DNA from: Octopus vulgaris
Taxonomy: Eukaryota
Direction: 5' to 3'
Assembly: GCA_951406725.2 (NCBI GenBank)
Contig: OX597827.1
Coordinates: 80,600,001-80,664,000 of the forward strand
Length of the DNA stretch: 64,000 bases
Of the stretch, positions 1 through 64,000 are shown piece by piece (the stretch's first letter is position 1; each line of letters opens with the position of its first letter). The position numbers were made by a program, and so were the translations under genes. The notes under the pieces are model-generated. The model worked only from the letters and a program-made list of their open reading frames with translations. It was not told where the DNA came from and did no database searches.

Positions 1-1614
1 ATAAATACTGAAGCGGTTATATTCTAATGGTTCCTACAAAATATTTAATATCTGAAACCTGATTCCATGTTTATTCAACCCAATTGCTTTTCCAGTTTCT
101 GGAAGCTTCCCAGTGACTTTCCAATAAATATTACATTTTTTGCACATTGCTGTCCCTAGTCTCTTGTTGTTCGTTTACTTTACTTCCCAGAAAAAATTAA
201 GAATTTGTAAATAGAAAGAGTCTCTACTGAATTTGAAATCAATCAATAATTGTGTACATCAGGATAGGCAGTTCTCTAAAACTTATCACCAGCCATTGTA
301 TATTTTAAACAAACTACTTTCCAACCATCATTCTATTAATGAGTGAGTTAATTTGAAGACTGAAAAGTTTGTCAAAAACAGAGGCTAAAATTTAACCATC
401 TAAGTAGAAATTCAGGACAAGCAAAAAATTTGACGACTAGATATTAATTGTTGCAGTTTAAGTAATTTATATAAAAACACATACGAAAATACAATATTGT
501 GAAACTGTGACATGATAATGAAAATGATGATGATGATGAATTTTTTTTATTTTTATTTTAAACCTAATTAATATCTAAAATACTCATCAACTTAAATTTT
601 TGTAAAATTAACAAAATCTAACAAAAGTTTGTAATTAAATATTGGAAAGATTAGCATAAAATACAATAAAAAATTTTGACAGTTTTATAAATAAATTATG
701 AAAGGAAGTCGGAAGACATGTTGAAAAACAGATTAATGTATAATTAAATCTTCCAAGTATGCTTTGTAAGCTAACAAATAACATATATATATATGAATTG
801 TATTGTTTATATTCTGTCAACTTCAGACAGAACTCACTTCTCTTTTTATTGTCTCATATAAGCTGCCACCATATCTCTTCACCCAATAACAGCCACAAAT
901 CCTAATATGGCTGCCATTATTCCAATCAAAGTCTTTAACACACTGTCAGCTCATTACACAGATAATAATCTGCACAGTAAGAGCAGACTGGGACACACTG
1001 CAGCACACTGCTTATACACAGCAATTCCCTAAACTTCTAAAATATACCATTTACCACATAGATAGAAAAGTAAAACTTCCTTATATCATCACAAAACTAC
1101 AAATGAGGTTGCCTCTGCATAATCACTGAACCAGCTAGAAACAATAGTCAGATCCTCTCAAATCTGTCTTAAAATAGAAAGGAAGAGATAGACATTAGAC
1201 CCTTAGATACACAGAAAGATTGGAGGATCGAGCTAGAATGTCTTTGATTATAAACTTTGTTCAACCAGGTCTGGCGTAACTTTAAAGAACAACAACCAAT
1301 AACATTATACACTAATCTCTACTCTTAATAACCAATATATGTAACAAATATTATACGCATATTGATAATGTTGCTTTAGTACAATAGAATATTAAAAATT
1401 TTGGCTGACAACATCTAATCAAGTCTAAAACAATAAAAGTATATATATATATATATATATATAATATGAAGAAAATTACTATAGAAAACATGTCATATAT
1501 TGTTCAATGTCTTTGTTCTCTTGTTAATATTGAATATATAAGAACAAATCTAACAGATTCAATGAGACTTATTGCATCAAATGAGATTATAAAAGAGACT
1601 AAATAGAGACTTAC

Positions 1615-1850
1615 CTTTTTAATAATTATATCATTGGTTATTCAGTGAGAAAGAGAAAGCTGTATTGTTGTAGAAAGATCCATTGTAAGTGCTGCTGTAA
1701 TGGTGTGACAATGGCTGTTATGGTGATGGAGTAGTGTAGCACGTCAGGCAGAGAGTCTGCTGCTAGGAGAGGGTTGCATGTGTCACTGAAGTTGTATGTT
1801 TTGTGGGAGTACATCCACCTAATGATACTTTGTGTATGTATTTATCCTTA
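1615..1850 (-). other. Non-coding leader exon (copy 0) of a protocadherin gene lying left of the window
   Basis: About 200-nt core near-identical to 5 other copies; ends in AAAAAG|GTAAGT donor (1609-1614 intronic); 5' end approximate. Confidence 0.75.
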
Positions 1851-2000
1851 AAGATGTTTACTATTTACAAATATATGGATATATATCTAAATAGCTACAA
1901 TATTGTGTAGTTAAACACGACAAAATTATTTGGCTTAATAACATGAGTAATGTAAATGCTGTTCTTAGTAAGTGATTTCTTTCTAGGTTTTACTGAGGAT

Positions 2001-2035
2001 CTGATTGGTTGAATGACCTAAACAGAAGGACCAAT
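2001..2035 (-). promoter_or_regulatory. Inverted CCAAT-box pair (NF-Y-like) upstream of leader copy 0
   Basis: CTGATTGGTT...CCAAT; minus strand reads AACCAATCAG; same position in all six units. Confidence 0.65.
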
Positions 2036-2237
2036 GAAGATATTCTCTTTAATATTGATTTCTCTTGGCATAACACACGGGACTTTTATAAAGAAGAAAG
2101 TGAGATTGTATGATGTTCATCCTTACTAGCATTAATAATTACTTTTATATAGAACTATATTACTCTTAGAATTCAATGTTAAAATTCTCATTATATTTAT
2201 ATTTATTTATGCTTCAATAAGAATGTTTATATATTCT

Positions 2238-2518
2238 TTTCTACCTTAGGCACAATGCCCGAAATTTTTTGGGAGGGGGCCAGTCAATTAGATCGACTCC
2301 AGTATGCAACTGGTACTAATTTATCGACCCCCAAAAGGATAAAAGGCAGAGTCGACCTTGGCAGAATTTGAACTCATTTGAATTTGATACTTATTTTATC
2401 AATCCTGAAAGGATGAAAGGCAAAGTCAACCTCGGTGGAATTTGAAATCAGAACATGAGACGAAATACTGTTAAGCATTTTGCCTGGTGTGCTAACAATT
2501 CTGCCAGTTCACCACCTT
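2238..2518 (-). mobile_element. tRNA-derived SINE (family A)
   Basis: Minus strand has A-box-like TGGCAGAATTG and B-box-like TTCAAATTCC, then a body recurring at ~2743, 7043, 11870, 12215, 33680, 43810. Confidence 0.7.
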
Positions 2519-2742
2519 AAAATAATAATAATATTAATAATAATAATAATTTTTTTCTGATTTAGGCAGAAGGCAAACAATTTTAATGGAAGCAAGGAAG
2601 TCAGTCAATACCATTAACCCCAGCACTTGATTAGTACTTTATTTTATCGACAACGAAAACTTGAAGCAATGTTTTCTGAAGTCCTAATGATTCTGCTGTC
2701 CATCAGACAAAATGTATGGTATTATATTTATGCCACTTTATA

Positions 2743-2885
2743 CTCAGAGTTCAAAACTGGCTGAGGACAATTCTGGCTTTTATCCTCCTGGGGCTGATAA
2801 AATAAAGTCTCAGCAAAGTATTGGAGATGATATATTTTATCAAATTTACCTCTCCAAAGTTTTGGCTTTGGGCCTTCCTAGAAAC
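2743..2885 (+). mobile_element. Degenerate SINE family A fragment
   Basis: CAGAGTTCAAAA...CTTTTATCCT...GATAAAATAAAGT similar to the 2238-2518 element. Confidence 0.5.
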
Positions 2886-3345
2886 AAGTATTATTATCTT
2901 TATCATTAACCCCAAAAGAATGAGACAGTGAAGTATTAAGATAACTTTCAAATGGAATATCTCACTGAAACACCATTTAAGTAAGGAGATCAATTAAATT
3001 CACTATATTTAATTTCTAGGAATTGCAGCTGTGCCTATATTTAAATTGATGATTTGTATTATTTAGTCAAAACTAAAAAGAATAGATTATAGCGCTTAAT
3101 TAAACTAAAGTAGTCTATAAAATATGATTATAGTACAAAAACTGATATGGACTGAAAGGAAGCTATTTACTTACAGAACTCTAGACATCATAATCAAGTC
3201 ATTGCCCATTTATTGAGAACCCTGTTTTTACATAGACATACACAGCTGTATATTACAGAATATAAACAATGTATATATGAGACGTTTTATGTACAGATAT
3301 TATATATACATCAGGAAAGGTAGTTATGTCACTTCAATAGTAAAA

Positions 3346-3419
3346 TTAGACATGTTTCACTGGTGTTTCCTCGCTAGAATCTCTTATTGATGTATCTTTG
3401 TTTTTATATATATTTTGAT
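3346..3419 (-). CDS. Pcdh: G1 terminal coding exon (DQNIYKNKDTSIRDSSEETPVKHV*)
   Basis: TGCAG acceptor, phase-1 join to the previous exon, in-frame 3-nt deletion relative to paralogs, TAA at 3346-3348. Confidence 0.8.
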
Positions 3420-3543
3420 CTGCAATTTAGATATAAAATAGATATTAACATACATACATAAATATATAAAAATAATATGAGGGAATATTATTCCAAACTA
3501 TTCTTTCATTATTGAATTGATAAAAGGTGGTTTCTTTGTAATT

Positions 3544-3595
<52 letters not shown>

Positions 3596-3716
3596 AAGGC
3601 AAAATCAGAAAAAGTTGATAAAAATTTACATGACAATAAAAATTATATCTACAAGATCTTATGCAATATGTACATTCCAGATGAAAATGTAGAATACAAC
3701 CAATGCAGCTATTAAC

Positions 3717-3870
3717 CTGAAACTCCTGGTATTTCTTCATAATGTTTCAGGTCTCCTTGTCTACCACTTCTCTTGGATGACATTGTATCTGATGTATAGT
3801 TACAAACCATAGTAGCATTATCTTCCACAGCATCATCACCTGATGTCACCACAACAGGTTGACAGTATTT
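3717..3870 (-). CDS. Pcdh: G1 cytoplasmic exon (KYCQP...HYEEIPGVS)
   Basis: CAACAG acceptor, G|GTTAAT donor, 154 nt, conserved in all copies. Confidence 0.85.
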
Positions 3871-4041
3871 CTGTTGACAAACAAACGAAAAGAAATGTGA
3901 GAAGACACCAAACAATGGAAGTTACAATCAACATGGAAAGAGAACAATTTAATATTGGAATGTATTATTGAAGTTAAAACATATTCAAAGAGATTTCATT
4001 GTTCAATTTTACAGAGAGAAAAATGTAATGTTTCCACTTAC

Positions 4042-6417
4042 TGGGGTAGGTTTTGGTAAAGTTCTCGACTGAACTGAAGATTCATATTTGTTCTGTAGCT
4101 GACCTTCTGCATAACATTCACTCTCTTGGATCTCTCAGAATAGATATTCCGCTTCACCATCTCTTCTGCATTCCTCGACATAGCAACAGAAGTGTTAGTC
4201 TGGTACAACAATTGTTTCATCTCTGCTCTACCTTGGTAGGCTGTATTCTTTGTGGCAGCAGCTGTGTTATCTCTGTGTTTAATACATTTCATAATACACA
4301 GCGTTATAGAAACAACAATAGCCACTGATATTATTACTGCTGATGATACAATGATAATAACCCATGTCATATGGACCCGGCCTGAAGATTGTAAAGGTCC
4401 ACTCTTCGACATTGGTGATGTCTCGTTACTAACAGCCAATACCAAAGTGACACTAGTTGTTGACGACTGAACTGGACTACCACTGTCCTTCACAACAAAC
4501 ACCAGCTCATAATTTCCAGCATCATTTAGATAAACTTGTCTGGAGAAGGATAAAGCACCACTGTGTGAGTTCATACTAAACAACTGTTTATCATTTCCTT
4601 GTATGATTGCATATCTGAGGAAAGCATTGTTTCCACTGTCCCCATCAGACGCTCTCAAAACTGTGATGTCACTCTTACTTCTGCGGATGGTACTGCACAT
4701 TTAGCGTGTAAGGGTCACTACTAGGATATGTAAAATACGGAGCATTGTCATTTTGATCTAGAATCTCAACAACAACATTCGCTGTGTCATTCAGAGATGG
4801 GCTTCCATTATCTTTGACAAAAACCTCAAACTTATACACATCTTGTTTCTCTCTGTCCAATGACATGGTCGCTGAAATGAAGCCATAACTGGTGATGAGA
4901 AATGGGAGATTGGATTTTTCTTTACGCAGCAGAGAATATGTGAGTTGTCCAGCAGATCCAAGATCAGGGTCAGTGGCATTGACAAAACCAATAGGGAAGT
5001 CTTTATCTTTGTTTTCGTAGGTGAGGAATTGGAATGTATCTTTGGTAAACTGTGGTTGTACATCGTTGATGTCAGTCACTTGGATAGAGAGGCTTTTAAC
5101 ACTTTTGAGAGGAGGTAATCCTTTATCTTGACAGGAGACAGGAATGTTATAGTGTCCTTGTGTTTCTCTGTCCACTGGTTTGTTTAGAATGATTTTATAT
5201 TCTTTAGATCCCATTGACTGTAGTTTGAATGTATCATGTTTGATATCACAGCTGACCTCTCCATTTTGTCCCACATCATTGTCAGTGACCATCACATAAG
5301 CAAGGAAACTACCAACTTTGATGTTTTCAGAAATGGTACCTGTGTTGTCACTGATTGCATTAACATAATCAATATCAATAGATGGAGGATTGTTGTGTTG
5401 GTTGATGACATTTACCAAAACGGTTGCAATAGAACTGATTGGGGGATTGCCTCCATCTCTGGCTTCTATAAATAATTCAAAAGTATTTTTTTCATTTAAA
5501 CTAGAAATTCTAGATAAAAATATTTTTCCAGTTTTTTCATCCAATTCGAAATATTTCTTTGCCAAATCAGAAGTTTTGGGGCTGAAATGGAAAGTAATTT
5601 TACTGTTGGATCCAATATCTTTGTCTGTCACTGACAAAGTAAGAATTGGCTTTGTCTTGTCGTGTGTGGTTCTAATTGAAATATTATAAAGGGGTTTTGA
5701 AAATACAGGTGGATTATCATTCTCATCTTCAACAACAATCTCAACATTTAACACACTCTGTTTAGATGGAGAACCTCCATCTTTAGCAATAACTTCTAAA
5801 TTGTATTTTTCTTTTAACTCTCTGTCTAATTTTTCTTTTAAAACAATATTTAACGAGGAAATACCATCAGCTCTTTTAGAAACTGACAAAGAAAATGAGT
5901 CATCAGATTTTTTAAGTTTATATTCAATGAAAGAATTTTGATAACTAACATCTTTGTCTATGGCATTTGGGATTGACTTTTTCATTCCTCTCCCATCACC
6001 TTCCCCAAAATGTAGTGTGATTTGTTTTTTAGGAAACTCTGGTTCGTGGTCATTAATATCTTCTATTACTATTTTGACTTTTAATATTTTTGTGAATGTT
6101 GCCACTTTCTTTATAATAATTTTTATAGTTCTGGAACATTCTTTGTTGAATGTGCAGAGATCTTCTGCATCCAGTGTCTGAGCAGTGTACAGTTTACCTG
6201 TTTTGGTGATGTTAAATAACTGTGCCACCTTTCGTTTGAATTGACTGAATGTTATCAAATGTTGGTCAGATGGTTTAACATTGTCTAAAAGTTTAGAATC
6301 GGCAGCAATGTCTGCTACATATGTTCCTGGACTTCTCTCTTCTTCCACATGGTAGGTAAGGTCTATGGTCAGGACACAGTGGACCAGTGACAATACAATA
6401 GACAATGATAGTAACAT
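4042..6417 (-). CDS. Pcdh: Protocadherin G1 main exon (signal peptide, EC1-6, TM); frameshifts near 4680 (+1) and 4120 (+2)
   Basis: DINDHEP/DENDNPP/DRE/DxD cadherin motifs, EC1 C-x5-C, TM WVIIIVSSAV; CCA|GTAAGT donor; acceptor upstream of 6461. Confidence 0.9.
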
Positions 6418-7529
6418 TTTGTCGCTGTGGTAAAAGAAATCAGATGTTTTGAGGATTGAACCTAAAATTAGAACACATTTACTTGATTAGATATTCTTAT
6501 AAATTAACCACAGTTTAAAATATGGAATTATTATTTTACATATGAAGATTCAAGTACAAATTAATAATTTTCTAGTCAATGTTTCTACAAAACCGTAAAA
6601 CAAAAACCACTACATACCCCATCACAATTTGAATAACCAAAGGTAGGATTTGAGCATTTCTATAGCAGAGATAATAGGACTAATAAATCCATCACAATGT
6701 AGTCCAATATGATCTAATTTTTGCAGTGAGTTGTAATCTATAATAGTCCACAATATCTAAAGTTTAGTAACTTCTGTTTATTGTTAGCTTTATGCCTCTG
6801 ACTGAATGATCCACTTCTATTTTTTAAACATCATTGTCAAAATATTCTGTCAGATTGTTTGCATCCCTCTGTTGTACCATGAATATAATATCAAACTGTT
6901 ACCTACTTTCTTCATAATCACCATAAGCATTGAAGTAGTCATAATCCAAAGATTCCTACAAATATTATTTCCTGATTATATTTACCTTCAGCTTCAAGGC
7001 AGGCTGAACAAAATTCTTAGTGGTATTTCTTCTGGTTTTAAATTCTGAGTTCAAATGCCACCAAAGTCAACTTTACCTTTCGTCCTTTCAGGTCAATCAC
7101 ATAAGTACCCCTTCCTCCAGAATTTCAGCCTTTGTGACCGTAGTTGAAAGGCTGTCTACATTCAGCTTCCTGGCTCTTACACTCCAGAAGTCTCTCGCTA
7201 TACACATTACATTCTCTCCATACTGGAGATCTTTCTATCGTTCGTATTGATTTGCTTTGCTTTTAGATTCGTTTTTAAAGGAGAAATAGAAATCAGGAAG
7301 CAGAAAGAGTTTTTGCTTACTTTCATGTCCATAGTTGTTGTTTAGGTTTTCCTCCAAGATCCACTGTCAACTATGTAGACTACTGAGTAAAAATGCTCTT
7401 CAACCCTCACTCTTATTATCAATCATATATTTGAGAGTAGAACTAATTTCTTGTCGGGTTTAACATACCATCTGCCACTCAGGTACCACTAGCAAAGTCA
7501 CCTCTGTGCAAGCATTGAAGCCAAGACTA

Positions 7530-7800
7530 CTAAAGGATAACTGACTCACTTTACATTAATTTACATTTGATGGATATTTATCCTCATCTTGTTTGCTGTT
7601 AACACAACGTTTTGGCTGATATACCCTCCAGCCTTCATCAGGTGTGTTGGGGAAATTTCAAACCTGGGTTCTCATTCCTAAGGTAATTTTTGATACTATT
7701 ATTATTATTATTACAATTATTATTCAGGTCACTACCTGGAATCGAACTCGGAATCTTGGGGTTAGTAGCCCGCACTCTTAACCACTATGCCTATGCCTGT
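7530..7800 (-). mobile_element. tRNA-headed SINE (family B) with hammerhead-like 3' part
   Basis: Head GGCATAGTGGTTAAGAG...GAGTTCGATTCC; second copy at 42172-42430. Confidence 0.7.
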
Positions 7801-8065
7801 GGGCAATTATAGAGTGAATTTTGGAGCTTATAAATTTAATATTTTCCTATCCTTCCTTAATAACAGTTCCCATATGTATTAAGTCACATTAGTTACAGAA
7901 ACTCTGAAAGTCAATAAATGAGGACAAAAAACTACATTGAATCAAAGATTAATGCCTCCCCAGGGGATTGATGTCTCCCGGGGGAAGGGGGGCATGTCCC
8001 CCACCTCAAGAAAATAATGTTATTATGCTTTTAATCAAACTTCTTTTGATTATTCAGACTTCTCT

Positions 8066-8258
8066 CGTGCTAGTGCCATGTAAAAAAGCACCCAGTCCAC
8101 ACTCTGTAAAGTGGTTGGTGTTAGGAAGGACATCCAGCCACAGATACCATGCCAAAACAGACAATAGAACCTGATGTGGTCCCAGGCCTTGCCAGCTCCT
8201 GTCAAACCGTCCAACCCATACCAACACAGAAAACATATGTAGATGATGATGATGATGG
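8066..8258 (+). mobile_element. (GAT)n-tailed RTE-related repeat, truncated copy
   Basis: AAAAAGCACCC...TTAGGAAGGACATCCAGC...CCAACCCAT...GATGATGAT; about a dozen copies in the window. Confidence 0.75.
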
Positions 8259-10999
8259 TGGTTCTCTATTAAGTCCATTCATCACAGACCTTTAACAATA
8301 CTTCTCAGGTATAAAGACAATTCTCAAAAAATATCTTAAGACCATGTTCTTAAAAGCTAATTCTAATATGATCAGAAGAGTTTGGGGTTTCTCTATAAAC
8401 ATATTTATTTATGAAAAATTTAAATCACGCCAGTTGCTTCTTCAAACAATAATAATAATGTGATTGTTGTAGACAGTGTTCAGGTGCACTTTTCTCATGA
8501 GTAATGATGCTTGAAAATGCCAGTTATTCATGGTCAAATCACTAGCACTCAGTCTAAATTAGAGTCACCATGTTCATTTTCCATGCTGGGATAGGTTGGA
8601 CGATTCAATAGGAACCAAGAAACCAGAGGACTGCATTGAGCCCCAATTTTGGCTTTGGCATGGGTTTCTGTAGCTGAATGCTCTTCCTAATACTAACCAC
8701 TTTGCAAAGTGTACTGAGTGCTTTTTCAGACCATTTAACAATTATAACAAAATCTAATGTTTTCAGAAAAGATCATTGAGAGATAAAAGGTAGAACTAAC
8801 CAAGATCAAGTGTGAGCTAACATATCTAGTGCAGTAAACCACAAAGAATTTGATTTAAATTGAAATCAAACCTGAAATAAAATGTGAGTCTTTAGCACTG
8901 ATGAAAATTTTATTTTTCAAGAAAGGCTAAGGAGCAACTCTGAACTCTAAACTGATTAAAACTAACATGGAAACATGCAATGGGGAGTTAGATACAGCAA
9001 CTATTCTGGATGTGTTTTGGTCTAATTAAAACCACCTCAACAAAGTAGTCAAACACACACCACATAATAGAATGACTTTGAGAAATTAAAATTATTTGTG
9101 AATGCTATTCACTAATCATTTGTAATTTAAACTGATGTTAGTGGAACATTTCCCAACAGTGCTTATGCATCAAGAGCATACAGTTACGTTTGGGCTAATA
9201 TACAGAGTAATCCCAAAACAACTTTTAACAATTTGAAATAAAATTCATAATGAATAGGTAAGTCATCATCATTTGTCAGCAACCTTACAAAAATGTCTTA
9301 CAAAAAAAAAAAAAGACTCATTCACAATAGCAGGTCTCTATTCAAATTGCAACCAATTTATATTTCCAAGTTTTTCCCTTGCATTCCTTGAAAAAAAAAA
9401 AGGAAATTATCATTTACTTGACTTTCCTTTTCTTCAGTCAAGTTTAAGTCAAACAGATTAAGAATTCTTTCTGGTTCACTCAACGAAGTATGTTAGCTTA
9501 TAATTAATTTCACATTTTACATGTAGAGAACAGCCTTGAGAGATTTTCTGCTCCAGGTAATTTAAGACATTTTTGCAACAGACGTTTTAAAGATAAATAT
9601 TTGTAACATTCAACGTGAGAAGTACAAAAGTTAATCAATGATAAAAGACTCTCCGATTAGAAGACTGACAAGAGAATGAGTGACAAGGATTGGTTAATAA
9701 GAAGACTGAAAAGATTGGGAAAAACAAAGACTAAAGTGTAACAATCTTAACTGAAATTCAGAGAAACCACAAAATTTGAAGACTAGATATGATTAAGAGT
9801 AGCAATTTATGTAATTCATACCAAAATAAATAAGGACATACAACATTACGAAACACATCTGACAATGAAAGGATATTGACAACGCTTGTGAATGGTTTTT
9901 AATTTGAATTTTAAACCTGATTAATATCTAAAATACTCATCAACTTAAATTTCTGCAAAAGATTAGCTTTAAAAATTAACAAAATCTAACAAAAGTTTGT
10001 AATTAAATATTGGAAAGATTAGCATAAAATACAATAAAAATTTTTGACAGTTTTATAAATAAATTATGAAAGGAAGTTGGAAGACATGTTGAAAAACAGA
10101 TTAATGTATAATTAAATCTTCCAAGTATGCTTTGTAAGCTAACAAATAACATATATATATATGAATTGTATTGTTTATATTCTGTCAACTTCAGACAGAA
10201 CTCCCTTCTCTTTTTATTGTCTCATATAAGCCTCCACCATATCTCTTCACCCAATAACAGCCACAAATCCTAATATGGCTGCCATTATTCCAACCAAAGT
10301 CTTTAACACACTGTCAGCTCATTACAGATAATAATCTGCACAGTAAGAGCAGACTGGGACACACTGCACCACACTGCTTATACACAGCAATTCCCTAAAC
10401 TTCTCAAATATACTATTACTATGTAGGTACAATATTACACCCTTCTTACACTAACACAAACATATATTGCAGTACTACAATTGAGGGTACTTCTGCATAA
10501 TCAACTGACTTGCTAGAAATGCCAGCCAGACTCTCTCAACTTGCACCTTACAGTCTTAAAATGGAAACAGAAAACATGTAGATTACAGTCCTAGATATAC
10601 TCAATGGTAGAATGACCAAACCTGAAATATCTTTAATTATAGCTCAGCTAAATCAGTTTAACCTAAGATTTAACAACAACGTTATAAACTGCTATCTCTT
10701 GTTACTAATTAATATATTTAGCAAGTATTACGCATGCATAAATAATATTGTTTTCAATAGAATAAACTATTAAACATTTTAATCAATTACATCTACATGT
10801 TAAACAAGATGAACAAGATTAATGTAAAATATGAGTGTATTATTGTTCAATCTCTTTGTTCTCTTGTTAATAATAAATATGTTACAATAATATCTGAAAC
10901 ATTATTCAATGAGATTTATTATATCAAATGAGATTGTTTCAAGTTCAGTGAGGTATTATAAATTAAAATGAGATAGTGAAAGATTAAATAGAAACTTAC

Positions 11000-11240
11000 C
11001 TTTTTAATAATTATATCATTGGTTATTCAGTGAGAAAGAGAAAGATGTATTGTTGTAGAAAGATCCATTGTAAGTGCTGCTGTAATGGTGTGACAATGGC
11101 TGTTATGGTGATGGAGTAGTGTAGCACGTCAGGCAGAGAGTCTGCTGCTAGGAGAGGGTTGCATGTGTCACTGAAGTTGTATGTTTTGTGGGAGTACGTC
11201 CATCTGATAATATTCTGTGTATGTATTTATCCTCAAAGAT
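11000..11240 (-). other. Non-coding leader exon of G1
   Basis: Conserved block; donor GTAAGT 10994-10999; matching TTTTAG|G acceptor at 6461, 44 nt before the ATG. Confidence 0.75.
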
Positions 11241-11408
11241 GATGCTTGCTTACTGTTATCAATGACTATTTACATATATCTATCTATGTAGACACATATT
11301 TTAAAAGCAGTAATATTCAAGATTTATACATAATTGTTTGGTTTAAGAACATCAGTAATGTGAATGCATATCTTTGTTAGTGATTTCTTTCTGTATTTTA
11401 GTGAGAAT

Positions 11409-11442
11409 CTGATTGGCTGAATGACCTAAACAGAAGACCAAT
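11409..11442 (-). promoter_or_regulatory. CCAAT-box pair, putative G1 promoter
   Basis: CTGATTGGCT...ACCAAT, conserved position. Confidence 0.65.
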
Positions 11443-12840
11443 GACAATCTTCTCTTTTACATTGATTTTATTAGACAAATAGTTTAGATTTGTACATGGA
11501 AAAAAACTGTGTGATGTTCATTCTTTTTCATAAACTTTATTGGCCATTATAACTATCTTTATGTTGAATTACCTTGCTCCTAAATTCAATTCTAGTGTTC
11601 TCATGGAAATTTATATTTCAATGAGAATGTTTATATTTTGTCACAAGAATATATGACTTTATGATTTACCATTTCTGAAATACTGCTTACACTTAGAATT
11701 AAAGGTATAATGTAGCTATAATTACAAATACTTCTAAAAGTGTCATAATGTTAAACAAGATGGTTATCTCTAGATAACCACACATAATAAAACAAATATT
11801 ATAAATGATGATGATGATGATGATGATAATAATGATTTCTCATTTTCATACAGGCCATCAATTTTGAGAGGTATGGTTTTGTGAACACCATTGATGCGAA
11901 TGTTTGATCCTGAGAGGAACTGAATCCAGTATGTAAAGAGCCAGGGGATGCTAAAAATTGGGGTTTTTTTCCCCAATGCTCTAAAGATTCTGCCAGCTTG
12001 CCACCTTCCATAATAATGGTTTCTGATTTAGGTACAACAATTTTAAGAAGATGGAGATGATATCTGATATCATCAACCCCAGTAACTGGCTAGCATTGAT
12101 GGGATTTCACTTCAGAATGTAAAAAACTAAAAGGAAAATTGCAAGTCATTTTTCCCCATTACCTTAATTCCGCCATGCATCGGAATAAAAAGCTTTGCAT
12201 TATTCTTTATGGCTCATTCAGAGTTCAAAATCTGAAGAGGTCAATTCTGCCTTTCATCCTTCTGGGACTGATAAAATATAATACCAGCAGAATATTTGAG
12301 ATGATGTATTTGACCTAACTTGCCCTACCTGACTTTTGGCTTTGTGCTTTCTTAGAAATAATTATTATTATTTCATTGACTTCAATAGTAATGAAAGAGA
12401 ATGAAGTATTTAGGCAGCTTGCAACTAGAATATCTCACTAAAGTGACTATTTTTATGGTCTGCAAACAAAGTTTCAAGTTCATTAGGTTCACGATAATTA
12501 TCTTCAGAGAATTACAATCATATCTCAATATCTGGATTCATAAACTGCATAATTTAGTAAAAAAACAACAAAAAACAATAGTTTATAGAGCTTATTGTAA
12601 AACTTTTTGAAAAACAAATATACGATGATTATTGTACAGAAACTGATAGAGAGTGAAAGAAAGCTATTAATTCATAGAACTTAAACATTTAGTTATCTGA
12701 AGCATTGTTCATTACTTGACACCCTCGTCTTTACATCTATACTGCTATATTGTACAGAAAATATACAATGTGTATGTGAGATTGTGTATGTACAAATATT
12801 ATACATTCATACAATTAGCTGTGTTACTTCAGTAGTACAA

Positions 12841-12917
12841 TTAGACATGTTTCACTGGTGTTTCTTCACTGAAATCTTTTGATGTTGACGTATCATTGTT
12901 TTTATATATATTTTGAT
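12841..12917 (-). CDS. Pcdh: G2 terminal coding exon (DQNIYKNNDTSTSKDFSEETPVKHV*)
   Basis: TTCCAG acceptor, 77 nt, conserved frame and stop. Confidence 0.8.
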
Positions 12918-13099
12918 CTGGAATTTAGACAAAATATAGATTTTATAAATATATTAGCAAATATATTTATATATAAACACAAAGCCAAAATCACATCACA
13001 ATATTTTAAGCTGCAAAAGAAATTCTTTTTACAAATAGTAATTATGAGATGTCTACATTCTAGATGATAAAGCAAAATATAAACATTGTAGTTATTAAC

Positions 13100-13253
13100 C
13101 TGATACTCCTGGTATTTCTTCGTAATGTTTCAGGTCTCCTTGTCTACCACTTCTCTTGGATGACATTGTATCTGATGTATAGTTACAAACCATAGTAGCA
13201 TTATCTTCCACAGCATCATCACTTGATGTCACCACAACAGGTTGACAGTATTT
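13100..13253 (-). CDS. Pcdh: G2 cytoplasmic exon
   Basis: 154 nt, AG/GT boundaries, near-identical to paralogs. Confidence 0.85.
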
Positions 13254-13424
13254 CTGTTGACAAACAAACGATAAAGAAATGTGAGAAGACACCAAACAAT
13301 GGAAGTTACAATCAACATGGAGAGAAAACAATTTAATATTGGAATGTATTATTGAAGTTAAAACATATTCAAAGAGATTTCATTGTTCACTTTTACAGAG
13401 AGAAAATGTAATGTTTCCACTTAC

Positions 13425-15800
13425 TGGGGTAGGTTTTGGTAAAGTTCTCGACTGAACTGAAGATTCATATTTGTTCTGTAGCTGACCTTCTGCATAACAT
13501 TCACTCTTGGATCTCTCAGAATAGATATTCCGCTTCACCATCTCTTCTGCATTCCTCGACATAGCAACAGAAGTGTTAGTCTGGTACAACAATTGTTTCA
13601 TCTCTGCTCTACCTTGGTAGGCTGTATTCTTTGTGGCAGCAGCTGTGTTATCTCTGTGTTTAATACATTTCATAATACACAGTGTTATAGAAACAACAAT
13701 AGCCACTGATATTATTACTGCTGATGATACAATGATAATAACCCATGTCATATGGACCCGACCTGAAGATTGTAAAGGTCCACTCTTCGACATTGGTGAT
13801 GTCTCGTTACTAACAGCCAATACCAAAGTGACACTAGTTGTTGACGACTGAACTGGACTACCACTGTCCTTCACAACAAACACCAGCTCATAACTTCCAG
13901 CATCATTTAGATAAACTTGTCTGGAGAAGGATAAAGCACCACTGTGTGAGTTCATACTAAACAACTGTTTATCATTTCCTTGTTTGATTGCATATCTGAG
14001 GAAAGCATTGTTTCCACTGTCCCCATCAGAGGCTCTCAAAACTGTGATGTCACTCTTACTCTGTGGATGGTACTGCACATTTAGCGTGTAAGGGTCGTAC
14101 TACTAGGATATGTAAAATACGGAACATTGTCATTTTGATCTAGAATCTCAACAACAACATTCGCTGTGTCATTTAGAGATGGGCTTCCATTGTCTTTGAC
14201 AAAAACCTCAAACTTATACACATCTTGTTTCTCTCTGTCCAATGACATGGTCGCTGAAATGAAGCCATAACTGGTGATGAGAAATGGGAGATTGGATTTT
14301 TCTTTACGCAGCAGAGAATATGTGAGTTGTCCAGCAGATCCAAGATCAGGGTCAGTGGCATTGACAAAACCAATAGGGAAGTCTTTGTCTTTGTTTTCGT
14401 AGGTGAGGAATTGGAATGTATCTTTGGTAAACTGTGGTTGTACATCGTTGATGTCAGTCACTTGGATAGAGAGGCTTTTAACACTTTTAAGAGGAGGTAA
14501 TCCTTTATCTTGACAGGAGACAGGAATGTTATAGTGTCCTTGTGTTTCTCTGTCCACTGGTTTGTTTAGAATGATTTTATATTCTTTAGATCCCATTGAC
14601 TGTAGTTTGAATGTATCATGTTTGATATCACAGCTGACCTCTCCATTTTGTCCCACATCATTGTCAGTGACCATCACATAAGCAATAAAACTACCAACTT
14701 TGATGTTTTCAGAGATGGTAGCTGTGTTGTCATTGATTGCAGAAACATAATCAATATCAATATTTGGGGGATTGTTGTGTTGGTTGACAACATTTACTAA
14801 AACAGTTGCTATAGAACTAAAGGGTGGACTGCCCCCATCTCTGGCTTCTATAAACAATTCATAGGTTTTCTTTTTTCCCAGACTTGAATATTTTCTTAAT
14901 AAAATGCTTCCACTGGTTTCATTCAACTGAAAATAGCTTTTTACAATATCTGATGTCTTTGGGACTGAAATGGAAAGTAATTTTACCATTTTCACCAGCA
15001 ATCAGCATCAGTTACAGATAAAACAATGATGGGTTTGGATTTGTGATGCGTACTTTGTATGGATATATTGTACAGAGGTTTAGAAAACTCTGGTAGGTTG
15101 TCATTTACATCTATTATGGAAATATTTATATTCAAAATCCCTTGTTTTGCTGGTGAACCTCCATCTTTAGCTATGACTTGTAATATATATGTATCTTTGA
15201 TTTCTCGGTCTAATGATTCTTTCAAAACTATATTAAGAAGATATACCATCAGCTCTTTGAGACACTGACAGAGAGAATTTCTCCATTCTTTGATTTTAAT
15301 TTATATTGAATTAATGAATTTTGAAATCCAACATCTTTGTCTATGGCATTTGGTAACGATCTTTTAGCACCTTTACGATCATCTTCACCATATTCTATAT
15401 ACACTGTATTTTTTGGAAATTTAGGTTCATGGTCATTGATATCTTCTATTACTATCTTGATTTTTAATATTTTTGAAACACTGGTTCCTTTATTGACAAC
15501 AACTTTCATAGTTCTGGAACATTCTTTGTTGAAGGTGCAGAGATCTTCTGCATCCAGTGTCTGAGCAGTGTACAGTTTACCTGTTTTGGTGATGTTAAAT
15601 AACTGTGCCACCTTTCGTTTGAATTGACTGAATGTTATCAAATGTTGGTCAGATGGTTTAACATTGTCTAAAAGTTTAGAATCGGCAGCAATGTCTGCTA
15701 CATATGTTCCTGGACTTCTCTCTTCTTCCACGTGGTAGGTAAGGTCTATGGTCAGCACACACTGGACCATTGATAATACAATGGACAATGACAGTAACAT
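13425..15800 (-). CDS. Pcdh: Protocadherin G2 main exon, broken by about five 1-2 nt indels (possible pseudogene or consensus error)
   Basis: Four consecutive ORF pieces align to G4-G6; indels near 15280, 15240, 15000, 14960, 14097; acceptor at 15855. Confidence 0.8.
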
Positions 15801-15932
15801 ATTGCTGTTGTATGTTGGTAGTGGTTAAATATATCAAGGTATGTGTAGACTGAACCTAAAATAGAAATGCATGTCATTAGTTACAATACTGTTTAATATT
15901 GACATATAATTAAAACATCGATCTATCTGTCT

Positions 15933-15987
<55 letters not shown>

Positions 15988-16003
15988 TATATATATGTAT
16001 AAA

Positions 16004-16940
16004 AAATATATATAAAAATACAAAATGGGACAAGAACACAAAACACTCAAATAGACGACACAAAAAACGGACGGGTTATTCGAAGCTTCTAATCTTCAGT
16101 CAAGAACCGGATCATCCTCGCAATATCGGCTGATTAATCTTGAGATTGCTCCGATCCGGCCAGCCTCAAGGAAAAACTAAGCTACAAGCATTAGATTTCT
16201 TGGAAAAAGGATCGAATGTATACGAAACAAGGACAGAAAAATGGACGATGCCACACGAATATAAATACAAAAAACAATAATAGTAATAACAGGACAAAAA
16301 CAGCGGGTGTCTTACGACTTTAGACAGTTCAACTTAGCTTAGCTGGCGTATTTGGAAAATAATGCCTTACGGCAGACAGAGAAATCGATGTTGTCGTGGC
16401 GGTGCTCAGAAGCCAAAAGACTAGTTGACCGGCGGTCACGTGAGAGGAGAAGAGAGAGAGAAAAAAAGGGGACAAAGGAATCAAAGAGAGAGAGAGAAAG
16501 AGGGAGAAAGGCACCAAAGAGGAGGAGACGAGAGAGAAAGAAGGAATTAAAGAGGGGAGAAGAAAGAGAGCGTGTCAAGGATTGGCTTGACGACAGAATC
16601 AGTGAGGTGCAAAGTGAGAAAGACAGAGAAATGTGAGAGAGTGGGGGAAGAGGAGACCAAAGAATCAGAGGCGAGAAAAGAGAAAGACAGAGACTATTGA
16701 AGTATAGAGAAAGTGTGTGTAGAAGTCGTACAGTAGTGGGATGCTTACATACATAAGAGAACAAGTTGTACGTTACGCCGCAATAATATATGTATTAAAA
16801 ATATATATAAAAATACAAAATGGGACAAGAACGCAAAACACTCAAAGACATGACACAAAAAAACAGACGGGTCATTCGAAGCCTCTAATCTTCAGTCAAG
16901 AACCGGATCATCCTCGCAATTTTGGCTGATTAATCTTGAT
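16004..16940. mobile_element. ~940-bp element with ~140-bp direct terminal repeats, flanked by (TA)n; Penelope-like or TRIM-like non-autonomous element
   Basis: 16004-16143 repeats at ~16797-16939; CpG-richer than the flanks; GA-rich interior. Confidence 0.55.
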
Positions 16941-19900
16941 ATATATATATATATATATACATGGGCGGGGGTGAGGCTGTATTTGCGTGTATTTAGAATT
17001 TCTCCAATAATGAATATTATCATATGAAAGTATAGAAACGATTACCATGATTGAGAACACGGAGTCAATCTATCCTTTCTTTTCTTTCCTTTTCTTTTCT
17101 TCTTTTTTTTAAGAGGCTCAAATGAAGAAATTAATTTATTGAAAAAATAAGAAACATCCATAAAACTACCAAATTTGAATTACCAAATTGCCACATGAAG
17201 AACCATCAATTGTGTCTAATGTCAGAAATATCCTACAGCATATAAGGATGTGGATCCAAGATGATACAGTGCCATTGTGAAAGAATAGTTTTAGCCCAGA
17301 AATAATGATAAACACTCCATTGTGTTTTATAATAATTACTGATCCATTCTGTAACGGTAATCAGTCTTAGTTTTTATAGTTAATATTCTCCAGACTTCTT
17401 CATTAAAGTTATAGAGTTAGTTCAGATGTTCTTATGTTATGTAAGGTTTATAACCATTACTAACATCACTGCCAAAATGTTCTGTCAGATTGTACATATC
17501 CATTAATTGCACTACATAACATGGAATTGGGGAAAGGGTTGTATTCATTGCTTCCACAGGTCTTCCAAATCTGGTAAGATGGATGCTGGAAAAACATGGG
17601 CTGATACTCTGCGGACAAAGGAACAGGAATAGTGATGAGTGTGGTGCCTGAGTAGTGCTGGACATAATATGGGTGATGTGAAGAGGAGAGACAGTGAGTT
17701 GGGAGTCCACTGAGAAGAGATGGAATGAGACCAAGCATTCCTGATGAGAGGTCAGTGAAACGAAAGACAGAATGTTGAAACAGTTAATATGTAAGCAAGA
17801 GATTGATGTGTTGGTGCTTAACTTCATGCCAATGAGTCAGGTGGCTGTTTTTAGAAGCTGTCTCAGATGTCTGTAAGTAACAAACATAATAGATTCCATT
17901 GTAGGTTTCACTTCAATTTGGATTAGAATTTGTGAGGGTCTGAAAGTTTTGTGAGACAATCTTTGCTGTGCTGATGATGTACAAAGTACAATCAGCATCA
18001 CACTTGTGAGTGAGCATGGTTGCTAATTATTTGTGGTGTATGTAGAGCCACAAGCAGACATAGACACAAAATTAAAATCTTCACTCTTTACCAAGTTAAA
18101 CATTAGGAACCTGACAACTGGAGGTAAAGAGGGCTGCACCAGTACCCTGTTGGTACACGTTAAAGCTGAGCAGACTGGAGCAACATGAAATTAAGGACAT
18201 AATTCACTGCCCAGTCCAGGAACTGAACACAAGTCATTATGATAATAAACTGAATACCCTAATCACCAGGCCACCTGCATTGCCAGGAAAAATCCTCAAT
18301 GATTGTGAGGCTTAGTATTTGAAGGGAATGCTGGGGTCCTAATTGCATCTAGTTCATGTTTAGGAGGTTGGGTACAATGTTGTTTTCTTCATATGTATAG
18401 TTATTGTGTCATTGAAGGAGACAAGATTGGCACAACCTTATAGGAAAATGTTTTCAATGGGGTTAATTTCAACATTTCAGTTCATGGAATCAGTACATGG
18501 TTGGCATAAGAGATCTGAATTTTATGTAGAGTGAAGCCAGTGCAAAACAAAGGGAAGAATCATCTGGATAAGAATGGGCATTGTTGGAGGTAACGACTAA
18601 TGTACTTGTGCTTATTAAAGAGGAAAGGGTGAGGGGAATTCCAGGTGTTCAAAGAGAAAGTAGCTGTGAAGAATTGTCTCCATCACATTTGGAATACTGG
18701 AAGTGAGAGCAATAAGGGCAAGAGCCAGGATGCACCTTTCCAAGAAATAGGACATACTATAGCAGGTTTCCAAAGATTGCAAGAGAGAGAGAGAGATTTG
18801 AGTTTAGTGAACGTAGGGTCTAGCTCATGAGAGCATTGAGGGCAATGGAAGGGACACTGCATTCTTAAGTTCCTATGGATATTCAATATATCAACCATGT
18901 AGTGTTCAGATTACTCTGTCCATGAAATACATGTTGTTTTGTATTAATCTTGCATCACCTAGAAGCTTTGAAACTTGTGTCTATTTATCGTTAGAATGAT
19001 ATTGTAGGCTAGGTGTGAGAGGCCAGACCTGGCCAGTTATGCCTAGTTACACTTATATATTCAGTTCCATTGAATCTTCCTTGCAAAAGTCTCCCATATT
19101 GATTTTACAATAAAATTTACAATATCTGAAGATCTTACTGCTTCCCCTTTCATGATAGTTTCTAAGAAAGAAAGAAAAATAACAATTACATTTCAAACTA
19201 CCTGCTTTTCTATCTAAACCTCAAACCATACGATTGCAAAGCAAGTCTCTTGCCCAGGGGGGCATGTCTGCACCTATATTTATTTTATCTAAATATAATA
19301 TTGATTGTTTCTAACATTTCATTCGTCTTTCAAATTCAAGCAATGTGTATGTTAGGTTTAGCTCTAAACCAAATATTAATATTTCTACACACAAAAATAT
19401 TTTTAAAAAACACGTCTTTGAGTGCAACATAAATTTTTCACAACATCGAACCTGATGTACAAACGGAGTTCCATCTTTAAGTATTGCCTGAGTTACGTCC
19501 CTTGCAAAAACTAAATCCCTTCCTTGTAAGAGATATTCGAAAACAATAAAGCATGGTTGACGAGTTAAAACGGGAGGCTAATCCTGTTGCAAAATCATCA
19601 AAATATCTATCTTTCAGTTGATTAAATGATAACTTATTGACTCTCGCCGCACAAAGTTTGACAAATTTACGTTGGAGTAATTTTCAAATGGTTCCCTTCT
19701 GTGAATAATTCTCAGGCCGTATTAATTAAATTATGTTCCTGCATGTCTTTTATAATTGTTAACATCTTTTTTTTTGTTTGTTTGAAATTTGAAGAAACAG
19801 TGACTATAGTTTTACGCTCTTACCTATAACACGGGAAATATACTGCACTTGGTAGAATGACTGGTTGATAGTGACAGTGAGATAATACCATCTTTAAACA

Positions 19901-22900
19901 TTTAATCCATTACTATTGTTGGGAAGTGTAACTGTCCACTGAATTATCCGAGTTTACATGACATTAAAAAGCGAGAGAAACCACCTTCCCTTCGACTACA
20001 CACCGACTGATAACATTTGAAGATTTCACCTCAACACTGAAGACAAAATATTCACCAAAACTATGTACAATCCCGTTTCTGTCTTTGCTTTGCAAGATTC
20101 TTGATACAAAATCATGTGCTGAAACACGTTATTGTATCTTTGGAAGGTAATTTTGCCAGGTAATTTGAAGGTAAATTTGGCAGGGTCAACTTGTGAGAGT
20201 CATTGACAATTTGCAGAATCTTTCTTTCCCAAGAACAATTCTCTAGAAGTTACTCCCAACTGAAGCCTTCTGGTCTTTGCAAAGTTCTAATTCTTCAGAG
20301 ACAATATCAATCTTATCAAATTTATCCAAATTCTCATTAATAAAAATCAACCAAGTTTCAAAAGTTAACAAAGTGGGGTTCCTTCCCCACCCTCACCTCC
20401 ACACTAAAAAAAAAACGATTGTTAAAAGTGAAACTAAAATTTTACTCATACAGAAATGACCACGTTTTACATGTGAACTTTTAGTATTTATCACTTGTTT
20501 GCTTCTAAACAATATACTTTTTTTTATGTTATATCTTGGGAGAGTGATTATGCCAATAATAATAGACATATGCACCAGTTCAATATCACTTCTATGTTGT
20601 TAGTCAATTGGTTGATCATCAAACCAATTAAGCAATCATTTGTTTATTGTGTTGGTGAAGCAATTAATTGGTTGCTTGTTGAAGTCCTTTCATCACTATT
20701 TGTGACCTTATCAATGAGATGTCGTCACTCTTCCAGGTCTGCTTTAAGTGTGCCACAGGATTATGCCTTTGTGTGTGTATGCAAGTATGTGTGGTGGCTT
20801 GCAAAGGAAGGAAAGGGTGAGAGTAAATGAAGAGTGTGTGTGTGTGGGTGTGTTTGAGTCAGTTCTGTGAGTGAGTGTATATGTTTGTGTGTGAATGTGT
20901 GAGTGTTTACTTACGCATGTGCAGTCCAGTGCATATGCCTGCAACATCACCAGCTTTATGAATAGGGAAGTGTGTGCACATGCGCGTGTGTGTGTGTGTG
21001 TGCAGGTGCATGGATGTGTACGGTTGTGTATTGGAATTGTTCATAATTCTGTACAAGCTTCCTTGTACCCTGCTATCATTTTAATCCTACCCTACATACC
21101 CTCACACACATGTATACATATTGTGTGGGCAATGGCAGTGTTGTTCTGTTACCTATTAAGCATGTTTTTTTGTTAAGTAATGGCCAAGTTTCACTTTTGA
21201 GAACTAACTCACGTCTCTGTCTCTATAATGATGAATTCTTTGGTGTTTAGACAAGATTTTTATACTAATTTGATTCAGCATGCCTCCATGTTGATCATTA
21301 GCATGCTGAGAGAGTGTCACACATTCTATATAGTCTGTTCCAATGTTTACTCCGGTATCTGAGGTGGGTTTCATTGGTATCCTTACTTAAAATATTATCT
21401 AACTTCTTCCTGTCCACCCCACCTGTACACTCTGATCTTTTCCCTCTTGTTGTAGCCAGAGAGCTGTTTGTGGTGCATAAAGTCCTCTGTGTGTCTTTTT
21501 TATTTCACAGGGTTTGCACACGGAACGTATGTTGTTCATTATCCTAATTAAATCTGCAATTAATATGTTTATCTTTATGCTGTATGATAAAAGCTGAGTT
21601 CTTATGAATAACAGGTTTGGAAGCAAAGGGTTTCATATAAGAGGCGTGGAGGAGTTGAACTTTGTTGTTTGTGGTCTCCAACCACATTGTTGGCATAATG
21701 ACCCTCCCAAGATACAAGATTTGTTATAACACATGAAGTCACATCAAGAACCTTGTTAACTAAATACAAAAACAAAGTAATACACATTTTAATTCCTCAA
21801 ATTTCAAAACAATTTCCTAAAACATTTGCCAAAGAAAGTTCTTGAGACAGGTTTTTAGCACAAGGGGAACTGTTACATATTCTTCTAAGTAAAACCACAA
21901 ATAAAATTGTAACCAGTGATAGAAACATCCACATGTTGGTAGTTCTTCACAATCATACTCCCTATGAGGCCAATGTTCCTGAAGATCTACTGAAGTTCAC
22001 CTCTCTAGAAACTTGTATTTTTGAGATTTAAAATAATTAGTGACATATATGTATAGTTATTGTGTCTTTGTGTCATTGAAGGAGACAAGATTGGCACAAC
22101 CCTATAGGAAAATGTTTTCAATGGGGTTAATTTCAACAACTCAGTTCATGGAATCAGTAAATGGCTGGCATAAGAGATAAAATATATGTGACTAATTAGT
22201 CACATATATACAAATGATAAGCTTTCACTCAAAAATAGTTCTAGAAACACTTCAAAGAGAAAATTACTGAATATGAGCAAACGTTATATATAGCTTAGCA
22301 ATAGCACTGTGACTTAGTAGGGGTACGTAGTATATTTGATATAGCAGCATCTCATATTAGAAGGAGAGAAGGAATAAGGGAAAAGGGGGAGTTTGAAAAC
22401 GTTGGGAAGAAACAAAAGCAAGTGTAACATTTGGGTTCAAGTGGTGGTGAAGAGCAGCTGGCAGACTTTGAAGCCCAGGGATCAATAATGAAAAGAAATG
22501 AAGCAATAACATAGAGGCATAACATATAAATATACAAAGTGAAAGACATAGATTTATGGTTTTCAATGTAGCTTTTATATATTATATTTGTTAAAAACTA
22601 ATTTAATAATTCAATTAAAAGATAACAGAAGTTTATAAACAGTGAAATTCAAAGAAAATTCACAACTAACAACTAGCAAACATAGTGGAAAAATAAACAG
22701 ATTATGTCAAAAATTTTAGAAGAAACTAAAATAGGAAGTCATGTTGAATTATATTTACAATGGCTGCCATATAAATATATACACAATACAAATGGTATTC
22801 TCTATAGTCCATTAATTCTAGGTAAAGCTGGCCTTTTTCACAGTATTGTTAACTTCAACATGCTCCCATTACTGTTCACTTCCCGATAGAGGTGAGTTCT

Positions 22901-23424
22901 AATATGTCTGCCATTATTGTTAACCAAAAAGCTCAAACTTCTCGTTACATTATAAATGATAATAACCAATACACTAAGACCAGATTTAAAGACACTCTAC
23001 TAGAATTCTTCATATTTTATTAAAAAAACAACAACTTAAGAATAACCATTATATCACCATCTACAATATAAGCTCATTATATCTTCCTAAAAACAAAAAC
23101 AAACATACACTGCTACATCATATCGTATAAATTGCTGTTGAATGTTACTAAGCAATACAATTACTACAAACACGAAAGAGACATAAAATATTGTTTTAAT
23201 TAAAAACAATTTAAATATGAAGCATTCCAATAAACAACTTCCAAATATTAGTGGCACAGAACAAGATGGACCAAGATGGACCAAGATGGACAAGGCAATG
23301 TAAAACGTGTGGTCAGGCCCTTTGTTCTTTTGTTCATATTAAATATGTTAAAACAATATCTAAAACACTCAGCAAGACTTATTATATCAAATGAGATTAT
23401 AAAAGAGATTAAATAGAAACTTAC

Positions 23425-23668
23425 CTCTTTAATAATTATATCATTGGTTATTCAGTGAGAAAGAGAAAGATGTATTGTTGTAGAAAGATCCATTGTAAGT
23501 GCTGCTGTAATGGTGTGACAATGGCTGTTATGGTGATGGAGTAGTGTAGCACGTCAGGCAGAGAGTCTGCTGCTAGGAGAGGGTTGCATGTGTCACTGAA
23601 GTTGTATGTTTTGTGGGAGTACGTCCACCTAATAATAATATTCTGTATGTATTTATCCTCCAAGATGT
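23425..23668 (-). other. Non-coding leader exon of G2
   Basis: Conserved block; donor GTAAGT 23419-23424. Confidence 0.75.
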
Positions 23669-23807
23669 TTGTTCATTATTTACATATTTATAGATATATA
23701 TTAAAATAGTCTTTAGTTAAACGTAACAAAATCGTTTCATTTAATAACATCAATAATGAAAAATGCTTATCTTTGTTAGCAATTTCTGACTGCATGTAAG
23801 TGAGAAT

Positions 23808-23840
23808 CTGATTGGCTGAAGAACCGAAACAAAAGACCAT
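23808..23840 (-). promoter_or_regulatory. CCAAT box, putative G2 promoter (second box degenerate)
   Basis: CTGATTGGCT...ACCAT. Confidence 0.6.
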
Positions 23841-24067
23841 GTTAAGATGTTAACTTTAATATCGACTGGTGATGCACATGTCACATATTCATGTAGAAAA
23901 AAGGGAAAGGACCGTGTGAAACGACTGCTGTGTAGAAGACTATCTTAGCTCTGATAATGTATACTGCTAAACACTATATTAATTGAACAATGTGCATGCC
24001 CTTATGTTTATGCTTACGTTTGTACTGAACACTCTATATCTTATATTTACTTGGGGATAATTCGTAA

Positions 24068-24144
24068 TTAGACATGTTTCACTGGCGTTTCTTCACTGGA
24101 ATCTTTCGATGTAGATGCATCATTGTTTTTATATAAACTTTGAT
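24068..24144 (-). CDS. Pcdh: G3 terminal coding exon (DQSLYKNNDASTSKDSSEETPVKHV*)
   Basis: TTCCAG acceptor, 77 nt, conserved frame and stop. Confidence 0.8.
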
Positions 24145-24529
24145 CTGGAATTTGAATACGAAACACATTTTACAAAATTATGACTTTGATCAATTTCATA
24201 GTTAATAATTAAAAAATGTGGAAAGATGAGAATGAAAACTATTAAGATAACTATATTCAGGAGTGTGTTATCAGAAAATATTCACTAAAACTTTGATAAA
24301 TGAAGTTCATTCTGATACACGAACAATAGTATATAGGACTGGATTTCCCATGTTTGGTCCACTGCAGGACAAGGACGTCAGCATGTTCTCTCCACCAACC
24401 AGTCTGGTATGCAGGCTGTGGCTGTGACTTTGAGCTTGAGATCATACTGCTGTGACGAGACTGCACTGCCACACCAGCCTGATATGGCTTAGCAAAGGAA
24501 ATGCAGTTCTTTTTTTTTTAATATATACT

Positions 24530-24758
24530 CCGTGCCGGTGACACGTAAAAAGTACCAATCCGATCGTGGCCGTTGCTAGCCTCGCCTGGCACGTAAAAAG
24601 CACCCACTACACTCATGGAGTGGTTGGCATTAGGAAGGACATCCAGCTGTAGAAACACTGCCAGAGCAGACTGGTGCAGCCTTCTGGCTTCCCAGATCCC
24701 CGTTCGAACCGTCCAACCCATGCTAGCATGGAGAACGGACGTTTAGCGATGATGATGA
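24530..24758 (+). mobile_element. (GAT)n-tailed RTE-related repeat
   Basis: Same family as 58399-59130. Confidence 0.8.
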
Positions 24759-24833
24759 TACTTAATAGAAATAGTTGTTACTAAATGGTTAACACAAAAT
24801 GATGTCAGACATATTGCTGATGTACTTATTAAC

Positions 24834-24987
24834 CTGATACTCCTGGTATTTCTTCGTAATGTTTCAAGTCTCCATGTCTACCACTTCTCTTGGATGACAT
24901 TGTATCTGATGTATAGTTACAAACCATAGTAGCATTATCTTCCACAGCATCATCACTTGATGTCACCACAACAGGTTGACAGTATTT
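24834..24987 (-). CDS. Pcdh: G3 cytoplasmic exon
   Basis: 154 nt, AG/GT boundaries. Confidence 0.85.
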
Positions 24988-25157
24988 CTGTTGACAAACA
25001 AACGATAAAGAAATGTGAGAAGACACCAAACAATGGAAGTTACAATCAACATGGAAGAGAACAATTTAATATTGGAATGTATTATTGAAGTTAAAACATA
25101 TTCAAAGAGATTTCATTGTTCACTTTTACAGAGAGAAAATGTAATGTTTTCACTTAC

Positions 25158-27535
25158 TGGGGTAGGTTTTGGTAAAGTTCTCGACTGAACTGAAGATTCA
25201 TATTTGTTCTGTAGCTGACCTTCTGCATAACATTCACTCTTGGATCTCTCAGAATAGATATTCCGCTTCACCATCTCTTCTGCATTCCTCGACATAGCAA
25301 CAGAAGTGTTAGTCTGGTACAACAATTGTTTCATCTCTGCTCTACCTTGGTAGGCTGTATTCTTTGTGGCAGCAGCTGTGTTATCTCTGTGTTTAATACA
25401 TTTCATAATACACAGCGTTATAGAAACAACAATAGCCACGGATATTATTACTGCTGATGATACAATGATAATAACCCATGTCATATGGACCCGACCTGAA
25501 GATTGTAAAGGTCCACTTTTCGACATTGGTGATGTCTCATTACTAACAGCCAATACCAAAGTGACACTAGTTGTTGACGACTGAACTGGACTACCACTGT
25601 CCTTCACAACAAACACCAGCTCATAACTTCCAGCATCATTTAGATAAACTTGTCTGGAGAAGGATAAAGCACCACTGTGTGAGTTCATACTAAACAACTG
25701 TTTATCATTTCCTTGTATGATTGCATATCTGAGGAAAGCATTGTTTCCACTGTCCCCATCAGAGGCTCTCAAAACTGTGATGTCACTCTTACTCTGCGGA
25801 TGGTACTGCACATTTAGCGTGTAAGGGTCACTACTAGGATATGTAAAATACGGAGCATTGTCATTTTGATCTAGAATCTCAACAACAACATTCGCTGTGT
25901 CATTCAGAGATGGGCTTCCATTATCTTTGACAAAAACCTCAAACTTATACACATCTTGTTTCTCTCTGTCCAATGACATGGTCGCTGAAATGAAGCCATA
26001 ACTGGTGATGAGAAATGGGAGATTGGATTTTTCTTTACGCAGCAGAGAATATGTGAGTTGTCCAGCAGATCCAAGATCAGGGTCAGTGGCATTGACAAAA
26101 CCAATAGGGAAGTCTTTATCTTTGTTTTCGTATAGGTGAGGAATTGGAATGTATCTTTGGTAAACTGTGGTTGTACATCGTTGATGTCAGTCACTTGGAT
26201 AGAGAGGCTTTTAACACTTTTAAGAGGAGGTAATCCTTTATCTTGACAGGAGACAGGAATGTTATAGTGTCCTTGTGTTTCTCTGTCCACTGGTTTGTTT
26301 AGAATGATTTTATATTCTTTAGATCCCATTGACTGTAGTTTGAACGTATCATGTTTGATATCACAGCTGACCTCTCCATTTTGTCCCACATCATTGTCAG
26401 TGACCATCACATAAGCAATGAAACTACCAACTCTGGTATCTTCAGAAATGGTAGCTGTGTTGTCATTGACTGAAGAAACATAATCAATATCAATAGATGG
26501 AGGATTATTGTGTTGATTGATAACATTTACGAGGACTGTAGCTATAGAACTGAGGGGAGGGCTGCCCCCATCTCTGGCTTCTATAAACAATTCGTAGGTT
26601 TTCTTTTTCCCCAAACTTGAATATTCCCTTAACAAAATTTCCCCACTCGTTTCATTTAATTGAAAATAGCTTTTTGCTATATCTGATGTCTTTGGACTGA
26701 AATGGAAAGTAATTTTACCATTTTCACCAGAATCAGCATCTGTCACAGATAAAACAATGATGGGTTTGTCTTTATGATGTGTACTTTGTAAGGATATATT
26801 ATATAAAGGTTTAGAAAATACAGGTGGGTTGTCGTTCAAATCTATTATTGAGATATTTATATTTAAAATACCTTGTTTTGCTGGTGACCCTCCATCTTTA
26901 GCTATGACCTGTAATAAATATGTATCTTTGATTTCTCTGTCCAATGATTCTTTTAAGACTATTTTAAGAGAAGAAATTCCATCAGCTCTTTTAGACACTG
27001 ACAGAGAGAATGGTTCTCCATTCTTTGATTTTAATTTATATTGAATTAATGAATTTTGAAATCCAACATCTTTGTCTATGGCATTCGGTAGTGATACTTT
27101 AGAACCTTTACGATCATTTTCTCCAAATTCTATATACACTATAGTTTTTGGAAACTTAGGTTCATGGTCATTGATATCTTCTATTACAATTTTGATTTTT
27201 AATATCTTTGTAATACTTCTTCCTTTATTGACAACAACTTTCATAGTTCTAGAACATTCTTTGTTGAATGTGCAGAGATCTTCTGCATCCAGTGTCTGAG
27301 CAGTGTACAGTTTACCTGTTTTGGTGATGTTAAATAACTGTGCCACCTTTCGTTTGAATTGACTGAATGTTATCAAATGTTGGTCAGATGGTTTAACATT
27401 GTCTAAAAGTTTAGAATCGGCAGCAATGTCTGCTACATATGTTCCTGGACTTCTCTCTTCTTCCACATGGTAGGTAAGGTCTATGGTCAGGACACAGTGG
27501 ACCACTGACAATACAATAGACAATGACAGTAACAT
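25158..27535 (-). CDS. Pcdh: Protocadherin G3 main exon; single +2 (TA) frameshift near 26131
   Basis: Two ORFs (543 aa and 288 aa) join into the paralog frame if the extra TA is removed; acceptor at 27591. Confidence 0.88.
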
Positions 27536-27799
27536 GTTGCTGTTGAGTGTTGGAACTGGTTAAAAATGTCCTGATTTGTTGAAGAATTAACCTAAAACAA
27601 AAATACATTAGTTATTATTGTTTGATTTCAACACACAAAATGTACATAAGTATATTGTCTCCAAAGATTAAGATTATCTTATGAAAATATATAGGAACAA
27701 TTATCATAATAGAGAACTTGGAACTAAGCTTTTTGCTTTTTTTTTTTGTATTCTATATAGAAATGTTTAAGTGAGGAAATTGAGAAAAGAGGCGCTAAC

Positions 27800-28058
27800 C
27801 ACATGGTTGTGAGTGAATTTAGTAGACGGCAACTAAAAGAAACCGGTTGTATATATACTGTGTGTGTGTCTGTGTTTGTCCCCCCATCATTGCTTGACAA
27901 CCGATGTAGGTGTGTTTACATCCCCTGTAATTTAGTGGCGAAAGAGACCGATAGAATAAGTACTAGGCTTACAAAGAAAATGTCCTGGCGTAGATTTGTT
28001 CAACTAAAGACGGTGCTCCAGCATGGCCGCAGTCAAGTGACTGAAACAAGTAAAAGAG
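27800..28058 (+). mobile_element. SINE-like repeat (3' part)
   Basis: GATAGAATAAGTAC motif shared with family A; ends GTGACTGAAACAAGTAAAAGA. Confidence 0.5.
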
Positions 28059-29334
28059 TAGAATAGTTGATTTATCAAATTGGCAGATGTAGAGTCATCA
28101 TTAGTATCTGATGTGAAAGACATCCTTTAATGAATGAGGAGAAGATCCAAGATGATGTAGTCTAATGGTGGGAAAATATCTTTCACCATAATGTTTTGGT
28201 CCATGAAAATTAAGTATTTAGAATTATTTTTGATCTGTAAGAGCAATGAATAAATTTCTTTCTATATTTAATATTCTCTATCAGACTTTTTTGCTGTTGT
28301 TATAGAATTAGTCCATATGTTCTGTTGCATTGTACAGATCCACTAATTGCATAAATTACACAAAATGGGGTTGGGGAAGGGGAGAATGGATGCAGTTAAT
28401 GTTTCTCTTCAATATTTTAAAGTTGATGGCTGTAGGAAATACAAGGGCACAAAAAGAATTCCAGGTTGTTACTCAAAGGAGAAATGAATGGCAATTGTGG
28501 TAAGTGCGGTGCTTGTGTAGCGCTGGGTACAATGTGGATAATGGGAAGAGGAGAGACAAGTGAGTTGGGAGTTTGTGGAAGACATGACATGTGACCAGCT
28601 ATTCTCAAGAAAGAGGGTCCACTGTAATGAAAGACAAAATTGAGTAAAGAAATAGCATATAGGTGGGTCAGTGACTGGCTTCTTGCCAATGAGCCAGGTG
28701 GGTTTTTTTTTTTGTTTTTGTTTTTTGGATGCTTGCTAGGATGTCTGTACATGTAGCAGCAGAGCCTAAGTAGATTCTACTGTAAATCTGACATCAACTT
28801 TGAAGAGGGTTAGAATTTGTAAGAGGTCTGGAGTATTTTCTGTTTCTGAAGAAAACGGCCAGTTTATGCGAGGCAGTCTTTGCCATGTTGAAGATGTACA
28901 AAGTATGGCCATCTCTCACAATTGCAAGTGAGTGTGGCTGGATAACATGTACCATGCCATCACCCATCATTTTAGGCATTTAAGTAGTCACAAGCAGACA
29001 CCCTCTTGACACCTCCACCCTTTAGCTGGACGAACATCTAGAAGTTGACAACCTGAGATAAAGAGAGCTGCACTGCCCTCTGTTGGTTCTCATTACAAGT
29101 GAATACACTGAAGCATTTATAAGGAATGTTGGGGTTCTAGTTGCATCTTGTTCACATTTAAGAGGTGGGGTATGATATTGTTTCCTTGATATTTATTTGC
29201 TTTCTTTCCTGCAGTATGGAGCTGAACCCTGGACAGTCCATAAAGCTCATGTCGACAAGTTACATACATATATGATGAGACAGCAATGACAAATTATGAA
29301 GGGATCCTATGGTGTGCTGGTCTGATTCCTCACT

Positions 29335-29590
29335 GACAGAAATTTACATTGGTTGGGTCGTGTACACAGGATGGACAACAACAGACTCCCCAAACAAATC
29401 CTTTACTCCTAACTATGCAAGGGAAAAGAATGGAAGACCTCGACTGAGATTCAAAGACACTGCAAAAAAGGAATATTAAGTGGAAAGGAATTCATCATAA
29501 TAAATGACAAACCCAAGCGAAAAACCAACCAATATGGAAAAAGCTTATCAAGTCAGGCCAAAGCCATGAACGGTCATAGTCACAACCAGT
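29335..29590 (+). mobile_element. RTE-clade LINE C-terminal fragment
   Basis: Translates to LHWLGRVHRMDNNRLPKQILYS*...RPRLRFKDT, typical of the RTE/BovB ORF end. Confidence 0.7.
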
Positions 29591-29709
29591 GGCTGTAGAT
29601 AATGATATTTATAGAGTAGTTAAAGGAGAGTAGACTGGAGAATGCCTTCAATGTCTCTTCATGGAGCCAATACAGGGCTGGCAAAAGGTTTGTGGGTTGC
29701 ATGTGGAGA

Positions 29710-30256
29710 TCATCATCATCATCATCGTTTAATGTCCACTTTCCATGCTAGCATGGGTTGAATGGTTTGACTGAGGTCTGGGAAGCCAGGAGGCTGCACC
29801 AGACCCAGTCTGATCTGGCAGTGTTTCTACAGCTTGATGCCCTTCCTAACGCCAACCACTCCGTGAGTGTAGTGGGTGCTTTTTACGTGCCACCTGCACA
29901 GGTGCCAGGCGAGGCTGACAACGGCCACAATCAGTTAGTGCTTTTTACGTGCCACCGGCACGGAGGCCAGTCGAGGCGGCGCTGGCAGTGGCCACGTTCG
30001 GATGGTTCCTTTACGTGCCACCGGCACTGGTATCACAACTACAATTTCCATTGATTTTTGATTAATTTCGATTTTGATTTCACTTGCCTCAACAGGTCTT
30101 TGCAAGCAGAGTTTTGTGTCCCAAGAAGGAAAGGTATGCATAAGTGGACTGGCTACATCTCAGGTAGAGGCCACGGGTTATGGTTTCACTTGTCCTGCCG
30201 GGTCTTCTCATGCACAGCATACTTCCAAAGGTCTCGGTCGCTAGTCATTGCCTCAG
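29710..30256 (-). mobile_element. (GAT)n-tailed RTE-related repeat, long copy
   Basis: Shares the extended region with 58399-58865. Confidence 0.8.
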
Positions 30257-30810
30257 TGTGGAAGGTAATAGAAAAATGAAAGGAAGTATCATCTGCAAAA
30301 GAATGGACAAAAGAGTTGGAGGTGATGACATGTAGGCTGTTGATGTCTAGGGAGACACAAAACCAAACCTTCAGGCATACCAGTGTTGATAGACAGGTGG
30401 TGAGAGAGAGTCCCATTAATACACACCAATGGTGAAATCTGACAAGAAGTCTCTGGTCCAATGGATAAATGGAACCAGTCAGTAGGATGTTTTGATTGGA
30501 GATTTGCATTTCAGGCACAATTAAATATATTAATGTCAGGTGCAACAGTAAGGTTTTTCACTGAGTTTCTCAAAGGTTAGAGTCCACTAGAGTTTGAACA
30601 TCAAAGAGTAGGTGCCCAGGAAATGTAGCTTTATGAAAACTGCACTGGAGGCTGTTAAAGAGGAGGAGGAGGAGGAATTCAAGGTGTTGGAGAAGGTAGC
30701 TGTGAAGAACTATCTCCATCACCTTTGAGATGTTGGAAGTAGGAGTAAGGGTCAGCGGTAGCCTTTCTACAGAATAAGATATACTGCAGCACATTTCCAA
30801 AGATTGCAAG
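30257..30810 (-). mobile_element. Old degenerate LINE reverse-transcriptase remnant
   Basis: HSFADDTSFH (YADD-like) and PLTLT..ISKVMEIV..L RT motifs; partial homolog at ~18640-18780. Confidence 0.6.
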
Positions 30811-30860
30811 AAATCTTAAGAGAGAGAGGAGGAGGGAAGAGAGAAGAGGGGGAGAGAGAG

Positions 30861-33280
30861 AATTTCTTTATTCACCATAAGGTTGAGAAAAAGAGGGTAC
30901 AATACGGGGACAGACAAAACAAACTTTGGGTCAGGGTATCGAATGAGACGAAACGTATGAATAAACAAACAATTAAAATATATACAATTAAATGAGAATG
31001 AGTGATTAACAAAAAATGAAGCGGAGGACGCGGTTGACCCCACAAACCAACATACTCACACTGAAGACTTTGCTTTCTCCTTTTTTTACATTCTCGATTA
31101 AACAGGTTCTTTCACTCGCAACATATTTGCTATATATTTCCATCTTTTACGAAACACATTTTGCGACAGGCATTTCTTCTCCAGCCTTATTTTCGTTTCA
31201 TGTGGAAAACGAAAAAGTTGATTAGCTCGAGACTGGAGATAAACACTCCTGTTGAAATTCCTTTCACTGTTTGAAGTAATCTTTTCCTTCACAGGGAGCA
31301 TAGACAGTGACCAGCCTGAACACTTTACCACTGCTGTGCGTCACATCCAAAACGACCAACCTGCCTTCTGGATCTATAAAGACAGTTCTAATCTCTAAAT
31401 CCAGGTTTTTTCTGACCAGCACTGCCACTCCTCTGCCCCCTCCTGGTCGACAGGGAGAAACGTATTTCTCGTAGCCGTTTAGAAGGAGCGAAAAAGCCTG
31501 CAGCCCACTCAGTCTGGATTCGGTAATTACAACTACATCCAAACGATGCGACCCAAGGTTGTTAAGGAGGTAGCCTTGCTTCCAATACGACCCCAGGCCG
31601 CAAATATTTAAACAACCGAGTTTAAATGAGAATGTGAAAAATTAGTCGAATGTTTAAAACTTACTGTTTTAACAGGAGAGAGGGTGTAGTTTCACCCTCC
31701 TCTTTTCTGTCTGTGAGTGTTGTGGTTTGCGAAGTCATTTTTTTCGCAAATTGCTTGTACAGATGGCTCGAAAAGTTCAACTGTAACGGGCCGAAATCCT
31801 CCACAAAAGATTTTTTTAGTTCAAAATAGTTGTCTTTGGTATAAAATTCGACATTTTCAAGAATAGTATTATTTACATCTGTTGCGATATATTTTTTCGC
31901 CGATTTCATTAAAACAATTTTGTCTCTTAATAGTTTATTATTTTGTTTATCGCCGTGAAGGTGTTTCTCTTTTTTATATTAGGCGATTGTGGAGGGGGGG
32001 GGTGTGCTTGTGGGTGTGCTTGTAAAAGCATGGGTGTTTGTAGGTGTGTGTGTGTGTGTGTGTGCTTTTTCCAGTGTGTGTGTTTTTTTGGCTACGTGTG
32101 TGTTTGTGACTGTATTTGTGGGTGTGGGTGTGCTTGTCTGTCTCGGAGCATAGTCCTGTGTATCCAAAGAGGGTGGGTTTTTCCGTTTCCGTCTTCTTTT
32201 TGAAGGTTCCACGTTGACCCACTCCTGGATGTTGTTGTTTTCTCCCGCTGTCGGCTGTACTTCGGCAATTGAGGTGTGCGACGTGGCTGCTATTTCTAGT
32301 GGTGTGGTCGTTGTCTTCGGCGGCGTCCTTGCCTCTTCTGCTGCGTTTTCTTTGGCTGTCTTCTTCTTACAGCTCGACCTTATGTAAGGGAACTGGGCAA
32401 TTTTTCTGAGTCTGAGGGATTTGCTTGGATGACAAGCTCTAAATCTCGTCCAAACCAGTTCATGTGGTGGTATCTCTTAGATTAAAGAATAAAAATTTCT
32501 TCTTCTTTGCTATGAGAATAGCAGCTATCACCCAGGCCATATCTATTCCGGGTGGTATATCCGCGACTGTGATTTTTGAAGTCGGCAGGAGAACCACTTC
32601 TTCCAACTTCAATGTCATTGTTGAATGTTCCCTAGCTTTTTCTTCGCTGGGGAAACGCACCTCTACAGTGCCGAAGCGACAACCCTTTGTTATATAACTT
32701 GTTTGTTGCCATATCGGCCTCAAGAATTTTCCTATGGCTTCCCTCGGCACGAAGTCAATTTTCCTATTTTTCACATGATATGTTTTGTATATCACCGTCT
32801 TTCTCTCCGTCGTGTAAATTAATTCACTGGCAGGGAGCAACTTCAAATTATCACCTTTTTTTAGTAAACCTTGGTATTTCTTCAAATCTTCCTTGTTAAT
32901 TACTATATATTCGCAGGGGCGAGTTGCTGCACTCGCAAAATGTATTTTTGACTTTTCCTCTTGTGCCGTAGCCTCGCCAGACATCTTGTCGTCTGCTTTT
33001 GTAACGCGCGCGTGAGACGCCTCTTTACTTTCACCTTCCTCCTCCCACATTTTCGCCTTCATCGCCTTCAAACAAATTTTCAAAGTTTTTCTCCGACTCG
33101 GAATAAATTGGTGGCAAATTCATGCTTTTTGCCGCTTCAAGGGGGAAAGAATGGAAAAAACTCTGCTGCAACAGCAGAAAAGAAGTGGTTTCGACGACCA
33201 AAACAGCAAATTTTCACAATTTTCAGCACAAAAACAATCTTTCAGTGCAGAGCAAAGAATAACACGACCGATCAAAAGAA
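30861..33280 (-). mobile_element. Tx1/L1-clade LINE with both ends present and RT internally deleted
   Basis: ORF1-like 32460-33083 plus partial knuckle HIRSSC; APE endonuclease (CLNICGL, DVVVITESR, GRGVAVL, EGRLVVLDV, VYAP) fused to ORF2 C-terminus (FRKRW); AATAAA at the 3' end; TC-rich flanks. Confidence 0.8.
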
Positions 33281-33777
33281 GAGAGATGGAGAGAGGGGGG
33301 AGGAGAGGGAAAGAGGGGGGAGAGATGGGCGAGGGAGGGGGGAAAGAGGGGGGAGGGTAAGAGAGTCCAGTGGAGGTAGGAAATAGTTCAGTAGAGTATT
33401 AAGGGCAATGGAAAGGAGATTGTAGTCTAATGATTCCTACGGATATTTAATGCGTTAAATGTATTTATATATTTACATTCAGCTCTATTGAATCTCCACC
33501 ACCACAAAGGTTTCCCCTCATCGATTTTTAGCAAAATGACAATGTCTGAAGCCATTCCTGCCCTCTCTGCTGATTTACTTCACTTCCTGATTGTTTCAAA
33601 GGAACAACAAGAAGACAAAATAATAATAATCGTATCAAATTTCAAATCATTATCTGCTTATAATTTAGTCTCTTTCCTATTCTAGACACGAGGCTCAAAA
33701 TTTTGCGGGGAGGGGGGGGGCAGTCGATTAGACTGACACCAGTACGCAACTGAACAGATATTCACATACTATTAACG

Positions 33778-34109
33778 CGGTTTCGATTCCCAGACCGGGC
33801 GTTGTGAGTGTTTATTGAGCGAAAACACCTGAAAGCTCCACGAGGCTCCGGCAGGGGATGATGGTGATCCCTGCTGTACTCTTTCACCACAACTTTCTCT
33901 CACTCTTACTTCCTGTTTCTGCTGTACCTGTATTTCAAGGGGCCGGCCTTGTCACTCTCTGTGTCACGCTGAATATCCTCGAGAACTACGTTAAGGGTAC
34001 ACGTGTCTGTGGAGTGCTCAGCCACTTACACGTTAATTTCACGAGCAGGCTGTTCCGTTGCTTCGGATCAACCGGAACCCTCATCGTCGTAACCGACGGA
34101 GTGCTTCCC
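33778..34109 (+). mobile_element. Young 5'-truncated SINE (family C) with 10-bp target-site duplication
   Basis: Begins at B-box-like GGTTTCGATTCC; TSD ACTATTAACG at 33768-33777 and 34110-34119; CpG retained. Confidence 0.75.
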
Positions 34110-34423
34110 ACTATTAACGTCTAGCATTAATAAATATCTATTCCACCTTGAATGTGGCACACCGTATTTATTCTGTCTGAATAATTATAATGATGCTTAT
34201 TTCTGACGTTTCACTTTCCTTTCAAATTCATGCAAGGTGTATGTTACATTTAATTCTAAGCCAAAACATTATATTCATGTGAATTCCACATGGTTTTATT
34301 TGCACCATAAATTATCTAAAAGTCTTTAAACTAAATTCGAAGCTTATATTGCTTGAGTTACGCCCCTTGCAAGGACATACAGCAGCAGCAGCAGCAGCAC
34401 TTGGAAGAAATTTTTTTTAAAAA

Positions 34424-34817
34424 CTAGCAGTATCGCCCGGCGTTGCTCGGGTTTGTTTCGGCCCTTTAGAATTGGAATTTTTGAAAAGTAAAAATTTCGC
34501 ATTATGTAGCTTGTTATTCTCATTAAGTGAACATTTTTCTGGTTGAAATACACGGAAAAATGGCGACACAGCGGTCAAAAAATCGTAAAAAAATAGGGAT
34601 TTTCATAGAAAAAAAAGCACCTTTTTGATGTAAATAATTTTTGGTGTTAACATGGTCCAATTTGAATTTTTCCTTCTACAGAAGGAAGAGCAAACCTTCT
34701 TCTATCATACTCTCAATTTTGGTCAACTTGCGCCACAGGGTTTCGGAGGAGATAGTGTTAGTTGAAGGCTACCAAACCTGACACACACAGATAACTTCAG
34801 CTTTATATGTATAGAGA
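34424..34817 (-). mobile_element. Non-autonomous Helitron
   Basis: 5' TC, 3' hairpin CCCGAGCAACGCCGGG then CTAG, inserted between A and T; absent from the paralogous site near 19500-19550. Confidence 0.75.
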
Positions 34818-36820
34818 TAAAGCTTGGTTTGTGCATTAAAAGGAAAACTAGTTGTTCCAAATCATATGAAGAATTTATCTTTAGTTGATTAAATGATACC
34901 CTATCGACTCAGCCATTCATACATGCTTTTACAAATTTATGCAGAAGTAATTTTCAAATGACAATTGCTCACTTAAAAACAGTTCCAGAATTATTTCAAG
35001 GAAGAAATTACTGAATATGAGGAAACACTAAGCATTCTTTAAATGTTATTGAGTCTCATCATCATCATCATAAACATTCTCATCATCATTATTATCTAAC
35101 GTCCATCTTCCATGCTGGCATGGGTTGGGTGGTTGGACAGGAGCTGGCAAAGCAGAGGACTGCTCCACTGTCAGTTCTGGCAGGTTTTTTACAGTTGGAT
35201 GTCCTTCCTAATGCTAATCACTTTACAGATGGGATTGGGAGCTTCCCATATGGCATCAGCATTGGCAAGGTCGATTTTTGCATGTTTTTTTAATAGGTGG
35301 AAACCTATTAAAGTGTGAGAGAGATGGAGGCGATATGCCAGGATATGCACTCAAGGTACAGGAATGAGAATAGAGATTGGATGGTAGGGCATTGATAAAG
35401 ATGCACAAATAAGGAATTCATGTGAGTGTAAAGAAGATGGAAGGAAGAGAATACAGTGACTGGTGAAACCTGGATATAAAGAAGGGGGCGGTGGATAACA
35501 AAGCAATGATACAGTGGGCAAGGTAGAGAGGTGGGAGAGGTGGGAGAGATAAACACAGAGCATGGGGAAAAGATGTGAGGAAGAGGAGAAGGGAAGATGC
35601 AGTTAAGCTTAATGGGGTGAGATGTGTGGAAAATTTTGTTTAGTGTTACATGTGATTGGAACACACAGCACTTCCAGAACTCAAGTGTCTCTGTAGAAAC
35701 CTTTGCAGCACCACTGTGACTTAGATTAAGAGTGCATTGTATGTTTAATATAGCAAAGTCTCAAAGTAGAAGGAGAGAAGGAATAAGGGAAAAGGGGGAG
35801 TTTGAAAACGTTGGGAAGAAACAAAAGCAAGTGTAACATTTTTGTTCAAGTGGTGGTGAAGAGCAGCTGGCAGACTTTGAAGCCCAGGGATCAATAATGA
35901 AAAGAAATGAAGCAATAACATAGAGGCATAAGATATTACAAAACATATAAATATACAAAGTGAAAGACATAGATTTATGGTTTTCAATGTAGCTTTTATA
36001 TATTATATTTGTTAAAAACTAATTTGATAATTCAGTTCAAAAATAAACAAAATATTCAGTTTAAAAAATAAGCAGTGAAATTCAAAGAAAAATTCACAAA
36101 AAGAAATATTGTCAAATATTGAAAATATTGAAAAATGGAAGAGAAATTATGTTAAACGACGTACTGAATTACTGAATTACATTTTACAATGGCTTACACT
36201 CAAATACATACACAAAATAAATGATATTGTTTATATTCTGGCACCTCCAAAAGGAGTTGGTCTTTCTCACTGTATTGTCTTCCTCAATATTCCACCATTA
36301 ATATTCACTTCCTGACAGATGTGAATCGTGAGATGACGGGCATTCTCTCAAACTAAAATCTCCCACTACTGATAACAATCTATACACTATGACCAGATTT
36401 CAATACATTATAGTATATTTCATATTTTACACAAAACATTTTAACATATCTGTTAAACACCATCTACAGTATAGAAATAACATTTTATCTTCCTAACACC
36501 AAACACATACAAACACTGCCTCACCGGAACATTTTGGCTGTTGTCTAATGCTACTGATTAATATGCGTCACAAACCTTATATAGACATAAAATATTATTT
36601 TTATTGGAAGAAATTTAAATATTAAACATCTCAATCAACATCACCAAATTATTTGTGTAATAAAACAACACACACAACATTACTGCAGAACACGCATGAA
36701 TTATTGTTCAATTTCTTTGTTCTTTTTGTTCATATTAAATATGTGAGAACAATATCTAACAAATTCAATGAGACTTATTATATCAAATGAGATTATAAAA
36801 GAGATTAAATAGAGACTTAC

Positions 36821-37061
36821 CTTTTTGATAATTATATCATTGGTTATTCAGTGAGAAAGAGAAAGATGTATTGTTGTAGAAAGATCCATTGTAAGTGCTG
36901 CTGTAATGGTGTGACAATGGCTGTTATGGTGATGGAGTAGTGTAGCACGTCAGGCAGAGAGTCTGCTGCTAGGAGAGGGTTGCATGTGTCACTGAAGTTG
37001 TATGTTTGTAGGAATATACCCATCTAATAATAATATTCTGCATGTATTCATCCTTAAAGAT
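36821..37061 (-). other. Non-coding leader exon of G3
   Basis: Conserved block; donor GTAAGT 36815-36820. Confidence 0.75.
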
Positions 37062-37233
37062 AATGTTTGTTGACTACTTCCAGTGATTGTTTGCATATAT
37101 ATATACAGAGAGAGAGATTTATATAGCTACAATATTCTATAGTTTAAACAGACCATAATCTTTTGGCTTAATAACATCAATAATGTGAATCCTGCTCTTT
37201 GTTAGTGATTTTGTTTTATGTTTTAGTAAGAAT

Positions 37234-37257
37234 CTGATTGGATGAGGAAAGACCAAT
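37234..37257 (-). promoter_or_regulatory. CCAAT-box pair, putative G3 promoter (shortened spacer)
   Basis: CTGATTGGATGAGGAAAGACCAAT. Confidence 0.62.
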
Positions 37258-37819
37258 GAGGACATTAAATATTTGTGATGCAAATGTCATATATTTATAG
37301 GGGAAAAAAAAAGCTGATGAAGCAATCATACCTTTCCCCAAACTATTAAAGCCATGTGCTGTATTAGTTACAGAGTTTATTTTTAATATTACTCTAGAAA
37401 TGAAAGGAAACTTCATTTCACTGATATAAAAAAAATCTCCATTGAATATTTTTACCCTATTTTTAGTAGACTTACACAAAACGTTCAAAGGTGATACTAA
37501 ACATAGTAAAACTTATAAAATGTCCCCAATCATTATACTCCACAACAAATATTAAATTTTAAGTATTATGGAGAGTAATTATTTATTTTTATAGGCATTT
37601 ATTTATTGTAATGTATAAAAAATATTTTTAAAACTTAACTAATTTAAACATCTCTAGGGTTACTTAGAATGCATTGCTTAATTATAAGACTGTCTTGTAT
37701 AAATTTATATTGCTACATTAATTAATGTGTATATGGATATGTGCATATTCCTGTGTGTACTTAATAGTTTATATCATGTTTACTTGGAGGAAAATATGCT
37801 CATCACTTCAAATATATAA

Positions 37820-37896
37820 TTAGACATGTTTCACTGGTGTTTCTTCACTGGAATCTTTTGATGTAGAATTATCATTGTTTTTATATATATTTTGAT
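37820..37896 (-). CDS. Pcdh: G4 terminal coding exon (DQNIYKNNDNSTSKDSSEETPVKHV*)
   Basis: TTTCAG acceptor, 77 nt. Confidence 0.82.
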
Positions 37897-38519
37897 CTGA
37901 AATTTAGAAACAAAATAGTACTTTACAAAATCAGAGAATTGCCTGTATTAATATTTAGTTAATGAATGTAAAACTATGATAATATAAAGAAATATGATAA
38001 AATACAAAGAGTCTGGAATATATTATCACAAAAGCAACAGATGAGGAGAGGAGTAATTTAATTTTTATTCAATTACATTATTTGTGATAAAAACTAGGTA
38101 GAGGAAAGAGGGCCATGGGGAATTTAGCAATGAAGGGAAAAGAAGCAGAGCAAAGAGAAGGATGATATGAATGTCAAGCATGATGAAATGGTTAGAACGG
38201 GGTTGTCAAACCAGGGTAAATTACCCCAAGTGGGGTGAAAATGAAATTCTTGTGGGTGATAAGGACTTATTAGACATAACTAAAATTATATATAAAACAC
38301 GTTCCTTGTTACGGCAGAAATTTTTCTTCTGGCAACACTGCATCTGTCCAATGTGATGGACGTGTTCAGGAGACGTCATGCCATTTTGAACTACAGGCAA
38401 TTTGGTTGCTCAGGCATTGTCTAGTGACTAAACATATTATTTGGCAGCTGTCTATTACCCACCTTAACCTTATTTTTTGACACGTTTTTGAATTGTTTAA
38501 GTAGATTTAAGTAGTTAGT

Positions 38520-38712
38520 CAGCCATGTAAAAAAGCACGAAGTCCACTCTACTGAGGGGTTGGTGTTAGGAAGGGCATCCAGCTGTAAAAAATCCTACCA
38601 AAACAGTTACAGAAGTCTGGTGCAGGCTTCTGCCTGGCCAGCTCTTGTGAAACCAGCCCACCTGTGCTACCATAGAAGGCAGACATTAACCAAGATGATG
38701 ATGATGATGATG
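38520..38712 (+). mobile_element. (GAT)n-tailed RTE-related repeat, degenerate
   Basis: TTAGGAAGGGCATCCAGCTGTAAAAA core and GAT tail. Confidence 0.7.
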
Positions 38713-39209
38713 AACCCTTTAACAAAATTGATTGGACTCTGAAGACTGTATCCAAATTGCTCTGGCATGTAACAAATATGAAACAACATCATTTATCCAA
38801 AACTTGAAATGGAAAGGCTTCTCGTTTCCTAATGAGGATATTAATTGATTTTATTGTGTTTGTTTTTTATCTTTTATATTTATAAATGGGTTCAATAAAC
38901 CTTTTGAATTTAAAGATTATATGATTGTCTTCCTTTCGAATGAAGGGTTTAATATCAGTGTAAATAAATATACTTTGGAGTAATTGGTTAAGAAAGTTCC
39001 CTGACACCTGGGTTAGGAAAAAAAAAGACGCATGAAACATTAGGAAGTGGAACTGTTACGAAAACACAAAAAACAGAGAATTGTGGCAGGATATGATTGC
39101 TTATGCCCTACACTCTGGACATCACACCTAAAAGAAAGATTTGTGATAAACTACAAATGTCTACATATGATGTGATTTAAACAAAAATATTGATGTTATA
39201 GTAATTTAC

Positions 39210-39363
39210 CTGATACTCCTGGTATTTCTTCGTAATGTTTCAGGTCTCCATGTCTACCACTTCTCTTGGATGACATTGTATCTGATGTATAGTTACAAAC
39301 CATAGTAGCATTATCTTCCACAGCATCATCACTTGATGTCACCACAACAGGTTGACAGTATTT
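39210..39363 (-). CDS. Pcdh: G4 cytoplasmic exon
   Basis: 154 nt, CAG acceptor, G|GTAAAT donor. Confidence 0.87.
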
Positions 39364-39535
39364 CTGTTGACAAACAAACGATAAAGAAATGTGAGAAGAC
39401 ACCAAACAATGGAAGTTGACAATCAACATGGATAGAGAACAATTTAATATTGGAATGTATTATTGAAGTTAAAACATATTCAAAGAGATTTCATTGTTCA
39501 CTTTTACAGAGAGAAAATGTAATGTTTCCACTTAC

Positions 39536-41911
39536 TGGGGTAGGTTTTGGTAAAGTTCTTGACTGAACTGAAGATTCATATTTGTTCTGTAGCTGACCTT
39601 CTGCATAACATTCACTCTTGGATCTCTCAGAATAGATATTCCGCTTCACCATCTCTTCTGCATTCCTCGACATAGCAACAGAAGTGTTAGTCTGGTACAA
39701 CAATTGTTTCATCTCTGCTCTACCTTGGTAGGCTGTATTCTTTGTGGCAGCAGCTGTGTTATCTCTGTGTTTAATACATTTCATAATACACAGCGTTATA
39801 GAAACAACAATAGCCACTGATATTATTACTGCTGATGATACAATGATAATAACCCATGTCATATGGACCCGACCTGAAGATTGTAAAGGTCCACTCTTCG
39901 ACATTGGTGATGTCTCGTTACTAACAGCCAATACCAAAGTGACACTAGTTGTTGATGACTGAACTGGACTACCACTGTCCTTCACAACAAACACCAGCTC
40001 ATAACTTCCAGCATCATTTAGATAAACTTGTCTGGAGAAGGATAAAGCACCACTGTGTGAGTTCATACTAAACAACTGTTTATCATTTCCTTGTATGATT
40101 GCATATCTGAGGAAAGCATTGTTTCCACTGTCCCCATCAGAGGCTCTCAAAACTGTGATGTCACTCTTACTCTGCGGATGGTACTGCACATTTAGCGTGT
40201 AAGGGTCACTACTAGGATATGTAAAATACGGAGCATTGTCATTTTGATCTAGAATCTCAACAACAACATTCGCTGTGTCATTCAGAGATGGGCTTCCATT
40301 ATCTTTGACAAAAACCTCAAACTTATACACATCTTGTTTCTCTCTGTCCAATGACATGGTCGCTGAAATGAAGCCATAACTGGTGATGAGAAATGGGAGA
40401 TTGGATTTTTCTTTACGCAGCAGAGAATATGTGAGTTGTCCAGCAGATCCAAGATCAGGGTCAGTGGCATTGACAAAACCAATAGGGAAGTCTTTATCTT
40501 TGTTTTCGTAGGTGAGGAATTGGAATGTATCTTTGGTAAACTGTGGTTGTACATCGTTGATGTCAGTCACTTGGATAGAGAGGCTTTTAACACTTTTAAG
40601 AGGAGGTAATCCTTTATCTTGACAGGAGACAGGAATGTTATAGTGTCCTTGTGTTTCTCTGTCCACTGGTTTGTTTAGAATGATTTTATATTCTTTAGAT
40701 CCCATTGACTGTAGTTTGAATGTATCATGTTTGATATCACAGCTGACCTCTCCATTTTGTCCCACATCATTGTCAGTGACCATCACATAAGCAATGAAAC
40801 TACCAACTTTGATGTTTTCAGAAATGGTAGCTGTGTTGTCATTGATTGCATTAACATAATCAATATCAATAGCTGGAGGATTGTTGTGTTGGTTGATAAC
40901 ATTTACTAGAACTGTTGCTATAGAAATGAGAGGAGGGCTGCCCCCATCTCTGGCCTCTATAAATAGTTCATAGGTTTTCTTTTTCCCAAAATTTGAATAT
41001 TCCCTTAACAGAATATTTCCACTGGTTTCGTTCAATTGAAAATAGCTTTTTGCTATATCTGATGTCTTTGGACTGAAATGGAAAGTAATTTTACCATTTT
41101 CACCAGAATCAGCATCAGTTACAGATAAAACAATGATGGGTTTAGACTTATGATGTGTACTTTGTATGGATATATTATATAAAGGTTTAGAAAACTCTGG
41201 TGGGTTGTCGTTAACATCAATTACAGAAATATTTATATTCAAAATCCCTTGTTTTGCTGGCGACCCTCCATCTTTAGCTATGACTTGTAATAAATATGTA
41301 TCTTTGATTTCTCTGTCTAATGTTTCTTTTAAAACTATCTTAAGAGAAGAAATACCATCAGCTCTTTTAGACACTGACAGAGAGAATGGTTCTCCATTCT
41401 TTGATCGTAATTTATATTGTATTAAGGAGTTTTGAAATCCAACATCTTTGTCTATAGCATTGGGTATTGATCTTTTTGCACCTTTGCGATCATCTTCACT
41501 AAACAGTATATTGACATTTCTCATAGGAAAGTTTGGTTCATGGTCATTGATATCTTCTATTACGATTTTGATTTTTAATATTTTTGAAACACTGGTCCCT
41601 TTATTGACAACAACCTTCATAGTTCTGGAACATTCTTTGTTGAATGTGCAGAGATCTTCTGCATCCAGTGTCTGAGCAGTGTACAGTTTACCTGTTTTGG
41701 TGATGTTAAATAACTGTGCCACCTTTCGTTTGAATTGACTGAATGTTATCAAATGTTGGTCAGATGGTTTAACATTGTCTAAGAGTTTAGAATCGGCAGC
41801 AATGTCTGCTACATATGTTCCTGGACTTCTCTCTTCTTCCACATGGTAGGTGAGGTCTATGGTCAGGACACAGTGGACCATTGATAATACAATAGACAAT
41901 GGCAGGAACAT
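39536..41911 (-). CDS. Pcdh: Protocadherin G4 main exon, intact (792 codons)
   Basis: Uninterrupted ORF with 6 cadherin repeats and TM; donor CCA|GTAAGT; acceptor at 41966. Confidence 0.95.
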
Positions 41912-42171
41912 GTTGCTGTTGAGTGTTGGAATGATTAGCTATCTGAAGGTGTGGCATTGGTTGAACCTGAAATGGAAATATGTTTCCTTGAACAAATGTT
42001 ATAAGAAATAAGTTACAATTCAAACGATACAATTAACCATGGAAACATTAGAAATGTATGGCTGTAGTATTTTACAGCAATTCATTTGATAGATTAAAGT
42101 GTTTATGTCTCAATGCATCCATAGAAGCAAAGAACAACAACAACTGGTACAGTTCTATATTTAAGATATTG

Positions 42172-42430
42172 AGGAATTATTTACATTATTTACATTTACA
42201 TTTGACGGATATTTGTCCCCATCTTGTTTGTTAACACAAAACTTCAGCTAATATACCCTCCAGCCTTCATCAGGTGTCTTGAGGAAATTTTGAACCTGGG
42301 TTCTCATTCCTAAGGTATTTTTCCATGTTATTATTACTATTATGATTATTATTATTATTATTATTGCCTGGAATCGAACTCAGAATCTTGGTGTTAGTAG
42401 CCTGTGCTCTTAACCACTACACATACGCCC
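42172..42430 (-). mobile_element. tRNA-headed SINE (family B), second copy
   Basis: Homologous to 7530-7800. Confidence 0.7.
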
Positions 42431-43074
42431 ATAAATAATGAACTAATGGTTCTTTTACATCAGTGTGGGCTTGTTATTTACTGCCCTTTCTTTTCCCAAT
42501 TTACAAAACTATTTGACTTCATTCCTAACTTCCCACAATCCTCTGGCATTTACACCAAGCTCTGCTCTTTTTTACGCTTTAGCATAGTATATTCCACATG
42601 CAGTCTCTCACTAATCATGGACTCTGTTTCTAATGGGAAACTCTGAGTATATGCTGGATGTATGCAGAGTGTGTTTTTCAGTGTTGTTAAATGTGTACGT
42701 GAATCTAATTTTTAACAACACTGAAAGACACTCCACACAACCAAGAAAACGTATCAATATTCTATGGACACAGAAACAGCAAAATATTACACAAGAAACT
42801 CTAAAGAACTAAATAGAAACTCTATATTAGTGTGTAAAACATGTGTTTTCCTTTGTATTAACAGTTAGAAGTAACATACACTCTCTGATGACTGTGCAGA
42901 AATCAGTTGCCAAAAAGACCAAACAAGGGCAACAAAACGAATAGTTTCTAGGGAAGAGGAGGTAATGACTGGCAGGACAGAAAGGGTAAAGAGCAGCAGA
43001 ATAACAATAATAACAATAAAACATTAGAATACCAATATAGAAGGGAATGATTGTGTGTGTGTGTGCGTGTGTGC

Positions 43075-43112
<38 letters not shown>

Positions 43113-43534
43113 GTGTGATATTATGACTGGTTGTTCAGTGCTTTTCAAGACTTACAGAACACCTCTTCTATTTGACAGGAAAAGAATCCAGCACTAAAAT
43201 CCTACCATAAATACATTGATGTTCAACCTATGACACCTTGGCACAAAAGGGACATAAAAGAAACAAAAAAAGAATTTCTTCCTAGCTATGTTGTTATGAT
43301 AGATCTGAAGATAGAGGCAGGTTTTTCAACACATGAAATGTTGCACTAAATCTTGATGTTTTCATTATTACAGAAACCATTGCAAAGATCTCAGTGTCAT
43401 ATTTAATCACAGACTACTTAGATAGGAATCGTTTCTGTGGCTATCCCTACTTTTTGTCTCTTCAATTGGAACCAGTCCGTCCTAGTTTCATTCACATTGC
43501 TTATTACCTCATACTGATTAATTAAAATGTCATT

Positions 43535-43808
43535 AGCGCCGCCTCGACTGTCTTCCGTGCCGGTGGCACGTAAAATACACCAATCCGACCGTGGCCGTTG
43601 CCAGCCTCGCCTGGCACCTGTGCAGGTGGCACGTAAAAAGCACCCACTACACTCACGGAGTGGTTGGCGTTAGGAAGGGCATCCAGCTGTAGAAACATTG
43701 CCAGATAAGACTGGAGCCTGGTGCTGCCTTCTGGCTTCCCAGATCCCCGGTCGAACCGTCCAACCCATGCTAGCATGGAGAACGGACGTTAAACGATGAT
43801 GATGATGA
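43535..43808 (+). mobile_element. (GAT)n-tailed RTE-related repeat
   Basis: Near-consensus copy; followed by a family A SINE at 43810-43985. Confidence 0.8.
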
Positions 43809-44146
43809 TAAGGTGGTGAGCTGGGTAAAATGCTTAGCAGCATTTTGTCCATCTTTACGTTTTGAGTTCAAATTCCACTGAGGTTAACTTTGTCTATTGT
43901 CCTTTTGGGGTCAATAAAATATGCACCAGTTGAACTCTGGGGTCGATGTAACCAACTTACCCCCTTTCCCCCTCTACCAAAATTTCAAACTTATATTTAC
44001 TGAATATAAAATATTTCTAGTAAAATGCAATCACTTAAGAACATAATTAAATGATCAATAATGATATCCAACAATTTAATTAATTCTTGTTTGGTATTAT
44101 TTTTATATAGATGAGAAAACTGAAAACAACATAGCAATATAATCTA

Positions 44147-44498
44147 AACAAGAGCACTCAGAGAGCGCAAACCTCTGCCAAGGCAACACCAACATCCTCT
44201 CAACGATTAGCCAAAGATAATTTTTAAAATGAGAATGTCTCAAATAAACTTGACTGCTCTCATGAACGAGAATACTAAAAATGAACCTAACTGTTCTCAA
44301 ATATTTAGTAAAAACAGAGGAAAAATAATCCAGAATCCTTGTCCGGTACCGGATTGATTCCAAAATCTAATCAGTTCATGCCAGTCACAAGGCCAAACAT
44401 CCCTGAAAGTTTCATCCAGTGGTTCTTGAGATATCTTGCCCATGGACAAACAAACACAACTAAAAACAATACCTCCACCTTCACTAAGGCAGAGGTAA
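44147..44498 (-). mobile_element. Helentron/DINE-like non-autonomous element
   Basis: 5' TTACCTCTGCC with nearby GGTGGAGG, subterminal inverted GGCAGAGG and 3' hairpin GCGCTCTCTGAGTGC. Confidence 0.55.
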
Positions 44499-44821
44499 TT
44501 ATGACAGAGAATAATAAAAACATATGAGTAACAGAAGTTCAGTAATTGAAATCAAATTTTGTAATTTAATTTCAGATTCTACAGTAATGATATTTCACAT
44601 TCATTATTATCTTTGACATCTTCTATTTCTATCAACATTGCTCCATCTCCCACATCCATCGTCACCATCACTTCTCCCCTGCCTAACATCAAAGCTTTTG
44701 CTGCAGCCTCCATCATCACCACTCTTGTCACCATCAACACAATCACATATATAGCTTTCCTGGAAATACTGCATAATGCAGGATAGGGTGCACATGTGCA
44801 TATGTATACACACACACACAC

Positions 44822-45041
44822 ATGAGGGGGTGCTGAAAAGTTCCTGGCTTTGGATAAAAGAAAATACAGGAGAATCAGTTAATCCTGATTTTATTGAACA
44901 TATTCCCCTCTCAGACTCGCACACTTATTACAGTGGTCCTTCAGTTTTTCTGAGCCCTGTAAAAGAACTCAGAAGGCTGGGCCTCCAATCAGGCCTTTCA
45001 CGATATCCTTACAGCCAAGAACTTTTCAGTAAACCCTCGTA
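44822..45041. mobile_element. Tc1/mariner-type MITE
   Basis: ~27-bp TIRs GAGGGGGTGCTGAAAAGTTCCTGGCT / AGCCAAGAACTTTTCAGTAAACCCTCG, TA at the right end. Confidence 0.75.
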
Positions 45042-48000
45042 CACACACACACAAATAAGTACAGACAGGCAGGCAGACAGACAGATATGGTAACCTCTCA
45101 AGACTGAGAAAGTGATTCTACAATTTCTTGCTGAACACCTTCCACAGCTGATTTGTTTGTTCTGGATGTTAGCTCACTCCCTTCATCAATTCGACATTAC
45201 CTGTACAGGTGTACAGGTGTCACATGTCAGGTGTCAAAGTGACCACAGAGCTATGAGAGAGGAAGTGATTTGCTGAAGAACACAACAAACCACCTGGTCC
45301 AGGAATCAAACAATGGTCTCATGACTGTGTTTATTTCCTACTTTAATCACCCTTCTCATTTTGGGGACAAGGTAACCTCTCTAATGTAGGTGCCACGACA
45401 AAATGCAGCTGTAAAATGGTTGACAAATAAACAGAGATAGTGTAAAAGAAATGCTTTCATTTTGCTGGGGAAAAGACTCTCTCAGTGCTGAAGCTGTGAT
45501 AAAATAAGCCCAGCACACAGTGTAAAAAGGCTCAGTGTTAGGGCTTCCAGACATAGAAACAATGCCAGAAATGGGATATACAAGCAACATATAGTCTGCA
45601 GTATGTCTTGAAGTACAGTAACTCTAAATAAGATCTGACTCAGACTGTCAACTAACGAACTTATGTACAACTTATGAAAGCATTGAAGTGATTGTAAAAT
45701 GATGAGATGATCGTCTAAATCTGGGTCTAAACATTTTGACTACATAGATTCAGCAGATATCAGAGTGGATGCCCACATGATATACCGTTTCCCCTCTCTT
45801 TACGTAAATACTCTATTTGGTGTCATGGAAACAACAATGGCCTGCCAGCTACTGAAAACCTAATGCCCATTTGCCATTAGATCTGCAAAAGAACCTATGC
45901 AGTGTACAGACAAAACCTTTAGTCTGCAGACAATCTTGGGGTAACCACTTGCTATTACACTCCTCATAAATTAGGTAAGTAAAAAGAAGATACCAAGCTA
46001 AAACACCCAACAATAGAAGGGGGCTATCCAACACTCAGCAGTTTCTCCTATGAACTAATATGGGGCCAATGTTTATACTAAGAATCAGTACAATAATGTA
46101 GGTACTACATTGGAAGGGATATTAGGTTATCTCTCAATAAAACTCCTTATATAGCAAGCAACCCGTATCAACTAGAATAGAAGCAACTCTTTATGCCAGA
46201 ACTCTATACAACTGTTATGGATCTCAAAATAGTTCCCCATTAAGCCTAACACGATGACTTATGAGCATTAAGGATTAAAGGCTGATGAAAGAAGAGGGGA
46301 TTCTTTAAGACAGATCATGGATTACCATGCTCCTGGGGTTGATGATGTGATAGAAATGTTTTTTTCTAAACACAGTTCTATGAATAAGAACAACACAGAG
46401 AAGAGTGGAATCCTTATGTTAGAGGGGATACAGCCTCTCTCAGCCTCTCTGAGGCTGGTGAAAATATAAAGACAGGGCTTTAATTTTCCTGAGCATAAGC
46501 AAACCTCTCTAGTATTAGAGTCACAATGAGAAACATGCAGGTTATTTCCAAAGTGAAACTGTGACAACGTAGGGTTGATAGGACTTTTTGATTCTACTGG
46601 GGGAAAGCAAATCTCTGTAATGCTGCTGTCACAATAAAATGGCCAATGCATTCTCAAGTGGTTGATGACAGAAAGGCAATCCAGGTTTCGAAATCATGTC
46701 ATAAAATGGAATGTGTGCAAGTTTGTGTGTATGTGTATGTGTGTGTGTGTGTGTGTTTGTGTGTGTATGTATGTGTCTGTGTGTGTGTGCATGTGTGTGT
46801 TTGTGTGTGGTGTGACAGTCATCGACCCATCAAGGAGGGAGATAAGAATAACACAGTTTTCGACCATAAAGACTCTTCCAACTCATGTCAGTATAGAAAA
46901 GCAAACAAAATGATGATCATGAAAATAGTGGAAGGAATTACATTAAAGATTAATTAAACTTAATTAAATGATTTATAACGACAACTACGTTGGTTAAAAA
47001 TATAAAGTGATGTATATTTGTGTATAGACACACACACACATTTATTTATTTATAGATGTGAGTTATGTTATTCATATCAACATATCAAATTATTTGTTAT
47101 GGACCTTTGAGTGAATAGGATTAGGTTTAACAGTTCACCTGGTCACATTCCTGTGTCAAAGAATTCTTGCTGCATTCTATATAAGTAGTATTTTCAATGC
47201 TATTCACCTAATTTTCCCTTTTTATGCATTTCATATATATTACACAAACAGCCTTCATGTAAATATTTGTTTCTTCCAAAGTCGTTCAATACAATAATAA
47301 TAATAATAAAAAAAGCAATTTATACTAACTTCTAGAATCCTCTATTTAATATAAATCTTAGTTAATTATTCCATTAATCGTTGAGTGTGTGTATAGAGAT
47401 CAATGAGGTCCCTGTAATACTAAGATTAAAGATTACACTTGGAAAGAGAGGCCAAGAACAGAGAGAATACTGAGACAAAATCGAAATTGGAATCACAGTC
47501 ATTTTAAAATCTCAATAAAAGCGAATGTCTTTAGAAAAGGAAAATCTAAAACAAATTATAAAATCTAGTTTAGTTTCAAATAGTTTAAAATATGAAAATG
47601 ATTTGAGTCACTGTTTCTGACAAATAGACAGTCAATGATGAAGAAATCTTGAATGAGAAGAATGACAAAAGAATAAATGACATCGGAGTGTTAATGTGAT
47701 GAGTGAAAGGTTTGAGAGAAGAGAATAAATAAATACAAGTTGAAGTGGAAAAAATTTGTGAGGAGAACAGATTTTTAATGATAGCAGTTTCGGTGATTTC
47801 CACAAAAACATTATAAAATGTTCTGAGACTATACTGAGATTATAGCAAGTGAGGATGAATTGCTTATAATTACATTTGTATATTTAATTCATATTGAAAA
47901 ACAATTCAACTTTAATTTCTGTGAAATGTTAGCTTCAAAAATTCTTTTATCAAAATCCCTGAGAAAATACTGGAAAATGTGGGGTAAAAACTATGATAAA

Positions 48001-48731
48001 AAAAAATCTGAACTGAATTTACACAAGTAAATAAAATATGAAAATAGATGAAGAAGGAAGATGTATTTAAAACACTTTATCATACTTATATATATTTTTA
48101 AAAGTAATCATATAACAAATAAATATTGTATACACTCTGTCAATTCCACAGAGTTGGTTGTTCACATTTGAATGGCCTATCCAACATTCTATCATTTTCA
48201 TTCGTGTCAATACTACTATGTCCACCATTAGCTGAGATCTGCAACGTGCGATTACCTCATCACCTACTACTAACAATCTACATACGGTAAGCAGATTTAA
48301 ATACATTTTGGTATTTTACTTCATATTTTATACAAAACATCATGCATCCAATGTATGATGGCTAAAAGAGATGAAAAAACAAATCTTCCATAAACCATCA
48401 ACGATATATTGATACAATATATTTATAATAATACAATATTATTTATAATAAGAGAAACTTTATATTATGAAGACTGTTCTCCGTAAATATTATGGAGACA
48501 GGTAATATTGTTTCAATGGATTAAAGATTAAATATTAACCATTTCAAGCATCATCATCTCACAAATTGTGATGAAAAACAATATGAACAGCATTATTGAA
48601 AAATATGGGTGAATTATTGTTCAATCTCTTTGTTCCTTTGTTAAAATTAAACATGTTAGAAGAACATTTTGCAGATTTAGTGAGATTTATAATATCAAAT
48701 GAGATTATAAAAAGATTAAATAGAGACTTAC

Positions 48732-48970
48732 CTTTTTAATAATTATATCATTGGTTATTCAGTGAGAAAGAGAAAGATGTATTGTTGTAGAAAGATCCAT
48801 TGTAAGTGCTGCTGTAATGGTGTGACAATGGCTGTTATGGTGATGGAGTAGTGTAGCACGTCAGGCAGAGAGTCTGCTGCTAGGAGAGGGTTGCATGTGT
48901 CACTGAAGTTGTATGTTTTGTGGGAGTACGTCCATCTAATAATATTCTGTATGTATTTACCCTTAAAGAT
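48732..48970 (-). other. Non-coding leader exon of G4
   Basis: Conserved block; donor GTAAGT 48726-48731. Confidence 0.75.
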
Positions 48971-48981
48971 GATAATTACTA

Positions 48982-49024
<43 letters not shown>

Positions 49025-49131
49025 CTATGAAATTCTAGAGTTTAACCTACCACAATTGTTTAATTTACTAACATCAGTAATGTGAATGCTTAGCTTTCTC
49101 AGAGATATATTTCTATATTTTAGTGACAATT

Positions 49132-49164
49132 TGATTGGTTGAATGACCTTAACAGAAGACCAAT
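49132..49164 (-). promoter_or_regulatory. CCAAT-box pair, putative G4 promoter
   Basis: TGATTGGTT...ACCAAT. Confidence 0.65.
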
Positions 49165-49827
49165 GGCAATCTTCTCTTTAATATTGATTTGATTAGGCAT
49201 AACTGCTTGAACTTATACAAAGAAGAAAGTGAAATTCTTTTTCTTTAGAATTACTAGCATTGATTGTATTTATTCAGAATTATATTACTCCTAAAATTCA
49301 TGAATTTAAATGCTTGTTTAAATTTATATTCATTTACATTTTAATGAAAATATTTGTAGACTGTCACAAGAATGTTGTGATTTCTCATTGATATTGTCTA
49401 AAATAGAAATAAAATTAAATAATTGAGCTCTAATTACAAATATTTGTGAAATATTAGTCTCAAATTAAGAAGTAACAACTCTGAGCTAAATTTAGAATTC
49501 AGTATTATTTAGCCTACAAAAAGGAGAGATATTTAGCGTTCAAAACAAGCACTATGTGTAGAAATAATCTGTTTGAATGTACACAAAAAATAAACATGAC
49601 ATAATTAGATCAACAAAGAAAACTATAGCTTTAAACTTCATCTTTTCTTATCAGAACTATTACTTATTTATTAACACTTCTATCTTCACATATATACACT
49701 GTTGTAATGACGGTAAATGTTGATATTGCATATGTATTGAAGAAGTACTATCTTAAATTACATATATTATCATATATTATAATATATTATAATATATTAT
49801 AATAGTTATGTTATTTCAATAACATAA

Positions 49828-49904
49828 TTAAACATGTTTCACTGGTGTCTCTTCACTGGAATCTTTTGATGTAGATGTATCATTGTTTTTATATATACTT
49901 TGAT
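49828..49904 (-). CDS. Pcdh: G5 terminal coding exon (DQSIYKNNDTSTSKDSSEETPVKHV*)
   Basis: TTTCAG acceptor, 77 nt. Confidence 0.82.
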
Positions 49905-50451
49905 CTGAAATTTAGAGACAGAATACATTATAAATGTGGCATTTATGTTGATGATTTAATCAAAGATATGACAATAAAAGAGAAAAATATGATGATGATA
50001 TAAACATATTTCGGATTCAAAAGCAGAGAAATATTTCTAGGGAAATGACAAGTGGCCAAGGGCTTTTGTGATAAGCCATGCTTTAGAAGATTTGTCAAGC
50101 CACATGAAATCATAAACGTTACTAGTGCCAGTGTCATGTGATAGGCACCCATCCCAGTGGCACATGAAAGCAACTGCCGTGCCAGTGGCATGTAAAAAGC
50201 AGCCATTACAATCTTGGAGTGGTTGGCACCCAGCTGTACAAACCATACCAAACAAGACTGGAGCTTGGCGTAGCTCTTCAGCTTACCAATTCCAATCAAG
50301 CCATCTAACCCATGCCAGCATGGAAAGCAGATGCCGAATGATGATGATGATGGGTAATTTATCCTTTACTAATTACTATAACTTATAAGTTTATAACAAA
50401 TAACTGCTAATATCTATGCATGAAGGACATATTGTCAATGTAGTTGCTAAC

Positions 50452-50605
50452 CTGATACTCCTGGTATTTCTTCGTAATGTTTCAACTCTCCATGTCTACC
50501 ACTTCTCTTGGATGACATTGTATCTGATGTATAGTTACAAACCATAGTAGCATTATCTTCCACAGCATCATCACTTGATGTCACCACAACAGGTTGACAG
50601 TATTT
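50452..50605 (-). CDS. Pcdh: G5 cytoplasmic exon
   Basis: 154 nt, G|GTTAGC donor. Confidence 0.87.
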
Positions 50606-50776
50606 CTGTTGACAAACAAACGATAAAGAAATGTGAGAAGACACCAAACAATGGAAGTTACAATCAACATGGAAAGAGAACAATTTAATATTGGAATGTA
50701 TTATTGAAGTTAAAACATATTCAAAGAGATTTCATTGTTCACTTTTACAGAGAGAAAATGTAATGTTTCCACTTAC

Positions 50777-53152
50777 TGGGGTAGGTTTTGGTAAAGTTCT
50801 CGACTGAACTGAAGATTCATATTTGTTCTGTAGCTGACCTTCTGCATAACATTCACTCTTGGATCTCTCAGAATAGATATTCCGCTTCACCATCTCTTCT
50901 GCATTCCTCGACATAGCAACAGAAGTGTTAGTCTGGTACAACAATTGTTTCATCTCTGCTCTACCTTGGTAGGCTGTATTCTTTGTGGCAGCAGCTGTGT
51001 TATCTCTGTGTTTAATACATTTCATAATACACAGCGTTATAGAAACAACAATAGCCACTGATATTATTACTGCTGATGATACAATGATAATAACCCATGT
51101 CATATGGACCCGACCTGAAGATTGTAAAGGTCCACTCTTCGACATTGGTGATGTCTCGTTACTAACAGCCAATACCAAAGTGACACTAGTTGTTGACGAC
51201 TGAACTGGACTACCACTGTCCTTCACAACAAACACCAGCTCATAACTTCCAGCATCATTGAGATAAACTTGTCTGGAGAAGGATAAAGCACCACTGTGTG
51301 AGTTCATACTAAACAACTGTTTATCATTTCCTTGTATGATTGCATATCTGAGGAAAGCATTGTTTCCACTGTCCCCATCAGAGGCTCTCAAAACTGTGAT
51401 GTCACTCTTACTCTGCGGATGGTACTGCACATTTAGCGTGTAAGGGTCACTACTAGGATATGTAAAATACGGAGCATTGTCATTTTGATCTAGAATCTCA
51501 ACAACAACATTCGCTGTGTCATTCAGAGATGGGCTTCCATTATCTTTGACAAAAACCTCAAACTTATACACATCTTGTTTCTCTCTGTCCAATGACATGG
51601 TCGCTGAAATGAAGCCATAACTGGTGATGAGAAATGGGAGATTGGATTTTTCTTTACGCAGCAGAGAATACGTGAGTTGTCCAGCAGATCCAAGATCAGG
51701 GTCAGTGGCATTGACAAAACCAATAGGGAAGTCTTTATCTTTGTTTTCGTAGGTGAGGAATTGGAATGTATCTTTGGTAAACTGTGGTTGTACATCGTTG
51801 ATGTCAGTCACTTGGATAGAGAGGCTTTTAACACTTTTGAGAGGAGGTAATCCTTTATCTTGACAGGAGACAGGAATGTTATAGTGTCCTTGTGTTTCTC
51901 TGTCCACTGGTTTGTTTAGAATGATTTTATATTCCTTGGATCCCATTGACTGTAGTTTGAATGTATCATGTTTGATATCACAGCTGACCTCTCCATTTTG
52001 TCCCACATCATTGTCAGTGACCATCACATAAGCAATGAAACTACCGACTTTAATGTTTTCAGAGATGGTAGCTGTGTTGTCATTGATTGCAGAAACATAA
52101 TCAATATCAATATTTGGGGGATTGTTGTGTTGATTGATAACATTTACCAGAACAGTTGCTATGGAATTGAGAGGTGGAATACCTCCGTCTCTGGCTTCTA
52201 CAAATAATTCATAGGTTTTCTTTTTTCCCAGATTTGAATATTCCCTCAACAGAATATTTCCACTGGTTTTATTTAACTGAAAATAGCTTTTTGCTAGATC
52301 TGATGTCTTTGGACTGAAATGGAAAGTAATTTTGCCATTTTCACCAGAATCAGCATCTGTTACAGATAAAACAATGATGGGTTTGGATTTATGATGTGTA
52401 CTTTGTATGGATATATTATATAAAGGTTTAGAAAATACAGGTGGGTTGTCGTTTAAATCTATTATTGAGATATTTATATTCAAAATACCTTGTTTTGCTG
52501 GTGAACCTCCATCTTTAGCTATGACTTGTAATAAATATGTATCTTTGATTTCTCTGTCTAATGATTCTTTTAAAACTATTTTAAGTGAAGAAATACCATC
52601 AGCTCTTTTAGACACTGACAGAGAGAATGGTTCTCCATTCTTTGATTTTAATTTATATTGAATTAAGGAGTTTTGAAATCCAACATCTTTGTCCATGGCA
52701 TTCGGTATTGATCTTTTTGAACTGATACGGTCATCTTCTCCAAACTGTATATTCACATTCTTTATAGGAAACTCTGGTTCATGGTCATTGATATCTTCTA
52801 TAACAATTTTGATTTTTAATATTTTTGAAACACTGATTCCTTTATTGACAACAACTTTCATAGTTCTAGAACATTCTTTGTTGAATGTGCAGAGATCTTC
52901 TGCATCCAGTGTCTGAGCAGTGTACAGTTTACCTGTTTTGGTGATGTTAAATAACTGTGCCACCTTTCGTTTGAATTGACTGAATGTTATCAAATGTTGG
53001 TCAGATGGTTTAACATTGTCTAAAAGTTTAGAATCGGCAGCAATGTCTGCTACATAGGTTCCTGGACTTCTCTCTTCTTCCACATGGTAGGTAAGGTCTA
53101 TGGTCAGGACACAGTGGACCATTGATAATACAATGGACAATGACAATAACAT
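50777..53152 (-). CDS. Pcdh: Protocadherin G5 main exon, intact (792 codons)
   Basis: Uninterrupted cadherin ORF; acceptor at 53193. Confidence 0.95.
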
Positions 53153-53851
53153 TGTGTTGAGGTGAAGCTGTCCAGGTTTGTTTCAGACTGACCCTAAAAC
53201 AAATATATTTACTTGGTTAATTATAATCAAAAACATGTCACAGTTTAAGTATACGATAATTAGTAAAGTATTAGAAATGCATTACTATCATTTTGCAACT
53301 GTACTTCTATAGAATAAAAGCCCAATCCAATGATTTAAGTTTCAATGTTTTTACACATTTGAAGACAATAATAATAGCCATGTTGTCCAAGAAATAGTAT
53401 TGGAGTCAAGACTGGGATTAAATAACTTAATTATAGAAATTTTACTTAAGGGAATTCAGTTGGTGAGTTTGAATGTGAAACCCTGCAATTGGATCTAACT
53501 GAAATTGCTTGGGCTATCTGGTTCTAGATGGAACACTTTCAAGCGACATAAAGCCATCCAGGTCCAGTTACAACTCAAAAGCTCCACCAGAATCCTTCAA
53601 CTAAGGACTGAACTGACCACTAAGGTGGAAACAAAGTGATTAGAAAACTGGAAAACTGTTTCCTCATTGTTTGTTGTAATTGTTCCCCTGCGTAGGATCA
53701 CACTTTAGTTTAACCCTTCAAATATGGTTGAGCAGAAGCAGCAGCACTGCTTAAGAATCTGCTCAAGTGCCATTGGCAGATACAGCAAATCTTAACCTAT
53801 TAGAGAAGAGCAGCCATTACGAAGTTTCAACAACAAAAAAACTGCAACAAT

Positions 53852-54131
53852 TCATCATCATCATCATCATCATCATCGTTTAACGTCTGCTTTCCATGCT
53901 AGCATGGGTTGGACGATTCGACTGGGGTCTGGGAAGCCAGGAGGCTGCACCAGGCCCAGTCTGATCTGGAAGTGTTTCTACAGCTGGATGCCTTTCCTAA
54001 CGCCAACCACTCCATGAGTGTATTGGGTGCTTTTTACGTGCCAGGCAAAGTTGGCAACGGCCACGATCGGTTGGTGTTTTTTACGTGCCACTGGCACAGA
54101 GGCCAGTCAGGGCGGCGCTGGCAACGGCCAC
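53852..54131 (-). mobile_element. (GAT)n-tailed RTE-related repeat
   Basis: Family core sequence. Confidence 0.8.
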
Positions 54132-54649
54132 AAAAAATTTACGCTGTTGCTCTCCATAACAGGAAAAGTTTTCTACATTCTGTTATTAAGCAGGACTTGG
54201 CAGGCCATTGCCACAACACTAAAAGAAGATCAAACAGGATTTCATTCCAGGTGCTCTTGCACTGAGCAAATTTTGTCTAAATTCAATGTCTGATTTTGTA
54301 GAAGGAGCTCATAAAGCACAATATCCTTCCATCCCAACCAATACAGAGCATCACCTTGTTTGGATGCTGACTGATTTTTAGAGTGATTAATGGCAGTTCA
54401 TTTTGCTTTCTCCGAGACCATTTTCACTCTACATCATTGTAAACAATTCATTTCTCATCACTTGCGGTTGTTCTTTCCAAACTGGGTCATTTTTGTTGTA
54501 TTTGAGCAGAGAATCAGAGATGGAAATAGGGTCCATTATACTTTTTTCTGTTAAATTATGAGGCATCCAAACAGCATGGTGATTCATGCATCCAAAAGGT
54601 TTTTAAATGCCTTATAACATTCACATGAGATACCTGAAATATTTTTGCA

Positions 54650-54990
54650 ACCGCTGCCAGCGCCGCCCCGACCGGTCTCGTGCCGGTGGCACGTAAAAAG
54701 CACCATCCGTTCGTGTCCATTGCCAGCCTCGCCTGGCCCCCGTGCCGGTGGCACATAAAAAACACCATCCGTTCGTGGCCGTTTGCCAGCTCTGTCTGGC
54801 ACCTGTGCCGGTGACACGTAAAAAGCACCCACTACACTCACGGAGTGGTTGGCGTTAGGAAGAGCATCCAGCCGTAGAAACACTGCCAGATCTGACTGGG
54901 CCTGATGAAGCCTTCTGGCTTAACAGACCCCAGTAGAACCGTCCAACCTATGCTAGCATGGAGAACGGACATTAAACGATGATGATGATG
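54650..54990 (+). mobile_element. (GAT)n-tailed RTE-related repeat with internal ~50-bp tandem units
   Basis: Family core; repeated GTGCCGGTGGCACGTAAAAAGCACC. Confidence 0.8.
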
Positions 54991-55324
54991 TGGATTATTT
55001 TTGATTAGCATTTCAATCTGAGCATCATCAATGACTGTAGGCCTCCAGAATATTCCTGGGGCTTCCAGATCAAGCTTTTCATTTCTAAAGCTAGCAAACT
55101 ATTCACAAATAGTCCTTGCAGCCATGACACCATTTCCATCAGCAATATATATCCTTTTTGCTTTTGTACTACGTATTTTTCCTTCCCATAAATAAAAGAA
55201 CATCAAATCACAAAAATGTATCTCATTCTCCTTGATTTTTAATTTTAATCTAAAAACACTAAAATAAACTACCTACAAAGTAATCATATAGAAAGACATT
55301 GAAAAGTCACCTTTCAGAAAATAT

Positions 55325-55358
<34 letters not shown>

Positions 55359-56573
55359 ATATATATATTATTCAAAGAAATTCCAATTCTGTCTGTTTTT
55401 TATGTTTTATTTATATTCTTTATAATATTAATGTAGAATACAGAATATATAGTATAACTAATATATATATAGTAAAATGAAATGAAGTATTGATTGTCTT
55501 ATTGAATAGATGAAATACTGAATATAAAATATTAAGGGACTAGTACACTTTCTTGCATTAAAGCAGTCTTCAAGCCCCCAGGTTGCGACAGGAGTGTTTC
55601 ATATATATATATATGCTTGTCATTTGAAAAATGAAATATATTTCAAAAGTACCAACTGAAAAACAGTACATATTTTTGTATACACCCAATAAGAAACGTT
55701 TATTGAGATGACGATGATGAATTTAAAATTAAAACTGTAAATCACATTCATATTTAACATATAAGCCACCTTCACTTTCTCTGAAATATTAACTTTAATG
55801 TTATTATAACTACAACCAAAATTCTTTACTAGATTCAGAAAAATATTGTAAAATATAAAAGAAAAGTTAAACTGAATTCATACAACTAGATAAATTATAA
55901 AAATACCTGAGTAAAGAAAATATTTTACTGAAGAAATTACAATCTCCAATGACATACTTATAAATATATTTTAGAAAGAAAAACCTACACAAAATAAACT
56001 GTATTCGCTCCTCTACAAACAAAAACCTGTTTCTTCTCTTATTTTATTGTCTTTCACAATATGCTATTGCTTCTGTTTCCTTCAGCTGTGAATGCTATTT
56101 TCTCCTCCATTATAAAATACCAAAAGCTCTAACCCTTTATCACTGCTCACAATTTACACACTTCAACCGGATTGGAACACGTTGAAGCAAGAGACATTCA
56201 TATTTTTTAGCAGCCATCTTGACATGTCCATCCTGCTCCTTCTAGTATTCACACAGATCATTACAGATTCTTTACATGAAACAATAAACACGTAATAAAG
56301 GCTCTTCTCTATAGCAACTGATCAATATATGTAACAAATGTAATACAGAAACAGATATTATTGCTGCAAGTGAATACAGAATAAGTATTAAACATCGTCT
56401 ACTTATTTGTGGTATAAACAATTATGGGCAGCATTAGGGAAAACTAACCGAATTATTATTCAAAGTCTTTGTTCTTTTTTGTTGATATTAAAGATGTGAG
56501 AACAATATCTAACAAATCCAATGAGATTTATAACATAAAATAAGATTATAAAAAGATTCAAATAGAAACTTAC

Positions 56574-56812
56574 CTTTTTAATAATTATATCATTGGTTAT
56601 TCAGTGAGAAAGAGAAAGATGTATTGTTGTAGAAAGATCCATTGTAAGTGCTGCTGTAATGGTGTGACAATGGCTGTTATGGTGATGGAGTAGTGTAGCA
56701 CGTCAGGCAGAGAGTCTGCTGCTAGGAGAGGGTTGCATGTGTCACTGAAGTTGTATGTTTTGTGGGAGTACGTCCACCTGATAATATCCTGTATGTATTT
56801 AGCCTCAAAGAT
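56574..56812 (-). other. Non-coding leader exon of G5
   Basis: Conserved block; donor GTAAGT 56568-56573. Confidence 0.75.
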
Positions 56813-56948
56813 GATGTTTACTATTTTCAGACATACATATAAATGCCAATAAGTATAATATTTTATAATTGAACTGTTTGATTGAATAATGTTAGGAATG
56901 TAAATGCTAATCTTTGTCAGTGATTTCTTTCTATGGTTTAGTGAGAAT

Positions 56949-56981
56949 CTGATTGGTTGAATGACTTACCAGACGACCAAT
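56949..56981 (-). promoter_or_regulatory. CCAAT-box pair, putative G5 promoter
   Basis: CTGATTGGTT...ACCAAT. Confidence 0.65.
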
Positions 56982-57307
56982 GAAGATACTCTGTTTAATA
57001 TTTATTCCCCCACAGGAGAAATATGCTTGTCTTAAAGGAAGAAAGTGAGATTGTGTGACTTTCATTCTTTCTCATGATAATTACTGGTATTAACAATTAT
57101 GTTCATGCTGAATTATATGACATCTAAACTTCATGAGATAAAATGCTCAATTCATTTTATATTTATCTATTTTTCAATAAGAATATTTCTGTATCACCAG
57201 AATGAACTGAGAAAGTAATTTTTCTGTAATTTAGTTTATGTTAAAATTAAACAAGAAAATGAGAATATAATTACCGATAACTGTAAAGAAAATACATAAT
57301 GTTATAT

Positions 57308-57536
57308 TTAACCCTTTAGCATTTATACTGGCCATATCCGGCCAAAAGTATTCTGCCTGTTTTATGTTCAAAATGGCCAGATCTGGTCTCTCACACCAAC
57401 CCTACAATGTCGTTTTAAAAATTAACAGCTACCTCATCAAAATCTCATAGCTACAAGATAATGCCTGATTAGTTCAAAACAATGTGGATAAAAACGGATT
57501 AATTTTGGCAGAATAATGCGAACACTAAAGGATTAA
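57308..57536. mobile_element. piggyBac-type MITE
   Basis: TTAA CCCTTTAG ... CTAAAGGA TTAA (short TIR, TTAA duplication). Confidence 0.65.
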
Positions 57537-58007
57537 GTACATTTACACGGTAATGCCAGTAAGATTCCTAATATAGTTGTGAGGTCACCTTTTGGAAAAG
57601 AGACAAACATCCTCAACACCTGTATTTAACAGGTAATTATATTATAAACCTCAGTGGATGAAGGGAAAAGTTCTACCTCAGTGAGTGTTGAACACACAAC
57701 ATAAAGAAATGGAAGTAAACCAGCCCTAAAATATGTCTGCTGTTCGTTTATTCCTGTCAATTATATTGTACCATTAAGAGAAAATAGGCGTAGCATTTAA
57801 AATAATGTTTTCAGAATGAGTGGATGTTGTATATTTCTAGCTCCTCAGAGAAAATAAACACATTTAAAGAAAGAAACTTATATCAACTAAAATGAAAACG
57901 CTTCTCATTTACATAAATTCATTTTTTCTTAGTACTGTTCACTTATTGACATCTGTGTCTTTATACACACAGACACGCACACAGCAACACACTGTTGTAT
58001 ATATGTA

Positions 58008-58039
<32 letters not shown>

Positions 58040-58158
58040 CATACACACACACACACACATATATATAAGAGATAGTACGGCACATGTTAACATTGTTTGG
58101 GATATCAACATCTCATATTTAGATGAAGAACTGCGATTATGTCTTCTTAGAAACATAA

Positions 58159-58235
58159 TTATACATGCTTCACTGGTGTTTCTTCCGTGGATTCCTTTCT
58201 TGTAGAAGTGTCATTGTTTTTATAAATACTTTGAT
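58159..58235 (-). CDS. Pcdh: G6 terminal coding exon (DQSIYKNNDTSTRKESTEETPVKHV*)
   Basis: TTCCAG acceptor, 77 nt, several synonymous changes relative to paralogs. Confidence 0.82.
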
Positions 58236-58398
58236 CTGGAAAAGAAATACAACATGTATTACAAACGGACGTTCTTGGATATTTATAAAAGACAATAATA
58301 GGAAACGAGTAACAGAAACAAGATAAAATGATAATGTAGATAAATTCTAATACTTGTTATGGAAAAACAGAAAATATTTTAGGAATCCGGTATGTAAA

Positions 58399-59130
58399 TC
58401 ATCATCATGATCGTTTAACGTCCATTTTCCATGCTAGCATGTGTTGGACGGTTCAACCGGGATCTGGGAAGCCAGGTAGCTGCACCAGGCTCCAGTCTGA
58501 TCTAGCAGTGTTTCTACAGCAGGATGCCCTTCCTAATGCCAACCATGCCGTGAGTGTAGTGGGTGCTTATTACGTGCCACCGACACAGGTGGCAGGCGAG
58601 GCGGCGCTGGCAACGGCCACATTTGGATGAATCTTTTTACATGCCACCGGCACTGGTATCACAACTACAATTTCCATCGATTTTGATTTCGCTTGCCTCA
58701 ACAGGTCTTCGCAAGCAGAGTTTTGTGTCCCAAGGAGGAAAGGTATGCATAAGTGGACTGGCTACATCCCAGGAAGAGGCCACAGGTTATGGGCTCACCT
58801 GTCCTGCCGGGTCTTCTCACGCACAGCATATTTCCAAAGGTCTCAGTCACTAGTCATTGCCTCGGTGAAACCAAATGTTCAAAGGTTGTGCTTCATGACC
58901 TCGTCCCAGGTCTTCCTCTTCTGCAGGTTCCCTCAACCGCTAGGGTGTGGCACTTATTCACACACCTATCTTCATCCATTCTCGCTACATGACCATACCA
59001 GTGCAATTGTCTCTCTTGTACACCACAACTGATGCTTCTTAGGTCCAACTTTTCTCTCGAGGTACTTACACTCTGTCGATTATGAACACTGACATTACAC
59101 ATCCATCAGAGCATACTGGCTTCATTTCTT
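58399..59130 (-). mobile_element. 5'-truncated RTE-clade LINE (ORF end + 3' region + GAT tail)
   Basis: ERQLHWYGHVARMDEDR...EGTCRRGRP continues directly into the abundant GAT-tailed repeat. Confidence 0.8.
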
Positions 59131-59234
59131 GCGAGCAGAAATGAAATAATTTATTATTAGAAACAATTATAAATCTGTTAACAGTGTTATGAACAATTTT
59201 CAGATGATTTCAAGATAAAATATAACTAATGTAC

Positions 59235-59388
59235 CTGATACTCCTGGTATTTCTTCATAATGTTTCAAGTCTCCTTGTCTACCACTTCTCTTGGATGACA
59301 TTGTATCTGATGTATAGTTACAAACCATAGTAGCATTATCTTCCACAGCATCATCACTTGATGTCACCACAACAGGTTGACAGTATTT
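59235..59388 (-). CDS. Pcdh: G6 cytoplasmic exon
   Basis: 154 nt, G|GTACAT donor. Confidence 0.87.
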
Positions 59389-59559
59389 CTGTTGACAAAC
59401 AAACGATAAAGAAATGTGAGAAGACACCAAACAATGGAAGTTACAATCAACATGGAAAGAGAACAATTTAATATTGGAATGTATTATTGAAGCTAAAACA
59501 TATTCAAAGAGATTTCATTGTTCACTTTTACAGAGAGAAAATGTAATGTTTTCACTTAC

Positions 59560-61935
59560 TGGGGTAGGTTTTGGTAAAGTTCTCGACTGAACCGAAGATT
59601 CATATTTGTTCTGTAGCTGACCTTCTGCATAACATTCACTCTTGGATCTCTCAGAATAGATATTCCGCTTCACCATCTCTTCTGCATTCCTCGACATAGC
59701 AACAGAAGTGTTAGTCTGGTACAACAATTGTTTCATCTCTGCTCTACCTTGGTAGGCTGTATTCTTTGTGGCAGCAGCTGTGTTATCTCTGTGTTTAATA
59801 CATTTCATAATACACAGCGTTATAGAAACAACAATCGCCACTGATATTATTACTGCTGATGATACAATGATAATAACCCATGTCATATGGACCCGACCTG
59901 AAGATTGTAAAGGTCCACTCTTCGACATTGGTGATGTCTCGTTACTAACAGCCAACACCAAAGTGACACTAGTTGTTGACGACTGAACTGGACTACCACT
60001 GTCCTTCACAACAAACACCAGCTCATAACTTCCAGCATCATTGAGATAAACTTGTCTGGAGAAGGATAAAGCACCACTGTGTGAGTTCATACTAAACAAC
60101 TGTTTATCATTTCCTTGTATGATTGCATATCTGAGGAAAGCATTGTTTCCACTGTCCCCATCAGAGGCTCTCAAAACTGTGATGTCACTCTTACTCTGCG
60201 GATGGTACTGCACATTTAGCGTGTAAGGGTCACTACTAGGATATGTAAAATACGGAGCATTGTCATTTTGATCTAGAATCTCAACAACAACATTCGCTGT
60301 GTCATTCAGAGATGGGCTTCCATTGTCTTTGACAAAAACCTCAAACTTATACACATCTTGTTTCTCTCTGTCCAATGACATGGTCGCTGAAATGAAGCCA
60401 TAACTGGTGATGAGAAATGGGAGATTGGATTTTTCTTTACGCAGCAGAGAATATGTGAGTTGTCCAGCAGATCCAAGATCAGGGTCAGTGGCATTGACAA
60501 AACCAATAGGGAAGTCTTTATCTTTGTTTTCGTAGGTGAGGAATTGGAATGTATCTTTGGTAAACTGTGGTTGTACATCGTTGATGTCAGTCACTTGGAT
60601 AGAGAGGCTTTTAACACTTTTAAGAGGAGGTAATCCTTTATCTTGACAGGAGACAGGAATGTTATAGTGTCCTTGTGTTTCTCTGTCCACTGGTTTGTTT
60701 AGAATGATTTTATATTCCTTGGATCCCATTGACTGTAGTTTGAATGTATCATGTTTGATATCACAGCTGACCTCTCCATTTTGTCCCACATCATTGTCAG
60801 TGACCATCACATAAGCAATGAAACTACCAACTTTGATGTTTTCAGAGATGGTAGCTGTGTTGTCATTGATTGCAGAAACATAATCAATATCAATAGATGG
60901 AGGATTGTTGTGTTGGTTGATAACATTTACTAAAACAGTTGCTATAGAAATGAGAGGAGGGCTGCCCCCATCTCTAGCCGCAACAAATAGTTCATATGCT
61001 TTCTTTTTTCCCAGACTTGAATATTCCCTTAATAAAATGCTTCCACTGGTTTCATTTAATTGAAAATAACTTTTTGCTATATCTGATGTCTTTGGACTGA
61101 AATGGAAAGTAATTTTACCATTTTCACCAGAATCAGCATCAGTCACAGATAAAACAATGATGGGTTTAGATTTGTGATGCGTACTTTGTATGGATATATT
61201 ATATAAAGGTTTAGAAAACTCTGGTGGGTTGTCATTCACATCTATTATAGAAATATTTATGTTTAAAATACCTTGTTTTGCTGGTGACCCTCCATCTTTA
61301 GCTATGACTTGTAATAAATATGTATCTTTGATTTCTCTGTCTAATGATTCTTTTAAAACTATTTTAAGAGAAGAAATACCATCAGCTCTTTTAGACACTG
61401 ACAGAGAGAATGGTTCTCCATTCTTTGATTTTAATTTATATTGTATTAATGAGTTTTGAAATCCAACATCTTTATCTATGGCATTTGGTAGTGATACTTT
61501 AGAACCTTTACTATCATTTTCATCAAACTGTATGTTAACATTCTTTATAGGAAACTCAGGGTGATGGTCATTAATATCTTCTATTACTATTTTGATTTTT
61601 AATATTTTTGAAACACTGGTTCCTTTATTGACAACAACTTTCATAGTTCTGGAACATTCTTTGTTGAATGTGCAGAGATCTTCTGCATCCAGTGTCTGAG
61701 CAGTGTACAGTTTACCTGTTTTGGTGATGTTAAATAACTGTGCCACCTTTCGTTTGAATTGACTGAATGTTATCAAATGTTGGTCAGATGGTTTAACATT
61801 GTCTAAAAGTTTAGAATCGGCAGCAATGTCTGCTACATATGTTCCTGGACTTCTCTCTTCTTCCACATGGTAGGTAAGGTCTATGGTCAGGACACACTGG
61901 ACCAGTGACAATACAACAGACAATGACAGTAACAT
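59560..61935 (-). CDS. Pcdh: Protocadherin G6 main exon, intact (792 codons)
   Basis: Uninterrupted cadherin ORF; probable acceptor at 61991; leader exon presumably beyond the window. Confidence 0.95.
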
Positions 61936-62164
61936 GTTGTAGTTGAGTGTTGGTACTGGTTAAAAATGTCTCAGGATACTGAACATAAAATCTAAAACAG
62001 AAACAAAAGTCCATCATTTAACAAGAGTTCAATGTAGTGTAACAGAAAATTATTTATTAGGCATCATTTCACAACCTTGTTCACATAAATCTAAAGTAAA
62101 TGTTAATCAATGATTCTTGTGAAAAAGAATTTCTTCCATGCAAGACTTCCAAGAATGGCAAGGC

Positions 62165-62438
62165 ACCCATTCGAGCATGATCATTACTAGCGTCACGTTA
62201 CTGGCACGTGAATAAACATTTGAGCGAGGTCGTTGCCAGTACCACCTAACTGGCCCAGTGCTGGAGGCACGTAAAAAGCACCCACTACACTCTCTGAGTG
62301 GTTGGCATTAGGAAGGGCATCAGGCTGTAAAAACTGCCAGATCCAGATTGGAGCCTGGTGCAGCCATCTGGTTTGCCAGTCCTAAGTCAAATCGTCCAAC
62401 CCATGCTAGCATGGAAAGCAGACGTTAGATGATGATGA
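62165..62438 (+). mobile_element. (GAT)n-tailed RTE-related repeat
   Basis: Family core and tail. Confidence 0.75.
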
Positions 62439-62647
62439 TATATATATATATACACACACACACATATATATATATATACATATATATACACATATATAAA
62501 TATATACATACATACATACATATATATATACATACATACATATATACACATACATACATACATACATATATACATACATACATACATACATATATACACA
62601 TACATACATATATATATATACATACATACATACATTATATATATATA
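62439..62647. repeat. (TA)/(TACA) compound microsatellite
   Basis: Direct inspection. Confidence 0.95.
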
Positions 62648-62880
62648 TCATCATCATCATCGTTTAACGTCCATTTTCCATGCTAGTATGGGTTGGACGG
62701 TTCAACTGGGGTCTGGGAAGCCAGAAGGCTGCGCCAGGCCCAGTCTGATCTGGCAGTATTTCTACAGCTGGATGCCCTTCCTAACACCAACCACTCTGTG
62801 AGTGTAGTGGGTGCGTTCTACGTGCCACCTGCACAGGTGCCAAACGAGGCTGGCAAATGGCCACGATTGGATGGTGCTTC
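62648..62880 (-). mobile_element. (GAT)n-tailed RTE-related repeat
   Basis: Family core and tail. Confidence 0.8.
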
Positions 62881-63051
62881 AGATGTGTATATATACACAT
62901 ATTATTACTTAATTGCCCACAAGGGGCTTAACATAGAGGGGACAAACAAAGACAGACAAAGGGATTAAGTCGATTACATCGACCTCAGTGCGTAACTGGT
63001 ACTTAACATGTACATATAGACAGACGGACAGGCAGGCAGATACATAAATAA

Positions 63052-64000
63052 CTTTCTTTATTGGCCATGTAGAGCTTTTCTTTTTGAAAATGAAAAAGAA
63101 GGAAAAAAAAAGAGAAAAAAGTAAAATTCTGATCAAAATGGGTCGGTGAAAAAAAAGGCAATCAAAAGGGATCGTGTATCACAGAAGAAATTTCTTAAAT
63201 GTAAGAAGCAAGATTAGGTTTATCAGTGGAAAGAAAAGGCTACGGAAAAGACCATGGTAACCTCAGGCAAAGAGGGAATAAACATGTGAGAACGAAGTGC
63301 TCTCTCTCTCTTTTTTCGATTTACAAGATCATGCTCAAAGTGGTTTCGCACCATCTTTGCTACATTCACCTACCATCTTTTGAAACTTTCACAAGAAAAA
63401 ACCTGCCTCTCTATTCTCACCTTCCTTTTCAAGTGGTACTTGAAAAAGTTGATGAGCGATTGGCCAGAGAGGCAAGTGTTTGTCTCTAATCCTTTCGCTC
63501 GAGTCCACCGCACACATTCTCTCACCATGGCCGCCAGTACGATGAAGACTGCCTTGCCTTCCCGGTTGAGTGAAGGTGGTGGAGCAATTGTCACAACAAA
63601 CTCAGCCAACAGGCGGACTCGTCCCACATGAGAGAGCAGCAGTTTGGCTTAAGCCACAGGTCCAAAATAGTTGGACATTGCATGAGTGCATGCAGAATGG
63701 TTTTGTCACTCTGACTGCATCTTGGGAAAGTCGGTCCAGTGTGTCTCGAACCATGCCTGTAGAACTTATCCTGAACAGGTAATGCATCTCAAAAGCACTG
63801 ACAGACCGGGGATCTTAGGTGATTATCCATACGTCCTGGCCTGAAAGTTGTCCTGAACAGGCAGGTCAGGTGTTCCTCGTCGACGCCCAGATTCTGCCCG
63901 AGAATGTCGTCGCAACTCCCCTCCACTAATCCTCTATAGAACGCCTTTGTTGTAATCTGATGCCTTAAAGGTTAGGGAGAATGGAAGTGAGGAATGCAAC
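63052..64000 (-). mobile_element. Tx1/L1-clade LINE 3' portion (runs off the window)
   Basis: ALPVQDKFYRHG..PRCSQSDKTILHALMQC (degenerate zf-RVT), ...KVRIERQVF..SFKRW, AATAAAGAAA 3' end as at 30861. Confidence 0.8.

Follow-up and report, generated by a model that had tools for sequence, protein, structure and literature searches.

Whether cephalopod protocadherins serve as a recognition code has been an open question since the octopus genome, and reviews describe their adhesion specificity as unknown (PMC6339937). According to the published accounts, the coleoid genes form clustered sub-arrays of tandem, equally oriented, multi-exon full copies (PMC9068888, PMC6339937, PMC9795677); Albertin et al. 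(2022; PMC9068888) list sub-clusters with 34 and 27 genes in octopus and propose, in general terms, that gene conversion homogenizes them. The clusters, conversion in general and the vertebrate pattern are already published. The accessible parts of the same three papers contain no mention of domain-resolved conversion with a tract from the F-G loop of the first cadherin repeat (EC1) to the A-strand of EC4, nor of matched ends and a degenerate EC3-EC4 linker, and in the part of the literature that was searched neither the domain pattern nor the covariation turned up for cephalopods.

In vertebrate clustered protocadherins, synonymous divergence (dS) peaks in EC2-3 and is lowest in the outer repeats (Noonan 2004 via PMC3966226, PMC4978886); in mouse alpha the identity is 96% in EC1, 69% in EC2, 59% in EC3 and 98% in EC5. 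Similarly to the vertebrate alpha and gamma genes, the octopus genes described here carry six EC repeats in one large exon, have converted outer repeats with EC2-3 spared, except that the octopus tract is also converted in short pieces, and display EC1-EC4 and EC2-EC3 covariation (PMC5001838, PMC5106212, PMC8901172). They differ in that their expansion is independent according to the literature (about 30-33% identity), that the transmembrane segment (TM), tail, intron and exon 3 are homogenized by conversion with no shared constant exons, and that the EC3-EC4 calcium ligands are lost and the EC4 partner sites shifted. A CTCF-type promoter element has not turned up in them so far: a blastn comparison of the 3 kb preceding each of the 27 start codons gave no element common to all. 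Vertebrate Pcdh-beta genes each encode their own tail, without constant exons, and are single-exon, whereas the octopus genes have at least three coding exons. The delta-protocadherins (PCDH8/10/17/18/19), which give the best PDB matches in both sequence and fold, have the ancestral antiparallel EC1-4 interface that the octopus proteins probably share, but are single, dispersed and cross-reactive within the family; they form no array and undergo no conversion. Two further invertebrate systems, the shortened Dscam of chelicerates and Dscam1 of insects, are also clustered variable-plus-constant recognition codes; unlike the octopus genes they are of the Ig fold and diversify by promoter choice or by splicing onto shared constant exons.

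The octopus binding mode is probably inherited from an ancestral protocadherin (PMC5001838), and therefore only the expansion and the conversion pattern would be convergent. The preliminary description of this DNA had proposed a convergent system as a whole, which would hold for these two components and probably not for the binding mode. The same domain-restricted conversion pattern is found in two separately expanded gene clusters.

Genes of the window and the array

The window is the whole analysed stretch of 64,000 nt of Octopus vulgaris DNA (contig OX597827.1, positions 80,600,001 to 80,664,000). Between positions 3346 and 61991 it contains six protocadherin genes, all on the minus strand:

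3346..6461, minus strand: G1 (array gene B21), class II EC2-3; exon 2 6461-4042 (ATG 6417), exon 3 3870-3717, exon 4 coding 3419-3346; insertions near 4680 and 4126 shift the reading frame
12841..15855, minus strand: G2 (B22), ATG 15800; exon 2 down to 13425, exon 3 13253-13100, exon 4 coding 12917-12841; five indels of 1-2 nt near 15278, 15238, 14999, 14963 and 14098
24068..27591, minus strand: G3 (B23), ATG 27535; exon 2 down to 25158, exon 3 24987-24834, exon 4 coding 24144-24068; 2-nt insertion near 26134
37820..41966, minus strand: G4 (B24), intact, reference gene of the analysis, ATG 41911; exon 2 down to 39536, exon 3 39363-39210, exon 4 coding 37896-37820
49828..53193, minus strand: G5 (B25), intact, ATG 53152; exon 2 down to 50777, exon 3 50605-50452, exon 4 coding 49904-49828
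58159..61991, minus strand: G6 (B26), intact, ATG 61935; exon 2 down to 59560, exon 3 59388-59235, exon 4 coding 58235-58159

These genes belong to array B, at least 27 tandem genes at C14:80.40-80.67 Mb, all on the minus strand and with EC1 identity of at least 93%. As tandem, same-strand, multi-exon whole-gene copies they make up one of the coleoid clustered sub-arrays, and they may be the counterpart of the 27-gene sub-cluster of Albertin et al. Gene counts are lower bounds, since the best 40 of 87 and the best 40 of 95 candidates were scored in the own-genome searches. B00, divergent in EC1 and exon 3, was left out of the 27-gene counts, and B01, which has another downstream exon, was not used for the sliding window or when averaging over intron 2 and exon 3.

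The array genes match named octopod homologs, and their best PDB matches by sequence and by fold are protocadherins; a representative search returned mostly very long cadherins. The protein has six EC repeats, a TM and a short tail (one Pfam Cadherin_2 and five Cadherin stretches). Exon 2 codes residues 1-792, that is, ectodomain and TM within one large exon, and exons 3 and 4 are present separately in all six genes of the window, with no shared constant exons. The G2 splice joints 13253>13425 and 12917>13100 were present in 2/2 RNA-type runs and 0/2 DNA-type runs, and RNA-type contigs join adjacent exons; the contigs pool paralogs in both cases. Frameshifting 1-2 nt indels in G1, G2 and G3, and in six of 27 array genes in total in this assembly, may be assembly errors or mark pseudogenes. 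In read contigs, which merge paralogs, four of the five G2 indels are absent in three to four of four runs, the one near 15238 having no row in the comparison. B13-B15 are a recent tandem duplication. No promoter element common to all 27 genes was found by blastn in the 3 kb upstream of their ATGs.

Variable and homogenized regions

With the signal peptide excluded, 297 of the 338 variable columns of G1-G6 fall within 828 nt, or 31% of the 2648 aligned nt. The preliminary description had placed nearly all differences in about 830 bp: the tract stands, and its share amounts to 88%. EC2-EC3 had been taken as the variable unit, which is right for these repeats and too narrow for the limits, as the tract begins within EC1, whose final third (residues 98-127) it covers, and extends 26 residues into EC4 (348-373), so that neither of these two repeats is constant throughout.

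41624..41860, minus strand: G4 homogenized EC1 core, residues 18-96; dS 0.055 and dN 0.0004 over 27 genes
40793..41620, minus strand: G4 variable tract, residues 98-373, with the EC1 F-G loop, EC2, EC3 and the EC4 A-strand/loop; dS 0.18-0.67, a patchwork of short pieces
41471..41524, minus strand: codons 130-147 of G4, in the A-strand and A-B loop of EC2, where variability peaks
39210..40792, minus strand: G4 homogenized tract, with the rest of EC4, EC5, EC6, TM, tail, intron 2 (171-172 nt) and exon 3; stops at the exon 3 donor
about 5302-6126 (G1), about 14684-15509 (G2), 26417-27244 (G3), 52034-52861 (G5) and 60817-61644 (G6), minus strand: variable tract equivalents, from ATG offsets

Among the six genes, dS is 0.044 in the EC1 core, 0.38 in EC1 F-G, 0.50 in EC2, 0.71 in EC3, 0.13 in the EC4 N-terminus, 0.038 in the rest of EC4, 0.023 in EC5, 0.033 in EC6 and 0.028 in the TM and tail; the share of differing sites is 1.2% in intron 2 and 1.8% in exon 3. 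Over 27 genes, the EC1 core and the part from EC4 through intron 2 to exon 3 have a dS of 0.03-0.06, against 0.52-0.67 for the part in between, an approximately 15-fold contrast; intron 2 differs by 1.9%, and identity is 99.9% in EC1, 80% in EC2, 84% in EC3, 99.7% in EC5 and 98.7% in EC6. The near-identity of the outer parts at synonymous sites, noted from the six paralogs, is thereby confirmed, and the dS/dN comparison that had been proposed as a check found that synonymous divergence itself differs by domain, the constant tracts being unequal to EC2-3. G1, described as divergent in the tract and matching its paralogs on both sides, indeed does so and is of the class II EC2-3 type. Motif types of codons 130-147 recur in Argonauta. 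The dN/dS ratio is 0.25 in EC2, 0.14 in EC3 and below 1 everywhere, and pN exceeds pS in no 10-codon window (highest 0.32 versus 0.51, pairwise counts). Array A, about 55% identical to array B, repeats the pattern over 26 genes (dS 0.064/0.56/0.60/0.43/0.21/0.054/0.037/0.029/0.025).

Gene conversion and shuffling

Argonauta carries this array too, with a constant sequence of its own, and comparison with it separates the two regions. In residues 374-792 there are 41 near-fixed differences between Octopus and Argonauta and no shared variable sites; in residues 97-373 there are one near-fixed difference and 88 shared variable sites. The constant-region tree splits by species (SH-aLRT 100), while the first split of the EC2-3 tree gives two classes, each present in both genera, and Octopus monophyly on EC2-3 is rejected (p-AU 0.002). 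The per-domain trees suggested in the preliminary description thus follow species in the constant region and trans-species class in EC2-3. The Argonauta set lost two of 22 ids (P0008, P0013) at the motif split, and P0135 gave two rows; the O. sinensis set is partial, with 15 rows from 10 ids out of cluster 1 (15 of 24 members), P0144f being left out of the 14-row counts.

Because the constant part is species-specific and the variable part shared with Argonauta, the near-identity of the EC1 core and of EC4-to-exon 3 within a species is maintained by ectopic gene conversion and is not an assembly artefact. The EC2-3 classes, judged from the trees, predate the Octopus-Argonauta split. Fourfold-site GC in the EC1 core, variable and constant parts is 0.29/0.23/0.32 in the array versus 0.17/0.25/0.25 in one solitary gene. 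The dS contrast, the homogenized intron 2, the species-specific constant sequence as opposed to trans-species variable classes, and the splicing of own exons bear out the concerted evolution of private constant copies that had been inferred at the outset.

The same description had named a collapsed consensus as what would refute it, and this fails: the copies keep private substitutions (dS 0.03-0.06), the pattern is present in three separately assembled species, and Argonauta has its own constant sequence. In 2/2 DNA-type runs intron 2 forms one contig, with depths of 1136 and 468 against 31 and 7 for unique flanks, depth not being equal to copy number. An explanation of the identical tracts by collapsed or polished consensus is therefore effectively refuted, even if the frameshifts in 6/27 genes indicate that the assembly may be imperfect. 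Recent whole-gene duplications with fast adaptive change of EC2-3 and no conversion have in their favour the B13-B15 duplication and the published dating of an 8-14 Ma burst (PMC9795677). This reading has next to no chance of being correct: the tract diverges at synonymous sites and not at amino acids alone, most neighbouring genes have flanks that cannot be aligned (55-62% when alignment is forced) but share 99% identity in their constant tracts, and the variable classes are older than the Octopus-Argonauta split. The species-by-domain pattern refutes it.

The variable tract is itself a patchwork. Linkage inside it drops to background within about 50-100 nt, and a PHI-like test of recombination gives p=0.0005; the scans of class I were run without the class II genes. 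The 828-nt tract holds old trans-species variants reshuffled in short pieces, and therefore each gene has a different combination: all 27 tracts differ, the closest pair by 10 amino acids and with a median of 43. B14 and B15 have flanks 96-97% identical, but the identity of their tracts is 86.6% and they differ there at 43 amino acids, as many as the median pair of the array. EC1-4 identity is at least 92% in 92 of 351 gene pairs; 92% is at or above the closest vertebrate pair proven strictly specific. EC1/EC4 matched states come in only three to four types per array, and the EC1 type switches 8-10 times on the inner-tract trees.

Long-range covariation

Despite the shuffling, distant amino-acid sites stay matched within each gene, as the linkage statistics show. 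In array B (r2>=0.8, distance >=300 nt), 17 of 2291 nonsynonymous pairs were linked, with 0/4299 mixed and 0/1575 synonymous (0/5874 others); in array A (r2>=0.75, without L041, L049 and L050) the counts were 6/2767, 0/4237 and 0/1595. The strong linkage comes down to three pairs of blocks. Covarying sites in G4 are:

41570..41611, minus strand: EC1 F-G loop, codons 101-114, covarying with EC4 codons 356-367
40811..40846, minus strand: EC4 A-strand/loop, codons 356-367; 358 D/Y, 361 A/G, 366 N/D/K
41339..41341, minus strand: codon 191 (EC2 strand E, K/N), covarying with codon 328
40928-40930, minus strand: codon 328 (EC3 F-G loop, L versus I/F), covarying with codon 191

The 191~328 match holds in 27/27 O. 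vulgaris, 20/21 Argonauta and 12/14 O. sinensis rows, and in 6/6 independent pairs (p=0.031); it alone passes Bonferroni correction within a single array, the other two independent-pair tests missing 0.05 (median p 0.125 and 0.0625). Its cause could also be intramolecular or indirect. In array A, K112~D372 holds in 16/16 genes and 9/10 held-out genes. Charges at 106/366 in 97 array rows are ++ 0, -- 2, +- 25 and -+ 11, and basic 106 is paired with acidic 366 in 50/50 cases among 98 other octopod rows; covariation of this site pair follows the charges in both arrays and in three species. Exceptions to the matching are B27, L045 and L054, four Argonauta class II genes in which a K-type EC1 loop goes with A361, and a fragment from O. 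bimaculoides (191K/328F). The topology, EC1 with EC4 and EC2 with EC3, is antiparallel, and the long-range covariation points to self-matching EC1:EC4 and EC2:EC3 contacts.

Interface mapping and the calcium linker

In vertebrate structures the EC4 loop after beta1a contacts the EC1 beta6-beta7 loop, and in vertebrate work EC1:EC4 counts toward affinity more than specificity. The edges of the octopus tract, the EC1 F-G loop and the EC4 A-strand, are the elements that touch in vertebrate antiparallel dimers. By hand count on alignments, octopus 106 aligns with gammaB residue 84, the vertebrate top coupling being 84-338, and 328 with alpha7 L301, the position of an alpha7 mutant (PMC8901172). 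On the EC4 side, the partner sites fall on vertebrate positions 320-327 and not on 338, and the dimer register may therefore differ; alignments with vertebrate sequences also give a 3-6 residue insertion in the EC4 A-loop. An EC1-4 model (pLDDT 87.8) has protocadherins as its closest structures and aligns with extended vertebrate EC1-4 at TM scores of about 0.7-0.8; with a pTM of 0.58 its interdomain angles are unsure. A single-sequence fold of EC1-6 (pLDDT 34) was discarded, and a homodimer prediction for G4 EC1-4, run without alignment, scored 0.01 and carries no weight either way.

40880..40894, minus strand: G4 EC3-EC4 linker, codons 340-344, NQHNN in place of DxNDN

The EC3-side calcium ligands of this linker are missing in octopods (D340 in 3/128 rows, D343 in 0/128), while the EC1-2, EC2-3 and EC4-5 motifs are canonical in 121-129 of 128-129 rows; the preliminary description had overlooked this degenerate linker. 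Mouse alphaC1, whose EC3:EC4 linker is incomplete, fails to aggregate cells, and one Lottia protein likewise has a non-canonical linker. From geometry, the canonical EC1-2 and EC2-3 linkers would keep EC4 from folding back onto EC1 in one molecule; any cis contact would be isoform-blind, as EC5 and EC6 are 99.7% and 98.7% identical over 27 genes.

Interpretation

The best explanation, to which we assign a probability of roughly 0.7, is an octopod clustered protocadherin sub-array with conversion-homogenized flanks, a shuffled tract, a self-matching antiparallel dimer and isoforms that label neurons. The matched ends would be kept by selection, because the surfaces presumably touch across an antiparallel trans homodimer, and a gene would be functional only where the EC1 and EC4 that it encodes fit each other, and likewise its EC2 and EC3. 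Thanks to their uniform EC5-6, TM and tail, all isoforms would be able to form cis pairs and to signal in the same way, so that the homogenized constant region may do the job of the vertebrate shared constant exons. The weakest step is the last, in which the isoform set would label neurons for self-recognition; the neuronal identity code of the preliminary description, which would entail stochastic expression, strict homophily and self-avoidance, is likewise conjectural. A bolder version is tentative, and we lean somewhat against it: octopods would have independently built a neuronal self-recognition barcode from whole-gene copies, with conversion replacing constant exons and shuffling interface cassettes, selection removing copies with misfitting EC1/EC4 or EC2/EC3, the lock-and-key rules recorded in the sequence, and a calcium-poor EC3-EC4 hinge new for a binding protocadherin.

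The same conversion and dimer could instead underlie a cell-type adhesion code with delta-protocadherin-like cross-reactivity within the family in place of a stochastic barcode, a serious possibility that falls a little short of an even chance. It agrees with the best explanation in most respects and parts from it at the last step alone. The octopus protocadherins include both cell-type-enriched and ubiquitous ones, at about 21 per neuron, with no clear difference in expression between clustered and non-clustered genes (PMC9712504); the three to four matched EC1/EC4 types per array, the lack of a shared upstream element by blastn in 3 kb and the cross-reactive delta-protocadherins with the same interface point the same way. 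Against this, 27 distinct tracts and a young duplicate pair already fully diverged suggest pressure for distinct copies. Since the EC3-EC4 calcium linker is degenerate, the covarying surfaces might also meet in a non-canonical assembly, by a shifted register, a bent EC3-EC4 hinge or a cis contact. The ligand loss across 128-129 octopod rows, the Lottia linker, the EC4 partners at 320-327 and the A-loop insertion favour such an arrangement, which we nevertheless regard as unlikely given the antiparallel topology, the canonical linkers that would preclude fold-back, and the alignment of the model with extended vertebrate EC1-4.

Conversion requires homology and is self-reinforcing. The tract could thus be a neutral island where old differences lower the conversion rate, with the end-to-end association left over from ancestry; dN/dS below 1 everywhere and the few independent block pairs agree with this. 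It is nonetheless improbable, as the tract itself is recombined every 50-100 nt, no synonymous site takes part in long-range linkage, the same pair covaries with charge logic in two arrays and three species, and the EC1 type changes 8-10 times on inner-tract trees.

The residues to swap can be named (106/108 with 358/361/366, 191 with 328, and the 130-147 cassette), which makes the recognition question directly testable with a few chimeras. Outside the tract and the UTRs, short reads do not give reliable expression counts for the array genes. Whole-gene distances make the arrays look young; because EC2-3 classes are shared with Argonauta, the 8-14 Ma burst (PMC9795677) may partly reflect homogenization, if the dated group includes array B.

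Organization of the protocadherin arrays

The window contains six protocadherin genes (G1-G6), all on the minus strand, with protocadherins of Octopus vulgaris, O. sinensis, O. bimaculoides and Argonauta hians as the closest database proteins. Each gene comprises a large exon (residues 1-792), an intron of 171-172 nt, an exon of 154 nt and a short last coding exon. They are part of a sub-array, here named array B, located at C14:80.40-80.67 Mb: EC1 DNA, compared with the rest of this genome (40 of 87 candidates scored), matched at least 27 copies at 93% identity or higher, and the next matches fall to 79%. The whole array was projected gene by gene on G4, which also provides the residue numbering. 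Exon 2 is open in 21 of the 27 genes, and six, G1-G3 among these, have frameshifts of 1-2 nt. Both downstream splice joints were found in two RNA-type sequencing runs and in neither of two DNA-type runs, where run types were guessed and contigs pool paralogs.

At the array edge, EC1 and exon 3 of B00 (L022/L023, ATG at C14:80,381,266) are divergent but its part from EC4 to the tail is fully homogenized, and in B01 the downstream exon differs. Orphan fragments of the constant region lie near C14:80,387,500-80,388,200 and 80,682,000-80,682,700.

A second sub-array, array A, lies about 1.2 Mb away and is approximately 55% identical at the protein level:

C14:79.17-79.39 Mb, L028-L050: at least 26 genes, constant-variable-constant

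Constant and variable parts

Among the 27 genes of array B, dS is 0.055 in EC1 residues 18-96, 0.54 in EC1 residues 97-127, 0.52 in EC2, 0.67 in EC3 and 0.18 in EC4 residues 348-373, and then 0.039 in the rest of EC4, 0.034 in EC5, 0.041 in EC6 and 0.029 in the transmembrane part plus tail. Differing sites make up 1.9% of intron 2 and 1.7% of exon 3 (26 genes, B01 excluded). In G1-G6, 828 of 2648 nt (40793-41620 in G4) hold 297 of the 338 variable columns. The preliminary description had the coordinates of this tract right, and its limitation to EC2-3 has to be widened, since variability extends to the F-G hairpin of EC1 and the A-strand of EC4. It had also named equal dS in the constant tracts and EC2-3 as a refuting outcome, and dS is clearly not equal (0.029-0.055 vs. 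0.52-0.67, 27 genes).

Array A displays the same profile with the same edges over 26 genes. Its signal peptide is nearly uniform too, and beyond the exon 2 donor the sequence does not align as uniform. The profile is likewise matched by three ENA proteins from another subfamily (EC1 core 93-96%, EC2 68-79%, rest of EC4 92-98%). In a third group at C14:79.47-79.61 Mb (L051-L059), the constant part is about 89% identical to that of array A.

Gene conversion

The constant-variable-constant pattern is real. Collapse of paralogs during assembly, which would make the constant tracts falsely identical, is excluded because of the cross-species pattern and because the short-read assemblies hold intron 2 in a single contig of very high depth. 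The array is also present in Argonauta (21 rows, covering 20 of the 22 ids). Between Octopus and Argonauta, residues 374-792 show 41 near-fixed differences and no shared variable sites, whereas residues 97-373 have 88 variable sites in common and a single fixed difference. Correspondingly, Argonauta stands apart from Octopus in the constant-part tree, whereas the first split of the EC2-3 tree separates two classes (I and II), each found in both, and a tree with Octopus forced together was rejected (p-AU 0.002). Adjoining genes have constant tracts 99% identical amid unalignable flanks. At fourfold sites, the GC content of the constant parts exceeds that of the variable tract, unlike in the one solitary gene used as a control. 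We therefore consider it very probable (about 95%) that gene conversion homogenizes the constant parts; the concerted evolution suggested earlier is borne out by the dS contrast, the site counts and the per-domain trees.

The variable tract is a patchwork. Four-gamete incompatibility starts at 0.34 and levels off at 0.57 by approximately 60 nt (p=0.0005), and along four class I genes the nearest paralog switches almost every 92 nt. The young duplicates B14 and B15 have flanks 96-97% identical, but variable tracts that are 86.6% identical and differ by 43 amino acids, the array median. B13-B15 (C14:80,526,000-80,546,300) are a recent tandem duplication, with kilobases of common flank at 95-96% and variable tracts already different. 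All 27 tracts are distinct, the closest pair having 10 differences, and variation peaks at 98-108, 125-147 and 292-307, also near 233, 286, 325 and 356. In no window does pN exceed pS; the diversity thus appears old and retained, not visibly driven.

Matched distant sites

Among 7512 distant pairs in the class I genes, the top one is 191K with 328L (22/22 genes, p=5.9e-6, barely past Bonferroni), which is kept in 27/27 O. vulgaris, 20/21 Argonauta and 12/14 O. sinensis rows. The EC1 loop 101-114, either K-type or N-type, is matched with 358/361 in 21/22 genes (p=4.7e-5): an N-type loop with G361 occurs in none of 62 rows and a K-type loop with A361 in 5 of 27. Next ranks 106R with 366D/367T. 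The top of 6838 pairs in array A is K112 with an acidic EC4 loop (16/16 genes, and 9 of 10 further genes), positions that correspond to 106 and 366 of array B. Charges at 106/366 in 97 array rows are ++ in 0, -- in 2, +- in 25 and -+ in 11, and in 98 other octopod rows basic 106 is paired with acidic 366 in 50 of 50 cases, the rows in both sets not being independent. Independent-pair tests agree in direction (6/6, ~4.5/5 and 5/6, none opposite), with p<0.05 in the first only. Strong linkage beyond 300 nt is confined to nonsynonymous pairs, both in array B (17/2291 vs. 0/5874 for all others) and in array A (6/2767 vs. 0/5832), and all distant matching reduces to three block pairs.

Several rows deserve separate mention. 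B27 has tail deletions of 108 and 3 nt and breaks the EC1/EC4 rule. In L051-L059, eight of the nine genes avoid the combination of a basic 112 with a non-acidic 372, L054 being the exception, and L060 combines an EC1 resembling that of array A (95%) with an EC4 loop resembling that of array B. In Argonauta class I genes (P0138, P0139, P0141-P0143, P0003), the top distant pair is 138G with 307S (15/15), a candidate EC2-EC3 contact not among the O. vulgaris top pairs.

Proposed dimer

In vertebrate dimers the EC1 beta6-beta7 loop, with F86 central, is touched by the loop that follows beta1a of EC4, and contacts are also made at EC4 positions 320-321 (PMC5001838). The pairs 84-338 and 123-300 rank among the top couplings between molecules, and Y161 touches K302 (10.1101/493106). 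In alignments counted by hand, octopus 106 corresponds to gammaB 84, 356-366 to 320-327, 191 to 163 and 328 to alpha7 L301; the EC4-side partner is displaced from vertebrate 338. An alpha7 mutant, which we infer to be L301R, is listed in a study whose trans-interface mutants lose binding (PMC8901172). The covarying sites therefore fall on or beside known trans surfaces in an antiparallel topology. Since the EC1-2 and EC2-3 linkers are canonical, EC1 would be out of reach of its own EC4, and the EC1:EC4 contact would form between two molecules rather than within one. Selection presumably keeps each gene's EC1 fitted to the same gene's EC4, which would make the pairing homophilic. With EC5-6 and tail uniform, isoforms would presumably not be told apart in cis pairing and signalling, a requirement of the vertebrate zipper model. 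A model of the monomer agrees with extended protocadherin structures, but its pTM is 0.58.

Against this mechanism stands the EC3-EC4 linker:

40880-40894 (-), with its counterparts throughout the array: EC3-EC4 linker without EC3-side calcium ligands

It reads NQHNN. Loss of the EC3-side ligands, with the EC4-side ones kept, extends across 128-129 octopod rows; the linker of one Lottia protein is also non-canonical, and the degeneracy may be mollusc-wide. In mouse, alphaC1 has an incomplete linker between EC3 and EC4 and gives no cell aggregation. In addition, EC1-4 identity is 92% or higher in 92 of 351 gene pairs. On balance, a self-matching antiparallel dimer appears likely. A stochastic neuronal barcode is a more doubtful proposition: octopus single-cell data describe protocadherins as cell-type-enriched or ubiquitous and, in the part consulted, are silent on stochastic choice (PMC9712504), and blastn over 3 kb upstream revealed no element that all array genes share.

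Published work describes the coleoid arrays and the duplication of full genes and suggests conversion in general terms (PMC9068888, PMC6339937); the vertebrate domain pattern has been published too (PMC4978886, PMC3966226), and related literature includes PMC5106212, PMC5115871, PMC10084454, PMC9795677 and PMC13218726. A full-text search that covered few subscription papers found no account, for cephalopod protocadherins, of conversion by domain, of covariation or of the linker; earlier mention is possible. The array is a member of the coleoid clustered arrays and not of the vertebrate cluster, which it resembles in sequence evolution. The convergence proposed earlier holds for the expansion and conversion pattern; the binding mode was probably inherited, since the antiparallel interface is considered ancestral.

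Other elements in the window

The LINE-like remnant between G3 and G4 consists of part of an endonuclease (Pfam Exo_endo_phos, E 5.7e-7) and, upstream, an ORF without a Pfam match. The element downstream of each gene is probably a conserved 3' UTR segment, and the one upstream of only G1 and G4 is possibly a first exon or a small repeat.

31267-33119 (-): LINE-like remnant
1498-2235, 10743-11739, 23320-23865, 36577-37245, 48566-49374, 56407-57204: non-coding element, one downstream of each gene, 550-1000 nt, 75-85% identity
7550-7787, 42180-42419: non-coding element upstream of G1 and G4, 83% identical
24528-24759, 29709-30027, 43535-43810, 53857-54134, 54680-54990, 58398-58656, 62202-62887: dispersed SINE-like repeat, ~250-300 nt, many intergenic copies in both orientations

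Follow-up and report, generated by a model that had tools for sequence, protein, structure and literature searches.

Among the described systems, the clustered protocadherins of vertebrates are the closest to the locus considered here, being tandem, same-strand paralogs which carry a conserved non-coding element at a fixed position and whose EC2-3 repeats are spared by gene conversion (PMC7811963, PMC4978886). This element, the CSE, is characterized by a CGCT box and by CTCF/cohesin (PMC7811963, PMC4978886). In octopuses, the protocadherins are located on a single chromosome (PMC9068888, PMC9795677), and that of O. bimaculoides has been reported to carry subclusters of 34 and 27 genes (PMC9068888). 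The regulation of the cephalopod protocadherin clusters has been called still enigmatic (PMC10658181).

Here we have analysed a stretch of 64,000 nucleotides of Octopus vulgaris DNA (contig OX597827.1, positions 80,600,001 to 80,664,000), hereafter the window, in which an earlier note had described a non-coding block repeated once per protocadherin gene and had read it as a set of near-identical, interchangeable promoters. We find that the repeated block contains an exon, one per gene, which is spliced to protocadherin acceptors, and that an element of ~60 nt within it is conserved among diverged sub-families. Beyond the earlier note, two sister arrays with their own homogenised leaders and the ~60-nt element common to the sub-arrays are new.

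The genes of array A and their cassettes

The window contains six minus-strand protocadherin genes, the intact ones of which code for proteins of 806 aa that contain Cadherin_2 and cadherin domains, the Pfam assignment having been made on sister genes of the gene with its ATG at 6417 (the 6417 gene). They are part of array A, a set of 27 minus-strand protocadherin genes of octopus type, in which, as is characteristic of cephalopod arrays, Cadherin_2, the cadherin repeats and the TM segment are encoded in one large exon and the genes follow each other in tandem, head to tail. A search with the first cadherin repeat gave 150 scored matches (of 219 candidates), every one on contig C14, which fits the single octopus protocadherin chromosome of PMC9068888 and PMC9795677. 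The features of the 6417 gene, of its cassette and of the sister cassettes in the window are given below, where the contigs referred to are those of four runs (X1, X7, X11 and X12), presumed to be RNA, which were compared with window 2560-11900.

3340..3419, minus strand: exon 4, terminal coding part (DQNIYK...PVKHV); lower end approximate; joint 3382-3717 in contigs of X12, one of the four runs
3717..3870, minus strand: exon 3 (coding, cytoplasmic), after a 171-nt intron; joint 3870-4042 in contigs of all four runs
4042..6461, minus strand: main exon of the 6417 gene, with 44-nt 5'UTR, ATG at 6417, cadherin repeats, TM segment and start of the cytoplasmic tail
6462..10999, minus strand: putative intron 1 of this copy
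10994..10999, minus strand: splice donor GTAAGT, seen in the sequence and joined in contigs
11000..11185, minus strand: near-invariant part of the non-coding leader exon, TCAGT at 11170-11174; spliced in contigs
11065..11131, minus strand: element common to the sub-arrays, with TGACGT, CCATCA, the GCCATTGTCACAC core at 11085-11100 and CAGCAG
11186..11407, minus strand: moderately conserved proximal zone (14-43% pairwise difference), predicted to hold the probable start region; contigs reach to at least 11264
11408..11443, minus strand: inverted CCAAT pair (ATTGG ... CCAATCA), array-specific; CCAAT in 27/27 and ATTGG in 25/27 copies
1615..2036, minus strand: sister cassette, donor 1615; the ATG of its gene lies 574 nt left of the window
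23425..23841, minus strand: sister cassette of the gene with ATG 15800; ATTGG changed to ATGG
36821..37258, minus strand: sister cassette of the gene with ATG 27535
48732..49165, minus strand: sister cassette of the gene with ATG 41911
56574..56982, minus strand: sister cassette of the gene with ATG 53152

The main exon stops at an internal donor ahead of an apparent stop codon, and is followed by the 171-nt intron, exon 3 and exon 4; exons 3 and 4 are separate for every gene, in agreement with PMC9068888. The first introns of array A are about 2.1-10 kb long. The note's placing of an AG acceptor 41-56 nt before the ATG is correct for the six genes of the window; over the array, a search confined to 35-62 nt before the ATG gives one at 40-60 nt in all 27 genes.

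Two frame-breaking extra bases of the 6417 gene (window 4679 and 4121) are missing from the contigs of all four runs and may be assembly errors, though these contigs pool paralogs; the genes with ATG 15800 and 27535 are likewise frame-broken. At window 4923 and 4939, one X1 contig has C where T is found in 26/26 and 25/26 genomic copies, respectively (A-to-G on the coding strand), for which A-to-I editing or allelic variation could account. A 200-aa minus-strand ORF unrelated to cadherins, probably a transposon relic, is found at 32460-33062, in a GC-richer stretch of the 9.3-kb intron that belongs to the 27535 gene. A truncated, internally deleted gene fragment is located at the top of array A (G000:C14:80682041-80682595).

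All six cassette copies reported for the window are present on the minus strand, each ending in AG|GTAAGT. Genome-wide, the search returned at least 27 full and two partial copies, all on the minus strand of C14 at 80.396-80.677 Mb, and the 27 cassettes alternate strictly, one to one, with the 27 genes, so that the rule of one cassette per gene extends to the whole array. With 29 of 29 matches (a lower bound) within 281 kb on one strand, the block was found in this cluster only, and its origin as a dispersed transposable element was rejected. The pairwise difference among the 27 copies averages 0.7% (maximum 2.4%) in the 181 nt before the donor vs 31-32% in either flank, which bears out the description of a core with few mismatches and decaying flanks; similarly, 163 of 186 columns are invariant in the core vs 19 of 315 upstream. 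The near-identical core of ~200 nt is thus real, but near-identity is limited to a tract of ~185 nt, which begins about 10 nt before TCAGT and excludes the promoter-like zone. In this CCAAT-bearing zone the copies differ by 14-43% per 25-nt window, and the notion of near-identical promoters is therefore not borne out: what is identical is the exon-proximal 185 nt.

All 27 copies have the CCAAT box, at positions -375 to -420 relative to the donor. This puts it about 170-215 nt ahead of the 204-nt core, so its conserved position is confirmed, while the distance is slightly above the 160-200 nt claimed. CCAATCA is the longest invariant run upstream, a length reached by 0 of 10,000 column shuffles, and with the inverted ATTGG it forms a pair which we take, by consensus, to be of NF-Y type. 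The core holds TCAGT (25/27) and TGACGTG (27/27), as had been noticed; here and below, Inr (for TCAGT), NF-Y, AP-1 and CREB are labels that we assign by motif consensus. The copies with donors near 80595326 and 80489380 of G000:C14, 106 kb apart, share a 9-nt deletion which removes TCAGT as well as a 1-nt deletion, and thereby provide natural variants for the Inr-like site. A 42-nt piece of the 5' end of the core also occurs inside intron 1 of the gene 80449947 (80450699-80450740).

Splicing of the leader exon

In contigs of three of the four runs presumed to be RNA (one contig in X1, three in X11, one in X12, none in X7), window position 6422 is joined to 10998. In one X11 contig, the two sides of the joint are separated by 30 letters, 29 of which agree with the 5'UTR of the paralog 80449947 read from its acceptor onwards; a core donor has therefore been joined to a protocadherin acceptor. 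As the core and the ATG are about 2.2 kb apart at the nearest in array A, this joined form is absent from the genomic DNA of the array. The core is a spliced non-coding 5' leader exon, one per gene. The expected splicing from the donor of the block to protocadherin acceptors is hence seen, while the particular junction 11000 to 6461 is not among the contigs of the four runs, whose junction contigs bear the 5'UTRs of other paralogs; the leaders being identical, the source copy of a junction is hidden.

Two other assignments were tried for the core and rejected. A coding exon is contradicted by its single frame open for ~60 codons, which has no ATG and is shifted in the copy at 36821, and by the exon 4 that the upstream gene has of its own; and the conserved YAG at the start of the core, considered as an acceptor, is absent in the copy 80404408 and takes part in no joint among those listed. 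Tandem near-identical copies with a strong donor at the end would also suit spliced-leader RNA genes that trans-splice onto many mRNAs. However, the copies stand one to one with protocadherin acceptors and differ by sub-array, the sole joint from the donor among the joints listed leads to a protocadherin exon, and all spliced leaders known to us are far shorter than an exon of at least 185 nt, which makes this origin extremely improbable.

On the 5' side of TCAGT the contigs continue for 90 nt or more, as far as 11264 in X7 and ~180 nt beyond 11244 in one X1 contig, so TCAGT need not be the initiator. There is also contig cover in all four runs at window 11418-11793, just upstream of the CCAAT pair, which suggests that the 3'UTR of the upstream gene abuts the next candidate promoter. 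With cover in both places, read-through from the upstream gene is possible. Transcription might then continue from the upstream genes, with the block doubling as a 3' end or as a re-splicing donor, and any leader might be joined to any downstream main exon. The stop in exon 4 was found in 26/26 units at 248-2877 nt before the next CCAAT box (480-1420 nt in most), so the cassette comes after the terminal coding exon of the upstream gene. This short distance would accommodate read-through, as would the absence of AATAAA between stop and CCAAT in 9/26 units, an ATTAAA at -7 to -9 from the donor in 17/27 copies, the cover upstream of CCAAT and the identical leaders that hide the source copy of a junction; read-through fusions have indeed been reported among PCDH models (PMC9712504). 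On the other hand, a diverged version of the leader, with the element, accompanies a gene 13 kb downstream, although the nearest upstream protocadherin piece is about 40 kb away, and nothing but a broken gene fragment lies above the top cassette, where a scan of 77 kb gave no additional element. Fused read-through mRNAs would, moreover, be targets of nonsense-mediated decay. We consider such a read-through unit improbable, and the block is no relic of the upstream gene's 3'UTR either, since it is spliced to main exons and its diverged version occurs at that distance from any upstream protocadherin piece.

Cassette words were also sought in 24 runs, 20 of which contain 0.86 or more of 21 such words (8 studies, five organism labels, none recorded as RNA). 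This presence across organisms was rejected as a sign of deep constraint, because organisms B and C have contigs whose identity to the window is ~99.5% in the coding parts as well.

Homogenised tracts and an element common to the sub-arrays

The leader is not the only uniform tract of array A, as EC1 and the stretch from EC4 through exon 3, including intron 2, are uniform too (windows 0.000-0.045), whereas higher values were found in the promoter zone (0.14-0.43), in the signal peptide (0.12) and in EC2-3 (0.10-0.33). The difference at four-fold sites is 0.025 in EC1, 0.318 in EC2-3 and 0.034 in EC4-CP (26 of the 27 genes, the last gene being left out). Since the silent sites of EC1 and of the EC4-cytoplasmic part have been homogenised as well, most of the near-identity within the array is apparently explained by gene conversion. 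Cores are identical in 79 of 351 pairs, 78 of which differ by more than 15% upstream, and the core and upstream distances are uncorrelated (rho -0.07). The core is nevertheless four to five times more uniform than the silent sites of the converted tracts (0.7% vs 2.5-3.4%), which suggests selection on top of conversion. For short reads, this uniformity means that those from leaders, EC1 and EC4-exon 3 are not assignable to one gene.

Three further arrays on C14 have their own non-coding tract ending in G|GTAAG. These putative leaders, which lie between the genes, are uniform (0.00-0.02) in array B (79.20-79.40 Mb, 24 donors) and in array C (80.005-80.235 Mb, 22 donors), and differ by 0.05-0.07 in array D (81.36-81.46 Mb, plus strand, 9 donors). 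Diversity is confined to EC2-3 across arrays A, B and C (in C it also includes the first 300 nt), and the EC4-cytoplasmic part is homogenised down to the silent sites. Vertebrate clusters have the same pattern of gene conversion, with EC2-3 spared (PMC4978886), and the EC2-3 diversity of the octopus genes parallels the specificity domains of vertebrates. In leaders of array B, e.g. G000:C14:79296893, an ATG stands 6 nt before the donor; after splicing, it would begin a short frame which, for some copies at least, terminates in a stop overlapping the main ATG. Another contig (L093, G000:C10:63176700-63177300) carries 512 nt that are a 99.6% copy of an array C leader with the start of its intron, with no protocadherin in the 10 kb examined.

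The leaders of arrays A, B and C have ~55-70 nt in common. Local alignment scores are 61 for A-C and 43 for A-B, vs shuffle maxima of 37 and 29, and 34 for B-C, matched by 1 of 300 shuffles; no other local match was found among these leaders. The element was not found in array D by local alignment, nor in array D or L096 with a profile built from five copies. It is ~60 nt long, with 85 nt between it and the donor of the spliced exon, and usually consists of a bZIP-type TGAC site, a TGTCACAC core and CAGCAG. In an alignment of 11 copies, TGACTCA mostly stands where array A has TGACGT, followed by CCATCA, TGTCA(C/A)AC and CAGCAG; the TGTCA(C/A)AC core and the TGAC site are kept in most of these copies from diverged lineages, the bZIP site being missing or displaced in array B and in one edge copy. 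CCAAT pairs were not seen in the diverged leaders.

A 16-nt pattern derived from A, B and C has 80 matches in the genome (control 3), most of them in-sample, and 76 are on C14 at 79.19-81.98 Mb; the match at 81975126 was not backed by the profile and was rejected as an element. In 337,200 bases, the five-copy profile gave one same-strand match upstream of each of 7/7 further minus-strand genes, with scores of 19-38 bits (best of three shuffles 12.5), and each of these elements has a donor-like site downstream (GTAAG in five, GTGAG in one and GTATT in one). Further pattern and DNA-query searches yielded four more copies. For each of the resulting 11 out-of-sample matches, and for one edge copy, a protocadherin N-terminus follows downstream at a distance of 3.1-13.5 kb. 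At least 88 copies are thus present in the 79.2-80.7 Mb block (29 in A, 25 in B, 23 in C and 11 elsewhere), on the strand of the genes and upstream of them where checked, the genome-wide extent having been assessed by strict patterns and DNA queries only. The same block holds 96 N-termini among the first-cadherin-repeat matches listed, and their pairing with the element was checked for some. As one copy is ~40 kb from the nearest upstream protocadherin piece, the element travels with the 5' ends of the genes.

Between arrays, 36-48 of 62-63 columns of the element are identical (58-76%), vs 50-56% of four-fold sites in A, B and C, so its identity appears only moderately above the background for an element chosen after the fact. 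One could therefore regard the leader as an ordinary paralogous first exon of no special function, homogenised by conversion (e.g. because open promoters form a recombination hot spot), and ascribe the likeness across arrays to common descent or to rare cross-array conversion. The homogenised silent sites and 171-nt intron are in line with that account. It is opposed by the greater uniformity of the core relative to those silent sites, and by the persistence of TGTCA(C/A)AC and TGAC in most of the 11 copies while the A, B and C leaders have no other local match; on balance, we think it rather unlikely.

The location of the element in a spliced exon, with contigs reaching 5' of it, would also allow it to act in RNA, through upstream ORFs, RNA-binding proteins or transport, and to impose the same translational control on the mRNAs of all paralogs. 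The leader 11000..11185 has three upstream ATGs, with frames of 11, 13 and 2 codons, and ACAATG recurs near the donors of the other arrays. However, the positions and frames of the upstream ATGs vary between arrays, and TGACTCA/TGACGT resembles a DNA site. A structured non-coding RNA is not indicated by the fold (z = -1.28), by consensus pairs over the 11 copies, or by Rfam, whose three matches are far below gathering scores. Action in RNA is an unlikely reading, though one with a better chance than a leader of no function. The element is a candidate octopus counterpart of the vertebrate CSE and a candidate common control switch.

Regulation of the array in comparison with known systems

We favour, with a probability of roughly two in three, the reading in which the cassette is promoter plus first exon, conversion evens out the leaders within an array, and the shared element provides a common activating input. 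Each protocadherin gene would then have its cassette as its 5' end, with a promoter zone and, next to it, a non-coding first exon, cis-spliced to the main exon over an intron of 2-10 kb. Every cassette would initiate transcription separately, the start probably falling somewhere from the CCAAT pair to TCAGT. Inside an array, the uniformity of the 185-nt tract would be due to non-allelic gene conversion, which would act likewise on EC1 and on EC4-exon 3; selection on the element that the tract contains would seed and sharpen it. The element is predicted to bind common activators, namely a bZIP factor, presumably of AP-1/CREB type as judged from its site, and a TGTCACAC-binding factor. About 90 paralogs would thus get one common input and be co-regulated, several per neuron, and the divergent upstream zone (14-43%) might tune each gene.

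The earlier note went further, and proposed interchangeable promoters of equal strength, with stochastic or equal expression; on such a model, they would compete for shared enhancers, and each neuron would draw its combination of paralogs by chance, in the manner of the vertebrate clusters. Each gene does have one leader, with an element in common, and diversity is limited to EC2-3, as in vertebrates (PMC4978886); furthermore, neurons express on average about 21 of 172 PCDH genes, the average per cell being 19 (PMC9712504), and vertebrate-like processes are expected in cephalopods by PMC10658181. Yet some PCDHs are ubiquitous and others cell-type enriched, and genomic location makes no clear difference (PMC9712504). 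The upstream zones differ by 14-43%, and the core identity, comparable to what conversion has left in coding tracts, lends no support to equal strength. Among the 27 copies, moreover, a CGCT box is found in two and a CTCF-like pattern (up to 2 mismatches to the consensus) in one, neither in a conserved position, which agrees with the note's own remark that no vertebrate-type CSE is recognisable. We hold equal competition to be doubtful, and random choice among the paralogs to be a possible but added step. Equally tentative is the wider idea that octopuses have independently evolved a protocadherin barcode, with ~90 tandem genes, EC2-3 diversity, a shared non-CTCF element, equal competition, random combinations and an equality kept by conversion.

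The leaders and the element are not described in the parts considered of PMC9068888, PMC6339937, PMC7811963, PMC9712504, PMC9795677, PMC4978886, PMC10658181, PMC10084454 and PMC7339444. A literature search, with supplements mostly outside its scope, gave no account of them; the leader exon may already be visible in supplements or genome annotations. The sub-arrays of PMC9068888 are alike in consisting of multi-exonic, closely related, same-orientation genes, with 27 genes in the present one, and conversion was already suggested there; leader exons, promoters and a shared element are not mentioned in the sections concerned. The Xenopus pcdh-gamma2 genes 15-36 (PMC4978886) are similar, by description only, in having an uncharacterised, sub-array-wide promoter motif other than the CSE, but this motif is a vertebrate one and near the ATG. 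Chelicerate Dscam, with alternative promoter choice (PMC6339937), is also an invertebrate array of recognition genes, with one promoter per unit, as would be the case here. It belongs, however, to an unrelated protein family. Its units, moreover, share 3' exons.

As regards the vertebrate clusters, the CSE lies ~200 bp upstream of the ATG (PMC7811963, PMC4978886), whereas the octopus element is in a separate non-coding exon 2-13 kb away; the probable 5' ends of these genes would therefore escape a search confined to the 2 kb ahead of the start codon. The vertebrate alpha and gamma clusters share constant 3' exons, whereas each octopus gene has 3' exons of its own, and the octopus expansion is independent of the vertebrate one. 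Further features of the vertebrate system are stochastic, monoallelic expression per neuron, loops to distal enhancers, antisense lncRNA and methylation. With neither CGCT/CTCF-like site nor constant exons, and with its element kilobases from the ATG, the octopus array is not a member of the vertebrate system, yet it may work like the CSE promoters, and one ~60-nt candidate element for most genes of a 1.5-Mb block makes convergent promoter choice a testable question.

Follow-up and report, generated by a model that had tools for sequence, protein, structure and literature searches.

The segment at codons 125–149 of the octopus protocadherin gene G4 (41465–41539, minus strand) is, in the reading that we consider probable, the patch with the highest variability in an array of 28 copies, composed of old modules recombined by short exchanges and likely situated where the two chains of an antiparallel EC1–EC4 dimer meet, a place at which each new combination would tune partner choice. 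The segment spans the end of the EC1-2 linker, strands A and A' of EC2, the A'-B loop and strand B. These strands were assigned from an AlphaFold model, in which A/A' extends to residue 138 and is followed by the A'-B loop and by strand B at residues 146–149.

The gene array and its variable segment

The 64-kb window (the whole stretch of DNA that was analysed) contains six protocadherin genes, G1–G6, on the minus strand at a spacing of about 10 kb, with ATG start codons at 6417, 15800, 27535, 41911, 53152 and 61935, respectively. The open reading frame of G4 (39491–41911, minus strand) has 806 codons, and 41465–41539 corresponds exactly to codons 125–149. G4 has a second coding exon of its own at 39211–39363 (minus strand), and one such exon is present in each of the six genes, so that the layout of the vertebrate clusters, with variable exons joined to shared constant exons, is not seen here. 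The protein contains five Pfam Cadherin domains plus Cadherin_2 (EC1) at residues 20–103, its best sequence and fold matches are protocadherin EC1–4 structures, and the AlphaFold model of EC1–4 has a pLDDT of 87. Among named proteins, the nearest belong to Octopus vulgaris (96%), O. sinensis and Argonauta hians (79–87%). The genes belong to a cephalopod cluster of whole-gene tandem copies with octopod proteins as closest relatives, in which at least 28 copies lie on one strand over 290 kb (C14:80.38–80.67 Mb in G000; the genome search scored 40 of 155 candidates, and the look-up of the cluster covered 15 of its 24 members). The analysis covered the six window genes and 22 further copies, with one degraded copy (L036) left out throughout. 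Two EC2-EC3 types are present among the 28 copies, type A in 22 and type B in six, the latter including G1 and the edge gene L022.

Some further features of the locus can be recorded here. Both EC2-EC3 lineages occur in Octopus and Argonauta behind a species-specific frame (type B in G1 and L018–L021, and in Argonauta P0009–P0011 and P0148–P0150). The edge gene L022 (G000:C14:80381266) carries a distinct EC1 that is kept in three species (P0144_6, P0013), resembling a C-type outlier at an array end, and protocadherin fragments consisting of constant-region pieces (L027, L028, L034) occur at either end of the subcluster. An unrelated 200-residue open reading frame (32460–33062, minus strand) with no Pfam match at E ≤ 0.1, probably a repeat element, lies in the GC-richer stretch that separates G3 from G4.

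The segments equivalent to that of G4 lie, all on the minus strand, at 5971–6045 in G1 (a frameshifted gene of the type B EC2-EC3 lineage), 15354–15428 in G2 (a gene with five small indels), 27089–27163 in G3 (frameshifted near codon 468), 52706–52780 in G5 and 61489–61563 in G6. An initial annotation of this DNA had described residues 125–149 as different in every paralogue and mosaic in composition. All six window genes and all 28 genes of the subcluster indeed carry distinct segments, and each of the shared peptides that it quoted is present: PEFPIKNVNIQF in G6 and G5, KGSKVSLPNA in G6 and G3, PKFPK..VYIE in G2 and G3, and DDRKGAKRS in G2 and G4. The 23-mer quoted as identical in G3 and G6 is found at 27088–27110 and 61488–61510, respectively (0 of 100 shuffles), with one further occurrence outside the window in L016, the copy that is also the closest donor of the G6 segment (57 nt identical). 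The G6/G5 and G2/G4 matches hold for the peptides but not for the DNA, which has three silent differences in each case, so that these exchanges are old or indirect. By contrast, EC1 residues 18–96 have a single form in the six window genes and three forms in the 28 copies.

The type A segment has a piS of 0.48, a piN of 0.26 and a pN/pS of 0.55 (CI 0.39–0.74), and its silent diversity of 0.48 compares with 0.03 in the region from EC5 to the tail and 0.05 in EC1 strands A–E. The latter strands (41624–41860, minus strand) are homogenised across copies (piS 0.05 and piN 0.0005 in type A), as are the rest of EC4, EC5, EC6 and the transmembrane and cytoplasmic part (39536–40795, minus strand; piS 0.03), which are species-specific. 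Within each species EC1 A–E and EC4-to-tail are therefore homogenised and the region from the EC1 FG hairpin to EC4 strand A retains deep diversity, a layout of the vertebrate type, with EC2-EC3 diverse and EC1 and EC4–6 homogenised. The initial annotation had placed a second hotspot in the EC3 FG loop (codons 322–332; 40916–40948, minus strand). The loop sequences that it listed (NPPISS, SPPFSS, SPPLSS, SPPLIS, IPPLNS and SPPLIS) were all found and the loop is variable, with 11 forms in the 28 copies, but the variation is modest (piN 0.07). Two regions that it did not name vary more, namely the dimorphic EC1 FG hairpin (codons 98–114; 41570–41620, minus strand), with the two old forms VVNKG.. 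and IIKK..FT, and a patch in the D-E-EF region of EC3 (codons 292–312; 40976–41038, minus strand) that is outside the vertebrate interface list.

The EC3 292–312 patch is the second most variable (pi of 0.26 in Octopus and 0.40 in Argonauta) and adjoins a degenerate EC3-4 linker. In G4 this linker (40877–40894, minus strand) reads NQHNNP in place of DxNDNxP. Neither DxNDN at this position nor the EC3 DRE/DYE motif occurs in any of the 140 rows of alignment A1, and the EC2-3 linker aspartates are canonical in all 140; canonical calcium motifs are thus not present at every EC linker. A family-wide calcium-poor EC3-4 hinge, as these sequences suggest, could bend the dimer. Across the type A coding exon, GC3 ranges from 0.19–0.28 in the variable part to 0.34–0.38 in the homogenised domains, as GC-biased conversion would give; variation extends to the signal peptide as well (piS 0.21, GC3 0.63).

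Long-range couplings and the dimer interface

The assessment of residue coupling was confined to the 22 type A genes; in all 28 genes the type A/B split dominates long-range r2, and block pairs with r2 above 0.6 number 293 of 12137 in the full set and five of 4658 in type A. Three of these five pairs join the EC1 FG hairpin to EC4 residues 358/361, one joins 191 to 328 and one joins 145 to 244. In the EC4 A-strand loop (codons 354–361; 40829–40852, minus strand), Y358/G361 occur together with the EC1 FG loop form that carries F108. The F108–G361 association holds in 26 of the 28 copies, in 12 of 13 O. sinensis proteins and in all 16 Argonauta type A genes (only two of which carry F108/G361), but in five of seven Argonauta type B genes F108 is paired with A361. 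EC4 A variants cluster by array position (Mantel p = 0.002), and descent may for this reason add to the EC1-EC4 coupling. In case of codon 191 (K/N, EC2 strand E; 41339–41341, minus strand), all 28 copies have either K191 with L328 or N191 with F/I328, and the same pairing is seen in 22 of 23 Argonauta sequences (p = 1e-5, tested after its discovery in Octopus) and in 11 of 13 from O. sinensis (p = 0.11; the O. sinensis counts leave out the duplicates P0128 and P0144_4). N191 is encoded by both AAT and AAC and stands between flanks of either type, A as well as B, which favours coupling at the protein level over descent. Neutral simulations gave one pair with r2 ≥ 0.8 in 98 of 1474 runs and two such pairs in four. 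In a second subfamily of 15 proteins, of mixed species and with descent uncontrolled, 106 × 366 and 106 × 368 rank highest among 5658 pairs, the latter a charge swap (K106–E368 in eight proteins and E106–K368 in seven); mutual information in three further subfamilies (30, 13 and 11 sequences) is confounded by species and descent.

Judging from cadherin topology, neither coupled pair should be able to touch within one extended chain, and both fit the antiparallel EC1–4 dimer of vertebrate protocadherins. The contacts of that dimer, as given in the legend to Fig. 5C of PMC5115871, include the EC1 FG loop and, in EC2, the A-B loop with strand B, the D-E loop and strand E at its start; the same source adds the EC2-3 linker, the EC3 C-D and F-G elements and the EC4 A loop. 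By homology the patch would lie on the EC2:EC3 elements of this interface, as the initial annotation had proposed, and would include residues known to switch or break binding. Position 140 is equivalent by range alignment to gamma-A8 I116, the site of the I116R mutant, and to residue 117 of beta6/beta8 (S117 in beta6), described as one of five specificity-switching residues. L328 aligns with L301 of alpha7, and the L301R mutant, as the cited account has it, was made to break the trans dimer (PMC8901172). Positions 136 and 325 match gamma-B7 111 and 294, and codon 233 in the EC2-3 linker (V/L/E/I/D; 41213–41215, minus strand) is the range-alignment counterpart of gamma-A residue 206, which contacts itself (PMC5106212, section 10). 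Gamma-B3 Y161:K302, as reported in bioRxiv 493106, matches 189:333, one step from 191:328. The gamma-A8, gamma-B7 and gamma-B3 equivalences are based on alignment end points rather than on printed alignments.

The agreement between variable residues and interface is partial. Interface positions are more diverse than others in type A Octopus copies (0.161 vs 0.068, shift p = 0.011), but in Argonauta this enrichment does not reach significance (p = 0.19), and of the 45 highly variable sites 24 fall outside the interface set, including 130–133, 136 and EC3 292–307. Prediction of the G4 EC1–4 homodimer, in which the alignment was not used, returned a score of 0.00 twice and says nothing for or against the dimer. 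Covariation, for which the initial annotation had suggested a test, is absent between the patch and the EC3 FG loop or any other site: no site in 125–149 has a covarying partner that stands out (best z 4.8, 99th percentile), and the vertebrate-equivalent pair 136:325 (gamma-B7 111:294) shows no coupling. The covariation that was found lies elsewhere, between EC1 FG and EC4 and between EC2 191 and EC3 328, and these two couplings have outlasted the otherwise free exchange between copies. A patch with no partner and an uncoupled 136:325 pair argue against strict lock-and-key shuffling, which should need matching EC3 changes.

A patch with no covarying partner would also be found if, in the same dimer, a coarse set of recognition classes were determined by the two coupled pairs and the type A/B split, and the A'-B patch were a tolerant surface shuffled with little effect on partner choice. 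We hold this to be rather unlikely. It agrees with a pN/pS of 0.55 and the absence of an omega > 1 class, and with the position of A' residues 130–133 outside the listed interface. A neutral patch would, however, be expected to homogenise like the region from EC5 to the tail, yet the segment has 15-fold more silent diversity and shares loop words between two genera. Position 140, moreover, would correspond by range alignment to the beta6/beta8 117 specificity switch and the gamma-A8 I116R site, and the A-B segments of EC1 and EC5, which are the equivalents of the EC2 patch, are nearly invariant.

Age, selection and exchange between copies

The age of the modules was assessed from 27 Octopus and 22 Argonauta copies, with L022 and P0013 left out of the Fst table. 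In EC5, EC6 and the tail, Fst between the genera is 0.91–0.96, there are 8, 12 and 17 near-fixed differences, respectively (37 in total), and all 22 Argonauta genes are nearest to another Argonauta gene. In the module formed by the A'-B loop and strand B (codons 138–149; 41465–41500, minus strand), which is common to both genera, Fst is −0.01, 13 of the 22 Argonauta genes are nearer to an Octopus gene (with six ties), and six nine-residue words at 139–147 are found in both. No word of the A' strand module (codons 130–137; 41501–41524, minus strand) was found to be common to Octopus and Argonauta copies, so the A' module turns over faster. The split between the genera was calibrated at 29 Ma or older in the dating given in PMC12682272. 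The loop modules and the A/B types predate this split, and the patch is old, not fast-evolving. In each species the constant domains probably acquired new residues through sweeps of conversion, and the loop variants persisted, presumably protected by selection.

Site-wise positive selection, another test that the initial annotation had suggested, was not found in the patch. With a codon site model implemented in our own code, which is uncalibrated and uses trees from the same short blocks, there is no omega > 1 class in 125–149 (M2a vs M1a 2dL = 0.0 over 25 codons, with 89% of sites at omega 0.20), and the eight variable blocks likewise give no significant omega > 1 class on the EC2-EC3 surface (2dL 2.94). 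Codon 233 is the only site with a posterior above 0.5 for omega > 1, within an overall test that is not significant.

Balancing selection on a surface whose binding partner is not the isoform itself but a different protocadherin, a cis partner or some pathogen would also give sharing of variants across genera and no coupling of the patch within the gene, and it would suit the second variable patch at EC3 292–312, which lies off the vertebrate interface. We consider such a partner improbable: arms races usually give omega > 1 and none was found, the two couplings point to self-pairing, and the patch aligns with homophilic contact elements.

Errors of assembly or polishing in a near-identical repeat could in principle produce both the mosaic and the homogenised domains, and 1–2 nt frameshifts are present in six of the 28 copies (G1, G2, G3, L008, L002 and L011), several of them within short repeats; these copies are either pseudogenes or assembly errors. 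This explanation is largely refuted and we regard it as very improbable, since the same segments occur in proteins from the assemblies of other species. Three of 12 O. sinensis segments are identical at 125–149 to those of G000 copies (P0125 to L004, P0133 to L015 and P0144_2 to L021), as is P0037 of O. bimaculoides to L001, and Argonauta has the same variability profile (entropy rho 0.56). An exact 215-nt EC1 contig was also recovered from runs X2, X4 and X15 of three studies, with a depth of 330 in X2 vs 7–13 for several short exact pieces, where depth is not copy number. An X2 contig of 114 nt spans the whole segment of G4 with two differences (X2 may or may not be connected with the sample that was assembled). 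The contigs from X1, X4 and X12 miss the middle of the G4 segment and those of X8 and X15 the middle of the G6 segment; contigs cannot show absence, and these gaps are therefore no evidence for differences between individuals.

The segment is mosaic beyond chance, with PHI p values of 0.001–0.002 in the 22 type A genes and 0.011–0.015 in the six window genes. Silent sites give p = 0.0005 for codons 97–372 (81 sites) and 0.007 for codons 120–160 (10 sites). Two trees improve on one by 90.8 lnL, compared with at most 55.5 in 60 codon permutations (0 of 60 reach the observed value), and the gain is highest for a cut after codon 137, where the A' strand gives way to the A'-B loop. Clean recombinants are present: L002 has 46 nt identical to L008 followed by 55 nt identical to L001, and L016 has 45 nt in common with L014 and 57 nt in common with G6. 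Linkage falls from an r2 of 0.23 at 1–9 nt to a background of 0.05 beyond 60 nt, a decay that is bracketed by neutral simulations in which tracts averaged 30 and 60 nt and fits an exchange tract length of about 30–60 nt. Site incompatibility grows with distance, from 0.37 at 1–3 nt to about 0.8 beyond 50 nt. Similarity between segments bears no relation to gene order (Mantel p = 0.87). A GENECONV-like scan marked 37 of 231 pairs at p < 0.01, a count that is uncorrected and inflated by uneven diversity, and for this reason the verdict on recombination rests on PHI and the tree test. Some O. sinensis proteins have combinations absent from the 28 copies, such as P0121, in which the A' strand of G5/G6 is combined with the loop of L001 (chimeric gene models are possible). 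Short-tract exchange, as the initial annotation had put forward, is thus borne out by PHI, also on silent sites alone, by the two-tree test, by exact recombinants and by tract simulations. That repeated mutation of tolerant sites along a single gene tree mimics the patchwork is scarcely credible: the lack of DNA identity in the G6/G5 and G2/G4 matches and a non-significant PHI over the whole of EC2 in all 28 genes with types A and B pooled (p = 0.66) would suit it, but it is refuted for type A genes by the two-tree test and silent-site PHI, and the distance-dependent incompatibility and the 46 + 55 nt exact recombinants also contradict it.

In the reading that we favour, of old modules recombined on a dimer face, the proteins would most likely pair head-to-tail through EC1–4 as the vertebrate ones do, and the exchanges between copies would represent gene conversion, which would keep the frame identical across copies and re-deal the old modules. 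Selection would weed out tracts by which EC1 FG no longer suits EC4 A, or EC2 E no longer suits EC3 G, since the matched elements would touch across the dimer, and selection for distinct identities would keep the A'-B patch from homogenisation. New combinations of A' and A'-B modules would then change binding.

Relation to known systems and significance

In the vertebrate clustered protocadherins (alpha, beta and gamma), as described in the sections cited, conversion homogenises EC1 and EC4–6, and EC2-EC3 are diverse and carry specificity in an antiparallel EC1–4 trans dimer (PMC4978886, PMC5001838, PMC5106212, PMC8901172). The octopus genes resemble them in having six EC domains in one large exon and a tandem head-to-tail array, in having the highest dS in EC2-EC3 and the lowest in EC5-EC6, in the placement of variation on EC1 FG, EC2 A-B, EC3 FG and EC4 A, and in correlated residue pairs across EC1:EC4 and EC2:EC3. 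They differ in that the octopus expansion is independent and proceeded by whole-gene duplication, by the account in PMC9068888, with a second exon for each gene. A further difference concerns EC2 and EC3, which in vertebrates appear not to be subject to conversion, according to the part of PMC4978886 cited; in octopus, EC2-EC3 undergo shuffling of tracts that are tens of bases long, as PHI and tract tests inside both domains indicate. The octopus patch, unlike those of vertebrate clusters, has no omega > 1 class, and the EC3-4 linker is without calcium motifs in 140 of 140 rows.

Alleles of the MHC and of self-incompatibility systems combine micro-conversion with trans-species polymorphism. 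The octopus array is like them in having old motifs across species and short-tract recombination inside a recognition surface, and unlike them in that its units are paralogues of a presumed homophilic adhesion protein with no omega > 1.

The studied subcluster is one of the protocadherin sub-arrays of 27–34 genes on octopus chromosome 14, for which duplication with homogenisation by gene conversion has been suggested (PMC9068888, PMC6339937, PMC9795677, in the passages cited). Gene conversion in cephalopod protocadherins is thus already suggested in print (PMC9068888 and PMC6339937, in those same passages). PMC9068888, in the portion cited, also reports a second exon for each cephalopod gene and explicitly makes no functional claim, and PMC10084454 mentions clustering and exon layout only. 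The cited portions of PMC9068888, PMC6339937 and PMC9795677 contain no domain-level profile, mosaic patch, cross-genus modules or interface covariation for the chromosome 14 arrays. A search of publications outside their supplements found none that treats how cephalopod protocadherins bind, or their covariation, cross-genus modules or shuffling below the domain level, and Albertin 2015 and Wang and Ragsdale 2017 may describe domain-level identity. Dating of arrays by pairwise distances can mistake homogenisation for recent duplication. The duplication burst at 8–14 Ma that PMC9795677, in its cited part, derives from such distances may partly reflect homogenisation, provided that the studied subcluster belongs to that peak.

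A more far-reaching reading, which we offer tentatively and with more doubt than conviction, is a cassette-type neuronal recognition code, in which a fixed library, its micro-modules more than 29 million years old, would be continually re-dealt by germline conversion among about 28 otherwise identical genes. The library would comprise the EC1 FG/EC4 A pair, the EC2 A' strand, the EC2 A'-B loop and the EC2 E/EC3 G pair. New homophilic specificities would arise by recombination, not by point mutation, and barcode sets would differ between sister species and perhaps between individuals.

The couplings define exact double swaps, at 191/328 and of EC1 FG with 358/361, and the natural recombinants (L002 with L008 and L001, and G6 with L016) provide ready-made candidate specificity chimeras. 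The EC1–4 dimer has been argued to be ancestral (PMC5001838, in the part cited), so its presence in octopus would be expected rather than surprising. By analogy with the vertebrate protocadherins, the patch likely helps to give each protein its own binding identity within a head-to-tail pair like theirs, and the sequences of the paralogues point indirectly to the same antiparallel EC1–4 dimer in an independently expanded family.
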